Of a DNA stretch of 64,000 nt, positions 1 through 64,000 are shown in pieces. Position numbers and translations under genes: made by a program. The notes below the pieces were generated by a model. It worked only from the letters and a program-made list of their open reading frames with translations. It was not told where the DNA came from and did not search any database. How positions within the stretch are numbered: the first letter of the stretch is position 1; the number at the start of each line of letters is the position of its first letter. Source of the DNA: Dehalococcoidia bacterium (lineage in GTDB: Bacteria; Chloroflexota; Dehalococcoidia; GIF9; AB-539-J10); contig JAGGYM010000053.1 of assembly GCA_021162545.1 (NCBI GenBank), forward strand, positions 10,272 to 74,271, in the 5' to 3' direction.

Positions 1-2198
1 GTGAAGGCTCCGGCACAGGACCTTCTGTGGGAATCCCCAGAGCGCTGCTGGTTTATGATTTCGCCCCGCTTCTCATAGGGTTTCTTAATGCCCTGGGCGT
101 TAGATGCGTCCTTTCCCACCAGTCCAACAAGGAAATTATAGAGAAGGCCATTGAGTTGGGCTATAGCGATAGCTGCTTTCCCCTCAAGCTGCTCCACGGA
201 CATGCGGCGATGCTGAGCGATACTGATTATATTCTCTACCCCTCCGCAATTCGGATGGGTGAAAAGGATGGCGATGAGGACCAGAAGTATGCCTGTCCTC
301 TCGTTCAGGCTTCTCCCTACATAATACGCCAGACAGTTGACCTGGGAGAACGGTTGTTAATCCCCACGCTGGACTTCAGTCTGGGCAACGCCGATGTAAT
401 CAAGAACCTCACGGATGTTGCCCGCAAGATGGGATTCAGCAGAAGTAAAGGCAAAAAGGCAGCTCTGGCGGGCATTGAAGCTCAGAGCAAATTTGCCTCA
501 GGCCAGGCAGCCCTTGGGGAAGAGTTGCTGCAGCAGCTGCGTCAAAGCGGCCAGCTGGGCGTGGTTCTCTTTGCCAGGTCATATATGTCACAGGACGCGG
601 GAGCCAACCTGGGCATAGCTGAAAAACTCGCCCAGCTCGGGGTGGTGCCCATACCCCTTGACTTCCTGCCCCTCACCTCGGTCAATCCCAAGAAATATTC
701 GGACCGCCCCTACTGGTATTATGAGGGCAAATACCTGGCCGGAGCTGAGATAACCGCATCGGACCCACATCTCTACGGATTGTCGTTGACGAACTTTGGC
801 TGCGGCCCGAACTCCTTTATCCTCCCAGAGGTGGAAGATATCATGGGAGATAAGCCCATGGGACAACTGGAAATCGACGAGCATGCAGCCGAGGCCGGCA
901 TTGTCACCCGCCTTGAAGCATTTGTCGATACTATCCAGGGATTTGCCCGTTCCTCCGGCCAGCACAAAGTCCAGCAGCGCAAGAATATTCGCAGAGAGGT
1001 ACCACTGCTCGAGAACTCGAAAAAGACCTTCCTCATACCTAATATGTCGGTGCATGCCGAGGTCATAGGTAGAGCCATGGAAGCCTATGGAGTCAAGACA
1101 ATCGTGCTCCCGGAGGATGATGAGCGCAATCTTCTCTACGCGGATAGGGTAACTACAGGTATGGAATGTCTGCCCTATCGCGTAACCCTGGGGGGATTCC
1201 TGAGGTTCTACTACGATAACGGAAATAGCGTGAAGAATGTGGAAGGCTTTATGGCCGGGGCATACGGCCCGTGCAGGTTTGGAAAGTATGCAGGAGAGCA
1301 GGTCAAGGCGCTCAGAGAACTTGGAATTGACCTTCCCTTGCGAACTACCATCTCCAATAATGGCTACAGCGACATGAACGTGGGCACTGACTTCATGCGC
1401 TTTGCCTGGAAGTGCTGCGTTGCCGCAGACTACCTGGAGAGGTTGCTCTGGCGAGCGCGCCCTTATGAAAAACAGGCGGGCGCAGCTGACGCGCTGTTCG
1501 CTGAATACAGCGACAGAATTGCCCATCACATTCCCCGCAAGGAGAAATTTGACAAGCTTCTGCACCAGGCAACCGCCGACTTCAAGGCCATTATAGACCC
1601 CGAAATCCCGAGAAGGCCGCTCGTTGGCATCAATGGAGAGTTCTTCCTGCGCTCCAACAAGTTCAGTAATAGCAACCTGGTGACGGTTTGTGAAAATGCA
1701 GGGCTGGAGATTACCGTCTCCCCCGTGGGAGAGTGGCTGAAGTATATCTCCCACAGATATGTTGAAGATGCCGTCAGAGACAGGAATTTCAAGAAGATGG
1801 TGCGTGGTTATATAAGAGAACGGATACAGTATCGCGATGAACACGCGGTAGCGCGGTGTTTCAGTGACCTCATTGACGAGGAAGAACCGCCAACAGGGCA
1901 TATACTGTCACTGACAGAACAATGGCTTTCTCCAAAATGCGGCAGCGAGGCGGTTCTCAGCATAGGGGCTGGAGTCGATTGCATGGAGAACCCCAAATTT
2001 GCCGGCACAATATCCGTCATGCCCCATGGATGCATGCCCGGGGGCATCGTGGCTGCGATGTCGGAAAAACTCAGTGCGCTGTATCAGAAGCCCTGGATCA
2101 ACCTTAGCTATGATGGCTTCATAGAGAGCAACAACCTCGAGAGAGTCAACAATTTCGCCGAGATAATCAGATTTTCCAGTAAGGCACAGGAAAAATGA
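1..2198 (+). CDS. CoA-substrate-specific enzyme activase-associated / 2-hydroxyacyl-CoA dehydratase D-component-like protein, 5'-truncated by the window edge (reading frame is open to base 3)
   Basis: Long ORF open at the window start. Composition and motifs (VGINGEFFLRSNKF..., Cys-rich C-terminus) resemble the HGD-D/activase-associated domain. The family assignment is from memory, not a search. Confidence 0.45.
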   Translation, partial: EGSGTGPSVGIPRALLVYDFAPLLIGFLNALGVRCVLSHQSNKEIIEKAIELGYSDSCFPLKLLHGHAAMLSDTDYILYPSAIRMGEKDGDEDQKYACPLVQASPYIIRQTVDLGERLLIPTLDFSLGNADVIKNLTDVARKMGFSRSKGKKAALAGIEAQSKFASGQAALGEELLQQLRQSGQLGVVLFARSYMSQDAGANLGIAEKLAQLGVVPIPLDFLPLTSVNPKKYSDRPYWYYEGKYLAGAEITASDPHLYGLSLTNFGCGPNSFILPEVEDIMGDKPMGQLEIDEHAAEAGIVTRLEAFVDTIQGFARSSGQHKVQQRKNIRREVPLLENSKKTFLIPNMSVHAEVIGRAMEAYGVKTIVLPEDDERNLLYADRVTTGMECLPYRVTLGGFLRFYYDNGNSVKNVEGFMAGAYGPCRFGKYAGEQVKALRELGIDLPLRTTISNNGYSDMNVGTDFMRFAWKCCVAADYLERLLWRARPYEKQAGAADALFAEYSDRIAHHIPRKEKFDKLLHQATADFKAIIDPEIPRRPLVGINGEFFLRSNKFSNSNLVTVCENAGLEITVSPVGEWLKYISHRYVEDAVRDRNFKKMVRGYIRERIQYRDEHAVARCFSDLIDEEEPPTGHILSLTEQWLSPKCGSEAVLSIGAGVDCMENPKFAGTISVMPHGCMPGGIVAAMSEKLSALYQKPWINLSYDGFIESNNLERVNNFAEIIRFSSKAQEK

Positions 2199-2475
2199 GG
2201 CCGGAAAAGCTTCACTCTGCCTACTTGAGCAGCAAAAGTGCAGTGGCGTTAGCATTTCCCCATCACATAGAATCATCTCGATAGTAAAACGCGACCCGGA
2301 AGATGCAGGGCGAACGGTGAAAAATCCGGCAGATAACAATTGTGAACGGCGTGCCCGTTACTGAAGCCGCGGTAATTTCACTGTTCCATGGTGGCCTGAG
2401 AAATGCCAGTGGTGCTACAATATCCATACCGTCGATGTTGATTTTTGAAGAGACAGGGAGGATTATAGACTAAAG

Positions 2476-2919
2476 ATGAAAGTTATTTTTACTGAGGACG
2501 TGCCTAGTGGGGGAAGGGTGGGGGAGATGAAGGAAGTAAGCAGGGGATATGCCAAGAACTACCTGCTGCCTCAAGGTCTGGCCGTGGTGGCAACACAGGG
2601 AATGGAGAAACGGGTAAAACTGGAGATAGAGGGCAAGCAACACAGGAAATCCGCTGAACATGCCAGGTTTGCGGAAATGGCAGCCCGGCTTGAGGGGACT
2701 GAAGTGCACATCCATGCCAGGGTTGGTGCTGATGAACGCCTCTTTGGCTCCGTTACTGCCGCTGACATAGCGGAAGAGCTAAGCAAATTGATGGAATGCA
2801 CCATCGATAAGAAAAACATAGAGCTGGAAAAGCCCCTGCGGCAGACGGGCAGTTATCCTGTGGTTATCCGCTTTTCGGGGGAGCTCAGACCAAAAGTTAC
2901 TGTAATCGTTGAACAGTAG
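2476..2919 (+). CDS. rplI: 50S ribosomal protein L9
   Basis: 147 aa. The N-terminus MKVIFTEDV..G..GE...V..GYAKNYLLPQGLAV is the L9 signature. It lies immediately upstream of dnaB, the conserved rplI-dnaB order. Confidence 0.9.
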   Translation: MKVIFTEDVPSGGRVGEMKEVSRGYAKNYLLPQGLAVVATQGMEKRVKLEIEGKQHRKSAEHARFAEMAARLEGTEVHIHARVGADERLFGSVTAADIAEELSKLMECTIDKKNIELEKPLRQTGSYPVVIRFSGELRPKVTVIVEQ

Positions 2920-2936
2920 CTGTCGGTCGTTGTGAT

Positions 2937-4313
2937 GTGGCTATGGCAGAGGAAAAATTACCCCCCCATAATGTTGAAGCTGAGGAAGCAGTAGTCGGTT
3001 CACTGCTGATCGATCCCGATGCTATCGTGAAGATCGTTAGTTTCCTCAACCCCGAAGACTTCTGGGAGGAAACGCACCACTTGATATACCGGGCCTGCCT
3101 TTCTCTCTATCAGCGCGAGGAGGCCATAAATCAGGTTACCGCAGCTAACGAGCTAGCTCGCATCGGCAGGTTGGACCAGATTGGAGGTACTGCCTACCTG
3201 AGCTATCTAATATCCATCGTGCCCACGTCACTGCATGTAGAATACTATGCACAAATCGTATCCAACATGGCGATGATGCGAAGATTGATCGCCGCCTCAG
3301 GGCAGATTGCAGCTATCGGCTATGCGGCCGACCCCGATGTCGATGACAGCCTCAACAGAGCTGAAGACATCCTCTTTCAGCTGCGCATGAAACAGGGCTC
3401 CCGTGACTTCGTTTCAATACACGACATCCTGAGGGGATACTTCGACGAAAAGTCCCAGGAGGACCAGACACAGGAAAAGGAAATAATTCACACTCTAATG
3501 GGATTTGGTGGTCTGGATGAAATACTGAATGGGCTGCAGCGGTCTGATTTAGTTGTTCTCGCAGCCCGGCCCAGCCTGGGCAAAACAAGCATGGCCCTGA
3601 ATATTGCCCGAAACGCTGCCCTCAATCAAGGCGCTCACGTCGCTATTTTTAGTCTGGAGATGTCTCGGGAGTCGGTAGTGGAACGCATACTGTCCTGTGA
3701 ATCGGGTGTAGATTCTACTCATATTCGTTTCCGGAGGTTCTTCGGTCAGGAGGAGGCCAGAGTTTTTCAAGCCGGTGGGGCACTGGCCGAGTTGCCGATA
3801 TATATCGATGACTCTCCAATGGTGCGCATCATAGATATCAGGAGTAAAGCACAGCGACTCCGTTCAGAAAAGGGAATTGACCTCATCATCATAGATTATT
3901 TGCAGCTATTACAGGGAGATAGCAAGAGGGAAAATCGAGTTCAGGAAATCAGCAATATAACGCGCTCGTTGAAGCTGCTGGCCAGGGAATTGAACGTTCC
4001 CGTGCTGGTTGTTTCTCAGCTTAGCCGCGCAGTGGAGAAACGGGATTCTCATGTACCTCAACTCTCCGACTTGAGGGAAAGCGGCAGCATTGAACAGGAC
4101 GCCGATATAGTCATCTTTATCTACAGAGATGAAATATACTATACCGAAGAAGAATGGAACAGGATGCATGATATCGAGCGGGAACCATATCCCCGGGGGC
4201 TGGCTGATATCATCGTGGCGAAGCACCGTAACGGCCCCATAGGGCAGGTTAAGTTGCGCTTTGTCAGCAAAACCGCCCGCTTCAGCAATCTGGAGCAGAA
4301 GGCAAAAGTATGA
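2937..4313 (+). CDS. dnaB: replicative DNA helicase DnaB
   Basis: 458 aa with a DnaB N-terminal domain (NVEAEEAVVGSLLIDPDAI), Walker A (ARPSLGKTS) and the RecA-like C-terminal domain. Confidence 0.92.
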   Translation: MAMAEEKLPPHNVEAEEAVVGSLLIDPDAIVKIVSFLNPEDFWEETHHLIYRACLSLYQREEAINQVTAANELARIGRLDQIGGTAYLSYLISIVPTSLHVEYYAQIVSNMAMMRRLIAASGQIAAIGYAADPDVDDSLNRAEDILFQLRMKQGSRDFVSIHDILRGYFDEKSQEDQTQEKEIIHTLMGFGGLDEILNGLQRSDLVVLAARPSLGKTSMALNIARNAALNQGAHVAIFSLEMSRESVVERILSCESGVDSTHIRFRRFFGQEEARVFQAGGALAELPIYIDDSPMVRIIDIRSKAQRLRSEKGIDLIIIDYLQLLQGDSKRENRVQEISNITRSLKLLARELNVPVLVVSQLSRAVEKRDSHVPQLSDLRESGSIEQDADIVIFIYRDEIYYTEEEWNRMHDIEREPYPRGLADIIVAKHRNGPIGQVKLRFVSKTARFSNLEQKAKV

Positions 4314-4864
4314 TAGATATCTTTTCAACTCACATAGTGCCCAGGACCCAGGATATCAATGAGCTCAAGGCAATGCTGTATATCCTCTACCTGCTTGATA
4401 AAAAGAACGGGACCGCCTCTTCCATTAGATATGAAGAACTGTCATCCTGCATTGCCGGGATGACAGGAATGAGCGAGGAAGAGCTTCACCGTTCCCTGGA
4501 GATGGCAGTTGACCATGGCATTGTAAAGAGGATTAAAGTGGAATCAGGGGAAGCTTTCGCGCCCGTCCCTCCCCTTAATCCCAGGGGGAACATCTTCAAT
4601 CTCTATGAGCAAAATATAGGCATGCTCACGCCCATGGTCGCCGAGGAACTTAAGGAAGCTGAAAAGAGGTATCCTGAGTCATGGATTGCCCAGGCTTTCA
4701 AGGAGTCAGTCGCACTGAACAAGCGCAGCTGGAGATATATTTCCCGTATCCTGGAGCGCTGGGCCAGCGAAGGTAAGGAGAATGGAACCCATAGAAAAGA
4801 TTCTAAAGAGAATGGCCCTGACAAATATGTCAGGGGGAAATATGGACACCTCATCAGAAGATAG
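4310..4864 (+). CDS. DnaD-domain replication initiation/primosomal protein (DnaD/DnaB-Bsu C-terminal DDBH2-like)
   Basis: 184 aa. Contains the YxxxIxxxW motif (SWRYISRILERW) typical of the DnaD-like domain. Its ATGA start overlaps the dnaB stop. Confidence 0.5.
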   Translation: MIDIFSTHIVPRTQDINELKAMLYILYLLDKKNGTASSIRYEELSSCIAGMTGMSEEELHRSLEMAVDHGIVKRIKVESGEAFAPVPPLNPRGNIFNLYEQNIGMLTPMVAEELKEAEKRYPESWIAQAFKESVALNKRSWRYISRILERWASEGKENGTHRKDSKENGPDKYVRGKYGHLIRR

Positions 4865-6185
4865 TTCTCAATTCAACTCACTGCACCCGAACGGGACGGA
4901 GGACGAGGCTGATGAATGTCCTATCTGCAAGGGCGCCGGTTTTGTTCATCCTCTTCTAGATTCAGGAGAAACAGATTTCAGCCGGGTGCTGCCCTGCCAG
5001 TGCCAGCAACCTCACCTGCAGCAGGAGAAGCTGCACTACCTGGAAAGGTACAGCAATCTCGGTGCATTGAGCCGTTTTACCTTTGCTACTTTGTCTCCCG
5101 GGGGAAAGGGGGAGACCACTTCCCGGGAAAACTTCTCTCGAATATGCCAGGATGCCATGTCGTTTGCCTCGGAGCCTCAGGGGTGGATATTTCTTGCAGG
5201 GCCTGCAGGCTGCGGCAAGACACATATAGCCTGTGCCATCGCCAACTATCGCCTGGAGATGGGACATCCTGTATTCTATATCGGCGTTTCTGAACTCCTG
5301 GACCACCTTCGCTCTGCTTTCAGTCCTTCCTCAGAATTGAGTTACGACGAGCTATTCGAGCGGATAAGAAATGCGCCGTTGCTGGTTCTCGATGACCTCG
5401 GCGTAGAAAGCACTACCCCCTGGGCACGAGAAAAGCTGGAGCAACTTTTCAATTACCGTTTCAACTCCAACCTGCCCACTGTGATTACCAGCGATGTGCC
5501 TCCGGAGAACCAGGATGAACGCCTGCGCAAGTACCTGAGTGACAATGATTTTTGCCAGACATATACAATTCTCCCCACAGCAGAAGCAAAGCTGGAACAG
5601 TCCCCCCTGCAACTGGAAATGCTTAAGAAGATGACCTTCGATAATTTTGACCTCAAACGCATGAACCTCTCTTCGGAGCAGCGCCAAAATCTGAAGGCAG
5701 CATTCCAACTCGCCGAAGAATTCGCTTCCCATCCGGAAGGGTGGCTGATATTTCAGGGTCTAAATGGTTGCGGCAAAACTCACCTGGCTGCCTCAATCGC
5801 CAATTATCAACTGGCCCAGGGAAACCCCGTCTTCTTCATCCAGGTACCCGACCTCCTCGACCACCTGCGCTCGACCTTTGGCGCCGAAAGCAGGATATCT
5901 TACGATAAGTTCTTCGAAAAAATTAAGACGGCGCCCCTCCTGATACTAGATGACTTTGGACAACAATCAGTCACTCCATGGGCACAGGAAAAACTGTACC
6001 AGTTAATCAACTACCGCTATAACGCCATGCTGCCCACCGTGGTTACCATGTGTGCCTCTCTGGATGAAATCGAAGTGCGGTGCAGTTCAAGGATGGTGGA
6101 CCCCAGGTTGAGCCTGGTGTTCAATATCACGGCTCCCGATTACCGGGGTGATACTAAACCAGTCCGCAAGGCCAGGCAACCCTGA
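4782..6185 (+). CDS. helicase-loader-like ATPase with TANDEM DnaC/DnaI-type AAA+ domains and an N-terminal zinc-ribbon; the start is uncertain, with alternative Met codons at 4812/4827/4842
   Basis: Two complete AAA+ modules. Module 1 has Walker A GPAGCGKTH and Walker B LLVLDDLG. Module 2 has GLNGCGKTH and LLILDDFG. About 120 aa of the two modules align with each other (…ANY.L..G.PVF.I.V..LLDHLRS.F…LL.LDD.G.…TPWA.EKL.QL.NYR.N..LPTV.T). The N-terminal CPICKGAGF…CQC zinc-ribbon resembles the DnaI N-terminal domain. Confidence 0.65.
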   Translation: MEPIEKILKRMALTNMSGGNMDTSSEDSSQFNSLHPNGTEDEADECPICKGAGFVHPLLDSGETDFSRVLPCQCQQPHLQQEKLHYLERYSNLGALSRFTFATLSPGGKGETTSRENFSRICQDAMSFASEPQGWIFLAGPAGCGKTHIACAIANYRLEMGHPVFYIGVSELLDHLRSAFSPSSELSYDELFERIRNAPLLVLDDLGVESTTPWAREKLEQLFNYRFNSNLPTVITSDVPPENQDERLRKYLSDNDFCQTYTILPTAEAKLEQSPLQLEMLKKMTFDNFDLKRMNLSSEQRQNLKAAFQLAEEFASHPEGWLIFQGLNGCGKTHLAASIANYQLAQGNPVFFIQVPDLLDHLRSTFGAESRISYDKFFEKIKTAPLLILDDFGQQSVTPWAQEKLYQLINYRYNAMLPTVVTMCASLDEIEVRCSSRMVDPRLSLVFNITAPDYRGDTKPVRKARQP

Positions 6186-6215
6186 CAGGGCTGTAGATAT
6201 AAGCCGGCTGTGTAA

Positions 6216-8909
6216 ATGGAACTGAAAGAAAGAACTTCTCTCCTGCTTTTTGACGGCAATGCGCTGATACATCGCGCTTTCCATGCCCTGCCTCCCATGA
6301 CGGTGCCCAGGACAGGAGAGATGGTAAATGCCGTTTACGGATTCACCAGCACCTTGCTTAAAGCGCTGCGAGAACTGGAAGCTACTTACTGTGCAGCCGC
6401 CTTCGATTACCCCGCACCGACATTCAGGAAAAAGAAATTTGAAGAATATAAGGCCCAGCGTCCCAGGACACCACCCGAACTGATAAGTCAGATAATCCTC
6501 TCTCACCAAATAGCAGCGGCATTCCGTATCCCTGTCTTTGAGATGAATGGATTTGAGGCAGATGATATCCTGGGAACTTTAAGCCGGCAGGCCAGAGCTC
6601 AGGGCGTCGAAACCATCATCGTTACCGGCGACAACGATATGCTCCAGCTCGTATCGCCCGAGGTGAAAGTCTATACTCCCGGGCGGAAATTCGATGATGC
6701 CGTTCTCTATGACAGCGAAGGGGTAAAGCGAAAATGGGGAGTTGGGCCGGAAGCCATTCCCGACCTCAAAGCCCTGACAGGCGATGCTTCCGATAACATA
6801 CCGGGCGTTTCCGGTATAGGCCAGAAGACTGCTGCCAGGCTGTTGCAGCAATTTGGCACCGTGGAGGAAGTCTATGCTCGTATCGAGGAAATTACGCCAC
6901 AGAGGTTACAGGCAACCTTGCTTCAGTATAAGGAACAGGTATCGCTGGGCAAAGAGCTAACCACCATTGTCAGGAATGTCCCCATCAGCCTGGATCTGGA
7001 GGAGTGCAGGGTAAGCGATTACGACCATGCAGGAGTGTTGAAGCTGTTTCAGAAGCTGGAGTTTACCAGGCTGCTCTCCAGGTTGCCCCAGAGTTCAGAT
7101 GAACTGGAGCCACATCGCTCTTCGCTCCCCATTTCTCCCGGTGAGAAAAATGCGGTGGAAGACGAGATGGCATTACAAAAGGCCCTGGCCTCGATAAATG
7201 CGGCCAAGGAATTCGTCATCGATGTAGAGCTTACAGATGGAGATGTGCGGGGACTAACGCTATCACCCATCAGGGGCAAATCGTTTTATATCCCGCTGGA
7301 ACTCGACAAATTTTCCTTCCACCGGATTTCCCTCCCCGAAGTGGCGGCTGGGCTCAAACCAGCACTGGAGGATTCCCTCAAGAGCAAAATCTCTTGCGAC
7401 GCCAAGCAATTACTGTCTTTACTGACAGGGCAGGGAATAGAGCTAAAAAACCTGTGCTTTGATGTAACGGTTGCGGCACACCTCCTCGGGGAGAAGAAGC
7501 TAAGCCTTGATGCGCTTGCCTTCAATAAGCTCGGACTTGAGCTGAAGCCCCGGGGCAAGCCAAAGGGAAAAAGCCGACAGCAGAAGGACTCTCTTTCTGT
7601 GGACGAAGCCGCTGAATATGCCGCTGCCGGTGCCAGTGTCGTCTGGGATTTGAAAAGCAAACTGGAGCAGGAAGTGCACCAGCAGGGGCTGGAAAAAGTT
7701 TTCTATGAAATGGAGCTGCCCCTCATTCAAATACTGGTGGATATGGAGAGAAAGGGGGTTGCTCTGGATATCCATTTGCTCCGTGAACTGTCCCTCAGTT
7801 TGCAGAGCGAGATAACGGGGCTGGAGGCCATGATATATAACAGCGTCGGCCACCGCTTCAATATAAATTCACCACGGCAACTGGGAGAGGTTCTTTTCCA
7901 GGACTTGAAGCTACCTTCAGGGCACAAGACGAAGACCGGTTATTCTACGGAGGCTCGCATACTGGAGTCGCTGAGAGACGTTCATCCTGCCGTCAACTTC
8001 GTATTGCAATACCGCCAGTTGAGCAAGCTAAAATCAACCTATGTCGATGCTCTGCCCACACTTGCCGATAAGATGACGGGAAGAGTGCACACTACTCTCA
8101 GCCAGGTGGGTACAGCCACGGGAAGAATTTCTTCCAGCGAGCCGAATCTGCAGAATATTCCCATCAGGACCGAACAGGGAAACAAAATAAGGCAGGCCTT
8201 TATAGCCTCTCCTGGCAATGTCTTGCTCAGCGCCGACTATTCTCAGATAGACCTGAGAGTCCTGGCGCATCTTTCCCAGGATGAAGGACTCATTGCTGCT
8301 TTTGTCAACGATGAAGATATCCATACGACCACGGCCTCGCGCCTCTTTAACGTTACTGCCGGGCAGGTGACACCGGAGATGCGGCGCAATGCCAAGACGG
8401 TTAATTTCGGCGTTATCTACGGCATGAGCGATTATGGACTCGAGCAGGCCACCAGTTTCACCCGGTCAGAGGCATCTCAATTCATCTCCCTTTATTTCGA
8501 GAGGTATCCCCGGGTAAAGGAGTATCTGGAGAAAATCAAAAAACAGGCCAGGAAACTGGGCTACGTGCAGACGCTGGAAGGAAGACGCCGTTTCCTGCCC
8601 GAGATCAACTCTCCCAACAGGCTGGTAAGAGAAGCTGCAGAGAGGATGGCGATAAATGCTCCGGTACAGGGCACTTCAGCCGATATAATCAAGATTGCCA
8701 TGATCAATCTTCACATGGAAATGAAAAGGAGAGAACTCAGGAGCAAGATGCTCCTGCAAATTCATGACGAGCTGCTCTTCGAAATCCCTCGAGAGGAGAT
8801 TGAAACCATACGTTCTCTAGTCCAGGAGATAATGCCTGGAGCAGTGAAGCTCTGTGTGCCTCTCAAGATATCCCTCAAGCTGGGTAAAAACTGGGGAGAG
8901 ATGTCATAG
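6216..8909 (+). CDS. polA: DNA polymerase I
   Basis: 897 aa with a 5'-3' exonuclease N-terminus (LLLFDGNALIHRAFHAL), a central 3'-5' exo-like domain and a family A polymerase C-terminus (RRNAKTVNFGVIYG, LLQIHDELLFE). Confidence 0.92.
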   Translation: MELKERTSLLLFDGNALIHRAFHALPPMTVPRTGEMVNAVYGFTSTLLKALRELEATYCAAAFDYPAPTFRKKKFEEYKAQRPRTPPELISQIILSHQIAAAFRIPVFEMNGFEADDILGTLSRQARAQGVETIIVTGDNDMLQLVSPEVKVYTPGRKFDDAVLYDSEGVKRKWGVGPEAIPDLKALTGDASDNIPGVSGIGQKTAARLLQQFGTVEEVYARIEEITPQRLQATLLQYKEQVSLGKELTTIVRNVPISLDLEECRVSDYDHAGVLKLFQKLEFTRLLSRLPQSSDELEPHRSSLPISPGEKNAVEDEMALQKALASINAAKEFVIDVELTDGDVRGLTLSPIRGKSFYIPLELDKFSFHRISLPEVAAGLKPALEDSLKSKISCDAKQLLSLLTGQGIELKNLCFDVTVAAHLLGEKKLSLDALAFNKLGLELKPRGKPKGKSRQQKDSLSVDEAAEYAAAGASVVWDLKSKLEQEVHQQGLEKVFYEMELPLIQILVDMERKGVALDIHLLRELSLSLQSEITGLEAMIYNSVGHRFNINSPRQLGEVLFQDLKLPSGHKTKTGYSTEARILESLRDVHPAVNFVLQYRQLSKLKSTYVDALPTLADKMTGRVHTTLSQVGTATGRISSSEPNLQNIPIRTEQGNKIRQAFIASPGNVLLSADYSQIDLRVLAHLSQDEGLIAAFVNDEDIHTTTASRLFNVTAGQVTPEMRRNAKTVNFGVIYGMSDYGLEQATSFTRSEASQFISLYFERYPRVKEYLEKIKKQARKLGYVQTLEGRRRFLPEINSPNRLVREAAERMAINAPVQGTSADIIKIAMINLHMEMKRRELRSKMLLQIHDELLFEIPREEIETIRSLVQEIMPGAVKLCVPLKISLKLGKNWGEMS

Positions 8910-8912
8910 AAC

Positions 8913-10319
8913 CTATCCACTGAGATAGGCATGGATATCGTTCGCAGCTCTTCTGGCAGCCCCCATGGCACTGATAACTGTGGCCGACCCGGTAGCCATG
9001 TCTCCTCCACACCATACCCTGTCTTTACTGGTTCTTCCCGTGGCCTCATCGGTTTTGACCGTGCCCCACCTGGTTAGCTCCAGCCCTTCAGTGGTTGAGG
9101 GAATAATCGGATTGGGTTTTGTCCCCAGAGCAGGTATGGCTATATCTATGTCCATGGTGAATTCAGTTCCCGGTTTGGGGATGGGGCGGCGCCGCCCGCT
9201 TTCGTCGGGTTCTCCCAGCTCCATCTCGTATAATTCCACGCCAGTGACTCTGCCCTGCTCATTGCCAATGAACCTCCTGGGATTAGCCAGGAGCTTGAAA
9301 ATCACTCCTTCCTCTTTGGCGTTCTCCCGCTCCTCAGCTCTTGCGGGCATTTCCACTTCTGAGCGGCGGTACACGATATAAACCTCTTTGGCCCCGAGCC
9401 TCAGAGCGCATCGTGAAGCGTCCATGGCTACGTTGCCACCGCCGAAGACTGCTACCCTCTGGCCGACCTGTATCGGCGTGTCATATTGAGGGAAGAGATA
9501 GGCCTTCATCAGATTGGTCCGGGTAAGAAATTCATTGGCGGAATACACGCCGCTGAGATTCTCACCGGGGATATTCAGGAACATCGGGGCCCCGGCTCCC
9601 GGCGCCAGGAAAACAGCATCACAGCCATTTTGCAGAAGTTCATCTACAGTTGCTATTTTGCCTATTACGTTGTCGAGTTTAATTTCCACGCCCAGCGATG
9701 CCACATAGTTAACTTCGCGCTGCACTATTCCTTTTGGCAATCTGAACTCCGGGATACCGTAGGTCAGAACGCCTCCGGTCACATGGAGCGCTTCCAGGAT
9801 GGTGACTTTATACCCCAGCTTGGCCAGGTCGGCAGCGCAGGTTAACCCTGCCGGTCCCGAGCCAACCACAGCTACCTTTTTGCCGTTGGACTTTATACTT
9901 TCCTTTTTCTGCGCTACAACCCCGGGATGAGACTGTTCCCAGCTAGCTACATAGCGCTCCAGGCGGCCTATGGCGATGGGCGCTCCTTTCTTGGCCAAAA
10001 GACAGGTCATCTCACACTGGGTCTCCTGAGGGCAAACCCTACCGCAAATGCCGGGCAGGCTGTTCTTGTCCTTGAGTATTCGCACTGCTTCGGGCAAGTC
10101 ATCTTTGGCTATCGCTTTTATGAATCCCGGGATATCAATGCCGACGGGACAGCCATCCATGCACCTGGGCTTCTTACACTGTATGCACCTGCCCGCTTCT
10201 TCGCGAGCCTGCTCCTGGGTGTACCCCAAAGCCACTTCGCTAAAATTTTTCACCCTCGCTTCGGGCGTTTGCTTCGGCATGGACGCCCTGTTTAGGTTTA
10301 TCTTCTGTTTCTCAGGCAT
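8913..10319 (-). CDS. nfnB: NADPH-dependent glutamate synthase beta-subunit-like FAD/NAD(P) oxidoreductase (NfnB/SudA-like)
   Basis: 468 aa. It has an N-terminal 2x[4Fe-4S] region (CIQCKKPRCMDGCPV…CGRVCPQETQCE) followed by a GltD-type pyridine-nucleotide-disulfide oxidoreductase domain (KVAVVGSGPAGL). Confidence 0.75.
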   Translation of the reverse strand: MPEKQKINLNRASMPKQTPEARVKNFSEVALGYTQEQAREEAGRCIQCKKPRCMDGCPVGIDIPGFIKAIAKDDLPEAVRILKDKNSLPGICGRVCPQETQCEMTCLLAKKGAPIAIGRLERYVASWEQSHPGVVAQKKESIKSNGKKVAVVGSGPAGLTCAADLAKLGYKVTILEALHVTGGVLTYGIPEFRLPKGIVQREVNYVASLGVEIKLDNVIGKIATVDELLQNGCDAVFLAPGAGAPMFLNIPGENLSGVYSANEFLTRTNLMKAYLFPQYDTPIQVGQRVAVFGGGNVAMDASRCALRLGAKEVYIVYRRSEVEMPARAEERENAKEEGVIFKLLANPRRFIGNEQGRVTGVELYEMELGEPDESGRRRPIPKPGTEFTMDIDIAIPALGTKPNPIIPSTTEGLELTRWGTVKTDEATGRTSKDRVWCGGDMATGSATVISAMGAARRAANDIHAYLSG

Positions 10320-10332
10320 GATTTTATCTCCT

Positions 10333-11184
10333 TTAAGCGGACACGCTTTTCTTCCAGCATTCCAGCGATTCTTTTTCTTCCTTTAGATAAGTACGCTGGC
10401 GGTTCATAAGCAGATCCCAGTCCACTTCATGTCCATTGAAGTCCGGGCCGTCAACGCAGGCGAACCTGGTTTCATTGTTCACCAGGACGCGGCAGCAGCC
10501 ACACATCCCCGTGCCATCGACCATAATGGGGTTGAGGCTGACTATGGTCTTGATTCCGAAAGGCCTGGAAGTCAGAGAGCAGAATTTCATCATTATGGTT
10601 GGGCCAATGGCAATGACCCTGTTAACTCCACCATCCTGGAGGAGTTCTTTCAGCGGCTCGGTTACCATCCCCTTACGCTGATATGAGCCATCATCGGTGG
10701 TTACGATGAGCTCATCGCTCACGCTACCCAGTCTATCTTCCCAGAAAACCAGGTCTTTGGTGCGAAATCCCATAATCGAGATAACTTTGTTCCCCGCTTC
10801 TTTCATTGCCCGAGCGATGGGAACGATGGTGGCAATGGCAAATCCCCCAGCGACGCACACTACGGTGCCGAACTTTTCAATTTCCGTCGGCTGCCCCAGC
10901 GGCCCAACGAAGTTCATCAGATGATCTCCGGCTTTAAGGCAGGCCAGCTTCCTGCTGGTGGTGCCCACTTCCATGAAGACAATGGTTACGCTTCCTTCTT
11001 CCGTATCCCAATCGGCAATGGTCAGAGGAATGCGTTCCCCTTCCTCGCTGCCCCTGACAATGACAAACTGCCCTGGCCGGGCTTTTCTGGCTACCTCGGG
11101 AGCTTTTACCCGGAACAGGTGAATGTCCTTGCTGAGGTCCTCTCGAGCTAAAATCTGGTACATGTTTCCTCCTTTGCCATGCAA
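10333..11184 (-). CDS. nfnA: ferredoxin-NADP+ reductase small subunit (NfnA/SudB/dihydroorotate dehydrogenase electron-transfer-subunit-like); the start may be the Met at 11163
   Basis: 283 aa with an FAD/NAD-binding fold and a C-terminal 2Fe-2S motif (…GMCGCCRV…RFACVDGP). It is paired with the GltD-like gene as in NfnAB/SudAB. Confidence 0.7.
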   Translation of the reverse strand: MHGKGGNMYQILAREDLSKDIHLFRVKAPEVARKARPGQFVIVRGSEEGERIPLTIADWDTEEGSVTIVFMEVGTTSRKLACLKAGDHLMNFVGPLGQPTEIEKFGTVVCVAGGFAIATIVPIARAMKEAGNKVISIMGFRTKDLVFWEDRLGSVSDELIVTTDDGSYQRKGMVTEPLKELLQDGGVNRVIAIGPTIMMKFCSLTSRPFGIKTIVSLNPIMVDGTGMCGCCRVLVNNETRFACVDGPDFNGHEVDWDLLMNRQRTYLKEEKESLECWKKSVSA

Positions 11185-11229
11185 AAAGCGAGTGTAATTA
11201 TAGCTTGGTATGCTAGACTAGTCCAGAAG

Positions 11230-12057
11230 ATGCCTGAGTTGCCGGAAGTAGAAACGATTAAGAATGAGCTCATGCCACACGTGGTGGGATACAGCATCAC
11301 CGGCGTTGAGCTTCTCGATGACAGTGTGGTGACTGGAATGTCCGGCGGAGAATTTTGCCGCATGGTGGCAGGTCAAGCGGTGGAGAAGCTCGAACGGCGG
11401 GGCAAGTATCTTATTTTCCTCCTGGCGAATGGTTATTCGCTGGTCGTGCACTTCAGAATGACCGGAGCTTTGTTGCTGGGTTCAAAAAATATCGACCGCC
11501 ACACCAGGGCGGTGTTTCACCTTTCCATTGGGGAGCACTTCGTATTTCGCGACCCGCGCAGATTTGGCGTAATGCGATTGTTGCAAGACATCGACGACCT
11601 GACAGGAAAACTGGGGCCTGAGCCGCTAAGCGAAAACTTTACGCCCAATGTTCTGGCACGGGGACTGAGCAATCATCACATTCCCATAAAGGCAGCTCTC
11701 CTTGACCAGGGCCTCATCGCCGGCATCGGCAACATGTATGCTGACGAGTCCCTCTTCGCGTCCCATATTCACCCTTTGAGAAAGGCAGATGCACTGTCGC
11801 CTGAAGAGATTTCTAACCTGCACCGCTCCATTCAGAAGATTCTCCGGCTGGCTATCAGCGATAAAGGTGCCAGCGTGGACACCTATGTTCGCCCGGATGG
11901 ACAGGAAGGAACGGCCCAGTTCAAATTCAATGTAGCTCACAGATACGGCAAGGCATGCCCCGTTTGCGGCGCGCCGATTCAACGGATCATGGTGCGAAAT
12001 CGCGGCACCTGCTTCTGCCCCGGGTGCCAGTCTCCAGGACAGGGGCTCCTGCTATAG
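11230..12057 (+). CDS. mutM: formamidopyrimidine-DNA glycosylase
   Basis: Starts MPELPEVET (catalytic Pro2/Glu3). The C-terminal zinc finger is CPVCGAPIQR…CFCPGCQ. The ORF track begins 17 codons earlier at 11179. Confidence 0.85.
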   Translation: MPELPEVETIKNELMPHVVGYSITGVELLDDSVVTGMSGGEFCRMVAGQAVEKLERRGKYLIFLLANGYSLVVHFRMTGALLLGSKNIDRHTRAVFHLSIGEHFVFRDPRRFGVMRLLQDIDDLTGKLGPEPLSENFTPNVLARGLSNHHIPIKAALLDQGLIAGIGNMYADESLFASHIHPLRKADALSPEEISNLHRSIQKILRLAISDKGASVDTYVRPDGQEGTAQFKFNVAHRYGKACPVCGAPIQRIMVRNRGTCFCPGCQSPGQGLLL

Positions 12058-12567
12058 GCGGTTGTAGCAGTAGAACCAGTATAAGCAATACCAGCTCATT
12101 TGCCAGTGCACGCTGGCTCAAAATACTGCCCATGCAAACCGGGATGGCGAAAAATCGAGGAATTTCCACCAACAGTCCTCATGTCCGTGTGGTCAGCCAG
12201 CACAGGTTGCGTGTCAAATCATTTAAGTAGGTAACCCAACCGGAGGTTGTTGCATAAAAATTCGAGGTCGTGTATAACATCTTCCATCGGAAAGGGCTTT
12301 CTAGCCTGATCCAGCGAATTTCTTCGCAACATGTATTTCTAGTCTCTGTGAATCGACGTCACGGGCAAGGGTTCTGGCAGGAAATATCTTGACATGGCTT
12401 TATTTGGTACGTGCGAGAAATTATATTGCATGCGGGCAGACAACCACATCCGTATTTCCATAAGGAACAGCGCCGCTGTGTGGGCCAGTCTGGAGGGTGT
12501 TCTCGGTCATCCTTCTCTCGTTCTTCAGATCGGCCTCTTCTGGTGAAGTCGAATTAGTAAACCTATC

Positions 12568-13086
12568 GTGCTGGTGCCCTTTATCAGAGGAGAGATATCA
12601 CTTAAATTCAGGCGGAGAGAAAACTCTCAGCAAAGGAGTAATGGATGGCAAAAGCAAAACTGTGTCCCTTTTCACACAGGCTCTGCACTGAGTGTCCCTA
12701 CTACAGAGGCAGGCACTTCAAACTGGGCCTGCGCAAGGAAATACGGTGGCTTTCTTGGTAAATCAGACGGGAACACTGCTCCCAGCGGCTCCTATCATTC
12801 TGGCGAGCTCCGGGATTGGAAAGATTGCATCGAGTCATGGAACAACAGTGGCCCTGAGTTGAAAGCTGGCACAGAGGTCAAGTTGAAGGTGATTGATGTT
12901 GATACGAACAGCTTTAGAATTTGCGACCTTGAGGAGGCAAAAACGTGGAACTACGCTAATCCAGGAAAGATAAGAATGATCAAAGGCCTTGAAGTCACCA
13001 GCTGGGATAGACTGATGAAAATTATCTCCCATAAAATTTCCGGAGGGCAGCAGGAGATGATTGAGGTCAATGAAATCCCGTGTTAA
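12568..13086 (+). CDS. hypothetical protein with uncertain start (no in-frame ATG near the 5' end; may start at an internal TTG/GTG)
   Basis: The ORF is given by the track only and I recognise no family. It overlaps a short Cys-rich ORF in another frame (12645..12761). Confidence 0.25.
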   Translation: MLVPFIRGEISLKFRRRENSQQRSNGWQKQNCVPFHTGSALSVPTTEAGTSNWACARKYGGFLGKSDGNTAPSGSYHSGELRDWKDCIESWNNSGPELKAGTEVKLKVIDVDTNSFRICDLEEAKTWNYANPGKIRMIKGLEVTSWDRLMKIISHKISGGQQEMIEVNEIPC

Positions 13087-13138
13087 GCGGCGAGAGGTAG
13101 GCCAGAAACAATAAATACAGGAGGTTTAATAGTCTGCG

Positions 13139-13690
13139 ATGTTAATAGAAGGGAAATTTACTCTAAAAGCTCCTATTCAGCAAACATGGGATTTCCTGCT
13201 CAAACCGGAAACGCTGGCTGCCTGTGTGCCCGGCGCGGAAAAAGTGGAACTGGTCGATGACAGGACGTTTGATTGCCTTGTTGCAGCGTCTGTAGGTGCC
13301 ATAAAAGTGAAGTTCCAATTCAGTGTCATTTTGACGGAGATAGATCCCCCGTCGCACTTGAAAGCGGAGGGTTCCGGCGAGGAAGTAAATAAACGTGGAA
13401 CTTTCACCATGCAGCTGACGGTGGACCTTAAAGAACTGCCGGAAGAAAACGTTGAAGTCTATTACAGGACCGACGTGAATATCGTGGGCAATCTGGCCAC
13501 CTTTGGCGACAGGATAATGAAAGCCAAGGCAAGGCAGGTGGGAGTAGAATTCGCCGACGCCCTGTCCAGAAAGCTGTCGGGCGAGGAAGTAGTTCCATCT
13601 ACCGGACTGAAAATGGGTGCAGGGGAGGTTGCAGCCAGCATTGCTGCGCTGCCAGCGGAAAAATTGAAAAACGTCTTCAAGAGAAAGTAA
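13139..13690 (+). CDS. SRPBCC-family CoxG-like protein (carbon monoxide dehydrogenase subunit G family)
   Basis: 183 aa. MLIEGKFTLKAPIQQTWDFLLKPE…CVPG matches the CoxG N-terminus. It lies directly upstream of FAD, Fe-S and Mo subunit genes. Confidence 0.8.
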   Translation: MLIEGKFTLKAPIQQTWDFLLKPETLAACVPGAEKVELVDDRTFDCLVAASVGAIKVKFQFSVILTEIDPPSHLKAEGSGEEVNKRGTFTMQLTVDLKELPEENVEVYYRTDVNIVGNLATFGDRIMKAKARQVGVEFADALSRKLSGEEVVPSTGLKMGAGEVAASIAALPAEKLKNVFKRK

Positions 13691-13747
13691 AACCGTCTGG
13701 TTGATGACTTCAGACAATATTAATATCCAAAAGGAGGATGGCAAAAC

Positions 13748-14680
13748 ATGATAAAGGACTTTGAGTACTCTGCCCCTGGAACGCTTGACGAAGCCTTGAG
13801 TTTGATATCTCAGTATGGGGAAGATGGCAAGATAATAGCAGGAGGGCAATCTTTGCTGCTTTTGATGAGGCGGAAATTGGTCGCTCCCCGGTACCTGGTT
13901 GATATCAAGGGCATATCATCTCTGGACTACATTAATATCAGCGAAAACGGCGACTTAAATATAGGCGCTTTAACAACACATCGAGCCATAGAGACATCCA
14001 GGGAAATACAGCAAAAATTCCGCATACTCTCTGAAATGGAAGAGAACATAGCTGCGGTCGAGAACCGAAACTGGGGCAGCATAGGAGGCAATCTTTGCCA
14101 TGCCGATCCAGTTGGGGATCCCTCTCCTGTATTGGTAGCATTAAATGCGCGCCTGGAGATCGTGAGCGTTCGAGGAGAGAGAACCGTGGCAGTGGAAGAT
14201 TTTGCCAGGGACCGCTTCTATGTAAATCTTGCGCACGATGAAATACTTACAGAGATTCAGGTGCCATGCCCTGCTCCTCGCACGGGAAGCAAATACACCA
14301 AGTTCAGCATCCTGGAAGGCAGTTTTGCTCTGGCATCGGTGGCCATGTCAGTTACCCTCAATGCTAAGAGCGATATCTGCGATGATGTCAGAATAGCCCT
14401 TGGGGCTGTAAATTCCACAGCTATGCGGGCCAGGGAAGCTGAGGAAGTACTCATAGGTAAAGAAATTACCGATGAGCTATTGGAAAAAGCAGGAGAGGTT
14501 GCCTCTGGGGAGGCTGATCCCATAGGTGATATGAGAGCTTCCGCGGCTTATCGGAAAGAGCTGGTGAAAGTGCTGGTGAAACGGGTAGGAAAGGAAGCTC
14601 TGTTGAGAGCTGGTAAGGATAGTTGGGAAGGGAGCTCTGCCAAGAGCGACGGGAAAGTAGCTCTGTTAGGAAGGAGATAA
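13748..14680 (+). CDS. xanthine dehydrogenase-family FAD-binding medium subunit (CoxM-like)
   Basis: 310 aa with the FAD-binding motif IIAGGQSLLLLMRRKL and a CO-dehydrogenase-flavoprotein C-terminal domain. Confidence 0.85.
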   Translation: MIKDFEYSAPGTLDEALSLISQYGEDGKIIAGGQSLLLLMRRKLVAPRYLVDIKGISSLDYINISENGDLNIGALTTHRAIETSREIQQKFRILSEMEENIAAVENRNWGSIGGNLCHADPVGDPSPVLVALNARLEIVSVRGERTVAVEDFARDRFYVNLAHDEILTEIQVPCPAPRTGSKYTKFSILEGSFALASVAMSVTLNAKSDICDDVRIALGAVNSTAMRAREAEEVLIGKEITDELLEKAGEVASGEADPIGDMRASAAYRKELVKVLVKRVGKEALLRAGKDSWEGSSAKSDGKVALLGRR

Positions 14681-14682
14681 AG

Positions 14683-15162
14683 ATGAAAAGAGAGTTGAAA
14701 ATCACGGTCAACGGTGATCTTTACGAACTTTACGTAGACCCTGGCATGTTACTGGTAGAGGTACTGAGAGACAGGCTGGGGCTGACGGGAACCAAGAGGG
14801 GTTGCAATAGCATGAGTTGTGGTGTCTGCACGGTGATACTGGACGGCAAGGCGGTTAAGTCATGCACCATACTTGCTCTTCAGGCAAACGGCAAGAACGT
14901 TACCACCATCGAAGGCATGGCCAACGGCTCTAAGTTGCACCCAATACAGCAGTCTTTCATTGACCACTGGGCATTCCAGTGCGGATTCTGCACTTCGGGG
15001 CAGATCATGGCAGCCAAAGCACTGCTGGACGAGAATCCCAATCCAACCAGAGAAGAAATCAAGCATACCATGAACGGTCATCTCTGCAGGTGCACCGGAT
15101 ATAACATGATTATCGAAGCGATACTGGATGCAGCAAACAGACTTCAGGAGGAAGTGAAATGA
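14683..15162 (+). CDS. xanthine dehydrogenase-family [2Fe-2S] small subunit (CoxS-like)
   Basis: MKRELKITVNG…GCNSMSCGVCTV… plus a second cluster motif (CGFCTSGQ). An RBS aggagataaag precedes the ATG at 14683. The track ORF starts upstream at 14623, in frame and overlapping the previous gene. Confidence 0.85.
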   Translation: MKRELKITVNGDLYELYVDPGMLLVEVLRDRLGLTGTKRGCNSMSCGVCTVILDGKAVKSCTILALQANGKNVTTIEGMANGSKLHPIQQSFIDHWAFQCGFCTSGQIMAAKALLDENPNPTREEIKHTMNGHLCRCTGYNMIIEAILDAANRLQEEVK

Positions 15163-17444
15163 AACATTATCATGTAATAGAGAAAGATACTCCCAATGTG
15201 GATGGATTTGCCAAGGTCACTGGCCAAGCGGTATATACTTTTGACATGACCATGCCCGGCATGCTTTATGGCAAGATATTGAGAAGTCCTCATCCTCATG
15301 CCAGGATCATCAGCATCGATACCAGCAAGGCTGAAAGCCTGCCCGGCGTTAAGGCAGTCATCACAGCCAAGGAAACGGGAGAGCGGCGGCAAGGTGCCTG
15401 GAGGCGCTACCAAGAGCTTTGCGATGAGCCCGTACTCTGCCTGGAAAAAGTTCGTTATATTGGAGACCCGGTAGCAGCAGTGGCCGCTATTGACGAAGAT
15501 ATTGCCATGGAAGCCCTGGACCTGATCGAGGTGGAATACGAACCGCTGCCTGCGGTGTTTGATCCCCTGGAGTCAATACAAGAGGGTGCGCCCCAGCTTC
15601 ACGATGAGGTAGAAAACAACATAAACGTGACCCGTCATATTGAATGGGGCGATGCGGACAAGGGGTTTGAGGAAGCAGACTTCATCAGGGAAGATGAGTT
15701 CATCTTGCCTGCTCAGAGCCATGTCCCTCTAGAGACGCATGGCTCCCTAGCCAGCTTTGATGGTGGCACCAACAGGTTGACGCTCTGGACTTCCACTCAG
15801 ACCCCCTACTATGTGCAGTGTTTACTGGCAGAGGCCATGGATTTGAGAGAGAACGAGGTGACGGTAATCAAACCTCATTGTGGATCGGGTTTTGGTGGCA
15901 AGAATGAACTGTTCGCCGACCAGTTCTGTGCCGGTTATCTGGCCAGAAAGACGGGTAGGCCAGTAAAGATAGTCTATACCAGGGAAGAAGAGTTTACCTG
16001 TGCGCGGCGCCGGACTCCAATACATTACTATCTCAAGATTGGTGCCAAACGCGACGGTACCTTTGTCGCCAAAGAGGCTAGGGCATTCAGCGATGGGGGA
16101 GCCTATACTTCCATGGGGGCTACTCTCCTTTACCTGACAGGATGGTTCTCAGCCTTCCCCTATTGCTATCCCAACTACAGGTACGATGGATACAAGGTTT
16201 TTACCAATAAGAGCCCGTCGTCTTCCATGCGCGGTTATGGTGGTATCCAGGCAAATTTTTGTGGCGAATCACAAATAGAAATGCTGGCTGCTGATATGGG
16301 GCTTGATCCCGTTGAAATAAGAAAGAAAAATGCCATGTACCCCAACTATGAGGTTCCCGGGCAGGCAACCATAGCGAGCTGCGGTCTGCCCGAAGGCCTT
16401 GAGAAAATAGGTGAATACATCAAGGAGCGCGGCGAATTACCCGAGGATCACGGCATAGGACTGGCTTGCTACGGTTTTAACAGCGGTGGCATCTTCAACT
16501 GGTTCAACACGCCCTATGCTTTTTCAGGAGCCGAGGTGAGAATAAACATCGACGGTATGGTTGACGTTTATTCTCTGGCAGCGGATATAGGTCAGGGTGC
16601 CGACACAACTATGTGCATGATAGCTGCGGAAGAGCTTGGTGTTCACCTTGACGATATCAGGATGCACTCGGGGGATACCAGTATTTGCCCCTCCGACCTC
16701 GGTGCCTGGGCCAGCAGGGAAACCCTGATGATGGGCAACGCCGTTAAGATGGCTGCGGCAGACGCCAAACGGCAGCTCTTCGAAGTGGCGGCATCGAAAA
16801 TGAGCGCGAATATCGTCTACGACCTGGAGGCAGGAGACAGAAGAATTTACCTCAGGGACCGCCCTGAAAGAGGCCTATCGTATTACGACGTCGTCAAGGA
16901 TGCCATAAGAGCCAAGGAAGGAAGTTTAATTGTAGGCAGAGGGCATTACACTCCCCATGGAAAGGGCATGATTTCTCCTGCTTTTAGCTTCGGCGTTCAG
17001 GCAATAGAAGTGAAGGTTGACAGGGAGACGGGGTATGTTAAAATAATGAACGCTTTTACCGCTCATGACTGCGGTCAGGTCATAAACCCTATGGCCGTTC
17101 GGGGACAGGTTGAGGGTTCTATAATGATGGCTGCTGGCTATGCTTATTCTGAGGAGATGCTGTATAGTGAGGGCGAGGTTTTGAACCCCAATCTCGTAGA
17201 TTATAGTCTGATTGGGTTTCGCGATATGCCCAGCGCGGTGACGGTAGATTGCCCGACCCATGAACCAGAAGGGCCTTTTGGAGCTAAGGAAGTGGGGGAA
17301 GGCATTACCTGTCCCACTGCGGGGGCACTGGCAAATGCCGTTTACCATGCCGTTGGCGTGCGGATTACTGATCCGCCGCTGACGCCGGAAAAAATTCTCA
17401 TGGCGTTGAAGAAGAAGGAGACACAAGAAAAATCGCCTAAGTAG
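15159..17444 (+). CDS. xanthine dehydrogenase-family molybdopterin-binding large subunit (aldehyde oxidase/xanthine dehydrogenase a/b hammerhead plus MoCo domains); substrate unknown
   Basis: 761 aa. It carries a GSGFGGK Mo-cofactor motif. The active-site region reads SMRGYGG rather than the CoxL VAYRCSFR/AYRGAGR loops, so it is probably not a true CO dehydrogenase. Confidence 0.85.
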   Translation: MKHYHVIEKDTPNVDGFAKVTGQAVYTFDMTMPGMLYGKILRSPHPHARIISIDTSKAESLPGVKAVITAKETGERRQGAWRRYQELCDEPVLCLEKVRYIGDPVAAVAAIDEDIAMEALDLIEVEYEPLPAVFDPLESIQEGAPQLHDEVENNINVTRHIEWGDADKGFEEADFIREDEFILPAQSHVPLETHGSLASFDGGTNRLTLWTSTQTPYYVQCLLAEAMDLRENEVTVIKPHCGSGFGGKNELFADQFCAGYLARKTGRPVKIVYTREEEFTCARRRTPIHYYLKIGAKRDGTFVAKEARAFSDGGAYTSMGATLLYLTGWFSAFPYCYPNYRYDGYKVFTNKSPSSSMRGYGGIQANFCGESQIEMLAADMGLDPVEIRKKNAMYPNYEVPGQATIASCGLPEGLEKIGEYIKERGELPEDHGIGLACYGFNSGGIFNWFNTPYAFSGAEVRINIDGMVDVYSLAADIGQGADTTMCMIAAEELGVHLDDIRMHSGDTSICPSDLGAWASRETLMMGNAVKMAAADAKRQLFEVAASKMSANIVYDLEAGDRRIYLRDRPERGLSYYDVVKDAIRAKEGSLIVGRGHYTPHGKGMISPAFSFGVQAIEVKVDRETGYVKIMNAFTAHDCGQVINPMAVRGQVEGSIMMAAGYAYSEEMLYSEGEVLNPNLVDYSLIGFRDMPSAVTVDCPTHEPEGPFGAKEVGEGITCPTAGALANAVYHAVGVRITDPPLTPEKILMALKKKETQEKSPK

Positions 17445-17473
17445 AGGCATAAGACAGAGAAGGAGGTTTACTA

Positions 17474-17695
17474 ATGTTTTATCATTGTCCGGTTTGTCAT
17501 AAGGTCTCACCGAATGCCAAGGACCTTGCCCGGCACATAATGGGAACGGGCAACAAAGAGCACCGGGGTTGGATCGAGTCGAAGTGCCTCTCTTTCTCGA
17601 AATTGCTCACCGCGCAAGCCACCAGCTTTGGAGACAAAGGGTATCAGCCCCTGACCGAGCTGCTGGAAAGAGAGGCTGAACGGGATGAAGAATAG
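17474..17695 (+). CDS. small C2H2-like zinc-finger protein (hypothetical)
   Basis: 73 aa with a strong RBS (gaaggagg) 6 nt upstream. The motif is C5-x2-C8-x12-H21-x8-H30 and the C-terminus is acidic. It sits between the Mo-subunit gene and hyuA. Confidence 0.45.
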   Translation: MFYHCPVCHKVSPNAKDLARHIMGTGNKEHRGWIESKCLSFSKLLTAQATSFGDKGYQPLTELLEREAERDEE

Positions 17696-17756
17696 GGAAG
17701 CAGTAAATCTGATGTCAAATAACTTCCCCACCAAGGGAAGGAGCGGAGGTAACTGA

Positions 17757-19817
17757 ATGCGAATAGGAATCGATGTAGGGGGTACTTTCACCGATGTGGT
17801 GCTGGTGGATGACGAAGGAAAGTTTTACTACACCAAGGCTACTACTACTCACTATGATTTAGCCGAAGGCGTACTGAACGGACTGGCTGATATCCTGCAG
17901 ATGTCGGGCAAATCCCTCAAGGAGACAGATACCATCGTCCACGGCACCACCATCGGCACCAATGCCATTGTGGAGGGAAATGGAGCCAGAGCAAGTCTGA
18001 TCACCACAAAGGGATTCGAGGACGTGCTGGAGATCAGGAGAGTGGCGCGCCCCAAAGAGGCCGCTTACGACTTCGAGGTGGACAACCCTCCTCCCCTGGT
18101 GCCGCGCTATTTGAGAAAGGGCATAATTGAACGCACCAATCACAAGGGAGAGGTAGTAATTCCCCTCGATGAAACTTCGGTGCGCCAAGTTGTAGCTTTC
18201 TTTAAAAAAGAGCAGGTGGATGCCATAGTAGTTTCTCTGCTTTTCTCTTTCCTCAACCCCGCTCATGAATTGCGCGTGGCTGAAATATGCCGGGAAATGA
18301 TGCCGGGAATAGATGTTTCCCTTTCGCATGAAATCTGTCCTGAATTTCGAGAGTACGAGCGAACCTGTACCACCGTTATGAACGGTTATCTTGGACCCGT
18401 TATCAGCGAGTACATGGACAATCTGGTTGCCCGTCTCACGAAAAGGTATGGAAAAGTCGACCTCCACATCATGCAGAGCAACGGCGGATCAATGACGGTT
18501 GATATCGCCAAGCACTACTCCGCCAACTTGATTAACTCAGGCCCCGCTGCCGGAGCCATTGCCTCCGCCTTCATCACCAAGCTCATGGGCAGAGACCTGG
18601 CTGTCGGCGCGGATATGGGAGGAACCACCTTTGATATCAGCCTCATCGACGGTGGTATTCCCAGAAGCACTACCTGGGGAGGAGTAACCGAATACCCTAT
18701 CAAGCTTCCCATGGTTGATATGACAACTATTGGCGCCGGTGGAGGTAGTATCGCCTGGATAGATGACATGGGGGCACTCAATGCAGGACCTCAGAGCGCC
18801 GGTTCGCAACCCGGGCCATCCTGCTACGGAACCGGTGGCGAATTGCCCACCATAACCGATGCTAACCTGGTTCTGCACCGACTGGATCCAAAGTATTTCC
18901 TGGGCGGCAGGCAGCAAATATACCCGGAAAAAGCGTATCAGGCCATCAAGGAACATGTAGCTGATAAGCTGGGAATGTCAGTGGAAGAGGCCGCTCTGGG
19001 AATAATCAGAATTGCCAACGCCAACATGGCAAAGGGCATCAGCGGCAGCTCAGTGGAAAGGGGATACGACCTGCGCGACTTCATGTTGATAGCCTTTGGT
19101 GGGGCCTGTTCCCTCCATGCCGTGGAGATAGCCAGGGAATTGCACATACCGGAGGTAGTAGCACCACCCATGTCCGGGCTCTATTCCGCTGTGGGGTTGG
19201 TCGTAGCCGACATACAGCACGATTACGTCAGGACGATGAAGGCGCGTATGGATGAACTCACAGGCCCGGAGATACAGGCCATTTTCCAGGAACTTGAAGA
19301 GAAGGGCATCCAGCAGTTGCGAGAAGAAAAGGTAAAGGAAGAGGACATGGTGCTGGAGTGGTCAGCCGATATGCGCTATGAGGGACAATCATGGGAATTA
19401 AACATTTCTATTGCGCGCACCGATACCGTAGGCCCTCAGGAAATAGCGCAAATAGAGTCTATCTTCCACGAAGAGCATCAAAAGGCATATTCCTATTCCA
19501 ATCCAGGGGAAGTGGTAGAATTTGTTAACTTCCGCGTGAGAGCCAAAGGCAAAGCTACCAAAGCGACTTTGCCCAGTTATCCTGAAGACCCAACTCCCCC
19601 GTCAGCAGCATTGAAGGATCGCAGAGTTGTCTGGTTTGATGAAGGCCCCCTTGAAATTCCCGTCTATGAGAGGGACCTCTTTGGAGTCGGCTCATCAGTA
19701 GATGGCCCCTGTATTATTGAGGAAAGAGTTTCCACGACTCTCGTGCCTGCGGGATGCACCTGTCGCATTGATGCCTTCAAGAACCTGGTGGTTTCCACTG
19801 GAGAAGATGAAGACTAA
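17757..19817 (+). CDS. hyuA: hydantoinase/oxoprolinase family protein, A subunit (HyuA / acetone-carboxylase-beta-like)
   Basis: 686 aa. MRIGIDVGGTFTDVVL is the ASKHA-fold N-terminus typical of N-methylhydantoinase A / 5-oxoprolinase. Confidence 0.85.
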   Translation: MRIGIDVGGTFTDVVLVDDEGKFYYTKATTTHYDLAEGVLNGLADILQMSGKSLKETDTIVHGTTIGTNAIVEGNGARASLITTKGFEDVLEIRRVARPKEAAYDFEVDNPPPLVPRYLRKGIIERTNHKGEVVIPLDETSVRQVVAFFKKEQVDAIVVSLLFSFLNPAHELRVAEICREMMPGIDVSLSHEICPEFREYERTCTTVMNGYLGPVISEYMDNLVARLTKRYGKVDLHIMQSNGGSMTVDIAKHYSANLINSGPAAGAIASAFITKLMGRDLAVGADMGGTTFDISLIDGGIPRSTTWGGVTEYPIKLPMVDMTTIGAGGGSIAWIDDMGALNAGPQSAGSQPGPSCYGTGGELPTITDANLVLHRLDPKYFLGGRQQIYPEKAYQAIKEHVADKLGMSVEEAALGIIRIANANMAKGISGSSVERGYDLRDFMLIAFGGACSLHAVEIARELHIPEVVAPPMSGLYSAVGLVVADIQHDYVRTMKARMDELTGPEIQAIFQELEEKGIQQLREEKVKEEDMVLEWSADMRYEGQSWELNISIARTDTVGPQEIAQIESIFHEEHQKAYSYSNPGEVVEFVNFRVRAKGKATKATLPSYPEDPTPPSAALKDRRVVWFDEGPLEIPVYERDLFGVGSSVDGPCIIEERVSTTLVPAGCTCRIDAFKNLVVSTGEDED

Positions 19818-19851
19818 GCTAAAATGACAGACATAAAAATGGAGGATGACA

Positions 19852-21585
19852 ATGGCTAAATACAAAGCAGATCCGGTTACCATGCAGGTTATTCGCTATG
19901 CGCTCGAGGCAGTGGCGGATGATATGGGGCATGCCCTGCAGCGCATGGGACGAAGCACCATCGTCAAGGAAATCATGGATTTTAACTGTGCCGTCCTTGG
20001 CCGCGAGGGCGACATTCTGGCTCAGGCGCATCTGTGTCCGCTGATGATGTTCAGCTTGCCTCGTACCTGCTATAACATAGTGCAGCATTACCCCGCAGAT
20101 TCCTGGCAGGAAGGCGATGTCATTATGACCAACGATCCCTACTTGGGAGGCCAGCACCTGCTCGATGTGCAGTTTTTCTCTCCGGTAATACACGAGGGCA
20201 AACACGTGGGCTTTGTGGCCAACATTTGTCACCAGCTGGATATGGGAGGAGCGGTCCCCGGAGGTGTAGCCGGAGGGCTCACCGAGATATATCAGGAAGG
20301 TCTGCGCATTCCCTTCGTTAAGATTCTCAAGGGGGGAAAAGAAGACGAAGAACTTTTCTCCCTTGTTGGACGGAACATTCGTATCCCGGAGAAGACCCTG
20401 TCTGACTTCAGGGCTCAAATTGCCACTACTGCAGTGGGGGTAAACAGGGTGAAAGAGGTCATAGATAAGTATGGATTGGATATCTTCCAGCAAAGCACTC
20501 AAATGCTGATAGATTACAGCGAGAAGCGAATCCGACGCTTCATCAGCGAACTCCCCGACGGTGACTACACCGGAGAAGACTGGCTGGACGATGATGGGCA
20601 CAGTGACGACCCCATTAGACTCCAGGTCAATGTACATGTACAGGGCGACACCATGAAGGTCGATTTTAAAGGTACTGCCAAGCAGGTTAAAGGCAATATC
20701 AATTGTCCCTGGTCCTGCAGCGAAGGAGCCGTGTTCTATACCGCAGTGGGCTTAATAGACCCCTATATGCCCATAAACGCCGGCTGTTTTCGCCCCATTG
20801 AAGTAACACCCGATGAGGGACTCATCACCTGTCCACTCCCGCCAGGAGCAGTCACCGCGCGCAGCCAGACGATGACCAAGATCACCGAGGCCATGCTCAG
20901 AGCCGTAGCTCCAATCCTGCCCAGTAAAGTTGTTTCAGGAAGTCATGGTCAGGCCACTACTTGCAGCTTCGCGGGAATTCATCCCGAGACGGGCAGGCCT
21001 TTTGGCTACATAGAAATCCAGGGGGGAGGCTGCGGTGCCAGGCCAGACAAGGATGGAGCTGATGGCCAGGACTTACACCTGGGACGGTTCATGAACACCC
21101 CGGTAGAGGCGGTGGAGATGGAATATCCCGTTACTATCGAGCGATACGGGTTCATTCCCGATTCAGCGGGGGCAGGAAGATGGAGGGGAGGCCTCAGCAT
21201 GCGCCGGGACATCCGCTTCCACGCAGATGTTACCTTCGCCAGGTACTCCGACAGACGCAAGTTTGCTCCTCAGGGAATCTTCGGGGGCAAAGAAGGAATC
21301 AAGGGTGACATGGTGCTCAACCCCGGCACTGATAAAGAAGAGCACCCCGAATCCAAGGGTGTCAGCGAGATAAAGGCGGGAGACCTTCTCAGCCTTCGCC
21401 TGCCCGGCAGCGGTGGCTATGGCCCCCCCTGGAAGCGAGAAGCCTCCAAAGTTCGCTGGGACGTGCTTAACGGCAAGATCAGCGCCGAATCAGCCAGGGA
21501 CAATTATCTGGTAGTCCTTAATCCTGATATCACGGTCAATGAGGAGAAGACGAAAGCCCTGCGAGACAGAGCTTCAGTTAAATAG
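19852..21585 (+). CDS. hyuB: hydantoinase B/oxoprolinase family protein (HyuB)
   Basis: 577 aa from the Met at 19852, which has a GGAGG RBS 6 nt upstream. DPVTMQVIRYAL…NDPYLGGQHL is the HyuB signature. Confidence 0.85.
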   Translation: MAKYKADPVTMQVIRYALEAVADDMGHALQRMGRSTIVKEIMDFNCAVLGREGDILAQAHLCPLMMFSLPRTCYNIVQHYPADSWQEGDVIMTNDPYLGGQHLLDVQFFSPVIHEGKHVGFVANICHQLDMGGAVPGGVAGGLTEIYQEGLRIPFVKILKGGKEDEELFSLVGRNIRIPEKTLSDFRAQIATTAVGVNRVKEVIDKYGLDIFQQSTQMLIDYSEKRIRRFISELPDGDYTGEDWLDDDGHSDDPIRLQVNVHVQGDTMKVDFKGTAKQVKGNINCPWSCSEGAVFYTAVGLIDPYMPINAGCFRPIEVTPDEGLITCPLPPGAVTARSQTMTKITEAMLRAVAPILPSKVVSGSHGQATTCSFAGIHPETGRPFGYIEIQGGGCGARPDKDGADGQDLHLGRFMNTPVEAVEMEYPVTIERYGFIPDSAGAGRWRGGLSMRRDIRFHADVTFARYSDRRKFAPQGIFGGKEGIKGDMVLNPGTDKEEHPESKGVSEIKAGDLLSLRLPGSGGYGPPWKREASKVRWDVLNGKISAESARDNYLVVLNPDITVNEEKTKALRDRASVK

Positions 21586-21702
21586 AATTGACTTCGCCCC
21601 AAGTGGTATACTGACCCTGTTCTGAGAAACAAAGTCAGAGAAACTAAAAGCCCAGGAGAGTGCTTGAAATAGAGGGCTCTCTTGGTTTGTGTAACTGATG
21701 TT

Positions 21703-23955
21703 ATGAATGACGAAATTGAAACCAAAAGAGCTCTTTGTTTTGCCTGTTCCGGGCTGGCAGGAGTTGAAGCTACCGTCAAAGATGGCAGGGTAGTAAAACT
21801 CAGTGGCGAGCCGGACCACTTCATGAACAAGGGATGGCTTTGTGACAGGTCCCGGGCATTCATGGAACATCTTTATCATCCCGACCGCCTGAATTACCCC
21901 TTGAAAAGAGCCGGCCGCAGAGGAGAAAACAAGTGGGAGAGGATTTCCTGGGACCAGGCCCTGGATGAAATAGCCAAAAAGCTAAAAGAGATAAAAGCGG
22001 ATTACGGAGCCGAGGCCCTGGCCAGCGTCTGTGGCACCGGCAGGGGACACCAGCAAATAATAAAAGAGAGGTTCATGAACCTCTTCGGCAGCCCCAACAG
22101 TGCCAATGCAGGGCAGTGGTGTGCCATTTATAACTACATGCTTGAGGCAGCAATCTATGGAGGGGCTACAAGGGGGAAATCGGGCCTTGGCGTTGGCAAG
22201 TGTCTCGTGTTGTGGGGAAAGGAACCGGCAGAATCTCAGGCATGCACCTTCCGAAACCTGCTGGAGCTGAAACGTGCTGGCACCAAGTTTATTGTCATTG
22301 ACCCGAAGCTTTCGCTGAGCGTGGATAAGCTCGCCGATGTATGGCTGCAGATTAGACCCGGCACGGATGCCGCTCTGGCACTGGGCTGGTTAAACGTCAT
22401 CATAGCAGAAGAACTCTACGACAAGGAATTCGTGGACAAATGGTGTTACGGCTTTGACCAGCTGAAGGAAAGGGTGAAGGAGTATCCCCCTGAGAAGGTA
22501 GCCGAGATAACCTGGATTCCCGAAGAAAAAATAGTGGAGGCGGCGCGTTTATATGCCACCAGCAAACCGGCATCTATCCAGTGGGGAGTAAAAGGAGGAG
22601 ATATGGAGGGGGTGAACGCCTCCTCAATGATGCACGCCAAGTGCATCCTGCGCGCCATTACCGGCAACCTCGACGTTCCGGGAGGTGACATAATCCAGGG
22701 GCCATGCGAGAAGGCCAACTATGGCCCCATCTTTGAATGCCTGGACATGATTCCACCGAAGCAGAGAGCCAAGCAGCTGGGCGCTGATAAGTACCGGGCG
22801 TGGACCTGGCCGGGCTATGAAATTATCTACGAAGCGGGCAAGCGCTACTGGTACGGGAAAGGTTGTTTTGGCGGTTATGCTCCTGCCTGCGACTTCCCCA
22901 GCTTGTGGCGAGCCATAATCACGGGCAAGCCATACCCGGTGAAGGCCTTGATATGCGGAGGGCACAATCCCCTCCTGGCCAATGCCAATACGCACATCGT
23001 CTACAAAGCACTCAAGAGTCCCAACCTCGAGCTAACTGTGGTTCTGGAGCAGTGGATGACGCCCAGCGCCATGCTGGCCGACTACGTCTTTCCCGTTGCC
23101 AACTGGTTGGAAAAGCCCGTTGTATCTATGCATACCAGCCAGGGCATGGGAAACTATGTTTCCATCGGGGAGAAGGTGGTAGAACCTCTCTACGATCGTA
23201 AGCCCGATCACTATTTCTACCGGGAACTTGGCTTGAGGCTCGGTCAGGAGAAGTACTGGTGCGACACGCTTGAAGACGAGTTCACCTGGCTGCTTGAGCC
23301 CCTGCTGGATGAATTGGGCTACGATTCCGCCATGGAATTTGCCAGGAAAGAGAGGTGGTGGCATCCACCTTTTGTGGAAAAGCGGTATGAAAAGATAAAT
23401 CCCAAGACGGGGAAGCAATGGGGTTTCGCCACGCCCACGGGAAAAGCCGAAGTTTATTCCACCTGGTTTGAGCAGCTTGGCTATGACCCCCTGCCTCATT
23501 ACGAAGAGCCGCCCGAAACGCCGGTAAGCAACCCTGAACTGGCCAAAGAATATCCCCTTATCCTCATGACGGGTATGCGGTTCAGGGCCATGCACCATTC
23601 AGAACACAGACAGATTTCCTCTTTACGGAGGCTGCAACCTTACCCCACAACCAGGATCCATCCTGATACGGCTCGAGAGCTCGGGATAAAAGATGGCGAC
23701 TGGGTTTTTATCGAGACCGTCAGGGGAAGAATCAAACAAAAGGCCTCTCTTTATGCTGGCATAAATCCAAAGGTAGTTGAGATTCAGCACGGCTGGTGGT
23801 TCCCGGAGAAAAAAGCGGAGGACCCCTCGTTGTTCGGGGTCTTCGAGTCCAACGCCAACGTGTTAACCGAAGACGATGAAAAACATCGAGATGCTCCGTC
23901 GGGGGCAGTAGCTTTTGTTCCTTACCTGTGCAAGGTTTACCCGGCAAATGAGTAA
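21703..23955 (+). CDS. molybdopterin/tungstopterin oxidoreductase, DMSO-reductase (MopB) family catalytic subunit; cytoplasmic (no Tat signal); alternative start at 21682
   Basis: About 750 aa. It has an N-terminal MopB Fe-S region, MGD-binding domains and a C-terminal molybdopterin dinucleotide-binding beta-barrel (…HGWWFPE…). The N-terminal motif reads C-x2-C-x3-A-x27-C, so the third Cys is replaced by Ala. Confidence 0.8.
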   Translation: MNDEIETKRALCFACSGLAGVEATVKDGRVVKLSGEPDHFMNKGWLCDRSRAFMEHLYHPDRLNYPLKRAGRRGENKWERISWDQALDEIAKKLKEIKADYGAEALASVCGTGRGHQQIIKERFMNLFGSPNSANAGQWCAIYNYMLEAAIYGGATRGKSGLGVGKCLVLWGKEPAESQACTFRNLLELKRAGTKFIVIDPKLSLSVDKLADVWLQIRPGTDAALALGWLNVIIAEELYDKEFVDKWCYGFDQLKERVKEYPPEKVAEITWIPEEKIVEAARLYATSKPASIQWGVKGGDMEGVNASSMMHAKCILRAITGNLDVPGGDIIQGPCEKANYGPIFECLDMIPPKQRAKQLGADKYRAWTWPGYEIIYEAGKRYWYGKGCFGGYAPACDFPSLWRAIITGKPYPVKALICGGHNPLLANANTHIVYKALKSPNLELTVVLEQWMTPSAMLADYVFPVANWLEKPVVSMHTSQGMGNYVSIGEKVVEPLYDRKPDHYFYRELGLRLGQEKYWCDTLEDEFTWLLEPLLDELGYDSAMEFARKERWWHPPFVEKRYEKINPKTGKQWGFATPTGKAEVYSTWFEQLGYDPLPHYEEPPETPVSNPELAKEYPLILMTGMRFRAMHHSEHRQISSLRRLQPYPTTRIHPDTARELGIKDGDWVFIETVRGRIKQKASLYAGINPKVVEIQHGWWFPEKKAEDPSLFGVFESNANVLTEDDEKHRDAPSGAVAFVPYLCKVYPANE

Positions 23956-23981
23956 GAGGAGCTGCACGTTACATTCGAGAT

Positions 23982-24623
23982 ATGGCTAAAGTGCATCTGG
24001 CCATCGATGGAGTGGACGTTGAGGTTGACCAAGGCACCACCATACTGGAAGCAGCTCGAGAAGCGGGCATTTATATCCCCACCCTGTGCTTTCATCCCGA
24101 TTTGCCGCTATCGCTAGCTGTGTGCCGCCTGTGCGTTGTTGAGGCTACAGAGGCGGAATCGCGGTTCCCCAGCTCGTGTGTCACCCCGGTTGCATGGGGG
24201 ATGATAGTTCGCACGGATACGCCAGCTGTCAAAGAGATCCGGCGGCACTTCTTCAAAGCCATTTTCTCTCCACTGCCAAGCCCCAGGCTCAACATGCCGG
24301 AGTTGAAGAAGCTCGCGGACTACATAGGTGTAGGGGAGGAGGATTTCCCCCCTTATGTTTTCAAGAACCTTCCCGTTGACCGCGACCAGCCGCTTCTCGA
24401 ACTGGACCACAACCGCTGTATCCTTTGCGAATTATGTATCAGGGCATGTAAAAAGGAACTGGGGGGAACCGGGGCAATAGACTTCGACTACAGGGGAGGG
24501 AGATGGATGGTAGTTCCTTTTCCTTCACCATCGCTCAAGGAAAACGGCTGCAGATTTTGTGGCCTCTGCGTGGAAGTGTGCCCCACGGGCGCGCTGAGAT
24601 ATAAGAAAGGTGAGAGTAATTGA
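23982..24623 (+). CDS. NuoG/HoxU-N-terminal-like iron-sulfur protein (2Fe-2S ferredoxin fold, a His/Cys3 [4Fe-4S] and a [4Fe-4S]), standalone copy
   Basis: 213 aa with CFHPDLPLSLAVCRLC (2Fe-2S), HNRCILCELCIRAC and CRFCGLCVEVCPTG. It is about 93% nucleotide-identical to the 5' 640 bp of the next gene. Confidence 0.75.
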   Translation: MAKVHLAIDGVDVEVDQGTTILEAAREAGIYIPTLCFHPDLPLSLAVCRLCVVEATEAESRFPSSCVTPVAWGMIVRTDTPAVKEIRRHFFKAIFSPLPSPRLNMPELKKLADYIGVGEEDFPPYVFKNLPVDRDQPLLELDHNRCILCELCIRACKKELGGTGAIDFDYRGGRWMVVPFPSPSLKENGCRFCGLCVEVCPTGALRYKKGESN

Positions 24624-25283
24624 TCACAGGAGGCAAAGAATATGGGTAAATTGCATCTGGCCATCGATGGCGTGGACGTTGAGGTTGATCAAGGCACCAC
24701 CATACTGGAAGCAGCTCGAGGAGCGGGCATTTATATTCCCACCCTGTGCTTTCATCCTGATTTGCCACTATCGCTAGCTGTCTGCCGCCTGTGCGTTGTT
24801 GAAGCTACGGAGGCGGAATCACGGTTCCCCAGTTCGTGTGTCACCCCGGTTGCACGGGGGATGATAGTTCGCACAAATACGCCAGCAGTCAGAGAGCTCC
24901 GGCGGCATTTCTTCAAGGCCCTGCTCACTCCACTGCCGAGCCCCAGGCTCAATATGCCGGGGTTGAAAAAGCTCGCGGACTACATAGGCGTAGAAGAGGG
25001 GGATTTCCCCCCTTATGTCTCCAGAAACCTTCCCGTTGACCGCGACCAGCCGCTTTTCGAACTGGACCACAACCGCTGTATCCTCTGCGGGCTATGCATA
25101 AGAGCATGCAAGGAACTGCGTGGTGTAGGGGCAATAGACTTCAGTCTCAAGGGCGAGAGCTGGACGGCAGGCCCCTTTCCCTCTCCATCGCTCAAGGAAA
25201 ACGGCTGCAGATTTTGTGGCCTCTGCGTGGAAGCGTGCCCTACAGGTGCACTGACGGACAGAGATGGAGGATGGGTCGACCGC
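23982..25283 (+). repeat. tandem direct duplication (~640 bp units at 23982..24623 and 24642..25283, ~93% nt identity)
   Basis: I aligned the two units by eye. The first 280 nt of each differ at about 20 positions and both keep an open frame with the same Cys motifs. Confidence 0.8.
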
Positions 25284-26759
25284 GACAAGCCACAGGCCCC
25301 CTGTACCCAGGCCTGTCCTGCGGGAGTTGACGTGCCGCGATACGTTTGGCTCATAGGACAGCGGAGATTCGATGACGCAGCGGCAGTTATCAGGGAAGAG
25401 GTTACTTTTCCCGGAGTTTTAGGTCGGGTATGCCCTCATCCCTGCGAAGAAAAGTGCCAGCGCGCCGCGCTAACCGAGCCCATCGCAATAGCGGCTTTGA
25501 AACGCACTGCTGCAGAGCAAAGCGTCAGCTGGCACCAAAATTTGCCGGCGGTTGTTGCCACCGGCAAAAAAATTGCCATCGTGGGCTCAGGCCCATGCGG
25601 TCTTACCGCCGGTTACCATCTGGCGCGCAAAGGCCACTCCGTGACCGTGTTTGAGGAGACGCTGGAACCGGGCGGCATGATGCGGTTGTGCATTCCGTCC
25701 TACCGTCTGCCCCGGCACATACTGGCGCAGGAAATAGAAGAGATCAAAAGAGCGGGGGTCGCCATAAAAACGGGCGCGAAAGTGGAATCGGTGAGCAAAC
25801 TCTTTCAGCAGGGGTACAATGCTGTCCTGCTTGCCACCGGAGCTCACCAGTCGCTCAAGCTGGGCATAGAAGGTGAAAACGGTCCCGGTGTGATGAACGG
25901 CGTTGCTTTCTTAAAAGACGCAAACCTGGGAAAAGTGCGCCACATTGAGGGATGGATAGCGGTCGTTGGTGGAGGAAATGCTGCCATAGATTCTGCACGA
26001 GTGGCCTTGCGGATGGGAGCTCAGAGGGTAACCATCCTCTACAGGCGCTCCCGTACAGAGATGCCAGCAGATGTCGAGCAGGTGGAAGCGGCACTGGAAG
26101 AGGGGATTGAAATCGAATTTCTCACTGCTCCCACGAAGATACTCAGAAAAGGCGGCAGCCTCCAGGTCGAATGCATCCGGATGAAGCTGGGAGAGAAAGA
26201 TGCCAGCGGGAGACAGCGGCCCCTTCCCATCGAAGGGAGCGAGCGCGTTCTTGAGTTTGACACTCTCCTTGCAGCCATCGGAGAAACTGCTGAAAGTTCC
26301 TTCATTGGAGAAAACGACTCCGTGCAAATTGGCAATACGGGGTTGATCGCAGTTGATGAGAGTGGCGTGACAACTGATATGCCGGGCGTTTATGCGGCAG
26401 GCGATGCAGTCAGCGGCCCATCTACCGTTATCGAGGCCATCGCTATGGGGAAGAAAGCCGCCGCATCCATCGATAAATACCTCGGTGGAGATGGAGATAT
26501 AAGCGAAAATCTAATTGAGCCGGCAGTGCCCAATTTACGGGCGGAACCCGTAGAGGACTTCGCTGACCTGAATCGCGTTCGAAAACCCTGTCTGCCAGTC
26601 GAGCAACGAATGATTCTCGCTCCAGATGGAACTTTCCCCGAGGTAGAGCTTGGATTTACTGGAGCCATGGCGTCCGAAGAAGCAAGCCGATGCTTGCAAT
26701 GCCAGCTAAGGTTCAGCATTTCTCCTGTTGTGCCTCTGCCAGCAAAACAGGCGCGTTAA
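24642..26759 (+). CDS. fusion protein: NuoG-N-terminal-like Fe-S module plus 2x[4Fe-4S] plus GltD-like NAD(P)H-dependent FAD oxidoreductase
   Basis: 705 aa. The first ~200 aa are near-identical to the preceding ORF. Then comes a dinucleotide-binding GltD-like domain (KIAIVGSGPCGLTAGYHLA…AAGDAVSGPSTVIEAIAMG). Confidence 0.8.
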   Translation: MGKLHLAIDGVDVEVDQGTTILEAARGAGIYIPTLCFHPDLPLSLAVCRLCVVEATEAESRFPSSCVTPVARGMIVRTNTPAVRELRRHFFKALLTPLPSPRLNMPGLKKLADYIGVEEGDFPPYVSRNLPVDRDQPLFELDHNRCILCGLCIRACKELRGVGAIDFSLKGESWTAGPFPSPSLKENGCRFCGLCVEACPTGALTDRDGGWVDRDKPQAPCTQACPAGVDVPRYVWLIGQRRFDDAAAVIREEVTFPGVLGRVCPHPCEEKCQRAALTEPIAIAALKRTAAEQSVSWHQNLPAVVATGKKIAIVGSGPCGLTAGYHLARKGHSVTVFEETLEPGGMMRLCIPSYRLPRHILAQEIEEIKRAGVAIKTGAKVESVSKLFQQGYNAVLLATGAHQSLKLGIEGENGPGVMNGVAFLKDANLGKVRHIEGWIAVVGGGNAAIDSARVALRMGAQRVTILYRRSRTEMPADVEQVEAALEEGIEIEFLTAPTKILRKGGSLQVECIRMKLGEKDASGRQRPLPIEGSERVLEFDTLLAAIGETAESSFIGENDSVQIGNTGLIAVDESGVTTDMPGVYAAGDAVSGPSTVIEAIAMGKKAAASIDKYLGGDGDISENLIEPAVPNLRAEPVEDFADLNRVRKPCLPVEQRMILAPDGTFPEVELGFTGAMASEEASRCLQCQLRFSISPVVPLPAKQAR

Positions 26760-26769
26760 GGAGGATACG

Positions 26770-27750
26770 ATGTTTTCCAGCGAAGTAGTCATCAACGAAG
26801 AACGATGTCGTGGATGTGGATATTGTGTGCAATTTTGCCCTCGAGAATGTCTGGAACTGGACAGGGACAAGATCGGCCCCCTGGGATGTGCCCTGCCCGT
26901 TTTGACCAAAGCTGAGCAATGCAATACTTGTGGGGTTTGTGCCAGAATGTGTCCCCACTGGGCAATAGAGGTTTTCGCAACTCTAAAGATTCCGGAGGAA
27001 GCTCCCATCAGGGAAAAAATTGCAGGCTTACCAAAGTTGATGCCTTCTCCACCTCTGGCAAACTGTGCCGGATGTCAGCATCCAACGGTGGGCAGGCTCA
27101 TTGCCGGAGTTATAGCTGAACTGGGGCTCCGCGATAAGTTCGTCGCTCTCGATGGCATAAGCTGTGGAGGTTCATCAGTGTTAAGCATGGATTTCGGGCA
27201 GGTAGTGGGCATATATGACGACCCGATCGAGATGGCTCTGGCGGCCAAGCGCGCCCATCCCGATAAAGTCGTACTCGCTTTACTGAACAGCCCGAAGTTC
27301 GATATCATCGGCTACGATTCTTTGATGAGGGCGCTGACTTCGTCTGAAAAGATTACGATCATTAACTGTAATGACCCTCTCTATGGCCCGTGGCCGGCAA
27401 AGTGGCGCGTGGCCACTCCGGTGAGCTGCGTTCCTGATCCTGCTGCCGGGGAATTGACTGTAAGCAAATATCATGTACCGATGGCTGAAATGGCAGCAAC
27501 GTTCGACGGAGTTGCCTACAGCGCCCGTGGCGCTTTTACCTCGCTGGATGATTATGAGCACACAAAAAGCTATCTCAGAACTGCCATTCAAAAGCAGGTG
27601 CATAATGCCGGTTTTAGTTTTGTGGACGTTCTTTGCGCATGCATGGTTTTATCATATGAGAATCCCGTGGATTGTTTGCGGTGGATCAAAGAGGAGATGG
27701 TTGCTAAACTCCCTCTGGGCATATACAAGAACACCGATCGCGAGAGATAA
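26770..27750 (+). CDS. 2x[4Fe-4S] ferredoxin domain fused to a 2-oxoacid:ferredoxin-oxidoreductase beta-subunit-like (TPP-fold) domain; function unknown
   Basis: There is an RBS aggaggatacg before the ATG at 26770. The N-terminus reads CRGCGYCVQFCP…CNTCGVCARMCP. A CAGCQHP motif sits where OFOR beta subunits carry CPGCGH. No clear GDG TPP motif was seen. The track ORF starts at 26728. Confidence 0.5.
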   Translation: MFSSEVVINEERCRGCGYCVQFCPRECLELDRDKIGPLGCALPVLTKAEQCNTCGVCARMCPHWAIEVFATLKIPEEAPIREKIAGLPKLMPSPPLANCAGCQHPTVGRLIAGVIAELGLRDKFVALDGISCGGSSVLSMDFGQVVGIYDDPIEMALAAKRAHPDKVVLALLNSPKFDIIGYDSLMRALTSSEKITIINCNDPLYGPWPAKWRVATPVSCVPDPAAGELTVSKYHVPMAEMAATFDGVAYSARGAFTSLDDYEHTKSYLRTAIQKQVHNAGFSFVDVLCACMVLSYENPVDCLRWIKEEMVAKLPLGIYKNTDRER

Positions 27751-27755
27751 TGAGC

Positions 27756-28706
27756 TCATACCCGGATATGTGGAGCAAGAGACCTCAACGCTCGCGCTAG
27801 ATCCTCCGGCAACGAGCACCTGAATTCCTGGTATTCATCGTTACGTGGGAGACGGAAGCCCAGATAGTGAGCATGAACAAACTGTCTCTTCAGAAACGGC
27901 ACTCTCGCGCCATAAACAGGGTCGCCTGCTACCGGATAGCCGATAGCTTTCAGGTGCACCCGTATCTGGTGAGTGCGTCCTGTCAAAGTAGCCACTTCTA
28001 TTAAGGTGTAGCCCTCCAGATATTCCTCGACTTCGTACCTGGAGATGGCTTCCTTTCCCGTTTCAACTATCGCCATTTGCCTGCGGTGATGGGGATCTCT
28101 GCCTATAGGCGCCTCAATTATCCCCCGGACAGGCGACAGCCTGCCCTTCACCAGAACGAGATACCCTTTACTTACGGTGCGGTCCTTGAACTGGCCTGCG
28201 AGATACCTGCGAGCGAAGTCGTTCTTGGCTATCACGATAAGCCCTGAAGTATCCTTATCCAGCCTGTGAACTATGCCGGAGCGCATGGGGTCATCGCCCG
28301 TATCTATGTGAGGACAATAGGATAGAATGGCATTGACCAGCGTATGCGCGGGGTGCCCCGGGGATGGGTGAGTAATCAGTCCGGGGGGCTTGTCAAGGAC
28401 CAGGATATCTTCATCTTCGTAAACCATGCTCAGAGGTATCTTCTCAGGTGAAGGGCGCTCCGGCAGAACCGGGAGCATGATGGTTATCCTGTCAGTTTCC
28501 TTCAATTTCAGGCTCGCTTTCGCCTTCTGTTCGTTAACCAGAACGCAGTCCTGCTCAACGAATTTCTTTATGCCGGAGCGGGAAAATTGTGGTAAAGTCT
28601 GCACCAGGTATTTATCCAGACGGCTACCCGCCATGGTCGGATCGACCTGGAGCGTCTCAACTTTCATCCCCACGTCCATGTTCATGCATCTTGCTGAAGA
28701 AGCCAT
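27756..28706 (-). CDS. rluD: 23S rRNA pseudouridine synthase, RluA family (RluD-like); the true start is probably the internal Met near 28667
   Basis: It has an S4 domain (LDKYLVQTLPQFSRSGIKKFV) and the catalytic motif HRLDKDTSGLIVIAKN. Confidence 0.88.
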   Translation of the reverse strand: MASSARCMNMDVGMKVETLQVDPTMAGSRLDKYLVQTLPQFSRSGIKKFVEQDCVLVNEQKAKASLKLKETDRITIMLPVLPERPSPEKIPLSMVYEDEDILVLDKPPGLITHPSPGHPAHTLVNAILSYCPHIDTGDDPMRSGIVHRLDKDTSGLIVIAKNDFARRYLAGQFKDRTVSKGYLVLVKGRLSPVRGIIEAPIGRDPHHRRQMAIVETGKEAISRYEVEEYLEGYTLIEVATLTGRTHQIRVHLKAIGYPVAGDPVYGARVPFLKRQFVHAHYLGFRLPRNDEYQEFRCSLPEDLARALRSLAPHIRV

Positions 28707-29166
28707 CTCGAATCAGCGATATAATAAATGCCAAGATGCCTACAACTACGGCAGAATCGGCAAAATTGAAGGCAGGCCAGATAAAGACGTCCTGTATGTG
28801 AAACTCAATAAAGTCGGTTACGCTGCCAGAGCAGAGACGGTCTATCAGGTTCCCTATAGCACCTCCCAGTATCAAGCTGACGGACACTATACTCAGAGTT
28901 GTAACAGGAGACAGGTACCTGAGAATTAGCACTATTACCACCAGGCTGATTACGCTGACTGCAATAAGAAAGAGAGTCTGGTTGGCAAATAATCCAAAGG
29001 CAGCTCCAGAATTCTCAACATGAACTAAGTTGAGCCATCCCGGCAACAGCTCTATTTGTGGTGAATTTGCTCGGACCCAGAGCTTGCTCAGTTGATCGAG
29101 AAGAACCACCAGGAAAACCACCAGCAAGGATAAAGCAACTTTCCTCTTATCTTGTACCCTTCGCAT
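28657..29166 (-). CDS. lspA: lipoprotein signal peptidase (signal peptidase II)
   Basis: 169 aa, four TM segments, conserved NSGAAFG and FNFAD motifs. Confidence 0.88.
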   Translation of the reverse strand: MRRVQDKRKVALSLLVVFLVVLLDQLSKLWVRANSPQIELLPGWLNLVHVENSGAAFGLFANQTLFLIAVSVISLVVIVLILRYLSPVTTLSIVSVSLILGGAIGNLIDRLCSGSVTDFIEFHIQDVFIWPAFNFADSAVVVGILAFIISLIRDGFFSKMHEHGRGDES

Positions 29167-29515
29167 CCTTTGTCTGGCTCGCTTTGCACTTCAAACATAA
29201 GCTTGCTTGAGGTAGCGCCTCAAGGCGAGCCTGCTCTATAGGTTGACCACAGGCGTCACATAATCCATAAGTGCCTGCTTCATATTTTTGTAAGGCATGC
29301 TCTATGCTGGCAAGCGAAACCCTTGCCCTTTCTTCTTGAGCTATTCTCCTCTCCATTTCCAGTGCACCATCCGCCTCTTCCTCCCTCTTGCCAAAGGGAC
29401 TGCCATCTCTCCTCTCTGACATCGACGATGCATCCGCTTCCAGCTGATCCAGCTTTACCAGTATTTGCCTCTCCTCTTGCTTCAGTCTCTCATAAAGTTC
29501 ACTTGATTTGGCCAC
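29147..29515 (-). CDS. DksA/TraR-family C4-type zinc-finger protein
   Basis: A coiled-coil N-terminus, then CDACGQPI…CLKC. Confidence 0.75.
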   Translation of the reverse strand: MAKSSELYERLKQEERQILVKLDQLEADASSMSERRDGSPFGKREEEADGALEMERRIAQEERARVSLASIEHALQKYEAGTYGLCDACGQPIEQARLEALPQASLCLKCKASQTKDAKGTR

Positions 29516-29609
29516 TTCATGCCCTCCTCCAATCCAGTATTGCTACGTATCGCGTAACTGCGCTAAAAACTCAAAATTTCCAAGGGAAAATGCCAGTTGA
29601 GATAGAGGA

Positions 29610-31202
29610 TTAATCGAAAGCCTTTCTTATATCGGGATGCAAGACACCCTGAAGTTTTTCCACGGATTCGCGCCTTATCTTAACAAGCTCTCTTTTTCTT
29701 TCTTTAAATTCGCTTTTCGAATAAAGTCTCTCCGGGTGCAAATAGATATCATCCACATATCTTATGGCATTTGGCACTTTAAAGCCCACGGGTGAATCTG
29801 TCCAGTCCTCAAGCCCTCCCCGGAAAAGAGAGTCCAGAGTGGCTACGGTTTGTTCCACCGTGATGTTCTCATGGTGGTCTCCTTCGCCAATTCCACCTGT
29901 ATTTATCAGGTAGTAATTCGTATATCGAAGGCCCTGCAGTATCTCATAGAACCTGTTGGCATGCTCTGCCCTGTCTCCTGCCATAAAGGGGTCGTAAAAA
30001 AACTCACTCTTGATCTTTCCCGCTTGCGTGGGGTCGCCCGCTGAAGATTCCATTGACTGTCCTAAAATCATCAGCGCTGTGGCCTGCTCTAAAGTCAATT
30101 TTGATATTATCGGTATCAGTGGGCCTCGCGTTATGAGAATCAGGTTATCGATCCTGTCAACGTCAATATAGGGACTGGCATGAAGGAAACTTTTTCTCGG
30201 GATAACAGCCCTTCCATTCGATGTCCTTTCAAAATTATAGAAGTCGAAATCTCCCCCCCCCGTCACATAGATATTCTCACAGAGGGTCTCCTGTTTCAGC
30301 AAACCATAAAAAATTTCGATCTGGTTGCCTGGATTTACCCCTTCCGTCTTGACAAATATCCCTCCGGCCTCAAATCCATGGAAAGAGCCGTCAGGCATGA
30401 GAGTTCCTCCATCATCCTGAACGAGCCACGATTTTTCCTTTCCTTTTCTGGCAAGGATCTTGCCCGTCAGCGTCGTTTTTCCGTTGGCGCTGACAGCAAG
30501 GAGCAGCGACCTCGTGGTCCTGTAGCCACCGTGAACTGTTTGAAGATAGTCCTCCCGGCAGCCGGCATGCAAGAATATGCCCCCTCTTTGAGTTTTGCTA
30601 ACCCAGTCTTCAGCGGCAAAGACCCCTTTCTTGTATTCGCCGATGTAATTGCCATTGCGGACTATTTTGATAACCCTGCCCCTATCCAGCATGGCCAACC
30701 TGATGGTGATATCCTTCTTGGGAAGCACTTTGGCTTTGTTGGATTCAAAAGCCTCATCGGCAAACATCACTATCTCGTATGATGGTTGCACTGTTTCATC
30801 CTTTACGGGCAAAAACAGATTGCCTCCTCCATAGGCCACATGGGCAAACCTCTCAGGGACAATTAACCTGACGACAGCCCTGCTCCTGTCATTGCCCACA
30901 ATTCTGTCGATGGAAATCAGCTTTTCCCTGGCTAAAGCCTTTTCAGCCTGAGACAGCAGCTTCAGCTCTTCGTCACCGAAAGCATCGTCAACGCTATTCC
31001 TGGTAAACAGCGCCGCTCTGGAGGAAGGCTCACTTTCCGCAACATAATTTCCGTACTTGGTTTTCCTCGTCCCCGGCTGTCTCTCCACCAGCAACCTCAA
31101 CTCTTCACTGCCAGGATTGTGAATTAACCGGTTTTCCTCTATCGCCTTATCTCTGATCCTGGCGACAGTTCGTGCAAATTCTTCCAGGTCGATAGCTGAC
31201 AT
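29610..31202 (-). CDS. pckA: phosphoenolpyruvate carboxykinase (ATP)-like protein (divergent)
   Basis: 530 aa, matching ATP-PEPCK in length. It has a kinase-1a-like SANGKTTLTG, then LVQDDGG / FEAGG…ENIYV, collinear with the E. coli SGTGKTTLS…LIGDDEHGW…FEGG…ENV. The alignment is from memory. Confidence 0.55.
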   Translation of the reverse strand: MSAIDLEEFARTVARIRDKAIEENRLIHNPGSEELRLLVERQPGTRKTKYGNYVAESEPSSRAALFTRNSVDDAFGDEELKLLSQAEKALAREKLISIDRIVGNDRSRAVVRLIVPERFAHVAYGGGNLFLPVKDETVQPSYEIVMFADEAFESNKAKVLPKKDITIRLAMLDRGRVIKIVRNGNYIGEYKKGVFAAEDWVSKTQRGGIFLHAGCREDYLQTVHGGYRTTRSLLLAVSANGKTTLTGKILARKGKEKSWLVQDDGGTLMPDGSFHGFEAGGIFVKTEGVNPGNQIEIFYGLLKQETLCENIYVTGGGDFDFYNFERTSNGRAVIPRKSFLHASPYIDVDRIDNLILITRGPLIPIISKLTLEQATALMILGQSMESSAGDPTQAGKIKSEFFYDPFMAGDRAEHANRFYEILQGLRYTNYYLINTGGIGEGDHHENITVEQTVATLDSLFRGGLEDWTDSPVGFKVPNAIRYVDDIYLHPERLYSKSEFKERKRELVKIRRESVEKLQGVLHPDIRKAFD

Positions 31203-31293
31203 CTTGATCCTCCGTGTAGCGCAGTTCCGGCCTTTCCTCTCACGCCAGAAAAGAAGCCGGGCAGAAGCAGTATTTTACCGCCTCATATCTAAT

Positions 31294-33192
31294 CTATACT
31301 TCGCGGAATTCTCCTTCTACCGTCCCTTCCTCGCCGGGGCTGCTCTGGCTGCTACCTTCCGCTTCCGGCGCAGGCGGCTGCTGGTACACCGACGCTCCAA
31401 TTTTCTGCATGGCCTGCGACAGTTCCTTCACAGCACTATTAATTGCACCAGCGTCTTTTCCCTGGAGAGCAGAGCGCACGCTGGCTATCTTGGTTTCTAC
31501 TTCCTGCTTTACATCCGCCGGTACCTTCTCTCCATGCTCGCGGAGCGTTTTCTCCGCAGTGTAAGCCAGATTATCGGCAGAATTGTACAGCTCAACTTCT
31601 TCCTTGCGCCTGACATCCTCAGCAGAATGAGCCTCTGCTTCTTGCCTCATCTTCTCTATCTCTTCTTTGCCCAACCCGCTGGAGGCAGTGATGGTGATTT
31701 TCTGCTCTTTTCCGGTACCTTTGTCGAGTGCACTGACTTTCAGAATTCCATTTGCATCTATGTCAAAGGTCACTTCGATCTGAGGCAGTCCCCGTGGCGC
31801 CGGTAAAATGCCATCAAGCATAAAACGCCCCAGAGTCCGATTATCCCCAGCCATGGGGCGCTCCCCCTGGAGTATGTGTATCTCCACGCTGGGTTGATTG
31901 TCGCTGGCTGTACTGAAAATCTGGCTCTTGGAGGTGGGGACAGTCGTGTTGCGTGGAATGAGAGGTGTAGCCACTCCCCCCAGGGTCTCTATACCCAGAG
32001 TAAGCGGGGTAACGTCAAGCAAGAGAACTTCTCCGACCTCCCCTTTGAGAACCCCCGCCTGAATGGCTGCCCCTCTGGCTACAACTTCATCGGGGTTGAT
32101 TCCCTTGGATGGTTCTTTACCAAAGAATTGCTTTACCTTTTCCTGAACCAGGGGCATCCTGGTCTGACCACCTACGAGAAGAACTTCAGTTACCTGGTTT
32201 GCTGCCAATCCAGCATCCTGCAGTGCCTGTTGACAGGGCTCAATCGTTTGCTCGACCAAATCCATAATCAGTTGTTCCAACTTGGAACGCGTTAGAGCGA
32301 TATTAAGGTGTTTTGGCCCCGCTGCATCGGCAGTAATGAAGGGAAGGTTTATCTCGGTTTGTTGCACCGTTGAGAGTTCACACTTTGCTCTTTCCGCCGC
32401 CTCCTTGAGCCTTTGCAATGCCATGCGATCATTTCTCAGGTCAATTCCCTGGTCTTTTTTGAATTCATCGCAAAGCCACTCAACAACACGATGATCGAAG
32501 TCCTCACCGCCAAGGTGCGTGTTCCCGCTGGTTGATTTGACCTGGAAGGTGCCCTCTCCTATCTCCAGAACAGAGACATCGAACGTTCCCCCACCCAAGT
32601 CATATACCACTATAATCCCCTCGTTTTTCTTATCAGTGCCATAGGCTAAAGCGGCGGCGGTGGGTTCGTTAATTATGCGAATGACGTTCAATCCCGCAAT
32701 TGCCCCGGCATCTTTGGTTGCCTGACGCTGACTGTCATTGAAATAGGCCGGCACCGTAATCACCGCATCCGTCACCGTATCGCCAAGATAAGCTTCCGCA
32801 TCAGCCTTGAGCTTCTGCAAAATCATCGCCGATATTTCCTGAGGAGTATATTCTTTGCTTCCCATGAGTACCTTGATTTCGTCGTTCGGACCATGCGTTA
32901 CCTTATAAGATGCACGGCGGGCATCCTCTTCAGGAGACATTTCCCTCCCCACTGGCTCATTCCATTTTCGCCCCATGAATCGCTTGATGGCATATACGGT
33001 ATTATCCGGATTAACGATAGCCTGCCTCTTGGCAACCTGCCCTACTAATCTCTCCCCGTTCTTGTTTATGGCCACTACAGAGGGAAATAAGTTTGAGCCT
33101 TCAGAACAGGGAATCAGCTTCGGCTGCCCTCCTTCCATAATGGCAACCTCGCTCAGAGTCGTGCCCAAGTCAATACCTACTGTTTTTCCCAT
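31294..33192 (-). CDS. dnaK: molecular chaperone DnaK (Hsp70)
   Basis: [14 protein letters not shown], the GG…RMPLVQ linker and a C-terminal lid. It is downstream of grpE and hrcA. Confidence 0.95.
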
Positions 33193-33194
33193 GA

Positions 33195-33749
33195 TTATCC
33201 TCCGTTTATTATATCTTCTTCTCTGGTTTTCTCTTGCTTTTCCTTACCCACTACGACAGAACTTGGGCGAAGAAGTTTGCCTTTGAACATATAGCCCGCA
33301 CGAACCTCTTCAAGAACTACCCCTTCTTTTCCTTCTGCCTGTGCTACCGCTTCATGCACATGGGGGTCAAAAACTTCGCCAACAGCCCCGAGCCTGGTTA
33401 GTCCCTGCGTTTCCAGAGCCGATTTAGTCTTATTATAGATGAGTCTTACACCTTCAGTCCAACTGGATCTGGCAAATTTAGCCGGCAGTGAATCAAAGGC
33501 TCTCTCAAAATCGTCCAGAACAGGCAACAGGTTCAAGACGAGCGCCCTGTTGGCAGATTCGATTATCTCCAACTTCTCACGCTCAGCACGCTTTATGTAA
33601 TTGCTTAAATCAGCCTGTGCTCTCTGCAAGCCAGCCAGATATTCCTCTGCCCTGTCTCTTTCCTGAGATAAAGCTTCTTCAGGTATTTCTTCATCCTGCT
33701 CACTTGCTAGGATATCTGATGTGCTCTCGTCATTATTGTTCTCGGCCAA
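33195..33749 (-). CDS. grpE: nucleotide exchange factor GrpE
   Basis: 184 aa with an acidic N-terminus and a coiled coil ([19 protein letters not shown]). Its position between hrcA and dnaK fits. Confidence 0.9.
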
Positions 33750-33761
33750 CTCGGAACCTCC

Positions 33762-34781
33762 TCAAACTCGTTGAGTTATTCTATCGCTAAGTAGTGCTGC
33801 AAAGCACTTAAGTGAAGACAATGTCGTGACATAATCCATGCGCTTCGGACCAACCACACCCAGAAGGCCAGCAGCTTTCCCCGGTACTCCATATTGCTTG
33901 ACCAGCAGACTTAAGTCCCTCAAGGCAGTCTCGTGATTTTCCGCACCGATGGTTACGCTCGTTTCCTCTCCTCGATCGAAGGGCTGAAATGATATTTCCC
34001 TGAGCCACTCCCCTCCCTCCAATACCTCCAGGATCTCGGGAACTCTGGGATTATTAAAAAATTCAGGATGCCTTAGCATCAAGCACAAACCTTCAAGGTA
34101 TGGCTTGCCATATTCTCGCGCATCTTCAGCAGCCATCACATCTGCAATAAATCCGGATATCTGTTTCTCTTCGGTGGTAAGGTGCTCCTCGCTGGCGAGG
34201 ATCTGCTGGCTATCCATTCCCGCGTAGATAGCATTGAATTTGTTGGCCAGCTTCGTCAGATTATCCTGGGCAATGAAAGCCTTCAATGGCAGCATCTTCT
34301 GCACTACCTTTGCTTCACACAGAACCATAATCAACAAAACCAGAAGATTCTGTGAGGCCACCATGTCCAGGTGTTTGAAATGGTGACGGGTTGCTCTGGG
34401 TAAAGTTACTATCACCATATTATGAGCCAGGCTTGACAGAAGTACTGCTGCCTGCCTCAGCCATTGCTCTATTTCCTCGCCTACCTCTTGCTTCAATTGC
34501 TGAAGAACATCCTGTTCAGGCATGGAGAAATCGACATCACTGTCTATCGTCTCCACATAGAAACGGTAAGCTTTGTCCGTGGGGACGCAGCCGGCAGAAG
34601 CATGAGGCCTGGCAATATAGCCCTCTTCTGCCAGAGAAACCATGTCGTTGCGGATGGTGGCAGAACTTACCTTCAGGTCATATTTCCTGACGATCGTTTC
34701 TGAGGCAAGAGGCATCGCCTCATGGATATAACTCTCCACTATTATCTTAAGGACAGCCTTTTTTCTCTCTGCGGCAGTCAA
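33762..34781 (-). CDS. hrcA: heat-inducible transcription repressor HrcA (TTG start)
   Basis: The N-terminal winged helix (…RKKAVLKIIVESYIHEAMPLASETIV) aligns with B. subtilis HrcA. This is the first gene of the hrcA-grpE-dnaK operon. Confidence 0.88.
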   Translation of the reverse strand: MTAAERKKAVLKIIVESYIHEAMPLASETIVRKYDLKVSSATIRNDMVSLAEEGYIARPHASAGCVPTDKAYRFYVETIDSDVDFSMPEQDVLQQLKQEVGEEIEQWLRQAAVLLSSLAHNMVIVTLPRATRHHFKHLDMVASQNLLVLLIMVLCEAKVVQKMLPLKAFIAQDNLTKLANKFNAIYAGMDSQQILASEEHLTTEEKQISGFIADVMAAEDAREYGKPYLEGLCLMLRHPEFFNNPRVPEILEVLEGGEWLREISFQPFDRGEETSVTIGAENHETALRDLSLLVKQYGVPGKAAGLLGVVGPKRMDYVTTLSSLKCFAALLSDRITQRV

Positions 34782-34808
34782 TTAGCACTCTCCCTCGTCA
34801 ATTGCTAA
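34782..34808 (-). promoter_or_regulatory. CIRCE-like inverted repeat (HrcA operator), imperfect: TTAGCAATT-N9-GAGTGCTAA on the coding strand
   Basis: One half-site is a perfect GAGTGCTAA/TTAGCACTC. The other has 2 mismatches. The N9 spacer GACGAGGGA doubles as the RBS, and the repeat abuts the hrcA TTG start. Confidence 0.5.
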
Positions 34809-35034
34809 TTAAAGGTAATATATCATCGTCAGAGGCACACTGTCAATAAAACTGGCTTCGCTTGTATTAAGAATAAAAGTGATTTACTGCAAGTCTGGTG
34901 GTAAAATACTCAGGCAAGCAGAAGTCTGTATTCCTTGTTGTCGTTATCCTGACTGGAGGGGATAACCTTGAGAATATATTCTATGCTTGGGGTAGAAACT
35001 GCGTGGAACACTGAAGGGCAGGCAAATACAATCG

Positions 35035-36009
35035 GTGGAAGCTCTTATCATGAAAGAGAAGACATTTACTGGAGAAAAGGGGACGAAAGTGCGCTCTATC
35101 AACCATGGCAAGTTAACCTGGTTTTACGTTGAAATGCCCACAGCCAAGGATGTTGAATTTTTTACCAGGAAGTTTAATTTCCACCCTCTTAGTTTAGAAG
35201 ATGTGCTCAGCCGCATACAGCGTCCTAAAATTGACGAGGACGAAGATCATCTTTTTCTGGTTCTCCACTTTCCTGTATTTGACAAAAAAAACCGCGTGAC
35301 CAAGCCCAGCGAAGTGGATATCTTCATCGGGGAAGACTATATTGTCACCACGCATTGCTCCGGCAACCTGAAGCCGCTATCGGCTTTTTTCAAGTTGTGC
35401 CAGACCGATGAAGACAGCCGGCAATATTACCTGGGGCGAAGTTCAGGATTTCTCCTCTACCATATTCTTGATAGATTGACTAACTATTGTTTCCCCATCC
35501 TCAACAAAGTCATGGAGAACATCGATGAGATAGAAGATGTCATTTTTACCAGAACTACTCCTGATACGGTTCGGCGTATTTCTTTGCTTCGCCGTGATTT
35601 GATTTCCTTCCGTCGCGTCATTCGTCCCCAGATAGCGGTAATCGAAACCCTGGAGAGAGAGGAATACCCCTTTTTGAAGGAAGACCAGGAGATTTATTTT
35701 GGTGATATCGCTGACCACATCCGCAAGATATGGGATGGCCTTGAGGACTGCAAGGAGGTAGTGGACGGACTTGCCGAAACCAGTAACTGGTTAACCTCAC
35801 ACCGAATACAGGAAATCATGCGGGTATTGACTATCGTCATGGCAATTTTAGCTCCCCCCACCCTACTATCAGGCATCTTCGGCATGAATGTTCCTCTGCC
35901 CGGAGGAATAGACCATGGAGACCTTTTCCCGCTGGGCATTCTGCTCGCCGTCATGGCTCTAATGGGAACAGGAGTGTTCCTTTACCTCCGACACAGGCGG
36001 TGGCTTTAG
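35035..36009 (+). CDS. corA: magnesium/cobalt transporter CorA
   Basis: 324 aa with two C-terminal TM helices and a GMN motif (IFGMNVPLP). The N-terminal domain is CorA-like. Confidence 0.88.
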   Translation: MEALIMKEKTFTGEKGTKVRSINHGKLTWFYVEMPTAKDVEFFTRKFNFHPLSLEDVLSRIQRPKIDEDEDHLFLVLHFPVFDKKNRVTKPSEVDIFIGEDYIVTTHCSGNLKPLSAFFKLCQTDEDSRQYYLGRSSGFLLYHILDRLTNYCFPILNKVMENIDEIEDVIFTRTTPDTVRRISLLRRDLISFRRVIRPQIAVIETLEREEYPFLKEDQEIYFGDIADHIRKIWDGLEDCKEVVDGLAETSNWLTSHRIQEIMRVLTIVMAILAPPTLLSGIFGMNVPLPGGIDHGDLFPLGILLAVMALMGTGVFLYLRHRRWL

Positions 36010-36148
36010 AAGACATTCCCTTCTGTCGCAACCGGGCTCGAGAGGAAAGACACTGCTCTCCCCATGCAGCGATAATGGCAGAGTCCGAATTGTGATGTTA
36101 TACTAACGCTTATTCCCAATCCGGAATTTGTGAATTAAAGACGTTGCT

Positions 36149-36925
36149 ATGCTTCTGGCTATAGATATCGGTAACACCAGCGTTAAGCTGGGGATATTTG
36201 ATGGCGATAGGCTGATGCATACCTGGACCCTGGCCACAGGTATCCATCGCACACCGGATGAGTACGGCACATTTTTGCTCGGTCTCATGGAACACCAGCG
36301 CCTTTTGCCTTCCAGCGTGGAGGATGCAGTCCTGTGTGGAGTTGTGCCTCCATTGATATCTGTATTCGTAGATTTATGCCAGAAGTATTTACAGCATAAA
36401 CCTCTGGTAGTTGAGGCAGGTGTGAAAACCGGCATACGAATCCAGGTTGATAATCCCAGAGAGGTGGGAACCGACAGGGTAGTAGGCGCGGTCGCCGCTC
36501 ACCACCTCTACGAAAAACCGGTAATAATTATCGACTTTGGCACCGCCATCACTTTCGACGTGATTTCGCTGGATGGCGACTATATCGGTGGGGTTATCTG
36601 CCCGGGAATGAATGTGGCCCTGGAAGCACTGTTCGCCCGTACCGCCATGCTGCCCCGGATAGAACTGACTCCTCCCCAGCAGGTTATCGGAAAGAATACC
36701 GTATCAGCCATGCAATCGGGCATGGTTCTGGGCTACACTAGCCTCATAGAAGGCATGGTAAAGAGAATAGAAGGAGAACTGGGAAGTAAGTCTCTGGTAG
36801 TTGCTACTGGAGGTTATGCCCATCAGATGGCCAGGGGAACATCTGCCATCGATGTGGTAAACCCTGACCTAGTACTGACGGGACTGCGTCTCGTTTACGA
36901 GAGGAACAAACGCGATGACACTTAG
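36149..36925 (+). CDS. coaX: type III pantothenate kinase
   Basis: MLLAIDIGNTSVKLGIF… and IIDFGTA…ATGGYA are the CoaX (Bvg accessory factor family) motifs. Confidence 0.9.
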   Translation: MLLAIDIGNTSVKLGIFDGDRLMHTWTLATGIHRTPDEYGTFLLGLMEHQRLLPSSVEDAVLCGVVPPLISVFVDLCQKYLQHKPLVVEAGVKTGIRIQVDNPREVGTDRVVGAVAAHHLYEKPVIIIDFGTAITFDVISLDGDYIGGVICPGMNVALEALFARTAMLPRIELTPPQQVIGKNTVSAMQSGMVLGYTSLIEGMVKRIEGELGSKSLVVATGGYAHQMARGTSAIDVVNPDLVLTGLRLVYERNKRDDT

Positions 36926-38102
36926 CGGCAAAACTATCATACTGGGAGTAACGGGAAGCATTGCCGCCTATAAGGCAGCAGAGCTTGCCAGCCGGCTCGT
37001 TCAGCGCGAGGCAAATGTCAACACAATTATGACGGAAGCAGCCATGCGCTTCATATCTCCACTTACCTTCCGCAGCCTTACCGGGCGACCTGTAGTTACA
37101 GGCATGTTCGATTTGAATTCTGAATTCAGCATTGAGCATGTATCTCTGGCTGAGGCGGCAGATATAGTGGTAATTGCTCCCGCTACAGCCAACATCATCG
37201 CCAAATTAGCCTCAGGTCTTGCGGATGACATACTGTGCAGCACTGTCCTGGCAACCAAGTCTTCAGTACTGATAGCCCCGGCGATGAACGTAAATATGTA
37301 TGAAAACAGGATCACGCAAAACAACCTGTCTGAACTCAAATCCCGTGGTTTTATCGTGGTTGGTCCCGACACAGGCAGACTGGCTTCTGGAGAGGCGGGC
37401 CCAGGGCGCTTCGCCGGCATCAGCGACATCACAGGCTCCATCTGCCAGGTGTTGGGGAGAAAGGGAGACCTGGCTCACAAGCACATAGTGATTACCGCTG
37501 GTGGTACACAGGAGTCCATAGACCCCGTCCGTTACATCAGCAACCGCTCTTCGGGCAAGATGGGCTATGCCCTGGCTGAAGCAGCTCGCGACAGAGGAGC
37601 TGAAGTGACCCTGATCACGGCTCCCTCTTCACTAATCAAACCCTACGGAGTGGAACTATACAGCATCAACACCGCCCAGGAGATGTACCAGGCAGTGAGA
37701 GACATCGCGCCTCGCGCAGGCGCCCTGATTATGGCGGCTGCTGTGGCCGATTACCGTCCCGCAAGCGTAGCCAAAGACAAGATCAAGAAAGCGAACTCAT
37801 CATTAACTCTGAATCTGGTAAATACTCCGGATATTTTAGATAATGTCAAAGGAGATTTCGTTAGAGTGGGCTTTGCTGCCGAAAGCGAGCATCTGGTGGA
37901 GAACGCCAGAGCAAAGCTGCAGCGAAAAAACCTCGACCTCATCATAGCCAATGATATCACTGCCGAAGGCAGCGGCTTCGGCGCTGATAATAATGAAGTG
38001 GTCATCATCGGGCGAGGAGACGCAAAGAATAAATTGCCTCTCCTGCCCAAGAGAGAAGTGGCCGACAAAATCCTGGATGAAGTGGCGGCCTTACTCCCGT
38101 GA
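36915..38102 (+). CDS. coaBC: bifunctional phosphopantothenoylcysteine decarboxylase / phosphopantothenate-cysteine ligase
   Basis: 395 aa with an N-terminal flavoprotein domain (IILGVTGSIAAYKA) and a C-terminal DFP/CoaB domain (ITAGGTQESIDPVRYISNRSSGKMG). Confidence 0.9.
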   Translation: MTLSGKTIILGVTGSIAAYKAAELASRLVQREANVNTIMTEAAMRFISPLTFRSLTGRPVVTGMFDLNSEFSIEHVSLAEAADIVVIAPATANIIAKLASGLADDILCSTVLATKSSVLIAPAMNVNMYENRITQNNLSELKSRGFIVVGPDTGRLASGEAGPGRFAGISDITGSICQVLGRKGDLAHKHIVITAGGTQESIDPVRYISNRSSGKMGYALAEAARDRGAEVTLITAPSSLIKPYGVELYSINTAQEMYQAVRDIAPRAGALIMAAAVADYRPASVAKDKIKKANSSLTLNLVNTPDILDNVKGDFVRVGFAAESEHLVENARAKLQRKNLDLIIANDITAEGSGFGADNNEVVIIGRGDAKNKLPLLPKREVADKILDEVAALLP

Positions 38103-38164
38103 GGATTTGCCAGTCCGAAATTGATTACCCTGTCGCTCTGTAGCAAAACTGGATGGAGAGAACG

Positions 38165-40867
38165 ATGTCAATTACAATTCCCAGGGCATACGAGCCAGGT
38201 GGTATAGAAAAAAAATGGTATGATTTCTGGCTTGAGCGAGGATATTTCACCCCCAGGATAGACCACGGGAAAAAACCCTTCGTCGTTATCATGCCTCCAG
38301 CAAATGTAACGGGAAAGCTTCACCTGGGGCATGCGCTTACAGACACCCTGGAGGACATCATGGTGCGCTGGCATCGCATGAAGGGTGCTCCTACCCTGTG
38401 GTTACCGGGAACTGACCACGCCGGAATTGCCACGCAGGTAGTCACAGAACGAAAGCTGGCCAGACAAGGACTGAGTAAAAATGACCTGGGTATCGAAGAA
38501 TTTCTCAAAGCCGCATGGGAAGGAGCGAATGAAAGCAGGGAAGCAATTAACCGGCAACATCAGATGCTGGGAGTTTCCTGTGATTGGAGCAGAGAAAGAT
38601 TCACTCTGGACGAAGGTCCCTGCAGGGCTGTCAATACCGCTTTCGTCCGTCTCTATAACAAAAGCTTAATTTATCGAGGAGAGCGAATGATAAACTGGTG
38701 CCCGCGCTGTCAAACTGCTCTTTCCGATCTCGAAGTAGAGCACAAGGACATCGCAGGACATCTTTATTATATCCGTTATGCACTGGAAGAAGGAGACGGA
38801 TTTATTACCGTAGCCACCACCAGGCCAGAAACTTTCTTTGGCGACACTGCAGTAGCAGTCAATCCCGAAGATGTACGTTATAAAAGTTCCATCGGAAAGA
38901 ATGTCGTTCTGCCCTTCATAAATAGAAAAATCCCCGTAATAGCGGATGATGCGGTTGATTTTTCCTTTGGCACCGGGGCATTGAAGATAACGCCTGCTCA
39001 CGACCCCACGGACTTTGAGGTTGCCGAACGGCATAAATTACCTTCGATAAACGTTATAGAACCCGATGCCACGATGAACGACAATGCTGGTTCATACAGG
39101 GGAATGGAGAGATTTGCCTGCCGCGAGCAGGTAATAGTTGCTCTGAAGAGCGAAGGACTCCTGGAGAAAATTGAACCTTACTTGCACTCAGTGGGACACT
39201 GCAATCGCTGTCAGACCATGGTTGAACCCAGAGTTAGCTGGCAATGGTTCGTCAGGACAAAACCGCTGGCAGAAAAGGCTATCAGCGTTGTTGAAGATGG
39301 CAGCATTACCATCATTCCCGAGCGCTTCACTAAGGTATATTTCAGGTGGATGGAGAACATTAAAGACTGGTGCATCAGCCGGCAGCTATGGTGGGGACAT
39401 CGCATACCCGTGTGGTCCTGCCAGGACTGCGGTAAATTGACAGCGGCCGTGGATGAACCTTCCTGCTGCATTCACTGCGGATCAAAGCAACTTGTCAGGG
39501 ACCCTGATGTTCTCGATACATGGTTCAGTTCGGCGTTGTGGACGCATTCGACGCTGGGCTGGCCCGGTGACACTGAAGACCTCCGCTACTTTTATCCTAC
39601 CTCGGTGATGGAGACCGGTTATGATATCCTCTTCTTCTGGGTTGCCAGGATGATAATGATGGGGCTGGAGGATACGGGGGAAGTTCCCTTCCGTTCTGTT
39701 TATCTCCACGGGCTGCTCAGAGATGAAAATGGGGAAAAAATGAGCAAGCTGCGGGGAAATGTTCTCGATCCGTCCGAAATGATAGAGGAGTACGGAGTGG
39801 ATGCACTTCGTTTTGCCCTGACTACGGGAAGTTTTCCTGGCAACGACATTAACCTGGGCAAGGGGAAACTGAAATCCAGCCGAAACTTCGTCAATAAACT
39901 GTGGAACACAACCCGGTTTATTCTCCAGAACCTTGACAGGAAAAGGCACGATGACAAAGCCCCGCTACAGGAGGAGATAACAGCAAAATCCTCCCTGTAC
40001 CAGGGGCAGGAAGCAACAATAGAAGACCGCTGGATTATGAGCCAGCTAAACCGGCTCGTCCTGAACGTGGACGCTCTGATGGCGGAGTTCCAGTTTGGTG
40101 AAGCCGCACAGCAAATTTACGACTTCGTCTGGTCCAAATTCTGTGACTGGTATATTGAGATTGCCAAGATACGCTTCCGGAGCAGCCAACCTCAACCTTC
40201 GCCCCTGCCCGTATTAACCAGTACTCTGGACACCTCCCTGCGCCTTCTGCATCCCTTCATGCCCTTTGTTACCGAAGAATTATGGCAAAATCTGAGAATG
40301 GGTTCCGACGATAAAGCGCAAACGGTAGATTCTATCATGATAGCTCCTTATCCTGTTGCCAGCACATCAGCCATCGACCCTGAGGCGGAACGAGCAATGG
40401 CATGTGTGATGGATATCGTTCGTTCCATTCGCAACGCTCGAGCTGAACGTAAAGTCAACGCTGAAAAGTGGATTGCGGCTGAAATCTACGCCACCGACCT
40501 TTTGCCATATCTCGATTCACAAAAAGAGATGCTGGAAAAGCTGGCTCGAGTTAATCCTTTATCTATACTGAGCAGGCATGAAAGGAAAACCGAAAAAGAG
40601 GAAGCTCTTGTGCTGGTATTACGGGAAGTGGAGGTGCTCCTGCCCCTGTCGGGGATGATAGATTTAACGGTTGAAAAGGAGAGACTGGAAAAAGAGAGCA
40701 GTGCAATCGAATCTATCGTGCAAAAGCTGGAACAGAGGTTGCAAGATGCAAACTTCCTGTCTAAAGCACCGCCTCTCGTTCGTGAGAAAGAAAAACAGAA
40801 GCTGGATGCACTTGAAGACAAGTTGGAAAGGTTACGTCAAGAGCTACTGCAACTCCCGTCAGAGTAG
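38165..40867 (+). CDS. valS: valine--tRNA ligase
   Basis: The HIGH motif is PPANVTGKLHLGHA and KMSKS is KMSKLRGN. It has a C-terminal coiled coil and is about 900 aa. The track ORF starts 4 codons earlier. Confidence 0.93.
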   Translation: MSITIPRAYEPGGIEKKWYDFWLERGYFTPRIDHGKKPFVVIMPPANVTGKLHLGHALTDTLEDIMVRWHRMKGAPTLWLPGTDHAGIATQVVTERKLARQGLSKNDLGIEEFLKAAWEGANESREAINRQHQMLGVSCDWSRERFTLDEGPCRAVNTAFVRLYNKSLIYRGERMINWCPRCQTALSDLEVEHKDIAGHLYYIRYALEEGDGFITVATTRPETFFGDTAVAVNPEDVRYKSSIGKNVVLPFINRKIPVIADDAVDFSFGTGALKITPAHDPTDFEVAERHKLPSINVIEPDATMNDNAGSYRGMERFACREQVIVALKSEGLLEKIEPYLHSVGHCNRCQTMVEPRVSWQWFVRTKPLAEKAISVVEDGSITIIPERFTKVYFRWMENIKDWCISRQLWWGHRIPVWSCQDCGKLTAAVDEPSCCIHCGSKQLVRDPDVLDTWFSSALWTHSTLGWPGDTEDLRYFYPTSVMETGYDILFFWVARMIMMGLEDTGEVPFRSVYLHGLLRDENGEKMSKLRGNVLDPSEMIEEYGVDALRFALTTGSFPGNDINLGKGKLKSSRNFVNKLWNTTRFILQNLDRKRHDDKAPLQEEITAKSSLYQGQEATIEDRWIMSQLNRLVLNVDALMAEFQFGEAAQQIYDFVWSKFCDWYIEIAKIRFRSSQPQPSPLPVLTSTLDTSLRLLHPFMPFVTEELWQNLRMGSDDKAQTVDSIMIAPYPVASTSAIDPEAERAMACVMDIVRSIRNARAERKVNAEKWIAAEIYATDLLPYLDSQKEMLEKLARVNPLSILSRHERKTEKEEALVLVLREVEVLLPLSGMIDLTVEKERLEKESSAIESIVQKLEQRLQDANFLSKAPPLVREKEKQKLDALEDKLERLRQELLQLPSE

Positions 40868-41536
40868 TGGGGTTAATCCTCTCAGTCTTAGATCATGATG
40901 CATTTTTATAAGGGCCTTCTTGGTGTCACTAGCAACGCGAGATTTATCGCATTTGCTTACACGATACTTAAATAGCCAGTAGGTAAATTCGCTCAGTTCG
41001 CTCATGCCAGTGGAACGAGAACTGGGGTAATGCCTCTCTTTTCTGAATTTCTCCAGCAGCGCTGCCTGCGTGGAGCCATAAATATGCCGGTAGGCGTTAT
41101 CGCTTACCCCTGTGTCGTCGCTCAATCCTGAAGCTCTTCTCTCTTTGCGCATTTCCTCAGTGACGGCTAGAACTAAGAACTGCTCCACCAGCACGCCATA
41201 GAGATAGTTAAGATAAGCTTTGTACTTGGAACTGCCAATCAGATCCCGGAACTTCTCCCTGTTCAACTCGACCGGAGGCCGGTCAAAGAAGAGAAGCGCG
41301 ATGCGCTCGCTTTCAGGAATAAGTTCATCAACCTCTTCACACAATCGCTCTGCCAGGACCAGCCAGTCAAGGGCTTCGTGATCGATGAGATAGAGATAAT
41401 GCCGCCCGTTATAGTCTTCTTCGGAGCTTTCCCACAACCCGATAGCTTCCAGCAAAGCTATATACCAGTGCTTGCCCCCCGCAATAGCCCTTTTCAGGTG
41501 CTGGATTGCATGGACATCCCCTGCATGAGTAGTCAT
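40859..41536 (-). CDS. hypothetical protein
   Basis: 225 aa ORF immediately downstream of secA on the same strand. Its 3' end overlaps valS convergently by 9 nt. I recognise no family. Confidence 0.4.
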   Translation of the reverse strand: MTTHAGDVHAIQHLKRAIAGGKHWYIALLEAIGLWESSEEDYNGRHYLYLIDHEALDWLVLAERLCEEVDELIPESERIALLFFDRPPVELNREKFRDLIGSSKYKAYLNYLYGVLVEQFLVLAVTEEMRKERRASGLSDDTGVSDNAYRHIYGSTQAALLEKFRKERHYPSSRSTGMSELSEFTYWLFKYRVSKCDKSRVASDTKKALIKMHHDLRLRGLTPLL

Positions 41537-41616
41537 AGTATTCGCCTCTTGAATTTATCACGGGAGACTGTTTACATACCACGGACGTTTGTTTTCTCTA
41601 CGTTCACAGGAATTCC

Positions 41617-44214
41617 CTACAAGTTTCTTCCACAACAGTGTTTGTATTTCTTGCCCGATCCACAGGGGCAGGGTTCATTGCGCCCCACTTTCCTGCCAGC
41701 CACTACGGCTTGCTTCTTTTGACGGGCAGGCGTCCTGGTAACATTAACGTGATAGATGTTGTGAACGATATCATATTGAATGCTGGCCAAAAGCGCCTCA
41801 AACAGGGCATGCCCCTCTTTCTTGAAAACCACCAGCGGGTTCTGCTGGGCAGCAGCACGCAAGCCTATTCCCTGGCGCATGTCCTCCATAGCGGTGAGGT
41901 GTTCCATCCACAATTTATCCATAACGCGAAGCATTACAAGCCGCTCCGCGATGCGCATACTGTCAGCACCCATATCCCTCTCTCGCTGAGCATATTCTTC
42001 AAGGGCATACCCGATTAACTTTTCTCTGAGTTGCTCGCCGCTGAGTTTTGCCATCTCATCGCCTTTGAATTCAGGCGGCAGGGAAAATATTCTGGAGATG
42101 TCATCAGATAACCCTGATACATCCAGCTCATTTAAGGTGGAGTCAAAGTGAGTATTCACCAGATTGAGAATTTCATCCTGAACCATAGATGTTATATTTG
42201 CCTTGAGATCAATTCCGCCGAGGATTTTTTTCCTCTCAGTGTAAATCAACTTGCGGTGATTATTGGCTACATCATCGTATTCCACAAGGTGCTTGCGAAT
42301 ATCGAAATGATAACCTTCCGTCTGTGTTTGGGCATTCCTTATAGCTTTGGTGACCAGTGGATTCTCAATTGGAGTATCTTCATCTGTAGCCCATTGCATC
42401 AGCCCCTTGATGCGCTCACCGCCAAAGCGACGCACAATTTCATCCTCCAGGGAAGCATAAAAGCGAGAACTACCAGGATCGCCCTGTCTGCCCGCTCTTC
42501 CTCGAAGCTGGTTGTCAATGCGCCTGGCTTCATGGTGCTCAGTGCCAATAACATGAAGCCCTCCAAGCCCAACGACCCTGTTATGCTCCTCAAGCCACTT
42601 GCTCGAGTCCAGAGCATCAGGATTGCCGCCCAGTATGATGTCTACACCTCGCCCCGCCATGTGCGTTGCCACAGTCACCTTTCCCGGAGCACCTGCCTGG
42701 GCAATTATTTCTGCCTCCTTCTCATGATTCTTGGCGTTCAACACCTGGTGCACTATGCCTTTCCTGGTCAGTAAACCTGACAGTATCTCTGACTTTTCAA
42801 TGGAGGTCGTGCCTATAAGCACGGGCCTTCCCTGATCGTGCAACTGCACAATTTCCTTAACCACGGCCCTGAATTTAGTCTCTTCATCCCTATAAATCCG
42901 GTCGGTATGGTCTATGCGAACCAGTGGCTTGTTCGTGGGAATAACCACTACTTCCAGTTTGTAGATCTTGTGTAGTTCTTCAGCTTCAGTAGCCGCAGTG
43001 CCGGTCATGCCAGCCAGTTTCTGATAGAGCCGGAAGTAGTTTTGAAAAGTTATAGAAGCTACGGTAACGCTCTCGCGCTGTATTTTTACGCCCTCTCTAG
43101 CTTCAATAGCCTGGTGCAATCCTTCGGAATATCTGCGACCAAACATTAGCCTTCCAGTGAAATCGTCAACGATGACCACCTGCCCGTTCTTAACGACATA
43201 GTCGCGATCTCTCTTGAACAGAACGTGAGCTTTGAGAGCACTTTCCAGGTGCTGGGTGAGCAGGTAGTTAGAGGGATCATAGAGATTGGGTTCTTTGAGC
43301 AGGCCTTCTCTCTTCAGCAAATTCTCTACTTTGGTGATGCCTGTGTCACTGAGCGTGACAGTACGCGTTCTCTCCTCAATATTGTAGTCTTCATCTTTCA
43401 CCAGGTGAGAGGTAAGGCCGGCAAATATTCTGTATTTATCTGCTGCTTCTTCAGCAGGGCCGCTGATAATTAAGGGCGTCCGTGCCTCATCAATGAGAAT
43501 ATTATCGACCTCGTCTACTATGGCATAATCCAGCGGTCGCTGCACGCACTGAGATGAATCCAACACCAGGTTGTCTCTGAGATAATCGAACCCAAACTCG
43601 TTGTTGGTGCCATAGGTGATGTCCGCCTCATATGCCTGGCGGCGAGAGATGGGCCGAAGATGCTTCCATTTTGCACCTTCAGAATCATAATCTGTATCGT
43701 AAATGTAAGAAGGGGCAGGTTCATCCGGAGATTGCTGGGCATTGATGCAGGCAACACTTACACCCAGAGCGTTGTAAATGGCCCCCATCCAGTGACAATC
43801 GCGCTTGGCCAGATAGTCATTGACGGTAACCAGATGACAACCTTTACCCGTAAGAGCATTAAGGTAAAGGGGCAAAGTAGCCACCAGTGTTTTTCCTTCA
43901 CCTGTCGCCATCTCGGCTACTTTACCCTGGTGGAGAACGACCCCTCCCATTAGCTGAACATCAAAATGCCTCTGCTTTATAGTCCGCCTGGCAGCTTCTC
44001 TCACCGCGGCATAGGCTTCAGGCAGGAGCTCGTCCAGGAGACCCTCTTTATCCCCTCCAAGCCTTGCCTTGAATTCGCCGGTCTTATCGCGCAACTGCAC
44101 ATCGCTGAGCGCTTCAAAGTCAGCTTCCAGAGAGTTTATCTGGTCAACTACAGGTTGAAGGCGCTTCAGCTCTTTTTCGTTAGAATCAACCAGACCACTG
44201 AGCCACTTGAACAT
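41617..44214 (-). CDS. secA: preprotein translocase ATPase SecA
   Basis: 865 aa with DEAD-motor motifs (MATGEGKTLV, DEVDNILIDEA) and the C-terminal zinc finger CPCGSGKKYKHCCG. Confidence 0.95.
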   Translation of the reverse strand: MFKWLSGLVDSNEKELKRLQPVVDQINSLEADFEALSDVQLRDKTGEFKARLGGDKEGLLDELLPEAYAAVREAARRTIKQRHFDVQLMGGVVLHQGKVAEMATGEGKTLVATLPLYLNALTGKGCHLVTVNDYLAKRDCHWMGAIYNALGVSVACINAQQSPDEPAPSYIYDTDYDSEGAKWKHLRPISRRQAYEADITYGTNNEFGFDYLRDNLVLDSSQCVQRPLDYAIVDEVDNILIDEARTPLIISGPAEEAADKYRIFAGLTSHLVKDEDYNIEERTRTVTLSDTGITKVENLLKREGLLKEPNLYDPSNYLLTQHLESALKAHVLFKRDRDYVVKNGQVVIVDDFTGRLMFGRRYSEGLHQAIEAREGVKIQRESVTVASITFQNYFRLYQKLAGMTGTAATEAEELHKIYKLEVVVIPTNKPLVRIDHTDRIYRDEETKFRAVVKEIVQLHDQGRPVLIGTTSIEKSEILSGLLTRKGIVHQVLNAKNHEKEAEIIAQAGAPGKVTVATHMAGRGVDIILGGNPDALDSSKWLEEHNRVVGLGGLHVIGTEHHEARRIDNQLRGRAGRQGDPGSSRFYASLEDEIVRRFGGERIKGLMQWATDEDTPIENPLVTKAIRNAQTQTEGYHFDIRKHLVEYDDVANNHRKLIYTERKKILGGIDLKANITSMVQDEILNLVNTHFDSTLNELDVSGLSDDISRIFSLPPEFKGDEMAKLSGEQLREKLIGYALEEYAQRERDMGADSMRIAERLVMLRVMDKLWMEHLTAMEDMRQGIGLRAAAQQNPLVVFKKEGHALFEALLASIQYDIVHNIYHVNVTRTPARQKKQAVVAGRKVGRNEPCPCGSGKKYKHCCGRNL

Positions 44215-44244
44215 CCTTGCTTCTCTTCTCTTTTGCTGAAGTAC

Positions 44245-45177
44245 CTATTCGAACATAGCACCCACAGAGAGCCCTGTGTGAATGCGGTGGATAGCTTCCC
44301 CAATAAGTGAGGCCACGGACAAAACAGTAACTTTGTCCAGGTTTTCTTTAAGCGGAATGGTGTCGGTGACGACTATCTCTTTTATCGGACTCGACTTCAT
44401 TCGTTCAATAGCTGAACCTGAAAACACGGGATGGGTACAACAGGAATAAACCTCGGTGGCTCCATTTTCGACGAGCGCATTGGCCACGCCAACCAGAGAA
44501 CCTGCGGTGTCGATCTCATCATCGACGATTAAGGCACGCATTCCTTCTACCTCTCCGATGATATTCAGCGTTTCAATGGTATCGCTGTTTCCCAGCCGTC
44601 TCTTTTCAATTATGGACAGTGGCGAATCAAGTTTGGCGGCCACGTCGCGTGCCCGCTTGGAGATACCGATGTCCGTAGCAACTACCACCAGATTATCTAG
44701 GGCTTTTTCCCTGAAGTATTGTGTCAGAATAGACAGGGCGGTTAGTTCATCGACGGGTATATTAAAAAAACCCTGAATCTGAGCAGCGTGCAGGTCCACG
44801 GTCAGCAGTCGGTTGGCACCAGCAGTGGTAAGAAGATCAGCCACCAGGCGAGCGGTAATGGGCACTCTGGGCTGGTCTTTCTTGTCAGTACGGCCATAGC
44901 CATAATAGGGAATAACTGCAGTAATTCGCCCCGCTGAGGCCCTTTTAAAGGCATCAAGCATTATCAGCAGCTCGACCAGGCTCTTATTGACAGGAGAACA
45001 AATCGGTTGGATGACGAAGATATCTCGTTGACGGACATTCTCGGCAATGCGCACGAAAATGTTCTCGTTGCTGAATTCAAAAACTTCGGCCAGACCCAGG
45101 GGTATGCCGAGATAACCACAGACAGAGTTTGCCAGGCCGGGAGATGCATTGCCGCTAAATACTTTTAATCCGTCCAT
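44245..45177 (-). CDS. prs: ribose-phosphate pyrophosphokinase
   Basis: 310 aa with a PRPP-binding motif (ALIVDDEIDTAGS) and the N-terminal motif VFSGNASPGLA. Confidence 0.9.
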   Translation of the reverse strand: MDGLKVFSGNASPGLANSVCGYLGIPLGLAEVFEFSNENIFVRIAENVRQRDIFVIQPICSPVNKSLVELLIMLDAFKRASAGRITAVIPYYGYGRTDKKDQPRVPITARLVADLLTTAGANRLLTVDLHAAQIQGFFNIPVDELTALSILTQYFREKALDNLVVVATDIGISKRARDVAAKLDSPLSIIEKRRLGNSDTIETLNIIGEVEGMRALIVDDEIDTAGSLVGVANALVENGATEVYSCCTHPVFSGSAIERMKSSPIKEIVVTDTIPLKENLDKVTVLSVASLIGEAIHRIHTGLSVGAMFE

Positions 45178-45350
45178 CGTTTCCCCCTTCTTAACCTGAC
45201 TTTACCTGATTATACCACGAAACTAATTCTCTTCCTTAAAGGGAAAAGGGTGGTTTCAGGAAGACGGAGGTCAGGGGATTTCCCGACAGGGTATCCTCAT
45301 TGTGGAAAGCTGAACATGACTCCTGCAAGCCATTTAAGGAACAAGGTGCT

Positions 45351-46607
45351 TTATTTAAGGGCGGGTACAGGGAAATGTCGGCACATTTCTTTCACTTCAT
45401 GGCGGATTCGCTCTCTCAGCTTCTCATCCTGAGGATTGGAAAGCACCTGCGAAATGAAGCTGGCTATCTCTATTACTTCACCTGTGCCAAACCCCCTGGT
45501 CGTTATTGCAGGAGTACCCAATCGGATACCGCTGGCGATGCGTGGTGGCTTGGGGTCAAAGGGAATAGTATTCCTGTTAGCCAGAATGCCAGATGCTTCC
45601 AGAGCTTCCTCTGCTTCTCTACCGCTTATCCCCAGGGGCGAAATGTCAACGAGAACCATGTGATTATCGGTACCACCTGAGACAATGCGCATCCCGTATT
45701 TCTGTAGTTCCAGAGCTAACACCCGGGCATTTTTCAATACTGAACGCTGATACTCGACGAACTCTGGCTGCATGGCATTGAAAAAACACACGGCTTTAGC
45801 GGCAATGACGTGCATTGCAGGCCCCCCCTGCATCCGGGGGAAAACTGCTGCATCTATAGCTGGAGCCAGCTCTTTCTTGCACAGAATAAAACCGCCCCGA
45901 GGTCCGCGCAACGTTTTTTGGGTGGTAGAAGTAACTACGTCGACATGCGGAACGGGAGAGGGATGGAGCCCCGCAGCCACCAATCCCGAAATGTGAGCAA
46001 TATCAGCCACCAGACCGGCATCCACTTTATCTGCGATGTCACGAAAGCGTTTGAAGTCGATGGTGCGGGGATAGGCACTGGCCCCTGCTACTATGAGCTT
46101 GGGCCTGTTTCGCAAAGCCAGTTCTTCGATTTCGTCGTAATCAAGCATCTCAGTCCTGGCATTAACTCCGTAGGGGATGAAGTTATACCATTTACCGGAG
46201 AAGTTAACCTTGGAACCGTGGGTGAGGTGTCCTCCGTGGCTGAGACTTAAGCCCATAACTGCATCGCCGAATCCCAGCAGAGCTGAATAAGTTGCCATAT
46301 TGGCCTGGCTCCCGCTATGAGGTTGAACATTGGCATGCTCTGCCTTAAAGAGCTCTTTAGCTCGCTCTATGGCCAGAGTTTCTACTGTATCTATATTGGC
46401 GCAGCCCCCATAATAACGGCGCCCCGGATATCCTTCAGCATATTTGTCGGTCATCAGGCAGCTTTGAGCTTCAATGATAGAGGGATGCACATGATTTTCC
46501 GAAGCTATGAGAGTTATGGTATTCTCCTGCCGCTCAGCTTCCTGTTCAAGGATACGAGCTACCTCGCTATCGTGCCTCTCCAGCAGGGAATCTTTATATA
46601 GTGTCAC
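45351..46607 (-). CDS. glyA: serine hydroxymethyltransferase
   Basis: 418 aa with [16 protein letters not shown] and the PLP-lysine region [16 protein letters not shown]. Confidence 0.93.
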
Positions 46608-46674
46608 GTCGGCGATATAATACTACCTATTGCCCTGACAGTCAAAGAAGCTTTCCGCGGTTAATTCCACAAAT

Positions 46675-46703
46675 TTGACAAAAGGAGGAAATCGACCTAC
46701 AAT
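46675..46703 (+). promoter_or_regulatory. sigma70-type consensus promoter upstream of the 16S rRNA gene (TTGACA-N17-TACAAT)
   Basis: TTGACA at 46675-46680, a 17-nt spacer, then TACAAT at 46698-46703. This is about 55 nt upstream of the mature 16S 5' end. Confidence 0.6.
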
Positions 46704-46759
46704 AGATTCTGTTCTTTCTGTAGAACCTTAACAATTGAATAGTGGAAGGAAGGTTTTTA

Positions 46760-48276
<1,517 letters not shown>

Positions 48277-48317
48277 AGGGAGTCAAAAAGCATATAGCTT
48301 TATGATCCTTAGGTCGA

Positions 48318-48358
48318 TCGATAAGCTAAAAGCTTATCGCCAAGTGTGTTTTTTCTTC
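48318..48358 (+). terminator. putative intrinsic terminator after the 16S rRNA gene (hairpin CGATAAGC-TAAA-AGCTTATCG followed by a T-rich tract)
   Basis: A perfect 8-bp stem at 48318-48339. The T6 run at 48348-48355 sits about 8 nt from the stem, so this is not a textbook terminator. Confidence 0.35.
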
Positions 48359-48566
48359 CTTCCACTATTCAGTTGTTAAAGACATTGGTTTGTGCGTTGA
48401 AGACTATTGCGAAATTTGTACAGCCCTTCTTGTAATTCATAGAATCTAAACACAGCCATAGCATTATTTTGACGGTCTTTTCGGCTATAAGGTATACTAC
48501 TTCCTTTCAGTGCCAAGAGGTATCTCTTGTGGCATAAAAATAAGGAAAGAAGAAGGAGATAGAATA

Positions 48567-49439
48567 ATGGAAATCATCGACGGCAGGAAAATAGCTGCTG
48601 AAATCCGCGAGGAGTTGAAACAGGAGATAAGCAAACTTAAGGAAAAGGGAGTAACCCCAGGGCTTGCAGCAATTCTAGTAGGGGAGAATGCTGCCTCTTT
48701 ATCTTACCTTCGGAGTATTGCCAGGGGATGTGAAAAGGTAGGCATGCTTATGGAGACGGTTAAGTTGCCTGAGGATATTACTCAAGAGCAGATTGAAAGT
48801 AAAATAGGTGAACTCAATCAAAACCCCAAATTCCATGGCATTATCCTCCAACTTCCTTTGCCTAAACATCTTGACACGCTTAAAGTAGAAAGCGCTATCT
48901 TGCCTGATAAAGATATTGATGGAACTAATCCAGTAAATACAGGAAAATTACTCTTGGGAGAAGAGACTTTCTTCCCCTCAACTCCTTATGGAGTTAAAGA
49001 ACTGTTGTTCCGCAGTGGCTATAGCCCTGAAGGGAAACATGTAGTTATCTGCGGTCGCAGCAATATTGTGGGTAAACCTCTGATGGGTATGCTCGTGCAA
49101 AAACAAAAAGGAGCTAATGCTACTGTAACTATCTGCCATACTGGGACCAAAGACTTTGCCTCAATTACAAGGCAAGCTGATATTCTGGTTGCCGCTATGG
49201 GGAGAGCCAAAACAATTACAGCAAATATGGTGAAGGGAGGGGCCATAGTAATTGACGTGGGGGTGAATCAAATAGAAGACCCAGCCACAGGGAAATTCAA
49301 GTTAACAGGAGATGTTGATTTTGAAGCGGTGAAAGACAAGGTAGGAGCAATAACACCCGTACCAGGAGGAACTGGCCCTGTGACTTCAGCAATGTTAATG
49401 ACTAATACTGTTAAATCTGCCAAGAGGTATAATAAATAA
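48567..49439 (+). CDS. folD: bifunctional methylenetetrahydrofolate dehydrogenase/methenyl-THF cyclohydrolase
   Basis: MEIIDGRKIAAEIREEL…PGLAAILVG…, the motif GIILQLPLPKHL and a Rossmann domain (VVICGRSNIVGKP). The track ORF starts 19 codons upstream, but the RBS supports 48567. Confidence 0.9.
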   Translation: MEIIDGRKIAAEIREELKQEISKLKEKGVTPGLAAILVGENAASLSYLRSIARGCEKVGMLMETVKLPEDITQEQIESKIGELNQNPKFHGIILQLPLPKHLDTLKVESAILPDKDIDGTNPVNTGKLLLGEETFFPSTPYGVKELLFRSGYSPEGKHVVICGRSNIVGKPLMGMLVQKQKGANATVTICHTGTKDFASITRQADILVAAMGRAKTITANMVKGGAIVIDVGVNQIEDPATGKFKLTGDVDFEAVKDKVGAITPVPGGTGPVTSAMLMTNTVKSAKRYNK

Positions 49440-50324
49440 ATGACCAAGATACTTGATGGGAAGAAGTTGTCAACTGAAATAAGAGATGAAATTAAACAGG
49501 ACATACTAAAACTCAAGGAAAAAGGAATAGTCCCTGGGCTTGCAGGTATCCTTGTCGGCCAAAATGAAGGTTCAGCTACTTATGTTCGACTTAAAGAAAA
49601 AGCGGCTGAAGCGTTAGGTATACTCACACAGGCAGTGAGATTATCCGAAGATGCATCAGAGGAGCAGTTACTCAAGCAGATTGATAAACTTAACCTGGAT
49701 AGTAAAATTCATGGTATCTTCATTCAACTTCCTCTTCCTAAACATATAAATGAAAATAGAGCTCTGAATGCCATCTTGCCCGAGAAGGATGTAGATGGAT
49801 TTCACCCTATGAATGTAGGCAAAGCCTGGTTGGGACAAGAAGCATTTCTTCCTGCAACACCAGATGGAATTCGTGAGATACTTACCCGATATGGCTACAG
49901 CAACTTGAAGGATAAACATGCAGTGATGGTAAGCGCGGATAATTTAGTAGGAAAACCCATGGCATCCATCCTCATTCAAGAAAATGTGGGAGTAAATGTG
50001 ACTCTTTGTCACCCTGCTACTCCAAACTTGTCCGATTATACCCGCCAAGCAGATATATTAGTTGTTTCAGTGAATAAGGCGAGGTTTATTACTGCAGATA
50101 TGGTTAAAGAAGGCGTGATAGCGATAGATTTTGGTGCTAACTACATAGAAAATCCTGCCGATAAGACGAAGAGGAAGTTAGTAGGCGATATAGACTTTGA
50201 AAAGGTCAAAGAAAAAGCCGAGGCAATTACACCCGTTCCTGGTGGAGTAGGCCCTATGACGATTACTATGCTCCTGTGCAGCACTGTCAAAGCAGCAAAG
50301 ATAATGTCACGTAGCCGATTATGA
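49440..50324 (+). CDS. folD: second FolD paralog (methylene-THF dehydrogenase/cyclohydrolase family)
   Basis: 294 aa. MTKILDGKKLSTEIRDEI…PGLAGILVG…IFIQLPLPKHI. About 50% identical to the upstream copy. It starts 1 nt after the upstream stop. Confidence 0.85.
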   Translation: MTKILDGKKLSTEIRDEIKQDILKLKEKGIVPGLAGILVGQNEGSATYVRLKEKAAEALGILTQAVRLSEDASEEQLLKQIDKLNLDSKIHGIFIQLPLPKHINENRALNAILPEKDVDGFHPMNVGKAWLGQEAFLPATPDGIREILTRYGYSNLKDKHAVMVSADNLVGKPMASILIQENVGVNVTLCHPATPNLSDYTRQADILVVSVNKARFITADMVKEGVIAIDFGANYIENPADKTKRKLVGDIDFEKVKEKAEAITPVPGGVGPMTITMLLCSTVKAAKIMSRSRL

Positions 50325-50346
50325 AAATAGAGGAGGTATCATAAAC

Positions 50347-51033
50347 ATGGAAATACTAGATACTATCCCTATGCATCTGGATATTAACGAGGTGTCGAAA
50401 AAGCTGCACCTGGATAAAAAGAAGGGATATTCGAATACTGCTCAAGAATTGGTTGAGCTTGCTAATTCTCTGATCCACCCTAAGGCTATTTACGAAGTTT
50501 CATACGTTGATAATAAGAATGAGGACACGGTGGATATCGGTAGCGTGAAATTTACCAGCCGTGTACTCAGGGTTAATTTAGATAAAATAGGAAGAGTTTT
50601 CCCATATGTTGTGACAATTGGGAAGGAATTAGAGGACAGTACAGCTTCTTTTGATAATCTATTAAAGGCATATTGCCTGGATGAAATAGGAAATATGCTT
50701 ATTGAGATGGGCATGGAATATCTCAAAGGTTACTTGGAGAGGCGATACAAACTTGAACAGTTGTCAAATATAAGTCCAGGAAGTTTAAAGGATTGGCCAA
50801 TAACGCAACAAAAACAGCTGTTTTCAATTTTTGGTAATGTTGAAGGTTTAATTGGAGTTAAGTTAACCGACAGCTCACTTATGATTCCCAAGAAATCCGA
50901 ATCTGGGATATTTTTTCCTACCCAGGTCAAGTTTTATAGTTGCCAGCTATGCCCAAGAGAGAACTGTAAGGGAAGAGCAGCGCCATATGACGAGAACCTG
51001 GCGGAAAGTTATAGAAAAGAAGTGTCGGAATAA
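50347..51033 (+). CDS. standalone vitamin-B12-dependent methionine synthase activation-domain (AdoMet-binding reactivation) -like protein
   Basis: 228 aa. The C-terminal segment SLMIPKKSESGIFFPTQVKFYS parallels the MetH activation-domain motif (…[21 protein letters not shown]), recalled from memory. It ends with CQLCPRENC. Confidence 0.5.
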   Translation: MEILDTIPMHLDINEVSKKLHLDKKKGYSNTAQELVELANSLIHPKAIYEVSYVDNKNEDTVDIGSVKFTSRVLRVNLDKIGRVFPYVVTIGKELEDSTASFDNLLKAYCLDEIGNMLIEMGMEYLKGYLERRYKLEQLSNISPGSLKDWPITQQKQLFSIFGNVEGLIGVKLTDSSLMIPKKSESGIFFPTQVKFYSCQLCPRENCKGRAAPYDENLAESYRKEVSE

Positions 51034-51268
51034 AACTTTAAGATTCTTCTCTCATAGATGCTAGATTTTTCCTGACATCCACCCGGAGCGTATTGTGTAC
51101 TTTTCCCATTGGCCAGACTAGCCATCTTATTCATTACCCATGTTTTAGCTTTGGCTCTGATTACAGACTTTGTTTTTCTTGCCGTGGAGGCATCAGCTTT
51201 CAGAATCACCCCGAAGCTGCTCTCTGGATCAACTGCGATAGCTTGGTTTCATAAGCCAAGTAAATTAG

Positions 51269-51345
51269 TGGCGCGCCTAGAGGGATTTGAACCCACGACC
51301 CCCGGTTCCGAAGACCGGTGCTCTTGTCCGCTGAGCTATAGGCGC
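51269..51345 (-). tRNA. tRNA-Arg (anticodon TCG), CCA encoded
   Basis: Cloverleaf with acceptor GCGCCTA/TAGGCGC, anticodon stem CCGGT/ACCGG, loop CTTCGGA and T-loop GTGGGTTCAAATCCC. There is one U-U mismatch in the T-stem. Confidence 0.75.
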
Positions 51346-51352
51346 ACTTACG

Positions 51353-51426
51353 GGTGAGTGATGGGATTTGAACCCACGATCTCCAGGGCCACAACCTGGC
51401 GCCTTAACCACTGGGCTACACTCACC
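51353..51426 (-). tRNA. tRNA-His (anticodon GTG) with encoded G-1
   Basis: Acceptor GTGAGTG/CACTCAC with an extra 5' G pairing C73. Anticodon stem CCAGG/CCTGG, loop TTGTGGC, T-loop GGGTTCAAATCCC. Confidence 0.85.
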
Positions 51427-51637
51427 ACAAGCACAAGGTATTATACTTGATAACTGTTAGTGCTTTCAATTAAAATAACGTTTTGGCAATATCTTTTATA
51501 TTTTAGCAAAACGGGAAGCCCAATATTGCTACCTCCTGGTGTAATCTGGGTATTTTGGAGGTGCGGGCTTTATTGAACCCAAGAGAGGTGAGTTATGAGT
51601 AGTTTATTCTGTTTTCGGGCAAAAGGGAGAAGCTAGA

Positions 51638-52627
51638 ATGAAATCAAATTACCTTAGACTGAACAAATGGATAATTGGCCTGGCTATTTTAGTGTCCATC
51701 ATTTTTGTTGCGGCAGGTTGTGCTCCAGCTAACCACCAGCCGACCATCACCAGCATCAAAGCTGTGCCAGAGGCGGTTTACCCATCAGGCAGTTGCCAAA
51801 TTGAATGCGCTGCTTCAGATGATGACGATGATGAGCTAAGCTACGAGTGGTCAGCCAGTAAGGGGCATATAGATGGTGATGGGTCTATTGTTACCTGGAA
51901 CGCCCCAGAATCCGCAGGGATCTATAGCGTTACGGTTAAGGTAATTGATGGCAATGAAGGAGAAGTTTCTAACTCTATAGCTATTAGTGTGAGGGGCAAC
52001 CATCCACCAACTATTGTTAGCCTGACAGCAGATACGGATTGGATTGAACCGTCGAATAGTTGTCAACTTAAATGTGAAGTTAAAGACCTTGATGGTGACA
52101 AATTGAGCTATGAGTGGTCGGCTAATGGAGGTGTTATTTCCGGTGAAGGTTCGGTTGTCACATGGACTGCTCCTGAGACAACAGGTCTTTGTAATATCGC
52201 AATTGCAGTCGCTGATGGCCACGGCGAAGAAGATAAAGCCTTATTAGCTATTACTGTGGCGCTTAGCCCCCCACCGATTATCGAAGACCTGGTTGTCACC
52301 AGCGAACACCCCAAGTACGTGAAGAGAGGAGAAGAAAACACAGACAGGTACAAAATCTTGAAAAGCAAAAGTTGTGAAATTAAGTGTGTTGTTGTGAATG
52401 CCAGCTCCGAACTAATTTACGAATGGTCATGCGGCGGAGGCAAGATTTCTGGAGAAGGCTCTGTGGTTACCTGGATAGCGCCTCCTGACCGAGGCACAGT
52501 TACTATTACAGTAACAGTGTCTGATGCTGAAGGGGAGGTAGCCAGTAAGAACATAGTTTTTGAAGTGAACACCTGCGCATGCTCGCTTAAGAACTGGGGG
52601 CAGGCGGTAGATATCATCTCTAGTTAA
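51638..52627 (+). CDS. secreted lipoprotein with three tandem PKD-like domains
   Basis: A signal peptide with a lipobox (…FVAAGCAP). Then three ~95-aa repeats, each with P(T/P)I…SC…LSYEWSA..G.I.GEGS.VTW.AP…G…I.V.V.DG.GE, which is PKD-like (sYeWdfGDG…). Confidence 0.7.
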   Translation: MKSNYLRLNKWIIGLAILVSIIFVAAGCAPANHQPTITSIKAVPEAVYPSGSCQIECAASDDDDDELSYEWSASKGHIDGDGSIVTWNAPESAGIYSVTVKVIDGNEGEVSNSIAISVRGNHPPTIVSLTADTDWIEPSNSCQLKCEVKDLDGDKLSYEWSANGGVISGEGSVVTWTAPETTGLCNIAIAVADGHGEEDKALLAITVALSPPPIIEDLVVTSEHPKYVKRGEENTDRYKILKSKSCEIKCVVVNASSELIYEWSCGGGKISGEGSVVTWIAPPDRGTVTITVTVSDAEGEVASKNIVFEVNTCACSLKNWGQAVDIISS

Positions 52628-53345
52628 GCGGTACGAGTTTCACCTTGCCCCAAATTCCTATCTCGTCGCCTTTGATGATAACTATGCCATGCAAATTCTT
52701 TACTCCCTGTGCTTTCTCAATTGCTCCAGAAATATCTTCCCTGCTTTTGACCGAATTGCCTATAGCGGTAGCTATAGCGTCGGCCAAAGCCGTTGATGGC
52801 GAAAGAGCCACAATGGCATCGGCGTTGCCTAAATTCAGGGAATGCCCTATCGTTGCTGAAGAGGTACATATACCTAAAGGCGTTTCCTGAGGCTTGATTT
52901 CCAGGGCGATTTTCCCTGTAAAAGGAGACTGCCCGGCATAGATTCCCGCTAATCTTTTCTGTGATATTTTTAGGAAAATATCACCGCCATTTTCCACGAT
53001 TACCTCAGGCGAAAAGGGAAGTAAATCCCTGCCCACAGCTTCGGCAATAGCTCCAGCTACCGCTGCCATGGGGCCGACGCCAGCTAACTGTGATGCCCTG
53101 AGCATTTCTTTGACTATGGTCGGAGCACCTTCTTCCATTGGATACGGCCGCAATGTAGTTAGAAAGAGCGGATGGTATTCTATGTATTTTTCCAGTGATG
53201 AACGGTGCTTCAGTACAGACTTGAGAGCTTTGCCTTTGAGATCACGCTGTGCTCGAATGTATAAGTTGGTTTGCTTTACCACTACATTAAAGGAAACTAA
53301 GTCACTGTCTTTGATCCAGTGTCGATAAGTTTGTGCTTCACACAT
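52620..53345 (-). CDS. UPF0280/ApbE-like family protein (function unknown)
   Basis: 241 aa. The Gly/Ala-rich core GICTSSATIGHSLNLGNADAIVA resembles the UPF0280 family (from memory). It is co-directional and contiguous with the NIL-ferredoxin and COG1900 genes. Confidence 0.45.
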   Translation of the reverse strand: MCEAQTYRHWIKDSDLVSFNVVVKQTNLYIRAQRDLKGKALKSVLKHRSSLEKYIEYHPLFLTTLRPYPMEEGAPTIVKEMLRASQLAGVGPMAAVAGAIAEAVGRDLLPFSPEVIVENGGDIFLKISQKRLAGIYAGQSPFTGKIALEIKPQETPLGICTSSATIGHSLNLGNADAIVALSPSTALADAIATAIGNSVKSREDISGAIEKAQGVKNLHGIVIIKGDEIGIWGKVKLVPLN

Positions 53346-53756
53346 TTAGAAATACAATCGCATGGCTCGGGGGGGGCAAGCTTTAACACATAATCCACAG
53401 ATAACGCATTTATTGTGGTCAAAGAGCACTTTCCTGGTCTTTGCTTCTAGGGAAAAAGCGCCGCTGGGACAAATGGCAACGCATGCTCCACAGTGGGTAC
53501 ATCTGGCTTCATCGCGTACCACATCCTGTGAAAGAGATTGAATTTTTACGCCCACGCTGGCAAGATACTGGATGCCCTTGTCATAGTTTTTCTGGGTGCC
53601 ACCCAATTCCATAATTAGCAACCCTTCTTCACCTGGCGACACTGAAGCTTTAAGAATGTTAAAGTTGAGGTTGAAATCTTTGACCAAGCGGTAAACAACC
53701 GGTTGCCCTGTCACGTGTGGGGGAAAATGAAGCACTATCCTTTTAGAGATATCCAT
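53346..53756 (-). CDS. NIL-domain plus 2x[4Fe-4S] ferredoxin protein (methanogen MA1822-type partner of the homocysteine-biosynthesis sulfurtransferase)
   Basis: 136 aa with an N-terminal NIL-like domain and a C-terminal CTHCGACVAICP…CVICGLCVKACP. It lies immediately downstream of the COG1900 gene. Confidence 0.7.
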   Translation of the reverse strand: MDISKRIVLHFPPHVTGQPVVYRLVKDFNLNFNILKASVSPGEEGLLIMELGGTQKNYDKGIQYLASVGVKIQSLSQDVVRDEARCTHCGACVAICPSGAFSLEAKTRKVLFDHNKCVICGLCVKACPPRAMRLYF

Positions 53757-53760
53757 TTTA

Positions 53761-54969
53761 TTATTCAGTTATGAGCCTTTCCTCAAGAGGCTTAAAGGTT
53801 ATATCTGACTCTATCCCTGGCAAATGAGCTACAGGCTCAGTAAGTAGAAATTCACCTCTCTCTATCCAATCTTTTAATATGCCAGCAATCTCTATTGCTT
53901 TGGGGTAGCTAGATAATGAAGCTGTAGGTACGTCTTTCCCTTGAACCTTTATATGACCGCTTTTAAGTTCTGCGTAGCTAATCTCCCCCAAAATTCCTGG
54001 CTTCCTTTGCGGATAAGTCTCGGAGAATTCGATGATGGGAGCAAAGATTTCATCGTCGGTTACTGTGGTGTAGCGTAAAATTTCCTCGGAGAGTACAGGT
54101 ATTGGGATTCCTATACCTGTACTTAGCGTGCAACCGTAGCCAAACATGCTCGTTCCGACCAACCATTCTGGTTTCATCTGCTTCAAATCACCGATGAGCG
54201 ATAAAGAGCCTGCTCCCTCTCTAGGCACACCATTTTCTCCTCGGGGAACATTGGGGTTGTGTTGTGTGCCGTGCCAGGCAACATAGCCAATGCCCCCACC
54301 AATGAACACTTTTGTTCCCACACCTATGGATTTATAATAAGGGTCATTTAGCAAAGGGGAAAGTTGCCCTGAAGTGCTGTAATGTGCGTTGCCCAAATTT
54401 GGTTTTAACACTCCCATATAAGTGTAGAGCATCCTGTCTGATGAGTTAACAGCAACCTCATAGTTTTGGTAAGCATTTCTCACATTAAACAGGATAGCAT
54501 CATTGATATCCTTGAGGTTGATCCAACTTTCTAGTTTTCTCCTGGGATAACAATCTGTGCCATAAGCAGTAGCTACCAGTCTGATATCTTTACCTGCCAC
54601 CAGTTCTTCAATAACATGTCCGCCGCCATAATTAAACTCGCCGGGGTGAAATTTGTTTCTGGGGTCATCATCGGGCAGCGCGTTAGCTCCAAGAAAGACA
54701 TCTGCAGCAGCCAGTCCAGTGTACACCGGAACATCATTGAGATAAGCCTTGCCACCACCGAGCTTTATCCTGGGTTGAGAATGGCCAAAATTGAGGAATG
54801 CACCGGAGGAGCACATAGGACTAAAAGTGCCGGTAGTCACCACATCAATTTCCTCCGCTGCCTTATGCAGACCTTTTTCCCTGGCAATATCAATTACTTC
54901 CTCAGCAGTGACTACTACCGCCTTCCCTTTTTTTATTTTCTCGTTAATTTCAACGATTGTTTTTAACAT
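53761..54969 (-). CDS. COG1900/DUF39 family protein (L-aspartate-semialdehyde sulfurtransferase-type homocysteine biosynthesis enzyme, MA1821-like)
   Basis: 402 aa. The family was recognised from sequence memory (…GTFSPMCSSGAFLNFGH…). It has the canonical pairing with the NIL-ferredoxin gene. Confidence 0.7.
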   Translation of the reverse strand: MLKTIVEINEKIKKGKAVVVTAEEVIDIAREKGLHKAAEEIDVVTTGTFSPMCSSGAFLNFGHSQPRIKLGGGKAYLNDVPVYTGLAAADVFLGANALPDDDPRNKFHPGEFNYGGGHVIEELVAGKDIRLVATAYGTDCYPRRKLESWINLKDINDAILFNVRNAYQNYEVAVNSSDRMLYTYMGVLKPNLGNAHYSTSGQLSPLLNDPYYKSIGVGTKVFIGGGIGYVAWHGTQHNPNVPRGENGVPREGAGSLSLIGDLKQMKPEWLVGTSMFGYGCTLSTGIGIPIPVLSEEILRYTTVTDDEIFAPIIEFSETYPQRKPGILGEISYAELKSGHIKVQGKDVPTASLSSYPKAIEIAGILKDWIERGEFLLTEPVAHLPGIESDITFKPLEERLITE

Positions 54970-55020
54970 GGCTCTTTAGCAACCTACCTACTATTCTGGA
55001 CCATCCACATAAAGAATCCC

Positions 55021-55794
55021 TTATCTCAATAATTCCATAGCCAATTTGGCTGCCTTTCTGCCAGATAATAGCATGCCACCGAATACTGGGCCCATCCTGG
55101 GCGAACCGAAGACAGCGTTTGCTGCCATGCCGACGATTATCAATCCTGGGTAAATTTCCCTGGTGTTCTCGGCAATTTTACTTTCCGCTACTTCAACCCA
55201 CATTGGTTTTTCGCCGATTACATCCCCTGTTGCAGTCCTCAATTTTCCTCCCATCTTCCTGGTAACCATATGGCAAATTTCACAATCGTGTCCTGTGGCG
55301 TCTATTACTAATCTAGACCTTATAGCCAAAGGGTCAACATGTAAATTCGCTAAAAGAACAGGGCTCCAGTTTAATACTAATCCACTAACCTTATCAGCTT
55401 CCCTGATAACTATATCCTCAATACCGATCAGATTAAATACCTTTGCTCCAGCCCTTATGGTAAGAGAGCAAAGGGTTGAGGCCAGTTCTACAGCGCTAGC
55501 GACATAGTACCCCCCTTCGTAGGCAGTACTGGCAACGCCAAATTCATCCAGGATTTCCTTAGCCGCATCCTGTACTACAATCTTGTTGAACATCATGCCA
55601 CCTCCCCAGATACCACCCCCTGCGCTTAATTTTCTTTCAAATATGGAAGTCTTGATTCCTCCTTTTGCCAGATAATAAGCAGCAGTCATTCCTGCCGGGC
55701 CAGCACCCACAATAGCCACATCAAGCTCCATTGCCTCAAGCAGGTCTTTTATGTAGCTTTCTGTTATAGCCCGTGAAACAATAACTTCATCCAT
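55021..55794 (-). CDS. thi4: thiazole synthase Thi4 (archaeal-type, sulfide-dependent thiamine thiazole synthase / ribose-1,5-bisphosphate isomerase family)
   Basis: 257 aa. [18 protein letters not shown]…[12 protein letters not shown] are Thi4 motifs. Confidence 0.85.
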
Positions 55795-55948
55795 TCGAGG
55801 AGTACCTGAATTGAAATAGCTTAAATAGTATACACTTCCTGGAGGTTAAATTTCCAGTTACTGTGCTGGCCTGATTCTCTAAGCCCATTCTATCTCTAGT
55901 ATTTTGTTCTATTGTCTTTATCTTAAAACAAGTAGTTTTTTACCTGGG

Positions 55949-56872
55949 TCACTTCTTTTTTGAAACCTGCTCTGTCTTATAAGGGTTAACATGAACCATA
56001 ACATCCTGTATATGCTCAAGTGTGTCCATAAGCCTACTTCTTACTTCGACAGCTACTCCATGACCTTGCTCCACAGTGAGTTTGCTATTCACAGCTATCT
56101 CCACATCAATGGTGAATCTAGAACCACGACGATGCACCTTGAGGTCATCGATTGACTTAATTCCTCCAATCTCCAGGGCAGTAGTTCTAATCTGGTCCAA
56201 AATTGCTGAACTTGGCCTTTCATCCATCAGTACCCCAATATTCGGGCGAAGAAGAGTAAGGGAAACCCTGATTATAAAAGCGGAAACAATAAGGCCAGCT
56301 ACAGGGTCTAAATACTGATAACCTAATCTGGCTCCGAGTATACCGGCTAAAACAGCCACCGAGGAGTAAGCATCCGAACGGTGATCCCATGCAGTGGCAA
56401 TAACAGCAGGGCTATTATTCCTTTTCCCCACTTTGAGTGTATAACGAAACAGACCTTCTTTTACAACTATGGAGGCAATGGCTGCTACCAGAGCAATCGT
56501 AGCTGGAGTTTCAAAATGCTTGTGGACAATGAGGTGAACGGCGGAAATGCCAACAAAGACTCCGGTAGCAAGAATTATGAGGGCCACTATAAAAGCAGCG
56601 ATAGTCTCTGCATTGGCATGCCCGTAAGGATGGCTTTCATCTGCTGGTTTTTCTCCAATTCGTAGGCTTACATAAACAGTTCCTGTGGCCAGACAATCGG
56701 ATATAGAGTCAATGGCATCGGCTATCATAGCATAGCTGAAGCCAAGTATACCGGCGAGCATCTTGAAAATTGCTAGCACTATGTTGACGCCAAGCCCTAC
56801 TAAGGTGCAGGTTTTAGAATCATAAAAATTAACTCCTGACATAAATCCTCGTCTTCTATCTCCAGCTAACAA
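55949..56872 (-). CDS. cation diffusion facilitator family metal efflux transporter
   Basis: 307 aa, six TM segments, CDF signatures (…ADAIDSISD…HGHANAE…) and a C-terminal cytoplasmic domain. Confidence 0.85.
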   Translation of the reverse strand: MLAGDRRRGFMSGVNFYDSKTCTLVGLGVNIVLAIFKMLAGILGFSYAMIADAIDSISDCLATGTVYVSLRIGEKPADESHPYGHANAETIAAFIVALIILATGVFVGISAVHLIVHKHFETPATIALVAAIASIVVKEGLFRYTLKVGKRNNSPAVIATAWDHRSDAYSSVAVLAGILGARLGYQYLDPVAGLIVSAFIIRVSLTLLRPNIGVLMDERPSSAILDQIRTTALEIGGIKSIDDLKVHRRGSRFTIDVEIAVNSKLTVEQGHGVAVEVRSRLMDTLEHIQDVMVHVNPYKTEQVSKKK

Positions 56873-56874
56873 GC

Positions 56875-57045
56875 CTAGATTGCCTGGGCAAAAGTTTGTC
56901 TATTGAGCGGGTGGAGCTTATGCGCCTCCCACTGTTCCTTGGGGAGGACACAGATGTTGCCTTTCTCTTCTATTTTCACTTTCTCATCCGTTATCTTGAT
57001 TACCGGAGAGCAGAGCCCTTCTCCGCACAGGCTTACGATTTTCAT
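56875..57045 (-). CDS. small Cys-rich hypothetical protein (56 aa: MKIVSLCGEGLCSPVIKITDEKVKIEEKGNICVLPKEQWEAHKLHPLNRQTFAQAI)
   Basis: It is not in the ORF track because it is under 60 aa. It has a strong RBS (AAGGAGG) 8 nt upstream of the ATG. Its stop is 2 nt from the CDF start, placing it in an operon between the permease and the CDF gene. It contains C7, C12, C33 and a H..H pair. Confidence 0.35.
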   Translation of the reverse strand: MKIVSLCGEGLCSPVIKITDEKVKIEEKGNICVLPKEQWEAHKLHPLNRQTFAQAI

Positions 57046-57115
57046 GTTTTTAGCCTCCTTGCGTTTGAAAATTTAGAACCTTCTTTTATAGCCCCATCCG
57101 CAATCAGGAGTAATT

Positions 57116-58134
57116 CTATATTAACGAGAAGGAATACCCTAAAACCAGGGACATTATGCTAATGCATGCCAGATAAATAAGCAAGATTTTGCCACTGAAT
57201 TCCTTTTTCAGAACAAGGATAGTTCCCCAACTGGTAATCGGGCCTACCAATAGCAGAACCAGTCCGGCGCCGATATTCATTCCTTGCGACAGAAAGGCCT
57301 TAACCAGAGGAGGACTGGCTGTGGAGCAGACATACATCAAAAGTCCAAGAACAAGGCTGAATAAATACCCCAATCCACCGCTGAAATAGGTGCCAACAAA
57401 TTTCCCTACAGGGGTAACTGTCACTACCAGAGCTGCCAGAGCAAGTCCTAGAAGAATCTCAGGGCCAATTTCCTTCACCATATCCGCAAAACCATATCTG
57501 AAAGCTGAATTCACTCTGTCCTTAATCCTAATGCTCCGGGTGCATTGCTCTGCAGTAGCATATTCTTCGGCTTCCCTCTCAAAAATCGCTTGGCAATGAG
57601 GAGAACAAAAATAATAACTTTTGCCCCCATATTCTGTTTTTAATCCCTTCGCTGTATCCACATTCATTCCACAAACAGGGTCTATAGCAAGTTCTGCCCT
57701 TTGAAGAGGACTCGCCAAGTCCTTGGGCTCAGATTGAATGAGGTTGCCAACAATACCCATGATTGACCCCATCAAGATCGCGGCAAATAATATAAATACG
57801 GTGAACTTTATACCCAGCAGGGCATAACAAACCAGAAGAGCGCTTATCGAGGTGGCTGGTGTCGCTACCAAGAAAGCTAAAACTGGACCTAGCCTTGCCC
57901 CTTTCTGGTGTAGACCTACCGCTACTGGGAGAGACCCTATACAGCAAAGGGGAAGAACTGTCCCTGCAAGGGTGGACTAGAGGAGAGGCTTTATTCCTCG
58001 CCCACCAAGGTGTCTTTCCACCAATCCTCCAGGAACAAACTCATGGATCAAGCCGCTCAGGAGCAAGCCTATTGCAAGGAAGGGCAATACCTCGATTAAA
58101 TAATCCCTAAACGCGATAAAAAACTGGGCTATCA
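57116..58134 (-). pseudogene. ArsP-like COG0701 permease with an embedded TRASH/YHS metal-binding domain; the N-terminal ~90 codons are disrupted by two compensating frameshifts (pseudogene, or homopolymer-type assembly error). The intact C-terminal ORF is 57116..57871
   Basis: The conserved N-terminus (…DYLIEVLP | LLAIGLLLSGLIHEFVPGGLVERHLGGRGIKPLL | SSPPLQGTVLPLCCIGSLPVAVGL…) is encoded in three successive frame segments. The gene frame has stops TAG at ~58069-58071 and TAA at ~57992-57994. The middle 32 codons lie in the -1 frame. The TRASH motif is DPVCGMNVDTAKGLKTEYGGKSYYFCSPHCQAIFE. A TTG start overlaps the acr3 stop (TTGA). Confidence 0.5.
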
Positions 58135-59235
58135 ACCACTTGCTCCTTCGCCGTCACCATCGGCGTATTGAATTCGTGGCTGGTAGAAGAAACCTCTTGT
58201 CTTCTTACAGAGCCATACCAGAAAGAGCATGAAGGGGACCTCTGTCAGAACGCCAACAACTGTAGCCAGCACTGCTCCTGAAGAGAGGCCAAATACGGTC
58301 GTTGCTACAGCAACGGCTACCTCAAAGTGATTGCTTCCAGCGATTATTGCTGTTGGTGCCGCATCCTCATAGGAGAGATGAATAGGTTTAGAGATGAGGT
58401 AAGTGAGGGCAAAGACAAAAAGGATATTCAGGAATATCCCGATGGCAATCATGCCCACGGATGCCGGAAGTTCTGTGATTATGTCCCCCTGCAGACTGAA
58501 TAGGATCAGTAGAGTGATGAGGAGAGTGATTATCGACACGGTCCGCAGGGGAGGAATAAGTTTTGTTTTAAACCATCCTATTCCCCTCCGCTTAATCGTC
58601 TGAGTTCTGGTGAAGTAGCCACATAAGAGAGGAAGGCCAATATAGACTGCCACCGAAGAAACGATCGCTTTCCAAGGTATAGCAATTCCCGAAATTCCCA
58701 AGAGAAACTGGACCAGCGGGGCATAGAAGAGCACCATTGAGAGCGAGTTTATGGCAGTCATTACTAGCGTGTGCGCCATATTTCCTTTTGCCAGATAACT
58801 CCACATCAAAACCATAGCAGTGCATGGAGCAACGCCAAGAAGAATCATTCCAGCCCGGTATTCCTGAGCAATCTCGGGTGATAAGAAGCTCTTGAAAACT
58901 ACATCCATGAACAGCCAGGCGAAGAAAGTCATAGTAAAGGGTTTTATCGCCCAGTTGGCAACAAGAGTGGTGATTATTGGCTTTGGGGCCCTGGCCGCTT
59001 TTTTCACCTGACTGAAATCTATCTGCACCATTATGGGATAGATCATCATGAACAAACAAATAGCAATTGGGATGGAGACATTGGCAACAGTTAGCCCACC
59101 TAATACGTCGGAGATTTTGGGAAAAACCTTCCCTATCCCTATCCCGGCACCAATACAAAGTGCTACCCACAGGCTCAGGTATTTCTCCCAAACTCCAAGT
59201 CTGCTTTCCCTTTCTTGGGCCATATCGCGTCGCAT
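58132..59235 (-). CDS. acr3: arsenite efflux transporter, ACR3 family
   Basis: 367 aa, 10 TM segments, the ACR3 signature (…GVAPCTAMVLMWSYLAKG…). It lies 4 nt downstream of arsM. Confidence 0.9.
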   Translation of the reverse strand: MRRDMAQERESRLGVWEKYLSLWVALCIGAGIGIGKVFPKISDVLGGLTVANVSIPIAICLFMMIYPIMVQIDFSQVKKAARAPKPIITTLVANWAIKPFTMTFFAWLFMDVVFKSFLSPEIAQEYRAGMILLGVAPCTAMVLMWSYLAKGNMAHTLVMTAINSLSMVLFYAPLVQFLLGISGIAIPWKAIVSSVAVYIGLPLLCGYFTRTQTIKRRGIGWFKTKLIPPLRTVSIITLLITLLILFSLQGDIITELPASVGMIAIGIFLNILFVFALTYLISKPIHLSYEDAAPTAIIAGSNHFEVAVAVATTVFGLSSGAVLATVVGVLTEVPFMLFLVWLCKKTRGFFYQPRIQYADGDGEGASG

Positions 59236-59239
59236 TTTC

Positions 59240-60000
59240 TCACTTGTACGCCTTAACTGTAATGTTCAAAAGCTTTTCTATAGCTCCGTTTCCCTTACTC
59301 TCTATATAGAATTCTCTACTGGACACCATCATCACATCCTCGAACCTGGCCTTTCTTACCTCGCCCAAGTATTCTTGCTGCTCTAAAGCCCCGGCGATAC
59401 ATCCTGTCCAGGCATCAAGATCATTCTTTATCTCATCGGGGGAGTTCTCTCTGGGAAACTATATCGGAAACTATGAGCCTTCCACCGGGCTTCAGAACCC
59501 GGTAAGCCTCCCGGAAGGCTTTAGATTTATCTGGTGATAGATTGATAACGCAGTTACTGCTAACGACGCCCACAGATTCATCCTCGATGGGAAGTTTCTC
59601 AATTTCCGCCAGGCGAAACTCTACATTTTGGTAGCCATAACTCCTAGCGATACCTTTTGCCTTGTCCCCCATTTCCTCTGTCATATCAACTCCGATAACC
59701 CTGCCGGTGGGGCCAACCTTATTAGCTGCCAAGAATACATCTACGCCTGCCCCTGACCTTAAATCCAGGACTACCTCGCCCTGTTTTATGTCTGCTGTAG
59801 CGGTGGGATTACCACATCCCAAGCCTATAACCGCCTCTTCTGGAATTTGTTCCAAATCTTCTCTCAAGTATCCGATAGCCTGAGCTTGGGGCAGAAGGTT
59901 GGCTCCGCAAGCACAACTTGGGCAACAGTTTTGTTGGTCTTGCTTAGCTATCTGAGCGTATCTCCTCTTCACCACTTCCCTGATTTTCTTCTCTTCCATA
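59240..60000 (-). pseudogene. arsM: arsenite S-adenosylmethionine methyltransferase ArsM with an apparent +1 frameshift at a C5 homopolymer (coding-strand CCCCC = plus-strand GGGGG at 59438-59442). The N-terminal 189-codon ORF (59433..60000) is intact and the conserved C-terminal tail continues in the +1 frame to 59240
   Basis: The N-terminus has CCPSCAC and a SAM-MTase domain (VLDLRSGAGVDV…VVSSNCVINLSPDKSKAF…LKPGGRLIVSDIV). After …RELP, the frame with DEIKNDLDAWTGCIAGALEQQEYL… (conserved GC(I/V)AGA Cys) is open. Removing one C restores ELPDEIK. Confidence 0.6.
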
Positions 60001-60106
60001 ATTGACCTCCTTGCATTTGCGCCGCAACAGCACTCGTTAACTAAAGCAGCGCACACAATATCCTGCGGGCTGTAAAAAAACCAGTAAGTAAATTGCCATC
60101 TAAATT

Positions 60107-60379
60107 TCAGCCACCACTGACGATAAACTGAATAGTGAGTTCATCATTCTTCTTCACAGGGCTATCCAATTTCAGTGTATATGAATTCGTCGATTTAATA
60201 AAAATCTGGTAAAGGCCTCTCAACTCCTTTTGCCTGACACTAATTTCTTTCTTAATGCCAGGAAATCGCGCCTCCAAATTGTCAAGGCACTGACCAACAT
60301 TTCGGCCTTCTGTCTCAACCAATCCACGGCCATCGGTCAAGTATTTCAGATGCCAGGCAATTTTTACCTTGATACTCAT
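60107..60379 (-). CDS. MoaD/ThiS-family sulfur-carrier protein (C-terminal Gly-Gly)
   Basis: 90 aa ending …IQFIVSGG with a beta-grasp-like pattern. It is adjacent to a MoeB/ThiF-family gene and to AOR. Confidence 0.65.
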   Translation of the reverse strand: MSIKVKIAWHLKYLTDGRGLVETEGRNVGQCLDNLEARFPGIKKEISVRQKELRGLYQIFIKSTNSYTLKLDSPVKKNDELTIQFIVSGG

Positions 60380-62211
60380 TATGACTCATATGATTCAGGT
60401 GAAAATCGTTTTCCCCTTCGTCTAGCCATTTTTTTCTGTGGGGCCAACTCCTCTATCCCGAGTTCCCGAATCTTCTCCAGTTTTGGAATTCCCGTTTTCC
60501 TACTCCAGTCTCGAAGCTCGTAATATTCGTCCAGCATTTTCTCAAAATCCTCCAGCGGGACCATCCAGCCCGTATCCTCCAGGGGCTCAGTAAATCTCTT
60601 GGGCAATGTGTCATCCTTTCTAGAGAGCCCTTCACGAACGTTAAATAGTCGGGTTACATTATAGGCTCTCTCACCCAGAGCCATGAACCATTTTTCATCG
60701 GCATCCCATCCAAGGGAAGTAAGCGCCTCTGTCAACCACTCTGCCGAATATGGTGCACAATCGCATGTTATAAGGCTCCACGCAGCAGCGTTGTAATCCT
60801 GCAATCGCTTCACCAATGCGGCTTTCCCCACAGTGGTGAACGGGTCTAGCGTTTTGCCAAAAACTTCCGCACCAGTTGGATACGCCCTCTGATGACAAGC
60901 GCCTCTATCAGCTGTGGCATAAGCAAGGGCCATCCCTCTCGACCCTCTGGGATCATATCCAGCAACTTCAAGTCCCTTGACATGAACAGCAAAATCCCCT
61001 GTTCTCTTCATAAGTTTGGCCGAAGCCGCTCTTACACCTTCGGCCAGAAGATCCCCTATCCCCTCCCTGGTAGTTATCATTTTCACTAACTCTACCTGTT
61101 TTTTCGAATCTCCAAAAGGAATCTTATAATTTATCAGGCCTTTCTCTGAGCATTCCATAGCAAAGGCAATGACATCTCCCAAGGACATCACGTCAATACC
61201 ATATTCATTAGCCAACCTTATGGATTCTAATACTGTGCTCAAATCGCCCTGCCCACAGTTTGCTCCAAGCAGCACCATAGGCTCATATGATACTGTAGCT
61301 TCAGCGCCTGCAAAAGGACCTTCATTCGCCCTCACTATATTGCCACAGCCAATGGGGCACAAATGACAGCTAGACTTTTGTATAACATTTGGCCGCAATG
61401 CAGCTTCATTAATATTTTTAACCTGCTCAAATGAACCCGCAGTAAAGTTCCGGGTCGGTACAATGTGCGCTTCGTTACACATATCAATATTGGGAGTGAA
61501 CATGCCCCCACTGAAAAACTCTCTGAGGTCCTTATTATCAGCAAGGCGTCTAAAGTGTTTCTTCTGGAGTTCCTTTGTTTTCTCAGGAATATCGATTTTC
61601 CCGTTGCTCTTAATGGCAATGGCCTTCAGATTCTTTGACCCCATTACAGCGCCAATGCCACAACGCCCTATCGCTCCAGGGCGCCCACTCCCGGTCACAT
61701 TGTTCAATACACATGCAAATTTGACCAGATTTTCCCCGCCAGGACCAATCGTTGCCACACTAAAACCTGGATAATATTCGCTTGTCTCCGTAGTACTCTT
61801 CCCTTTAAGAGTGGAACTAACGTCTTCCAGCATTACATTGTGCCCCTCTACCTTCAGAACAACCAAATTTGGACTTTTCCCTTCAATAATAATTCCCAAA
61901 TACCCTGCCTTCCTTAGTTCATACGAAAAATTGCCGCCGGAAAAAGAATCAGCGTATGCTCCTGTCAAGGGTGACTTCGTCACCACCGCATAACGCGTGC
62001 AACTGGGCATGATACCTGTTAAGGGGCCAGCTATAAACATGAGTTTATTATCAGGCCCCAATGGGTCAGTCTTAGCCCTTAACTCTTTATAGAGATAATA
62101 AGCGCCTAACCCCTTTCCACCGACATACTTATGCATTAACTCAGGTGATATTAGCTCCTCCTTCACCACCCCCTCTGACAGGTTAACCCTTAATAACTTG
62201 TACTTTTCCAT
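60379..62211 (-). CDS. aor: tungsten-containing aldehyde:ferredoxin oxidoreductase (AOR family)
   Basis: About 610 aa from MEKYKLLRVNLSEG… The AOR N-terminal domain and Cys ligands for a [4Fe-4S] cluster are present (…CHLCPIGCG…). Confidence 0.85.
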   Translation of the reverse strand: MEKYKLLRVNLSEGVVKEELISPELMHKYVGGKGLGAYYLYKELRAKTDPLGPDNKLMFIAGPLTGIMPSCTRYAVVTKSPLTGAYADSFSGGNFSYELRKAGYLGIIIEGKSPNLVVLKVEGHNVMLEDVSSTLKGKSTTETSEYYPGFSVATIGPGGENLVKFACVLNNVTGSGRPGAIGRCGIGAVMGSKNLKAIAIKSNGKIDIPEKTKELQKKHFRRLADNKDLREFFSGGMFTPNIDMCNEAHIVPTRNFTAGSFEQVKNINEAALRPNVIQKSSCHLCPIGCGNIVRANEGPFAGAEATVSYEPMVLLGANCGQGDLSTVLESIRLANEYGIDVMSLGDVIAFAMECSEKGLINYKIPFGDSKKQVELVKMITTREGIGDLLAEGVRAASAKLMKRTGDFAVHVKGLEVAGYDPRGSRGMALAYATADRGACHQRAYPTGAEVFGKTLDPFTTVGKAALVKRLQDYNAAAWSLITCDCAPYSAEWLTEALTSLGWDADEKWFMALGERAYNVTRLFNVREGLSRKDDTLPKRFTEPLEDTGWMVPLEDFEKMLDEYYELRDWSRKTGIPKLEKIRELGIEELAPQKKMARRRGKRFSPESYES

Positions 62212-62258
62212 TGCATTTCGCCTCCTGTAATTAGCTAAATTTGGCCTCCACACACTCA

Positions 62259-63053
62259 TCAAGACTCACTGCCTCCACAAACCCTGCATTCAGGATTCTT
62301 GGCTAAATTGGCTATGGTGAACTCCATCCCTTCACCATCAATATATAACATCCTGTTGGTGAGCAAATTACCAAAACCGGTAAGAAGTTTAACTACTTCC
62401 ATAACCTGTAGAGTAGCTATCAACGCCGGAGCCATACCGAAAACCGGAATTACCCCCTTGTTTTTCGGAGCTTCAGGGAAAATACAGGCAAAGCAGGCGG
62501 TTTCCCCAGGAATTATGGTGGTAACTTCACCAATGAGCCCATTCACTCCTCCATGGATGAAAGGGATTCTTTCTGCCACGCATGCTGAGTTAAGAATAAA
62601 TCTGGTTTCGAAATTATCCATCCCGTCTATTACCACATCTGCTCTCATAATAATGCCCCGCACATTTCCCTGGGTAATTCTCTCAAGAAGCGGACTAATC
62701 TTTATCGACGGATTCAATTTGGCCAGTTTCCTTGCTGCCGAGAACGGTTTCTCCTCTCCGATATCCTCATCCCAATAAAGAATTTGTCGGTTTAAATTAG
62801 AGAGCTCCACGCGGTCACAATCCACCAGAGTAATATGTCCCATGCCAGCACAGGCTAAATATATAGAAGCGCTGGTTCCCAATCCCCCAAGTCCAGCTAC
62901 CACTACATGGGAGCGCTTAAGCTTCTCTTGCCCCTGCCACCCAAAACTTGGGTATAATATTTGCCGCCTGTATCTGCTGAGATCACTATTTGTAAGCACA
63001 TTTCCCTTCGCTCTTTTCATTAAATTCTTACTTTGCCTCCTTTGAACTATCAA
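62259..63053 (-). CDS. MoeB/ThiF/HesA-family E1-like adenylyltransferase (start possibly at the internal Met near 63020)
   Basis: RYRRQIL…VVVAGLGGLGTSASIYLACAGMG…LVDCDRVELSNLNRQ and a C-terminal CxxC…CRVCGG zinc motif. Confidence 0.8.
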   Translation of the reverse strand: MIVQRRQSKNLMKRAKGNVLTNSDLSRYRRQILYPSFGWQGQEKLKRSHVVVAGLGGLGTSASIYLACAGMGHITLVDCDRVELSNLNRQILYWDEDIGEEKPFSAARKLAKLNPSIKISPLLERITQGNVRGIIMRADVVIDGMDNFETRFILNSACVAERIPFIHGGVNGLIGEVTTIIPGETACFACIFPEAPKNKGVIPVFGMAPALIATLQVMEVVKLLTGFGNLLTNRMLYIDGEGMEFTIANLAKNPECRVCGGSES

Positions 63054-63274
63054 AATTGTAATCCCAACACCTCAGGGAAATCAATGCACTATATACGTCA
63101 TTAATTAAACTCAACCTGAAATAATCCCTGGCATGGGCCTTTAAGATAAACATGAATACATAAGGTATGACGAAATTCCTGAACAGCCAGGTTGCACTCT
63201 ACAAACTAAGACAATTGTGGACAAAACCCCACGGAATCTGGTATAAATACTCAATTAATTTACCAGCTAACAAT

Positions 63275-64000
63275 ATGTCAAATTTTTCCCCACCGGATGC
63301 GGCTAGAGCGGTTTGGAGGGGCGTGCGTAATTATATAACTAAGCGCCCCCTGGTTGTTTCCTTCGAGGTAACGCTTTCCTGTAATTGCAATTGTCGACAT
63401 TGCGATCTTGGTGGCATAATAAGAGACGAGAAACAAATTAAGCCGGATGAGTTTGCACGGTTAACTCGGTCTCTGGATCCACCATTAGTGCAAATCTCAG
63501 GTGGCGAGCCACTCCTGCGCAAAGATATAGTAGATATTGTCAGGGCTATCAAACAATCCAGGGGAACATCTTACCTGATGCTCGTCACTAATGGTGTGCT
63601 ACTGAATGAGCACAACTACCTGCAGATGCATAAAGCAGGGCTAAATCAGTTATCAGTCTCATTGGATTTTCCTGATGAACGCCATGATGATTTTCGGCGA
63701 CACAGAGGTTTATACAAGCATCTGGATGAAACACTCCCCCAGCTTGCAAGGTTTGGGTATAGGGACATTATCTTGAACACGGCTATAACGAAAGACAATT
63801 TGAAAGACCTATTACCTTTAGCTCAAAAGGCCAAGGAATGGAATGTATCTATATCATATAGCGCATATACCCCACTGCGGACAGGCAATAGCAGCTACTC
63901 TATCAATGATGGAGGAGACCTGGAGCTTTTGCGTAAGACCATTTATGAGCTTATAGAACTAAAGAAGCGAAACGGACATATAACCAACTCCAGAGCTGTG
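63275..64000 (+). CDS. radical SAM domain protein, 3'-truncated by the window edge
   Basis: ATG at 63275. The frame stays open to the window end. CNCNCRHC is a CxxxCxxC radical-SAM cluster motif and a glycine-rich SAM motif (ISGGEPLL) follows. It is absent from the ORF track because no stop lies within the window. Confidence 0.7.
   Translation, partial: MSNFSPPDAARAVWRGVRNYITKRPLVVSFEVTLSCNCNCRHCDLGGIIRDEKQIKPDEFARLTRSLDPPLVQISGGEPLLRKDIVDIVRAIKQSRGTSYLMLVTNGVLLNEHNYLQMHKAGLNQLSVSLDFPDERHDDFRRHRGLYKHLDETLPQLARFGYRDIILNTAITKDNLKDLLPLAQKAKEWNVSISYSAYTPLRTGNSSYSINDGGDLELLRKTIYELIELKKRNGHITNSRAV

Follow-up and report, generated by a model that had tools for sequence, protein, structure and literature searches.

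A mosaic cluster of three enzyme modules in an uncultured Dehalococcoidia-like bacterium, with a putative role in the anaerobic breakdown of aromatic acids

We found that 11 open reading frames on the plus strand of the window (the whole 64-kb stretch of DNA that was analysed), at positions 13139-27750, make up a mosaic of three enzyme modules, each also met separately elsewhere. As assigned from their sequences, module A is an XDH-family enzyme (CoxG, the FAD, 2Fe-2S and Mo subunits and a zinc-finger protein), module B is HyuAB, of the ATP-dependent hydantoinase/lactamase type, and module C is a cytoplasmic bis-MGD enzyme with HoxU-like, HoxU-GltD and ferredoxin/OFOR-beta proteins. The cluster is most likely one operon of 11 genes on the chromosome of an uncultured Dehalococcoidia-like bacterium, and its probable task is the anaerobic degradation of an aromatic acid that contains nitrogen or is hydroxylated. 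Our more specific proposal, a pathway in which all three modules act on an aromatic carboxylic acid with an N-heterocycle and possibly a ring hydroxyl as well, is tentative, and we rate it somewhat below an even chance.

Such a pathway would run in three steps. The module A enzyme (CoxG/FAD/2Fe-2S/Mo/zinc finger) would act as an XDH-family hydroxylase that places oxygen from water onto the carbon beside the ring nitrogen, yielding a lactam; its substrate may be a CoA thioester, because the large subunit is closest to the CoA-ester-binding alpha subunit of 4-hydroxybenzoyl-CoA reductase (4-HBCR). HyuAB, by analogy with IaaCE, caprolactamase and N-methylhydantoinase, would then use ATP to phosphorylate the lactam iminol and hydrolyse the ring. 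Finally, the soluble bis-MGD enzyme would trade electrons with NAD(P)H via HoxU-GltD, the extra HoxU copy and the ferredoxin/OFOR-beta relic, taking off or, less likely, putting on a ring hydroxyl; this step could also rebalance the two electrons set free in the first.

Gene order and chromosomal surroundings

The open reading frame list, read together with Pfam and NCBIfam, contained every component named by the first-pass annotation, in the same order, as 11 genes rather than the 13 it had counted:

13139-13690, plus strand: CoxG-family (SRPBCC) accessory protein of the XDH-type module (Pfam COXG, 74 bits)
13748-14680, plus strand: FAD-binding medium subunit, ordinary CoxM/aldehyde-oxidoreductase type (Pfam FAD_binding_5 and CO_deh_flav_C)
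14683-15162, plus strand: XDH-family small subunit with two [2Fe-2S] clusters (Pfam Fer2 and Fer2_2)
15159-17444, plus strand: large molybdopterin subunit, of the clade closest to 4-hydroxybenzoyl-CoA reductase alpha (TIGR03194, PDB)
17474-17695, plus strand: 73-aa C2H2-like zinc-finger protein, XDH-module accessory (Pfam DUF5810, 27.4 bits)
17757-19817, plus strand: HyuA, ATP-binding alpha subunit, hydantoinase/lactamase type (three Hydantoinase_A-family domains, Pfam)
19846-21585, plus strand: HyuB, beta subunit of the same enzyme (Pfam Hydantoinase_B, 565 bits)
21682-23955, plus strand: cytoplasmic bis-MGD (Mo or W) enzyme, acetylene-hydratase/catechol-dehydroxylase clade (PDB 2e7z)
23982-24623, plus strand: HoxU/NuoG-N-terminal-type Fe-S protein with [2Fe-2S] and [4Fe-4S] clusters (Pfam Fer2_4, Fer4_7, Fer4_Nqo3)
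24642-26759, plus strand: fusion of a HoxU-like Fe-S domain and a GltD/NfnB-type NAD(P)H-binding FAD flavoprotein (Pfam Fer2_4, Fer4_Nqo3, Fer4_20, Pyr_redox_2)
26767-27750, plus strand: fusion of a 2x[4Fe-4S] ferredoxin and an OFOR beta-like part with a degenerate TPP motif (Fer4 domains; OGOR delta and OFOR beta matches)

The gaps between these genes range from -4 to 96 nt on a single strand, and the arrangement is therefore compatible with one transcription unit. The 2Fe-2S subunit probably starts at the ATG at 14683, which has a AGGAAGGAG ribosome-binding site, and the bis-MGD gene possibly at the ATG at 21703. The first HoxU-type gene (23982-24623) is, to judge from its 84% protein and 88% DNA identity to 24642-25268, the product of a recent tandem duplication of the N-terminal part of the HoxU-GltD gene. 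Upstream of the cluster lie genes for Fpg, PolA and DnaB, and downstream those for RluD, LspA, PEPCK, DnaK, GrpE and HrcA; given these housekeeping flanks, an unremarkable base composition and the absence of an integrase or flanking tRNA at the cluster, the earlier term 'island' is not supported, and the locus is not a mobile one.

Gene content and tight one-strand spacing speak for the proposed pathway. Against it, none of the genes that most often accompany HyuAB orthologues elsewhere, namely those for a transporter, a CoA ligase, a regulator, a DHODH-like reductase or an Amdase-like protein, was found anywhere in the 64-kb window.

Predicted chemistry of the modules

The subunits of module A point in two directions. 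With 715 bits against TIGR03194 (cut-off 995) and 502 bits against PDB 1rm6_A (all other structures, 301 or less), the Mo subunit, whose homologues at ~65% identity number in the hundreds, is closest to 4-HBCR (HcrA), yet the flavoprotein is of the ordinary hydroxylase type, as had been annotated and as the PDB comparison bore out. Its top PDB match is 4zoh_B, and its alignment to HcrB (1rm6_B) is confined to residues 2-118, indicating that the HcrB-specific [4Fe-4S] insertion, which allows 4-HBCR to run in reverse, is absent. The missing insertion and the hydroxylase catalytic Glu of the Mo subunit favour the pathway; that the closest characterised relative of this subunit is a reductive dehydroxylase weighs against it and makes the direction of the reaction uncertain. 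The same CoxG-FAD-FeS-Mo-small protein unit occurs without HyuAB in L076/L077, with CoxG in the same place (53-58% identity) and a 72-aa zinc-finger homologue (59% identical) immediately after the Mo subunit. By this position, the zinc-finger protein of the window, which scores under the zf-C2H2 cut-off, is assigned to the XDH module.

For module B, HyuA scored 482 bits against N-methylhydantoinase and 472 against caprolactamase in the PDB, compared with 350 and 282 for carboxylases, and both phosphate-binding motifs, DVGGTFTD and DMGGTT, are there. Nearness to hydrolases, intact ATP motifs and the lack of a gamma subunit of its own all support a ring-opening role, and the NCBIfam and PDB scores upheld the annotated lactamase type over a carboxylase type.

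The bis-MGD enzyme of module C (the AH-like protein), which is of the DMSO-reductase family, had been called a Mo/W reductase; a Mo/W enzyme it is, but more precisely a member of the acetylene-hydratase/catechol-dehydroxylase clade, matching acetylene hydratase (PDB 2e7z) with 474 bits at 40% identity, against 232 bits for the second match. The metal ligand Cys147 is retained, whereas Asp13 is replaced by Ser, Cys16 by Ala and Lys48 by Arg, and the enzyme thus lacks both the Asp13 and one of the Fe-S cysteines of acetylene hydratase. Some 14 residues precede its Cys motif, with no TAT leader. The HoxU-GltD fusion, matching NCBIfam PRK12814 with 524 bits, is plausible as the annotated NAD(P)H link. 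The last protein has NSPKFD where the GDG motif is expected, whereas its L085 homologue retains GDGG; this relic probably exchanges electrons with the bis-MGD enzyme.

Read differently, these genes could serve phenolic or catecholic acids instead of N-heterocycles, with both metal enzymes as reductive dehydroxylases supplied with electrons from NAD(P)H via HoxU-GltD: a catechol-dehydroxylase-like step on the free acid and a 4-HBCR-like step on the CoA ester would lead into a benzoyl-CoA-type route, HyuAB being unrelated or carboxylase-like. The Mo subunit is by far nearest HcrA, the AH-like protein shares a clade with catechol dehydroxylases, and its orthologues adjoin pairs of a corrinoid protein and a URO-D-type methyltransferase in six loci, which could be catechol-yielding O-demethylases; related loci also carry UbiD, PaaK-like and AMP-ligase genes, and in L080 an MFS transporter lies next door, as is reported for the Gordonibacter dehydroxylases (PMC7028382). 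However, the flavoprotein lacks the insertion, all three Hcr equivalog cut-offs were missed, HyuAB plainly belongs with the hydrolases and has no gamma subunit, and the similarity measured for the AH-like protein is that to acetylene hydratase. Nor were a CoA ligase or benzoyl-CoA-pathway genes among the scanned open reading frames of the window, a set that does not take in, for example, the DUF2229 'CoA enzyme activase' region at 27-2198. We consider this route unlikely.

Ordinary housekeeping, that is, an aerobic-type CO dehydrogenase, a 5-oxoprolinase that repairs 5-oxoproline and a formate dehydrogenase dependent on NAD(P), would fit the CoxG and CoxLMS-like architecture, a HyuAB family that includes 5-oxoprolinases, a partial Fdh-alpha match of the bis-MGD protein (286 bits), and HoxU/GltD partners resembling those of soluble formate dehydrogenases. 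The active sites largely refute two of these assignments. The Mo subunit carries MRGYGG in place of the AYxCSFR loop of CO dehydrogenase, confirming an earlier observation, and scores 315-337 bits with CODH models against cut-offs of 950-991. The bis-MGD enzyme has Ala after Cys147, where formate dehydrogenases have His after the metal ligand, and stays far under the Fdh cut-offs, its acetylene hydratase match being twice as good. HyuAB may have 5-oxoprolinase activity, but its orthologues lie within catabolic gene neighbourhoods, beside genes for TRAP transporters, ligases, XDH and DHODH-like proteins, which does not fit a repair role. Curated scores for CO dehydrogenase, xanthine dehydrogenase, 4-HBCR, caprolactamase or formate dehydrogenase were reached by none of the three systems, and housekeeping appears very improbable.

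Co-location of the modules across genomes

The cluster is kept whole only in very close Dehalococcoidia relatives (L012, L013, L158), and the next-nearest syntenic genomes (L001-L003) retain just Mo subunit-HyuA-HyuB-AH-like, in this order, at the same chromosomal site and with proteins 68-87% identical. Both sides differ: in L001-L003, Amdase/PyrK/DHOdh/racemase genes stand where the window has CoxG/FAD/FeS, and on the right the window and these relatives differ in the presence of the three electron-transfer genes. That their Mo subunit has no adjacent FAD or Fe-S subunits counts against the pathway; that the four-gene order survives counts for it.

Farther afield, HyuB orthologues (61-90% identical) occur in Dehalococcoidia, Desulfobacterota, Acidobacteria and other MAGs. 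Of 46 HyuAB-orthologue loci, drawn from several phyla, 12-13 have XDH-family genes alongside, in line with the coupling first annotated, and these XDH trios belong to another clade (28-41% identity). AH-like orthologues have as neighbours, in L082, L085 and L094, HyuAB from another paralogue group (30-38% identity) and, in L089 and L004, orthologous HyuAB; both are independent re-associations. As both pairs recur across phyla, partly with paralogues, the pattern argues for functional coupling of the enzyme types. The electron-transfer genes re-associate too: AH-like orthologues are followed by HoxU-GltD and adjoin ferredoxin/OFOR-beta homologues in L080 and L131, and adjoin the latter in L007; in L085, a HoxU-GltD homologue lies inside a true NAD(P)-linked OFOR operon. 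AH-like genes also occur apart from the other two modules, in the company of methyltransferase or TRAP/CN-hydrolase operons (L007-L011, L105-L127).

All three enzyme types come together in L004/L062, L061 and L070, a point for the pathway. Such three-way co-occurrence is rare, with any AH-like gene in 4 of 46 HyuAB loci and a HyuAB partner in 4 of 32 AH-like loci. This rarity, together with the occurrence of each module alone in other genomes, detracts from the proposed pathway and suits a variable spot that gathers catabolic genes, where the modules would be adjacent by descent and each would serve its own substrate; the differing left and right parts in L001-L003 and the missing transporter and regulator fit too. 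But the short gaps on one strand, a core order that outlives change of both flanks, and re-association in other phyla with paralogous rather than orthologous members, for which shared descent cannot account, run counter to independence, which we judge doubtful, if less so than the phenolic route.

Comparison with characterised pathways

The three-module pathway has partial parallels. Among the catechol dehydroxylases, which form the characterised group sister to acetylene hydratase, the soluble ones have no TAT signal and a small 4Fe-4S protein as partner (PMC7028382), a parallel that favours the proposed role of module C. A further point for the three-module proposal is the anaerobic indoleacetate (iaa) pathway, whose proposed start is a hydroxylation followed by ATP-driven lactam opening by the HyuAB-type IaaCE (PMC8453981, PMC5214803); some HyuAB-orthologue loci are iaa-operon-like, with a mutase, an acyl-CoA dehydrogenase and a family III CoA-transferase. 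Hence, while gene content and order, the missing CODH loop and the HyuAB type stood up from the first-pass annotation, its gene count and the term 'island' did not. The logic of hydroxylation followed by lactam opening is precedented, and what is new is the third, bis-MGD enzyme and its wiring.

Layout and chromosomal setting of the predicted operon

Using Pfam and NCBIfam assignments, we resolved the cluster at 13139-27750 into 11 ORFs on the + strand, with an intergenic spacing of -4 to 96 nt:

13139-13690, + strand: CoxG
13748-14680, + strand: XDH-family FAD subunit
14683-15162, + strand: 2Fe-2S subunit (ATG start with a good ribosome-binding site at 14683)
15159-17444, + strand: Mo subunit
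17474-17695, + strand: 73-aa C2H2-like protein (DUF5810)
17757-19817, + strand: HyuA
19846-21585, + strand: HyuB
21682-23955, + strand: DMSO-reductase-family protein
23982-24623, + strand: HoxU/NuoG-type Fe-S protein
24642-26759, + strand: HoxU-like and GltD fusion
26767-27750, + strand: 2x[4Fe-4S] ferredoxin fused to an OFOR-beta-like domain

The components and their order agree with the first-pass annotation, which had, however, counted 13 genes. Its description of the unit as an island had to be abandoned: core genes make up both the upstream flank (DnaB, DnaD-like, PolA, an NfnAB-like pair, Fpg) and the downstream flank (RluD, LspA, PEPCK, DnaK, GrpE, HrcA, CorA, CoaX, ValS), the GC content of the cluster is unremarkable, and no integrase, flanking tRNA or mobility genes were found around it. 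These housekeeping flanks and the absence of mobility genes rule out a mobile island, and the cluster is chromosomal, a predicted operon.

A search with Rfam at gathering thresholds gave only a 16S rRNA and two tRNAs, with neither a Moco riboswitch nor any other upstream of the operon. The 1-kb gap 5' of CoxG (12058-13138) contains a 38-aa Cys-rich ORF with a ribosome-binding site (12645-12761; MAKAKLCPFSHRLCTECPYYRG...), overlapped in another frame by a 172-aa ORF (12568-13086) that has no family match; this region may hold a frameshifted or novel small gene, or be regulatory. Just upstream, on the - strand, lies an NfnAB/SudAB-type pair (8913-11184) of a 468-aa GltD-like and a 283-aa PyrK-like protein, the former sharing 37% identity with the GltD portion of the 24642-26759 fusion. 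Farther away, the window carries a complete 16S rRNA gene (46759-48274) that stands alone; neither 23S nor 5S rRNA reached the Rfam gathering thresholds anywhere in the window. Dehalococcoidia typically have unlinked rRNA genes, and the gene could serve to place the organism. Two FolD (methylene-THF dehydrogenase/cyclohydrolase) paralogues lie in tandem at 48510-50324, near SHMT (45351-46607), and the window start truncates a large DUF2229 'CoA enzyme activase' protein (27-2198) that may bear on CoA-ester or radical dehydratase metabolism.

Three enzyme types and their electron-transfer partners

The three XDH-type subunits carry the complete family domain set, all above Pfam cut-offs (Ald_Xan_dh_C with MoCoBD_1/2, Fer2 with Fer2_2, and FAD_binding_5 with CO_deh_flav_C), and a GAKEVGEG motif near the C-terminus of the Mo subunit aligns with the catalytic Glu motif of HcrA, CO dehydrogenase (CODH) and Qor. 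As the first-pass annotation had stated, the CODH active-site loop is missing: MRGYGG occupies the position of AYxCSFR with its Cu-binding Cys, the catalytic Glu being kept, and CODH models scored far under their cut-offs (TIGR02416, 315 vs 991 bits; NF040766, 337 vs 950). The nearest solved structure to the Mo subunit is the alpha subunit of 4-hydroxybenzoyl-CoA reductase (4-HBCR; 1rm6_A, 502 bits, the second best reaching 301), but the Hcr equivalog cut-offs are missed by all three subunits (alpha, TIGR03194, 715 vs 995 bits; beta, 122 vs 405; gamma, 173 vs 258). The 310-aa FAD subunit aligns over its full length with CoxM-type subunits that lack the insertion, but with HcrB only over residues 2-118, and the extra [4Fe-4S] insertion loop that defines 4-HBCR is absent from it in the HcrB alignment. 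It is an ordinary FAD subunit of the CoxM/aldehyde-oxidoreductase type, and the lack of the loop favors the normal electron path of a hydroxylase. Were both metal enzymes of the operon reductive dehydroxylases, in a phenolic or catecholic route, the resemblance of the Mo subunit to 4-HBCR would fit, but this reading has the missing loop to contend with and we consider it unlikely.

Homologues of the Mo subunit number in the hundreds at ~65% identity, many of them auto-named '4-hydroxybenzoyl-CoA reductase'. Two of the comparison loci drawn from genomes and metagenomes (L076 and L077) show CoxG, FAD, Fe-S and Mo subunits and a 72-aa protein in the same order as the window, at 53-66% identity and with no HyuAB nearby. 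Since this 72-aa protein is 59% identical to the zinc-finger protein of the window, the zinc finger belongs to the XDH module, which is a self-contained five-gene unit; the same observation rules out the zinc finger (73 aa) as a gamma subunit with which HyuAB would have been a ketone carboxylase. In three syntenic relatives (L001-L003), a Mo subunit 73% identical to that of the window has no adjacent FAD or Fe-S subunits, and a PyrK-like/DHODH-like pair stands upstream in their place.

HyuA and HyuB (17757-21585) contain the Hydant_A_N, Hydantoinase_A, Hydant_A_C and Hydantoinase_B domains in an alpha/beta arrangement. Among solved structures they come closest to N-methylhydantoinase (482 bits for HyuA, 328 for HyuB) and caprolactamase (472 and 225), whereas acetophenone and acetone carboxylases scored 350 (Apc), 282 (Acx) and 117 bits and the ApcD NCBIfam model 126 bits; the closest similarity is thus to hydrolases, and the cluster has no gene for a carboxylase gamma subunit. 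The phosphate-binding motifs described for caprolactamase, DxGGTxTD and DxGGT (PMC8453981), occur in HyuA as DVGGTFTD and DMGGTT, and both subunits missed the CapAB equivalog cut-off of 1000 bits (622 and 304). From this closeness to hydrolases, the intact motifs and the missed caprolactamase cut-offs, we predict HyuAB to be an ATP-dependent cyclic-amide hydrolase with no assigned substrate. An exact look-up of HyuB returned no identical sequence on record; its nearest relatives, at 89-90% identity, are in Dehalococcoidia and Dehalococcoidales MAGs, and HyuAB orthologues (61-77% identity) are common across Desulfobacterota, with others in Acidobacteria and further MAGs.

When we clustered the neighbors of HyuAB orthologues at 64 loci, TRAP transporters appeared in ~35, AMP-forming ligases in 23 (PaaK-like ligases in a few more), a DHODH-1B-like pair in ~20, Amdase/EutA-like genes in ~16 and XDH trios in ~13, with alpha/beta-hydrolases, AOR, UbiD and V4R regulators as further recurrent neighbors. 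Four loci (L040, L015, L025, L061), with HyuAB 64-68% identical to that of the window, combine a B12 mutase, an acyl-CoA dehydrogenase and a family III CoA-transferase and look like operons of the anaerobic indoleacetate (iaa) pathway. A tblastn search of the 64-kb window with the 28 commonest neighbor families gave no match to the mutase, acyl-CoA dehydrogenase, CoA-transferase or AMP-ligase families; the DHODH-like, Amdase/EutA-like, TRAP and ligase genes typical of these loci are absent from the window, and a PaaK-like query had no match within it. A tungsten-type aldehyde:ferredoxin oxidoreductase (AFOR_N/AFOR_C) is encoded at 60379-62262 on the - strand, and the AOR genes beside Desulfobacterota HyuAB orthologues (L025, L036, L051, L075) are only 32% identical to it.

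The bis-MGD protein at 21682-23955 (hereafter AH-like) has acetylene hydratase as its best solved relative (2e7z, 474 bits, 40% identity), followed by thiosulfate reductase at 232 bits. Because Asp13 of acetylene hydratase is replaced by Ser, the third Fe-S cysteine (Cys16) by Ala and Lys48 by Arg, with the W-ligand Cys141 alone kept, the protein is no acetylene hydratase. The Sec/Cys-His pair of formate dehydrogenase (FDH) finds no match either, the metal ligand Cys147 being followed by Ala148, and the formate dehydrogenase model TIGR01591 scored 286 against a cut-off of 666 bits. A housekeeping reading of the cluster as CODH, 5-oxoprolinase and FDH is highly improbable, its CODH and FDH parts being refuted by the active-site checks. 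Features of PsrA/PhsA are likewise lacking, with no TAT leader, no PsrB/C-like genes in the cluster and a PhsA score of 300 vs 694 bits. An S- or N-oxide reductase, an idea that had come from MttB/URO-D and corrinoid genes neighboring AH-like orthologues, was rejected, as DMSO/TMAO reductase structures reached at most 141 bits vs 474 for acetylene hydratase.

Among ~60 AH-like orthologues (at least 61% identity), the third Fe-S Cys is missing in all, with Ala or Gly in its place, and the Asp13 position holds Ser or Trp; paralogues at ~50% identity keep the third Cys and mostly have His at the Asp13 position. Four cysteines that are invariant in the orthologue group (C188, C342, C403 and C750, window numbering) are without counterpart in acetylene hydratase in a pairwise alignment, and one of the four might stand in for the absent Fe-S ligand or make up a separate site. 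Mo-dependent catechol dehydroxylases are the closest relatives of acetylene hydratase, and a soluble, TAT-less dehydroxylase subtype pairs with a small 4Fe-4S protein and has many uncharacterised environmental homologues (PMC7028382). With acetylene hydratase nearest among solved structures, no TAT signal and Fe-S partners adjoining, a kinship with catechol dehydroxylases, compared here by description only, would be the best functional lead for AH-like.

The stand-alone HoxU-like gene (23982-24623) and the first 210 residues of the HoxU-GltD fusion (24642-25268) share 84% protein and 88% DNA identity, and hence the former is a recent tandem duplication of the 5' part of the fusion. An independent JGI contig (L158), 99.4% identical over 16241-24550, also contains the duplication junction; past 24550 it continues with an inverted 100% copy of 24465-25058, turning chimeric exactly at the HoxU repeat, so that its assembly breaks there. 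The protein at 26767-27750 aligns with OGOR delta and OFOR beta, but the GDG of the TPP motif has become NSPKFD, and no alpha or gamma genes accompany it. A homologous beta subunit that keeps GDGG is found at L085 (10291-15323, - strand), within an operon of POR_N alpha, TPP-beta, POR gamma, an 843-aa HoxU-GltD-ferredoxin fusion, an aminotransferase and an AMP-ligase that looks like an NAD(P)-linked 2-oxoacid oxidoreductase. An operon of this type is the likely evolutionary source of the electron-transfer genes of the window: given the degenerate TPP motif, the missing alpha and gamma genes and the intact L085 operon, HoxU-GltD and the ferredoxin/OFOR-beta protein look like the remnant of such an oxidoreductase, reused as an electron wire. 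AH-like, HoxU-GltD and ferredoxin/OFOR-beta occur together in L080 and L131, AH-like and ferredoxin/OFOR-beta in L007, and the window fusion scored 335 bits on the YgfK model. In Desulfobacterota, the Fe-S partner of AH-like orthologues is Fer4_397, which we rejected as a homologue of the ferredoxin/OFOR-beta protein, the two not being homologous.

Recurrent pairings and a candidate pathway

In very close relatives the window gene order is repeated, from the Fe-S subunit through Mo, zinc finger and HyuA to HyuB in L013 and from HyuA through HyuB to AH-like in L012, and L158 likewise matches. The next-nearest genomes (L001-L003) have the right flank from RluD to CorA in common with the window and keep only Mo-HyuA-HyuB-AH-like, preceded by Amdase-like, PyrK-like, DHODH-like and racemase-like genes and a TRAP permease and followed by no electron-transfer genes. 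We counted neighbors at loci of at least 8 kb, namely 46 with HyuAB orthologues and 32 with AH-like. XDH subunits accompany HyuAB in 12-13 of the 46 and an AH-like gene in 4, while AH-like is accompanied by HoxU-GltD-like genes in 5 of the 32, HyuAB in 4, ferredoxin/OFOR-beta in 2 and XDH in 1. The complete three-way set is rare, being found in the lineages of the window and of L001 and in L004/L062, and with paralogues in L061 and L070.

AH-like orthologues otherwise sit in quite different operons, of a methyltransferase type or of a long type that includes DAO and CN-hydrolase genes. At L007, L008/L009, L092, L099, L114, L118, L122 and L124, AH-like immediately follows the genes for a corrinoid protein and a methyltransferase of the URO-D or MttB type, which suggests that the bis-MGD enzyme acts after a demethylation; one such orthologue is from an Olavius-associated Delta 1 proteobacterium. 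In the metagenome loci L105-L112, L121, L125, L127 and L141, a Desulfobacterota-type AH-like gene ends a long conserved operon (DAO, RpiR, aldehyde dehydrogenase, class-I GATase, RidA, OYE, TRAP DctPQM, CN-hydrolase and a ~397-aa Fe-S protein whose C-terminal part matches the Pfam double-cluster domain Fer4_16) that looks like another uncharacterised N-compound pathway.

Such scatter would be expected if the modules were independent and adjacent by descent, a reading that we regard as doubtful and under which the operon would be an ordinary patch of catabolic genes. However, where HyuAB has XDH neighbors in other phyla, these are of another clade (28-41% identity), and of the four HyuAB pairs found next to AH-like orthologues, three are paralogous (30-38% identity). 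Enzymes of these types have thus become neighbors several times over in independent events, beyond what common descent would account for, which argues for real functional coupling. The conserved co-occurrence asked about in the first-pass annotation was found in part, the full cluster being confined to its lineage; its catabolic interpretation is supported in part, as no gene fell into a separately characterised pathway, but the cluster is lineage-restricted and modular and its core logic has a precedent.

Under functional coupling, the XDH-type enzyme would hydroxylate the ring carbon next to N in a heteroaromatic carboxylate or its CoA ester, HyuAB would open the resulting lactam at the expense of ATP, and AH-like would remove or add a ring hydroxyl, wired from NAD(P)H through HoxU-GltD, HoxU and the ferredoxin/OFOR-beta relic and possibly rebalancing the electrons of the first step. 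This three-step scheme, each step of which we infer, is our leading reading, held at somewhat less than an even chance. More tentatively, and with clearly more doubt than confidence, we propose that AH-like and its orthologues, with their three-Cys Fe-S motif and Ser or Trp for Asp, constitute a new enzyme class, that of soluble, NAD(P)H-dependent bis-MGD proteins that (de)hydroxylate rings, with a TPP-less OFOR-derived Fe-S partner and HoxU-GltD. Coupled here to an XDH-type hydroxylase and an ATP-dependent lactamase, such an enzyme would allow sediment Dehalococcoidia to process N-heterocyclic or hydroxy-aromatic carboxylates anaerobically by a route not described before.

Anoxic sediments harbor abundant non-dechlorinating Dehalococcoidia, of whose diet, to our knowledge, little is known. 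Should the proposed scheme hold, the operon would equip them with a concrete catabolic trait, namely anaerobic opening of an N-heterocycle or hydroxy-aromatic acid with the help of ATP and Mo/W chemistry. The operon also draws attention to a large, uncharacterised branch of the acetylene-hydratase/catechol-dehydroxylase clade, distinguished by an unusual Fe-S site with three cysteines and by a new module for electron input from NAD(P)H. As the three building blocks recur in many Desulfobacterota loci, one solved system would annotate hundreds of genes that at present bear the names '4-hydroxybenzoyl-CoA reductase', 'N-methylhydantoinase' or 'anaerobic selenocysteine-containing dehydrogenase'.

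Comparison with known systems

The logic of hydroxylation followed by lactam opening, put forward in the first-pass annotation, has a known precedent, as the first two steps would mirror the anaerobic degradation of indoleacetate proposed for the iaa cluster (Aromatoleum aromaticum/Azoarcus evansii and predicted operons of sulfate reducers). There, an XDH-family Mo enzyme reportedly hydroxylates the pyrrole-ring carbon next to N to yield 2-oxoindoleacetate, a finding attributed to Ebenau-Jehle et al. in 2012. The ATP-dependent, hydantoinase-like IaaCE is proposed to open 2-oxoindoleacetate or its CoA ester (PMC8453981, PMC5214803). The window is, however, no iaa operon: it shares only HyuAB and the XDH-type enzyme, by family, and is without the PaaK-like ligase (IaaB), the B12 mutase (IaaGH), the acyl-CoA dehydrogenase (IaaF), the CoA-transferase (IaaL) and a binding protein. 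Conversely, the window has in addition a putative enzyme of the acetylene hydratase/catechol dehydroxylase clade with an NAD(P)H-linked electron module, which is not known to be among the iaa components.

XDH-family hydroxylation is also combined with ring reduction and amide-bond hydrolysis in the Eubacterium barkeri nicotinate cluster and the Escherichia coli ygeW-ygfT purine/urate cluster, and YgfK, AegA and YgfT are GltD-like Fe-S flavoproteins partnered with XDH-family enzymes. In contrast to the window, the ring openers of these pathways are of the amidohydrolase superfamily (enamidase, dihydropyrimidinase-like), and neither HyuAB nor a bis-MGD enzyme is known to take part. Taken singly, the XDH-type enzyme shares the three-subunit Mo/FeS/FAD architecture of HcrABC from Thauera aromatica, whose alpha subunit is its nearest characterised relative, and unlike HcrABC it comes with CoxG and a zinc-finger protein in a conserved five-gene unit. 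HyuAB, with all Pfam domains and both phosphate motifs, is a two-subunit alpha/beta enzyme like CapAB, N-methylhydantoinase and OplAB, whereas acetone and acetophenone carboxylases are much less similar and have a gamma subunit that the window lacks.

AH-like would, by description, belong to the same bis-MGD clade as the catechol dehydroxylases of Eggerthella (Dadh, Hcdh, Cadh) and Gordonibacter (Dodh, Cldh), and resembles the Gordonibacter subtype in its ~750 aa, the lack of a TAT signal, a small Fe-S partner and the conserved metal-ligand Cys. It differs in having Ser for Asp13, which is essential for acetylene hydration, in its partners, an OFOR-derived Fe-S protein and HoxU-GltD in place of the plain ferredoxin or membrane anchor of known systems, and, unlike the catechol dehydroxylases, in its setting in catabolic operons of sediment anaerobes. 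What is new is the AH-like subclade with its three-cysteine cluster site, its OFOR-derived and HoxU-GltD partners, and its combination with XDH and HyuAB.

Follow-up and report, generated by a model that had tools for sequence, protein, structure and literature searches.

The gene and its translation

The window analyzed here, that is, the whole stretch of 64,000 nucleotides, carries on its forward strand a gene for a catalytic subunit of the MopB superfamily, followed and preceded by the redox and catabolic genes listed in Table 1. Translation of positions 21703-23955 (+) gives a protein of 750 aa with the N-terminus MNDEIETKRALCFACSGLAGVEATVKDGRVVKLSGEPDHFMNKGWLCDRS. Pfam detects a Molybdop_Fe4S4 domain at residues 7-59, besides the Molybdopterin (PF00384, E 1.4e-35) and Molydop_binding (PF01568, E 2.7e-19) domains that place the product in the superfamily. 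In proteins of this kind the four-cysteine FS0 motif C-x2-C-x3-C-x(n)-C is typical, if not universal. Here three of the four cysteines are present and the third is Ala19, a replacement despite which the Fe4S4 domain is still detected at 33.4 bits (cutoff 22.7). A previous sequence-only reading of this DNA had described a MopB enzyme whose FS0 motif keeps the canonical spacing but has an alanine at the third cysteine, and the translation and the alignments bear it out. An offset of the motif, it was added there, would refute this. However, C12, C15, A19 and C47 fall on Cys9, Cys12, Cys16 and Cys46 of acetylene hydratase (AH) both in the HMMER alignment to 2e7z and in a MAFFT alignment of 111 sequences, and the 750 aa contain no cysteine other than C12, C15 and C47 before residue 110. 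An offset motif, or another N-terminal cysteine completing it between 47 and 110, was thus discarded. There is no twin-arginine leader, the cysteine motif beginning already at residue 12, so that the protein should be cytoplasmic, again as the sequence-only reading had it.

Table 1. Features of the window around the MopB gene (AH, acetylene hydratase; bisPGD, the pterin cofactor).
Feature	Position	Strand	Basis and remarks
CoxG-like protein and three-subunit xanthine-dehydrogenase-family molybdoenzyme (FAD, 2Fe-2S and Mo subunits)	13139..17444	+	Mo subunit 4-hydroxybenzoyl-CoA-reductase-alpha-like
Hydantoinase/oxoprolinase-family A and B subunits, caprolactamase-like	17757..21585	+	Pfam Hydantoinase_A/B; NCBIfam CapA 622 bits, CapB 304 bits, both below cutoff
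MopB catalytic subunit gene, AH-like (Mo/W-bisPGD)	21703..23955	+	750 aa, cytoplasmic; Pfam PF04879+PF00384+PF01568
FS0 motif C12-x2-C15-x3-A19-x27-C47	21736..21843	+	aligned to AH Cys9/12/16/46; C12 TGT 21736-38, C15 TGT 21745-47, C47 TGT 21841-43
Ser16, position of AH catalytic Asp13	21748..21750	+	alignment
Ala19, codon GCA	21757-21759	+	aligned to AH Cys16
Arg49, position of AH Lys48 (basic residue following fourth FS0 Cys)	21847..21849	+	alignment
Cys140, predicted Mo/W ligand	22120..22122	+	aligned to AH Cys141
Cys181, clade-specific, candidate relocated FS0 ligand	22243..22245	+	conserved in clade A only
HoxU/NuoG-N-terminal-like Fe-S protein, 2Fe-2S and 4Fe-4S domains	23982..24623	+	213 aa; Pfam Fer2_4, Fer4_Nqo3, Fer4_7; NCBIfam HoxU 1e-41
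HoxU-like Fe-S domain fused to GltD/NfnB-type NAD(P)H-FAD domain	24642..26759	+	705 aa; Pfam Fer2_4, Fer4_Nqo3, Fer4_20, Pyr_redox_2; NCBIfam PRK12814 524 bits
2x[4Fe-4S] ferredoxin domain fused to 2-oxoacid:ferredoxin-oxidoreductase-beta-like domain	26770..27750	+	domain and profile matches

The third cysteine is missing from a whole clade

The protein belongs to a group, which we call clade A, that is monophyletic and has the replacement of the third cysteine at its base. Every one of the 58 clade-A protein clusters whose N-terminus could be read (they span 61-100% identity) has Ala or Gly at position 19, against Cys in 50 of 50 aligned proteins from outside. The clade was recovered from 37 genomic loci of Dehalococcoidia, Desulfobacterales and Hecatellales archaea, and over these loci the full sets of Ala and Gly codons, eight in all, are in use at position 19. 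Such synonymous codon turnover, found also at position 181 (see below), indicates purifying selection at both sites. Meanwhile C12, C15 and C47 are invariant in the clade across approximately 40% sequence divergence, in bacteria and archaea alike. The comparison of sequences therefore points to a real and conserved design variant. The opposite explanation, that Ala19 is a sequencing or assembly error, the mark of a pseudogene or the product of an offset motif, has a practically negligible probability in our view: we found nothing to count in its favor, while the reading frame is intact with homology over its full length, the GCA codon differs from TGY at all three positions, independent assemblies agree on Ala or Gly while spelling it with eight different codons, and the two alignment methods agree in their register. 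Sequencing error and pseudogene were accordingly ruled out on the codon and comparative evidence. Literature searches on clade A, or on a link between AH and hydantoinases, gave no match.

An acetylene hydratase relative with a different pocket

The best PDB sequence match of the protein is acetylene hydratase (2e7z, E 8.5e-141 with HMMER, about 38-40% identity). An AF2 model (pLDDT 94.3) superimposes on the same structure with TM scores of 0.91/0.94 and an rmsd of 2.2 A in Foldseek, which matched about 50 MopB structures at probability 1.00. The closest relative is thus AH and not a formate dehydrogenase or SfrA, to whose architecture the sequence-only reading had likened the enzyme and its partners. 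The residue coordinating Mo/W, which could not be assigned by eye, is now predicted to be Cys140: it aligns to AH Cys141 and to the ligand-position Cys of PsrA and FdhF, and it is conserved in 59 of 59 clade-A proteins and in 50 of 51 others. With AH as its closest solved relative, a cytoplasmic location and a conserved Cys ligand, the protein fits in the AH-like MopB subfamily, which has been described as uncharacterised (PMC12096430).

Other active site positions depart from AH. Asp13, adjacent to Cys12 and essential for the activity of AH (PMC12096430), corresponds here to Ser16, and across clade A this position is Ser in 9 proteins and Trp in 49, never Asp. The Arg49 position is Arg in 59 of 59 clade-A proteins and Arg or Lys in all the others. 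The equivalents of AH Ile14, Ile113, Ile142, Trp179 and Trp472 are Gly17, Thr112, Ala141, Ala180 and Gln480, only Trp293 being kept, as Trp294. These six AH residues are what we take to be the hydrophobic ring of the acetylene pocket, so that one of six is retained. Three of the tryptophans are named in the literature (PMC7970554). The Cys141 equivalent is present; nevertheless, the [4Fe-4S] motif of AH is incomplete, with Ala at the Cys16 position. Since Ser stands in place of the catalytic Asp, and small or polar residues have taken over from the hydrophobic ones of the pocket, the protein is AH-like but not an acetylene hydratase (EC 4.2.1.112), and the altered pocket suggests a larger, polar organic substrate.

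A cysteine gained where another was lost

One cysteine follows the loss of Cys19 exactly. Cys181 is found in 59 of 59 clade-A proteins, in none of the 6 of the sister clade and in none of the 44 remaining ones (0/50 outside overall), with TGC and TGT both in use within the clade. The coupling is also perfect when counted by locus (37 clade-A loci versus 51 others), and in the NJ tree the loss of Cys19 and the gain of Cys181 fall on the same branch. The coupling amounts to one evolutionary event, and it could be a coincidence. In a search of representatives of 1.84 billion proteins, in which the AH-like subfamily numbers about 2,000 sequences at E below 1e-30, all of clade A falls into one 50%-identity cluster, and no independent recurrence of the Ala19/Cys181 pair appeared in this search, which retrieved other FS0 variants instead. 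In one AH-type representative (P0140), all four canonical cysteines are accompanied by a Cys close to position 181.

Cys181 lies where the first helix of domain III begins, directly after Ala180, the equivalent of AH Trp179. In AH the side chain of Trp179 is hydrogen bonded to Asp13, the neighbor of the cluster ligand Cys12 (PMC7970554), from which we deduce that the segment of Cys181 abuts the FS0 loop. Being beside an active site position, Cys181 could instead be catalytic. Other candidates were tried as compensating ligands. Cys335 and Cys396 were rejected since the sister clade has both yet still keeps Cys19, and a scan of discriminating columns for a clade-specific Asp, Glu, His or Ser in domain I returned only T24, E36 and W45, none of them convincing.

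The FS0 site varies elsewhere in the subfamily. Six 50%-identity representatives without the first cysteine all have an extra Cys three residues past the fourth one (C-x-R-C), whereas 24 relatives that keep the first cysteine have a single Cys at this site; this looks like an independent parallel, an apparent second swap. Replacements of the second cysteine by Ser and of the third by Asp are found with no compensating Cys, indicating that ligand sets other than four Cys are tolerated. Finally, the motif is largely decayed in two relatives, with none (P0221) and one (P0234) of the four cysteines.

Gene neighborhood in the window and in the clade

The MopB gene is followed by the Fe-S and NAD(P)H-flavoprotein genes with gaps of only 26 and 18 bp. 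At the aa level the product of the first is 84% identical to residues 1-210 of the second, and it is a diverged tandem copy of the N-terminus of the latter. The flavoprotein has PDB matches to 9bov_A, 8oh5_C and NfnA/NfnB, and in this lineage it would be the electron partner of MopB. The reading frame of the ferredoxin-like gene opens at 26728, its probable start being the ATG at 26770, which is preceded by AAGGAGG. A scan for promoters and terminators yielded no usable operon boundaries.

The sequence-only reading had proposed NAD(P)H-linked Fe-S flavoproteins as partners. This stands for the genes directly downstream in the window; however, the GltD-type protein recurs only in the closest relatives, its orthologues being directly 3' of the MopB gene in L008 (59%) and L011 (57%), and it is missing from the otherwise syntenic L005, L006 and L035 and from most of clade A. 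Orthologues of the ferredoxin-like gene are found downstream of MopB in L007 (57%) and L011 (60%), and in six Desulfobacterales loci a reductive-dehalogenase-family Fe-S/B12 protein overlaps the MopB start. Several clade members have, then, electron-transfer genes of one kind or another adjoining them (GltD fusion, ferredoxin-like gene, reductive-dehalogenase-family protein), and most of the clade, the syntenic L005 and L035 included, have no adjacent NAD(P)H module. The commonest neighbors throughout the clade are hydantoinase A and B (10 and 9 of 32 non-redundant loci), and a xanthine-dehydrogenase-type Mo subunit is beside MopB in 7 of the 32. The substrate is probably part of the pathway of the adjacent xanthine-dehydrogenase-type hydroxylase and ATP-dependent hydantoinase/lactamase-type enzyme. 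Speculating from this context as to its class, an N-heterocycle or lactam pathway, methylated amines and organohalide-like compounds come to mind.

Possible fates and ligands of the FS0 cluster

For the missing cysteine the sequence-only reading had offered a lost or altered FS0, or a non-Cys ligand. A relocated cysteine was not considered there, and Cys181 was gained exactly where Cys19 was lost. The explanation that we favor, giving it about an even chance as a whole, is that the cluster was retained with Cys181 as a relocated ligand, in an NAD(P)(H)-linked, AH-like oxidoreductase that is not AH. At the base of the clade Ala or Gly, both of them small, took the place of the third FS0 cysteine, and Cys181 was gained at the same node. 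The [4Fe-4S] cluster would then be held by Cys12, Cys15 and Cys47 with Cys181 as the fourth ligand, and it could still carry electrons between the pterin and partners outside the enzyme. For this lineage, these may be the products of the three tightly linked downstream genes (HoxU-like Fe-S, HoxU-GltD flavoprotein and ferredoxin-like), by which the enzyme would be an oxidoreductase linked to NAD(P)(H), with a presumptive direction and presumptive partners of the electron flow. The restriction of position 19 to Ala or Gly is consistent with room for an incoming thiolate. In NarG, mutations of FS0 Cys ligands block the insertion of both FS0 and Moco (PMC10609526), and according to the title of a 2011 paper cited there, Mo cofactor insertion in E. 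coli DmsABC requires that FS0 be correctly assembled first. It should therefore be costly to lose a ligand without compensation.

Alternatively, the cluster could live on three cysteines, either as [3Fe-4S], as in arsenite oxidase, or as [4Fe-4S] with water, hydroxide or another non-protein ligand, Cys181 being an unrelated active site or structural residue that arose on the same branch by chance. We regard this as unlikely, although it has to be taken seriously: no ligating residue ever fills the fourth position beside the three invariant cysteines, other AH-like lineages have non-canonical FS0 sets, and Cys181 adjoins the equivalent of an AH active site residue, Trp179. In addition, Trieber and colleagues reportedly obtained in 1996 a [3Fe-4S] signal upon Cys substitution in E. 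coli DmsA. The MopB subunits AioA and IdrA are a natural precedent, with an N-terminal [3Fe-4S] cluster bound by three Cys (PMC10100899). But AioA-type proteins are without the fourth cysteine rather than the third and work in a very different, periplasmic and high-potential context, and a chance origin of Cys181 fits poorly with the exact co-occurrence of loss and gain, with a position 19 that tolerates only Ala or Gly, and with the parallel exchange of the first cysteine for C-x-R-C in the same subfamily. A variant to which we give very little probability makes the three-Cys [4Fe-4S] cluster itself catalytic, its open iron being an aconitase- or IspH-like Lewis-acid or substrate site that works with the Mo/W-pterin while Cys181 serves as an active site thiol. 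The idea comes from AH, whose FS0 loop borders the active site: Asp13 is the residue after Cys12, and the channel for the substrate passes between domains I, II and III. Such a heterobimetallic Mo/W-[4Fe-4S] catalytic site, if real, would have no described counterpart in the MopB superfamily.

A complete loss of the cluster, leaving an N-terminal domain without Fe-S, structural or vestigial cysteines and a cofactor-only catalyst like DorA, TorA or BisC, seems to us improbable. Cluster-less MopB enzymes are known (PMC10100899), beside many clade members there is no obvious redox partner, and AH, the only characterised member of the family, catalyses a non-redox reaction (PMC12096430). Against this, Pfam still recognizes the Fe4S4 domain, Arg49 is conserved, and Fe-S partner genes are adjacent in several lineages. 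The relatives in which the motif decayed dropped three or four cysteines at once, whereas C12, C15 and C47 persist throughout the divergence of clade A, which argues that in clade A the cluster is kept.

Significance

In nearly all Mo/W-bisPGD enzymes, FS0 serves as the electron gate. Clade A is a natural and conserved case, bacterial and archaeal, in which a canonical ligand was removed and a Cys from another domain apparently recruited. If true, this swap, together with the second apparent one in the subfamily, would mean that the ligands of FS0 can be moved in the course of evolution. As a natural system, the clade also gives a way to study the role of the cluster in the AH-like subfamily, whose sole characterised member is puzzlingly non-redox. 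Besides, the enzyme, itself uncharacterised, turns up repeatedly in the catabolic gene clusters of Dehalococcoidia from the subsurface and of marine Desulfobacterales, in the company of xanthine-dehydrogenase-type, hydantoinase-type, corrinoid and reductive-dehalogenase-type genes. Annotation pipelines that demand the four-Cys motif will mislabel the clade, and so will transferred names such as 'acetylene hydratase', 'thiosulfate reductase' or 'selenocysteine-containing dehydrogenase'.

Comparison with known Mo/W enzymes

The profiles for FDH, PsrA/PhsA, DmsA, Nap, Arr and other equivalogs were all discarded, with scores far under their curated cutoffs (Fdh-alpha, 286 bits versus 666). The window has the same joint domain content as SfrAB of Geobacter and the NAD(P)-dependent formate dehydrogenases (MopB, NuoG/HoxU-like Fe-S and GltD/NfnB-type NAD(P)H-FAD), all of them cytoplasmic, and to this extent the SfrAB- or NAD-FDH-like architecture proposed by the sequence-only reading is correct. 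However, it is local rather than family-wide, the NAD(P)H flavoprotein gene being beside MopB in the window, L008 and L011. Moreover, the NuoG/HoxU-like domain is fused to the flavoprotein instead of MopB, which has no such N-terminal extension, its FS0 motif being at residue 12. FdhF of HDCR has Cys-His at the active site, where Cys140-Ala141 is found here. The second-best family by sequence and fold is PsrA/PhsA (PhsA 300 bits, equivalog cutoff 694; 2vpw, E 1.4e-67, TM 0.81), which also has a Cys metal ligand; PsrA, unlike this protein, is Tat-exported, has a four-Cys FS0 and works with PsrB and PsrC.

In AioA the fourth FS0 cysteine is replaced by Ser, while here it is the third that is missing. 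AioA has no amino-acid Mo ligand, is periplasmic and has a Rieske partner and a high-potential cluster; the present protein has a predicted Cys ligand, no Rieske gene was found among the MopB neighbors, and its match to the arsenite_ox_L profile of NCBIfam is only 44 bits, so it is probably not of the AioA/IdrA type. Nor does it resemble DorA, TorA or BisC, which lack the Cys motif and have a Ser ligand, given its three invariant cysteines and its predicted Cys ligand. Non-canonical ligand sets on a cluster next to a Mo/W-pterin occur likewise in NarG (His and three Cys, PMC10609526) and in ASOR/WOR5 of the AOR/WOR family (three Cys and Asp, PMC12096430). There the substitute ligand is at the position of the replaced Cys, but here this position is Ala or Gly and the candidate is approximately 160 residues away, in another domain.

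The nearest known system is AH of Pelobacter/Syntrophotalea acetylenica (2E7Z). The two proteins are alike in their cytoplasmic site without a Tat leader, in the four-domain MopB layout, in the Cys metal ligand (Cys141 and, as predicted, Cys140) and in an N-terminal Fe4S4 domain with the same spacing. They differ in that Cys16, Asp13 and Lys48 of AH are Ala, Ser and Arg here, and in Cys181, which is present only in the clade of this protein. AH is a stand-alone monomer, whereas this protein is encoded beside genes for presumptive redox partners.

A conserved replacement of the third FS0 cysteine

The MopB gene translates without interruption into 750 aa with the Pfam domains Molybdop_Fe4S4 (residues 7-59), Molybdopterin and Molydop_binding, and its ATG start (21703) agrees with the N-termini of homologues. 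The motif described in the sequence-only reading, C-x2-C-x3-A-x27-C with alanine as the third residue of the N-terminal iron-sulfur site (FS0), was borne out as written (KRALC12FAC15SGLA19G to GWLC47DRS). No cysteine besides C12, C15 and C47 was found in residues 1-109. That reading was also right in placing the enzyme in the cytoplasm, since the motif starts at residue 12 and there is no twin-arginine leader.

We searched 5.8 billion proteins, from which 120 homologues were listed. Wherever the N-terminus could be read, the listed homologues of 61-100% identity all carried C-x2-C-x3-[A/G] (51 Ala, 7 Gly at position 19), and the third Cys was kept in 50/50 aligned listed homologues at 59% identity or lower. 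Among 80 loci (found by scanning 185,579 species genomes) plus metagenome contigs, Ala or Gly was found in 37 loci, and Cys in 50 of the 51 others, the exception (L089) being unaligned at this position. In a neighbour-joining tree the Ala/Gly proteins were monophyletic (clade A). They split into a subclade with Ser16, to which the window protein belongs, and one with Trp16; the sister group is of a Trp16/Cys19 type. Clade A forms one 50%-identity cluster in a 1.84-billion-protein representative library. Its members come from Dehalococcoidia and further Chloroflexota, from Desulfobacterales/Thermodesulfobacteriota, among them the Olavius Delta1 symbiont, and from Candidatus Hecatellales archaea.

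A sequencing error or artefact can be excluded with near certainty. The Ala19 codon (GCA, 21757-21759) differs at all three bases from either Cys codon, and across the clade-A loci GCC, GCT, GCG and GCA are used for Ala together with all four Gly codons. The small residue, retained despite such varied codons, is under purifying selection. Judging from these comparisons, the change from Cys to Ala is real, is conserved and defines the clade.

Relation to acetylene hydratase

The window protein reached no equivalog cutoff in an NCBIfam profile search (top scores PhsA, 300 bits, cutoff 694, and Fdh-alpha, 286 bits, cutoff 666). By far the best match among solved structures was acetylene hydratase (AH, PDB 2E7Z; E 8.5e-141, residues 8-731), followed by PsrA (1.4e-67) and then formate dehydrogenases. 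A confident AlphaFold2 model built with 73 homologues (pLDDT 94.3, pTM 0.93) gave TM 0.91/0.94 and rmsd 2.2 Å against 2E7Z, the runner-up being PsrA (TM 0.81). Once the PDB chain numbering was corrected for an offset of 3 residues, the AH FS0 ligands Cys9, Cys12, Cys16 and Cys46 aligned with C12, C15, A19 and C47, and Lys48, which follows the fourth ligand, with Arg49. The tungsten ligand Cys141 corresponds to Cys140, which is kept in 59/59 close relatives and is thus the predicted Mo/W ligand, a residue that by-eye reading had left unassigned.

The catalytic Asp13, essential for and characteristic of AH (PMC12096430), is Ser16 here. The pocket residues Ile14, Ile113, Ile142, Trp179, Trp293 and Trp472 are Gly, Thr, Ala, Ala, Trp and Gln. 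The enzyme is therefore AH-like by fold and ancestry, yet lacks what defines an acetylene hydratase. It also differs from formate dehydrogenases, whose Cys/Sec-His pair is Cys-Ala in the window protein. The rest of the AH subfamily is biochemically uncharacterised according to the same 2025 review.

Gene neighbourhoods

Features of the window around the MopB gene and elsewhere
Feature	Position	Strand	Remarks
NfnAB-looking gene pair	8913-11184	-	GltD-like, 468 aa (Fer4_20 + Pyr_redox_2); PyrK-like, 283 aa (DHODB_Fe-S_bind)
172-aa ORF	12568-13086		Heads the xanthine-dehydrogenase-type cluster; no Pfam match
CoxG-like protein	13139-13690	+	
Three-subunit xanthine-dehydrogenase-family enzyme	13748-17444	+	Alpha nearest 4-hydroxybenzoyl-CoA reductase, below cutoff
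Hydantoinase A/B	17757-21585	+	Caprolactamase-like, below cutoff
MopB gene	21703-23955	+	
HoxU-like Fe-S protein	23982-24623	+	213 aa; 26 bp 3' of the MopB gene
HoxU-like + GltD/NfnB-type NAD(P)H flavoprotein fusion	24642-26759	+	18 bp past the HoxU-like gene
Ferredoxin + OFOR-beta-like protein	26770-27750	+	Followed by opposite-strand housekeeping genes
16S rRNA gene	46759-48274		Complete, bacterial (1484 bits); 23S not adjacent
tRNA-Arg and tRNA-His	51269-51425	-	

The closest PDB matches of the GltD-type domain were NfnB-like modules fused with MopB-like domains (9bov, 8oh5) and NfnA/NfnB. The stand-alone HoxU-like ORF and the Fe-S domain at the N-terminus of the next gene (24642-25280) are diverged tandem copies (84% amino acid and about 85-90% nucleotide identity). 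The former is lineage-specific, since the 82% identical locus L011 has just the fused gene. For the ferredoxin/OFOR-beta-like gene, ATG 26770 behind AAGGAGG is a more likely start than the TTG at 26728 of the mechanical ORF, which overlaps the preceding gene by 32 bp; its C-terminal domain weakly resembles a 2-oxoacid:ferredoxin oxidoreductase beta subunit (E about 7e-9). The NfnAB-looking pair is a separate NADPH/ferredoxin module outside the MopB cluster. In Dehalococcoidia the rRNA genes are typically unlinked, and the lone 16S gene accords with the closest MopB loci being Dehalococcoidia MAGs.

In L008 (59%) and L011 (57%) a flavoprotein orthologue lies directly 3' of the MopB gene, and ferredoxin-like orthologues occur in L007 (57%) and L011 (60%), all three loci belonging to the closest group (MopB identity at least 71%). 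The Chloroflexota loci L005, L006 and L035 (MAG045) are syntenic with 15159-34781 of the window on both flanks, upstream (XDH Mo subunit 73%, HydA 85%, HydB 87%) and downstream (RluD, LspA, DksA, PEPCK and DnaK, 61-84%). Between their MopB gene and rluD no redox genes were found, all three being absent, and their MopB is of the Trp16 type (68% identity). As these loci differ in both respects, the redox module was gained or lost along with the change of MopB subtype. The SfrAB-like partners proposed from sequence alone thus fit the domain inventory of this lineage but are no family trait; it is the flavoprotein, not the MopB subunit, that carries the HoxU-like domain.

Across 32 non-redundant clade-A loci, recurrent neighbours included hydantoinase A (10) and B (9), TRAP transporter genes (7-8), the XDH Mo subunit (7) and corrinoid proteins (6) with MtaA/URO-D- or MttB-type methyltransferases. 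The corrinoid neighbours hint at a link to methylated-compound metabolism; corrinoid-binding and methyltransferase genes of these types were seen at L007 (58-2327), L009/L010 (1158-3100), L018, L021, L027, L030 and L034. In six Desulfobacterales loci (L003, L020, L028, L029, L033, L042) a reductive-dehalogenase-family gene overlaps the MopB start. In L003 (8805-10004) it encodes 399 aa with a C-terminal 2x[4Fe-4S] (TIGR02486, 214 bits, cutoff 160) directly upstream of MopB. This RDH-like/AH-like gene pair is unreported. The Cys19-keeping sister-clade protein P0066 (L091) has an anaerobic aromatic-degradation context, with CoA-transferase, SDR, UbiD-decarboxylase and creatinase-like genes, and the locus also encodes an AhtL-like (transhydroxylase-type) MopB and its Fe-S subunit.

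Fate of the FS0 cluster

Four lines of evidence argue that clade A retains FS0, making loss of the cluster improbable. C12, C15, C47 and Arg49 are invariant over ~40% divergence and two domains of life. Of 150 family representatives two have a largely decayed FS0, and these lost several cysteines together (all four in P0221, three in P0234, which keeps one). In NarG, mutated FS0 Cys ligands block insertion of both FS0 and Moco (PMC10609526); the title of a DmsABC paper in the reference list of that review likewise calls correct FS0 assembly a prerequisite for Mo cofactor insertion. Finally, Fe-S partner genes adjoin many members.

A scan for columns nearly invariant within clade A and rare outside returned a single gained cysteine, Cys181. 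It is present in 59/59 clade-A proteins (TGC and TGT both used), in 0/6 of the sister clade (Val or Leu) and in 0/44 of the rest of the family (mostly Pro); by independent loci, in 37/37 inside and 0/51 outside. C335 and C396, also conserved in the clade, were rejected as compensating cysteines because the sister clade has both while keeping Cys19. In the model, Cys181 starts the helix after strand 167-171, directly following Ala180, which corresponds to AH Trp179. The side chain of Trp179 forms a hydrogen bond with Asp13, neighbour of the cluster ligand Cys12, in the AH crystal structure (PMC7970554), so the segment bearing Cys181 probably packs against the FS0 loop, and Cys181 may reach the iron site. 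The best explanation, to which we give roughly even chances, is that FS0 persists and that Cys181 serves as its relocated ligand.

FS0 is unusually plastic in the AH-like subfamily, as the census of 150 representatives showed. One lineage (P0189, P0213, P0220, P0238, P0245, P0251) lacks the first cysteine ([A/I/V]-W-S-x-P-G-C-H) and has, in 6/6 representatives, an extra Cys three residues past the fourth (C-x-R-C), where 24 relatives retaining the first have one Cys. A second, independent relocation of a ligand seems to have occurred here, which makes us more confident of that to Cys181. Other lineages replace the second cysteine by Ser (C-x2-S-x3-C; P0079, P0086, P0122, P0134) or the third by Asp (P0240, CPFCPNQDG). 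Non-four-Cys ligand sets are thus tolerated, which keeps alive a somewhat unlikely alternative, a three-Cys [3Fe-4S] or open-site [4Fe-4S] cluster with another role for Cys181.

The window protein would act in the cytoplasm as an oxidoreductase on a polar organic substrate within a catabolic pathway, presumably wired to NAD(P)(H) in this organism. Clade A is not categorically new: it would represent AH-like MopB enzymes with a rewired FS0.

Follow-up and report, generated by a model that had tools for sequence, protein, structure and literature searches.

The window, i.e. the whole stretch of 64,000 nucleotides that was analysed, contains the gene of a free-standing Fe-S protein of 213 amino acids (ORF A), followed by that of a 705-amino acid flavoprotein (ORF B) that begins with a second copy of nearly the same sequence. 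The explanation that we favour, with a probability of about 0.7, is that A derives from an ancestral partial tandem duplication of the start of B, that recurrent gene conversion has since acted on the two modules, and that A has been retained by selection as a HoxU-like subunit encoded in the operon. Both ORFs had been reported in a first-pass annotation of this DNA and exist as described there; the features discussed here are listed in Table 1.

Table 1. Features of the duplicated locus and its neighbours (positions in the window).
Feature	Position	Strand	Remarks
HyuA/HyuB-type pair (caprolactamase/acetophenone-carboxylase-like)	17757..21585	+	directly upstream of the Mo/W gene
Mo/W bis-MGD catalytic subunit, acetylene hydratase family	21682..23955	+	upstream of A
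Mo-A spacer, 26 nt	23956..23981	+	GAGGAG 21 nt upstream of A start
ORF A, 213-aa free-standing Fe-S protein	23982..24623	+	NCBI MCD6568090.1
Repeat copy 1, A codons 1-205	23982..24596	+	homologous to B codons 1-204
A segment apparently spared homogenisation, codons 149-181	24426..24524	+	dS vs B 1.3-1.45
A tail RYKKGESN and TGA stop	24597..24623	+	in register with the tails RYKKDGYN (L005) and SYKRDRYN (L002)
A-B spacer, 18 nt	24624..24641	+	conserved in three duplication-bearing lineages
ORF B, 705-aa flavoprotein	24642..26759	+	NCBI MCD6568091.1
Repeat copy 2, B N-terminal module	24642..25253	+	
2x[4Fe-4S] (OFOR delta-like) fused to degenerate OFOR beta/TPP-like domain	26728..27750	+	

A repeat search identified two pairs of direct repeats, 23980-24279/24640-24939 (91% identity) and 24453-24597/25110-25254 (81%), with offsets of 660 and 657 nt. 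At the protein level A and B share 177 identities over 210 positions (84%) with one 1-residue gap (BLASTP, E = 5e-128), a similarity far above chance. Nucleotide identity is 87.5% across 618 aligned nt (88% by blastn), lower than the approximately 93% estimated earlier, with 77 unlike positions and a 3-nt indel. The repeat had been thought to span the first ~213 codons of B; its existence was confirmed, but the homologous stretch is shorter, with codon 205 as its last codon in A (24596) and codon 204 in B (25253), and the final eight codons of A have no counterpart in B. The substitutions are neither concentrated at the ends nor mostly conservative, as had been proposed: the 5′ 200 nt are the best matched (93-97% in 60-nt windows), the minimum (67-72%) lies at nt 451-540, corresponding to codons ~151-181, and only 9 of the 33 differing positions (32 substitutions and the gap) score as positives.

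The module contains one [2Fe-2S] and two Cys4 [4Fe-4S] clusters and resembles HoxU and the N-terminus of NuoG. In A, the first is covered by Fer2_4 (PF13510, E 1e-17), with Cys36, Cys48, Cys51 and Cys66 aligning with ligands of 7t2r_A and 8a6t_A; the other two correspond to the motifs CxxCxxCxxxC at 146-156 and CxxCxxCxxxCP at 190-201, with Fer4_7 and Fer4_Nqo3 matches. The four [2Fe-2S] columns and the eight [4Fe-4S] columns (146, 149, 152, 156, 190, 193, 196, 200) are common to A and B, in agreement with the earlier observation that both keep their ligands. The domain search gave no match to the His-Cys3 cluster domain (PF10588, NADH-G_4Fe-4S_3) in either protein; indeed, residues 67-145 of A have zero Cys, the sole His (His89) is unaligned with the His/Cys motif of the homologues, and the region opposite this motif in 7t2r_A is a gap in the alignment.

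In B, the Fe-S module (codons 1-204) is followed by Fer4_20 (PF14691, E 6e-20), Pyr_redox_2 (PF07992, E 2e-38) and a C-terminal Cys motif; structural matches include 9bov_A, 8oh5_C, 9n5u_A, 4ylf_B and 5jca_L. B is thus a putative NfnB/GltD-like NAD(P)H-linked flavoprotein. Thousands of proteins of ~700 amino acids have this architecture, and the public copies of B itself differ from the B of the window at one residue, F138L. NfnB/GltD-type relatives are found annotated as “formate dehydrogenase beta subunit” or BzdV. The operon comprises the HyuA/B pair, which is syntenic in L002 and L032, the acetylene hydratase (AH)-like Mo/W subunit, A, B, and the ferredoxin/OFOR-beta-like gene. The gene upstream of the duplicate is a Mo/W bis-MGD oxidoreductase, as already recognized, and its product showed no twin-arginine signal. 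The ferredoxin/OFOR-beta-like gene, a conserved partner of B in relatives, probably starts at the ATG at 26770. Between the Mo/W and the ferredoxin/OFOR-beta-like genes the promoter scan found no promoter-like site, and the terminator scan returned only short weak stems within coding sequence, none of them convincing.

The same layout was found in two related lineages, represented by L005 and by L002, L003 and L004: Mo/W gene, A, a spacer of ~20 nt with AGGAG, and a second ORF restarting with the genome's own A sequence. These contigs contain no more than the first 31-81 nt of B. For these lineages, A and B were compared within a genome over such short stretches and with the help of L007, a different MAG whose contig begins at B codon 98. 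The 3′ repeat boundary is identical in all duplication-bearing lineages, after GAL/GAI/GAM, and tail and spacer align gap-free across them (36/45, 25/45 and 28/45 matches; binomial P 0.002 to 1e-4). The dS of the Mo/W gene is 0.28 between the window and L005, and ~1.5 between the window and L002. Sequence comparison thus indicates that the duplication is older than the divergence of the window, L005 and L002 lineages, contrary to the recent origin suggested initially. The proposed check on copy number in other strains gave two copies in the lineages above and a Mo/W gene directly followed by the fused B, without A, in two more distant relatives, L020 (Mo/W subunit 83% identical at the aminoacid level) and L015 (73%). 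An adjacent free-standing copy was present at none of the 11 other module-bearing related loci surveyed (including L030/L031). A search for the B N-termini of the L002 lineage with a chimeric query (L002 A 1-97 joined to L007 B 98-330) returned only the three known clusters of the free-standing form and distant relatives, and no additional B N-terminus.

Notwithstanding this age, the modules are more alike within the window (A/B dS 0.36) than between lineages (1.25 for the window and L002 copies of A, 1.13 for the window and L007 copies of B). In neighbour-joining trees the L002 A sequence grouped with L007 B (100% bootstrap) and the window A and B with L005 A (78-95%), while a clade of A-type or of B-type sequences had 0% support. 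The A/B dS varies along the module (0.22, 0.31, 1.34 and 0.50 in successive segments, the value of 1.34 being that of codons 151-181; Fisher P = 5e-4), and the informative sites are clustered (runs test P = 0.024). Within the divergent segment of A (codons 149-181) there is one additional, derived codon (CKKELGGTG), while the counterpart of this segment in B (25086-25181) keeps the ancestral state. The extra codon and its linked changes occur in the A of the window, in L002 A and in L007 B, and are missing from the window B, L005 A and any outgroup; L007 B, the module part of which might conceivably be an A/B assembly chimera, bears the A-type segment, as expected from conversion of B by A. 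These patterns point to gene conversion in both directions between A and B after a partial tandem duplication; the pair probably looks young because conversion keeps the modules alike.

Three readings that would dispense with an old duplication were considered. An assembly artefact had been raised earlier; the assembler would have either expanded a single true copy or joined variants from two strains in tandem. The repeat does disturb assemblers: besides the related contigs that break shortly after the start of B, L029 has a 10-N gap within A and L032 becomes an inverted chimera within the repeat. The A-B junction is nevertheless present in four same-population datasets at 99.4-100% identity, namely the window, L001 and L029 (ENA scaffolds from other samples) and L032 (a JGI contig); the first three contain both copies and are 99.8-99.95% identical to one another, and L032 covers the 3′ end of A, the spacer and the 5′ part of B at 100% identity. 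The only intra-repeat SNP among them is 25055 T/C, which turns B to the A state. Moreover, the two copies are clearly unlike in sequence and have different flanks, A has its own tail and stop, B has a separate ribosome-binding site, and orthologous two-copy loci occur in other lineages, which makes an artefact extremely improbable. A young, strain-specific duplication, with copies alike for lack of elapsed time, would agree with the high identity, the preserved frame and the intact ligands, and with the restriction of the free-standing form to a small clade (three protein clusters at >60% identity among 5.8 billion proteins). It is very unlikely, given a junction, tail and spacer common to lineages separated by a Mo/W dS of up to 1.5, the strongly uneven A/B dS, and a derived indel present in the A of distant lineages, yet not in the window B or in the A of the closest lineage. 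Separate recent duplications in each lineage would also cause the modules to cluster by genome; this is hardly credible in view of the identical 3′ breakpoint and of a tail, TGA and spacer that are homologous and in register in three lineages. Furthermore, the extra codon shared by the window A and L002 A, and lacking in the window B, implies that two module types coexisted before the lineages split.

A different question is whether A is functional or a by-product, weakly or not at all translated, that stays intact by being overwritten from the B module. Its start is not preceded by a Shine-Dalgarno sequence at 5-10 nt in the window, L002 or L005, whereas B has AGGAGG or AAGGAG across lineages (in the window AGGAGG at 24628-24633, 8 nt before the start codon), and for this reason A may be poorly translated. 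Conversion is demonstrably frequent, and derived aminoacid changes are more numerous in A (11) than in B (4), a non-significant excess that fits either a new specialisation or relaxed constraint. The dN/dS comparison recommended earlier, on the other hand, gave an omega of 0.11-0.23 in every A/B segment, and both copies are under purifying selection as judged from these values. If a functional B often donates its sequence, that alone could hold A intact, with low omega, over most of its length. The segment spared conversion still has an omega of 0.13-0.16 against a dS of 1.2-1.45 (0.13 for the window A versus L002 A in the unconverted segment). All 12 Cys are retained in every module copy and the A frame is intact in the three lineages. 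Conversion has apparently also proceeded from A to B, which would be harmful were A decaying, and recombination between the direct repeats would be expected to delete A and restore the viable ancestral layout, yet A appears to have persisted across a dS of ~1.5. A non-functional A is unlikely, though it is the most probable of the alternatives. The first description of an in-frame, intact duplicate of an electron-transfer module, arisen by partial tandem duplication, is supported.

The tail of A may have arisen where the reading frame ran on into the old intergenic spacer between Mo and B, a spacer still represented in the single-copy outgroups. Tail and A-B spacer share with the outgroup spacer two collinear similar blocks, AAAGGTGA.AG and AATTGA..GGAGGCAA; against shuffled sequences the P values were 0.05-0.94 (local) and 0.05-0.5 (semi-global). 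The relation of the tail to the ancestral spacer, with a P of 0.05-0.16, is only suggestive. The Mo-A spacer showed no significant similarity to the A tail and A-B spacer or to the outgroup Mo-B spacer. In the three lineages, only one TGA and the 18-nt spacer separate A from the ATG of B, which lies in the same reading frame, so that an occasional read-through might yield a protein with two tandem modules. The TGA was also considered as a selenocysteine or read-through site and rejected, as no Rfam family was found at threshold and the fold of 24590-24700 is ordinary (z = -1.16). The sequences that distinguish A from B as peptide markers include the RYKKGESN tail, GALRYKK, CKKELGGTGAIDFDYR, ACKKELGGTGAIDFDYR and GGRWMVVPFPSPSLK.

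The history that we propose would have begun in the ancestor of a small uncultivated Dehalococcoidia clade with the copying of the start of B, including its ribosome-binding region and ~205 codons. The upstream copy, its frame running on for eight codons beyond the breakpoint until a TGA, would have become the free-standing A, and the downstream copy would have stayed the N-terminal module of the NfnB/GltD-like B. The duplicate would have been kept through at least two lineage splits, during which conversion between the 0.6-kb direct repeats may have been recurrent, bidirectional and patchy, leaving A and the B module alike in each genome. A would be translated and would work as an electron wire or adapter of the HoxU kind within a complex encoded by the operon, presumably formed by the AH-family Mo/W subunit, A, the NAD(P)H flavoprotein B and the ferredoxin/OFOR-beta-like protein; in this way the Mo/W subunit would have, in A, another copy of the docking and transfer module, free of the flavin domain. 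We infer that A is most likely an additional electron-transfer subunit, of the HoxU type, in an AH-family Mo/W enzyme that also has an NfnB-like NAD(P)H module; it may serve as a second electron-entry subunit. A more specific idea, which we consider decidedly doubtful, is that A and the B module dock at one and the same site on the Mo/W subunit and for this reason are kept interchangeable by conversion and perhaps also by selection, which would leave the enzyme two alternative electron routes. If so, these would be NAD(P)H via B, or a low-potential route via free A and the ferredoxin/OFOR-beta-like protein, and the module would represent a domain-level “spare plug” by which one catalytic subunit switches redox partners.

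This locus illustrates that duplicates cannot be dated by identity alone: a young-looking pair turns out to be older than two or more lineage splits, and one segment spared conversion betrays its true age. It would also be a natural example of a multidomain redox protein shedding a free electron-transfer module through partial tandem duplication, the new C-terminus being the sequence past the breakpoint. Since such repeats break metagenome contigs, which in two lineages all end inside the second copy, the layout will be under-reported in MAGs. The uncharacterised operon, in which an AH-family Mo/W enzyme devoid of the hydratase Asp lies with a flavoprotein and a ferredoxin/OFOR-beta-like protein beside hydantoinase/carboxylase-type genes, may prove a better biochemical target; genes of the xanthine-dehydrogenase type are also among its neighbours.

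As to known systems, the greater likeness within than between genomes, the patchy two-way tracts and the repeats of a few hundred bp are those of concerted evolution in tufA/tufB and rRNA operons; here, in contrast, the repeats are adjacent and one is a domain-sized fragment turned into an ORF of its own, while the classic cases concern whole genes at dispersed loci (PMC5485169, PMC8022953, PMC6053082).

The Mo/W subunit aligns over its full length with the acetylene hydratase of Pelobacter acetylenicus (2e7z; E 9e-141, 474 bits). In AH, Asp13, which lies beside the second cluster Cys, activates water; in the Mo/W subunit it is replaced by Ser (CFACSGLAG vs CQSCDINCV), and both here and in L020 Ala takes the place of the third Cys (Cys16) in the N-terminal [4Fe-4S] motif, while the metal-ligand Cys is kept (“gqwCaiy” opposite “AMYMCIG”, Cys141 in 2e7z). 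AH is a monomer without redox partners, whereas here the Mo/W gene is in an operon with three electron-transfer proteins. The AH clade includes redox enzymes, reductive catechol dehydroxylases being related (PMC7028382), and AH-like genes on Chloroflexi scaffolds have received a passing mention (PMC3971608); in the literature we found no account of this operon, or of AH-like enzymes with NfnB-type partners in Dehalococcoidia.

Residues 218-690 of B match StnC (8oh5_C), NfnA of NfnABC (9n5u_A) and 9bov_A with E values of 1e-116 to 1e-137, and B scores 524 against PRK12814, below the cut-off of 916. The domain order differs, being [2Fe-2S]-2x[4Fe-4S]-GltD in B and [2Fe-2S]-GltD-2x[4Fe-4S]-MopB in StnC. 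An N-terminal module with the same fold and motifs as A is found in NuoG/Nqo3, in the [FeFe]-hydrogenase HydA and in the alpha subunit of NAD-dependent formate dehydrogenase, and the best solved matches of A are 7t2r_A, 8a6t_A and 6tg9_A (E 1e-32 to 1e-29, residues 2-208). Those enzymes have the module, with an extra His-ligated cluster, as a fused part of the catalytic subunit, whereas here one copy is part of the flavoprotein B and another, A, is free.

HoxU, the diaphorase Fe-S subunit of NAD-reducing [NiFe] hydrogenases, serves as an electron wire from the flavoprotein to the catalytic subunit. It is also free-standing (5xf9_B; ~210-240 amino acids), with a [2Fe-2S] domain followed by [4Fe-4S] clusters, and residues 9-209 of A can be aligned with it (E 4e-22). 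Against the HoxU family (NCBIfam NF005745/PRK07569) A scores 142.8 bits, below the cut-off of 333. No HoxF, HoxE, HoxY or HoxH gene was found near A, and the operon holds no hydrogenase genes. Compared with HoxU, A is without the His-Cys3 domain, its likely partner is a Mo/W enzyme, and its origin would lie in the duplicated N-terminus of a neighbour.

The free-standing Fe-S protein gene A and the flavoprotein gene B, both on the + strand of a contig from a Dehalococcoidia MAG, are separated by 18 nt, and a repeat search found two direct repeat blocks between them, 23980-24279/24640-24939 (91% identity) and 24453-24597/25110-25254 (81%), with an offset of 660/657 nt; BLASTP aligned the proteins with 177/210 identical residues (84%), one gap and E = 5e-128, and a codon alignment gave 87.5% nucleotide identity across 618 nt, with mismatches at 77 aligned positions and a 3-nt indel. 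Thus, the repeat is real, far beyond chance, and the N-terminal module shared by the two ORFs, proposed in the first-pass annotation, was borne out, as was retention of the 2Fe-2S and 4Fe-4S ligands in both copies. The identity of about 93% given there is too high, and the substitutions are neither concentrated at the ends nor mostly conservative: in 60-nt windows the 5′ 200 nt are the most alike (93-97%) and the minimum (67-72%) falls at nt 451-540, while only 9 of the 33 differing positions in the BLASTP alignment (32 substitutions and one gap) are conservative. Homology stops past A codon 205/B codon 204 (…CPTGAL); the final eight codons of A, RYKKGESN, are unique to it, A ends in its own stop codon and B is preceded by its own AGGAGG.

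Genes of the series that contains the repeat (window positions)
Feature	Position	Strand	Length	Accession	Remark
HyuA/HyuB-like genes	17757..21585	+			first in tight same-strand series
Mo/W bis-MGD subunit	21682..23955	+			upstream of A, then B
ORF A	23982..24623	+	213 aa	MCD6568090.1	
ORF B	24642..26759	+	705 aa	MCD6568091.1	
2x[4Fe-4S] + OFOR-beta-like protein	26728..27750 (likely start 26770)	+	326-340 aa		downstream of B

The suggestion that the second copy is an assembly artefact is rejected, the A-B junction being present also in three other contigs of the same population. The mismatches between the copies, the separate stop codon of A and the AGGAGG of B speak against it as well. Two ENA scaffolds from other samples contain both copies: L001, 99.95% identical to window 23742-34649, and L029, 99.8% identical to 23660-32354. 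The JGI contig L032 tracks the window as far as 24550. Beyond that point it is an inverted chimera, and the inverted arm matches 24465-25058 (A 3′ end, spacer and B 5′ part) exactly in reverse complement; the inversion is itself a different sort of artefact and gives separate confirmation of the junction. Three stretches of L032 (JGI 3300017593 Ga0187538_161011), at 1-62, 1420-1510 and 8374-8967, match nearby window sequence in reverse complement and look like the inverted chimeras that are usual when DNA has been amplified or mis-assembled; the contig is the source of P0343, a spurious 262-aa “protein” joining A to the antisense of B. Within B, an inverted repeat with an 11-bp stem (TTTGCCGGCGGTTGTTGCCACCGGCAAA) lies at 25541-25568; a scaffold gap of 10 N in L001 (window 25549-25584) coincides with it and a six-SNP cluster of L029 (25493-25514) adjoins it. 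This region is either a local sequencing/assembly trouble spot or a variable patch.

In A, a Fer2_4 [2Fe-2S] domain precedes a ferredoxin domain with two [4Fe-4S] clusters, and the twelve Cys (columns 36/48/51/66, 146/149/152/156 and 190/193/196/200) are kept in A, in B and in all relatives examined. Among solved structures, A best matches the N-terminal modules of a bifurcating [NiFe] hydrogenase subunit (7t2r_A), HydA1 (8a6t_A), an NAD-dependent formate dehydrogenase (6tg9_A) and NuoG, together with HoxU (5xf9_B), which is free-standing as A is; however, A lacks the His-Cys3 cluster domain (PF10588) carried by HoxU and NuoG, and its 142.8 bits are far below the HoxU family cut-off of 333 bits. 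In B the same module is followed by Fer4_20 and Pyr_redox_2, which make up an FAD and NAD(P)H part of the NfnB/GltD type and match 9bov_A, StnC (8oh5_C) and NfnA (9n5u_A) with E values of 1e-116 to 1e-137; the architecture of B is common to thousands of proteins of ~700 aa. On the - strand, at 8913-11184, a separate NfnB/GltD-like gene (467 aa, Fer4_20 + Pyr_redox_2) adjoins that of a 282-aa protein containing a DHODB-type Fe-S domain, a pair that looks like an NfnAB-type transhydrogenase.

Spacers in the gene series are 26 and 18 nt; the promoter scan found no promoter-like sites between its genes, and terminator-like matches were only weak stems inside coding sequence. The adjoining Mo/W oxidoreductase gene, also noted at first pass, belongs to the acetylene hydratase family (E 9e-141 with 2e7z, full length). 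Its metal-ligand Cys is kept, whereas the catalytic Asp13 of acetylene hydratase has become Ser, and the N-terminal [4Fe-4S] motif has Ala instead of its third Cys, as also in the single-copy relative L020; because of these two replacements, the product is not, catalytically, an acetylene hydratase. The same clade includes the reductive catechol dehydroxylases (PMC7028382). The subunit, whose operon also encodes NAD(P)H-type electron-transfer proteins, is probably a redox enzyme of this acetylene hydratase/catechol-dehydroxylase clade, as yet uncharacterised. The L020 gene has one in-frame TAA at 2914-2916, opposite a Glu codon of the window (HYE*PHES vs HYEEPPET), either a sequencing error or the mark of a pseudogene. 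The protein encoded downstream of B combines two domains, an OFOR delta-like 2x[4Fe-4S] domain and, fused to it, a degenerate OFOR beta/TPP-like domain; no OFOR alpha or gamma subunit gene was found near it, and its L015 orthologue still matches TPP_enzyme_C. Directly upstream of the HyuA/B genes, 13139-17444 encodes a CoxG-like protein followed by FAD (CoxM-like), 2x[2Fe-2S] (CoxS-like) and molybdopterin (CoxL/xanthine-dehydrogenase-like, 761 aa) subunits; the arrangement is syntenic in L002 and L032, and the Cox-type and HyuA/B genes may form one catabolic island. Elsewhere, the window contains a complete 16S rRNA gene (46759-48274), with no 23S rRNA gene beside it within the window, and two adjoining - strand tRNA genes (51272-51425).

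Among 5.8 billion proteins, only two other close free-standing relatives of A were found, P0003 (80%) and P0002 (82%), encoded on contigs from three JGI samples (L002/L003/L004) and on one ENA contig (L005). In both related lineages the synteny (HyuA-HyuB-)Mo/W-A is the same, and the TGA of A is followed by ~18 nt of spacer, including an AGGAG-type motif, and then by a second ORF; in L002-L004 this ORF begins over again with the A sequence of the same genome (MARVHLTIDGKDIEV…), and in L005 with the first 30 nt of its own A. These contigs break off 31-81 nt into the second ORF, as short-read assemblies do at repeats. Homology ends at the same 3′ boundary in all lineages carrying A, and tail and spacer align in register (36/45, 25/45 and 28/45; binomial P 0.002 to 1e-4). 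The single-copy relatives L020 (Mo/W 83% aa) and L015 (73% aa) have the fused gene directly after the Mo/W gene and no free-standing copy; Mo/W-gene dS is 0.28 between window and L005 and ~1.5 between window and L002. The shared layout, the single-copy relatives and this calibration indicate that the duplication is younger than the branching of the L020 lineage and older than the split of dS ~1.5, so its description as recent is rejected. The tail of A compared with the former intergenic spacer gave P 0.05-0.16, which is only suggestive of read-through into that spacer.

The similarity of the copies appears to be kept up by gene conversion. A and B of the window differ by a dS of 0.36, whereas ortholog dS is 1.25 for A of the window and L002 and 1.13 for B of the window and of L007, a different MAG. 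In a neighbour-joining bootstrap tree of codons 98-206, L002_A and L007_B form one group (100%), and win_A, win_B and L005_A another (78%, or 95% on third positions); an A-type or B-type clade was never recovered. Window A/B dS is 0.22 at codons 1-97, 0.31 at 98-150, 1.34 at 151-181 and 0.50 at 182-207, the excess at 151-181 being significant (Fisher P = 5e-4); site patterns of win_A, win_B and L005_A are equally frequent (41/34/42), yet clustered (runs test P = 0.024). At codons 149-181, win_A, L002_A and L007_B have in common an extra codon and linked replacements (CELCIRACKKE.G..G), and win_B, L005_A and all outgroups the ancestral CGLC.RAC-KELRGVG. Given the Mo/W-gene tree, ((window, L005), L002), this distribution indicates that two module types coexisted already before the lineage split, that A of L005 was overwritten by its B and, if L007 is not chimeric, that B of the L002/L007 lineage was overwritten by A. 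The module part of L007 could be an A/B chimera; the conversion argument is independent of it, since win_A, L002_A and L005_A are each contiguous with Mo/W gene and tail. The only SNP inside the repeat among four datasets of the window's population, 25055 T/C, is T (B Phe138) in the window and L032, and C (Leu), the state of A at the paralogous site, in L001 and L029; it hints at ongoing exchange through a short conversion tract, or at consensus-calling cross-talk between the repeats.

A is most likely a real extra Fe-S subunit; the main rival is that it is a weakly expressed by-product preserved by conversion. In all three lineages A lacks a Shine-Dalgarno at normal distance (GAGGAG/AAGGAG lies ~21 nt upstream), while B, whose ATG is in frame with A in each of them, has a canonical one 7-8 nt upstream, which counts for the by-product reading; reading the TGA of A as a read-through or selenocysteine site found no support. 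Derived amino-acid changes also point that way, 11 on A vs 4 on B, although the difference is not significant. Against it, outgroup-polarised nucleotide changes are balanced (18 on A, 15 on B), the segment of A that escaped conversion has omega 0.13 at dS 1.23 (win_A vs L002_A), A/B omega is 0.11-0.23 in every segment, in line with the functional preservation first proposed, and Cys ligands and reading frame are intact in three lineages. Moreover, recombination between adjacent 0.6-kb direct repeats would be expected to delete A, restoring the ancestral viable layout, so its retention across dS ~1.5 argues for selection.

How such a subunit might work is suggested by the company that B keeps. 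The ferredoxin/OFOR-beta-like gene is its conserved partner in L007, L009, L015, L016 and L021, joined by the Mo/W subunit in the single-copy unit of L015 and by other neighbours, DUF362 and CoA ligase, in L016. The closest full-length homologue outside the clade, P0122 (68%), is encoded directly upstream of 2-oxoacid:ferredoxin oxidoreductase subunit genes (L030 4186-9069, with delta, alpha, beta and gamma; L031 3272-8155, delta gene not called), with no Mo/W gene nearby in either contig. These associations suggest a role of B-type proteins as portable NAD(P)H-linked electron modules, whose N-terminal Fe-S module would be the wire to the partner. By analogy with HoxU, the free copy could be such a wire, bridging the Mo/W subunit to another partner, e.g. 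the ferredoxin/OFOR-beta-like protein; it could also occupy the docking site without the flavin domain.

Thus, an old partial tandem duplication produced a free-standing HoxU-like Fe-S protein, which gene conversion then holds similar to its parent module in B. The pair is ordinary in kind, yet a well-resolved case, and it matches the conversion pattern described for tufA/tufB and rRNA operons (PMC5485169, PMC8022953, PMC6053082).
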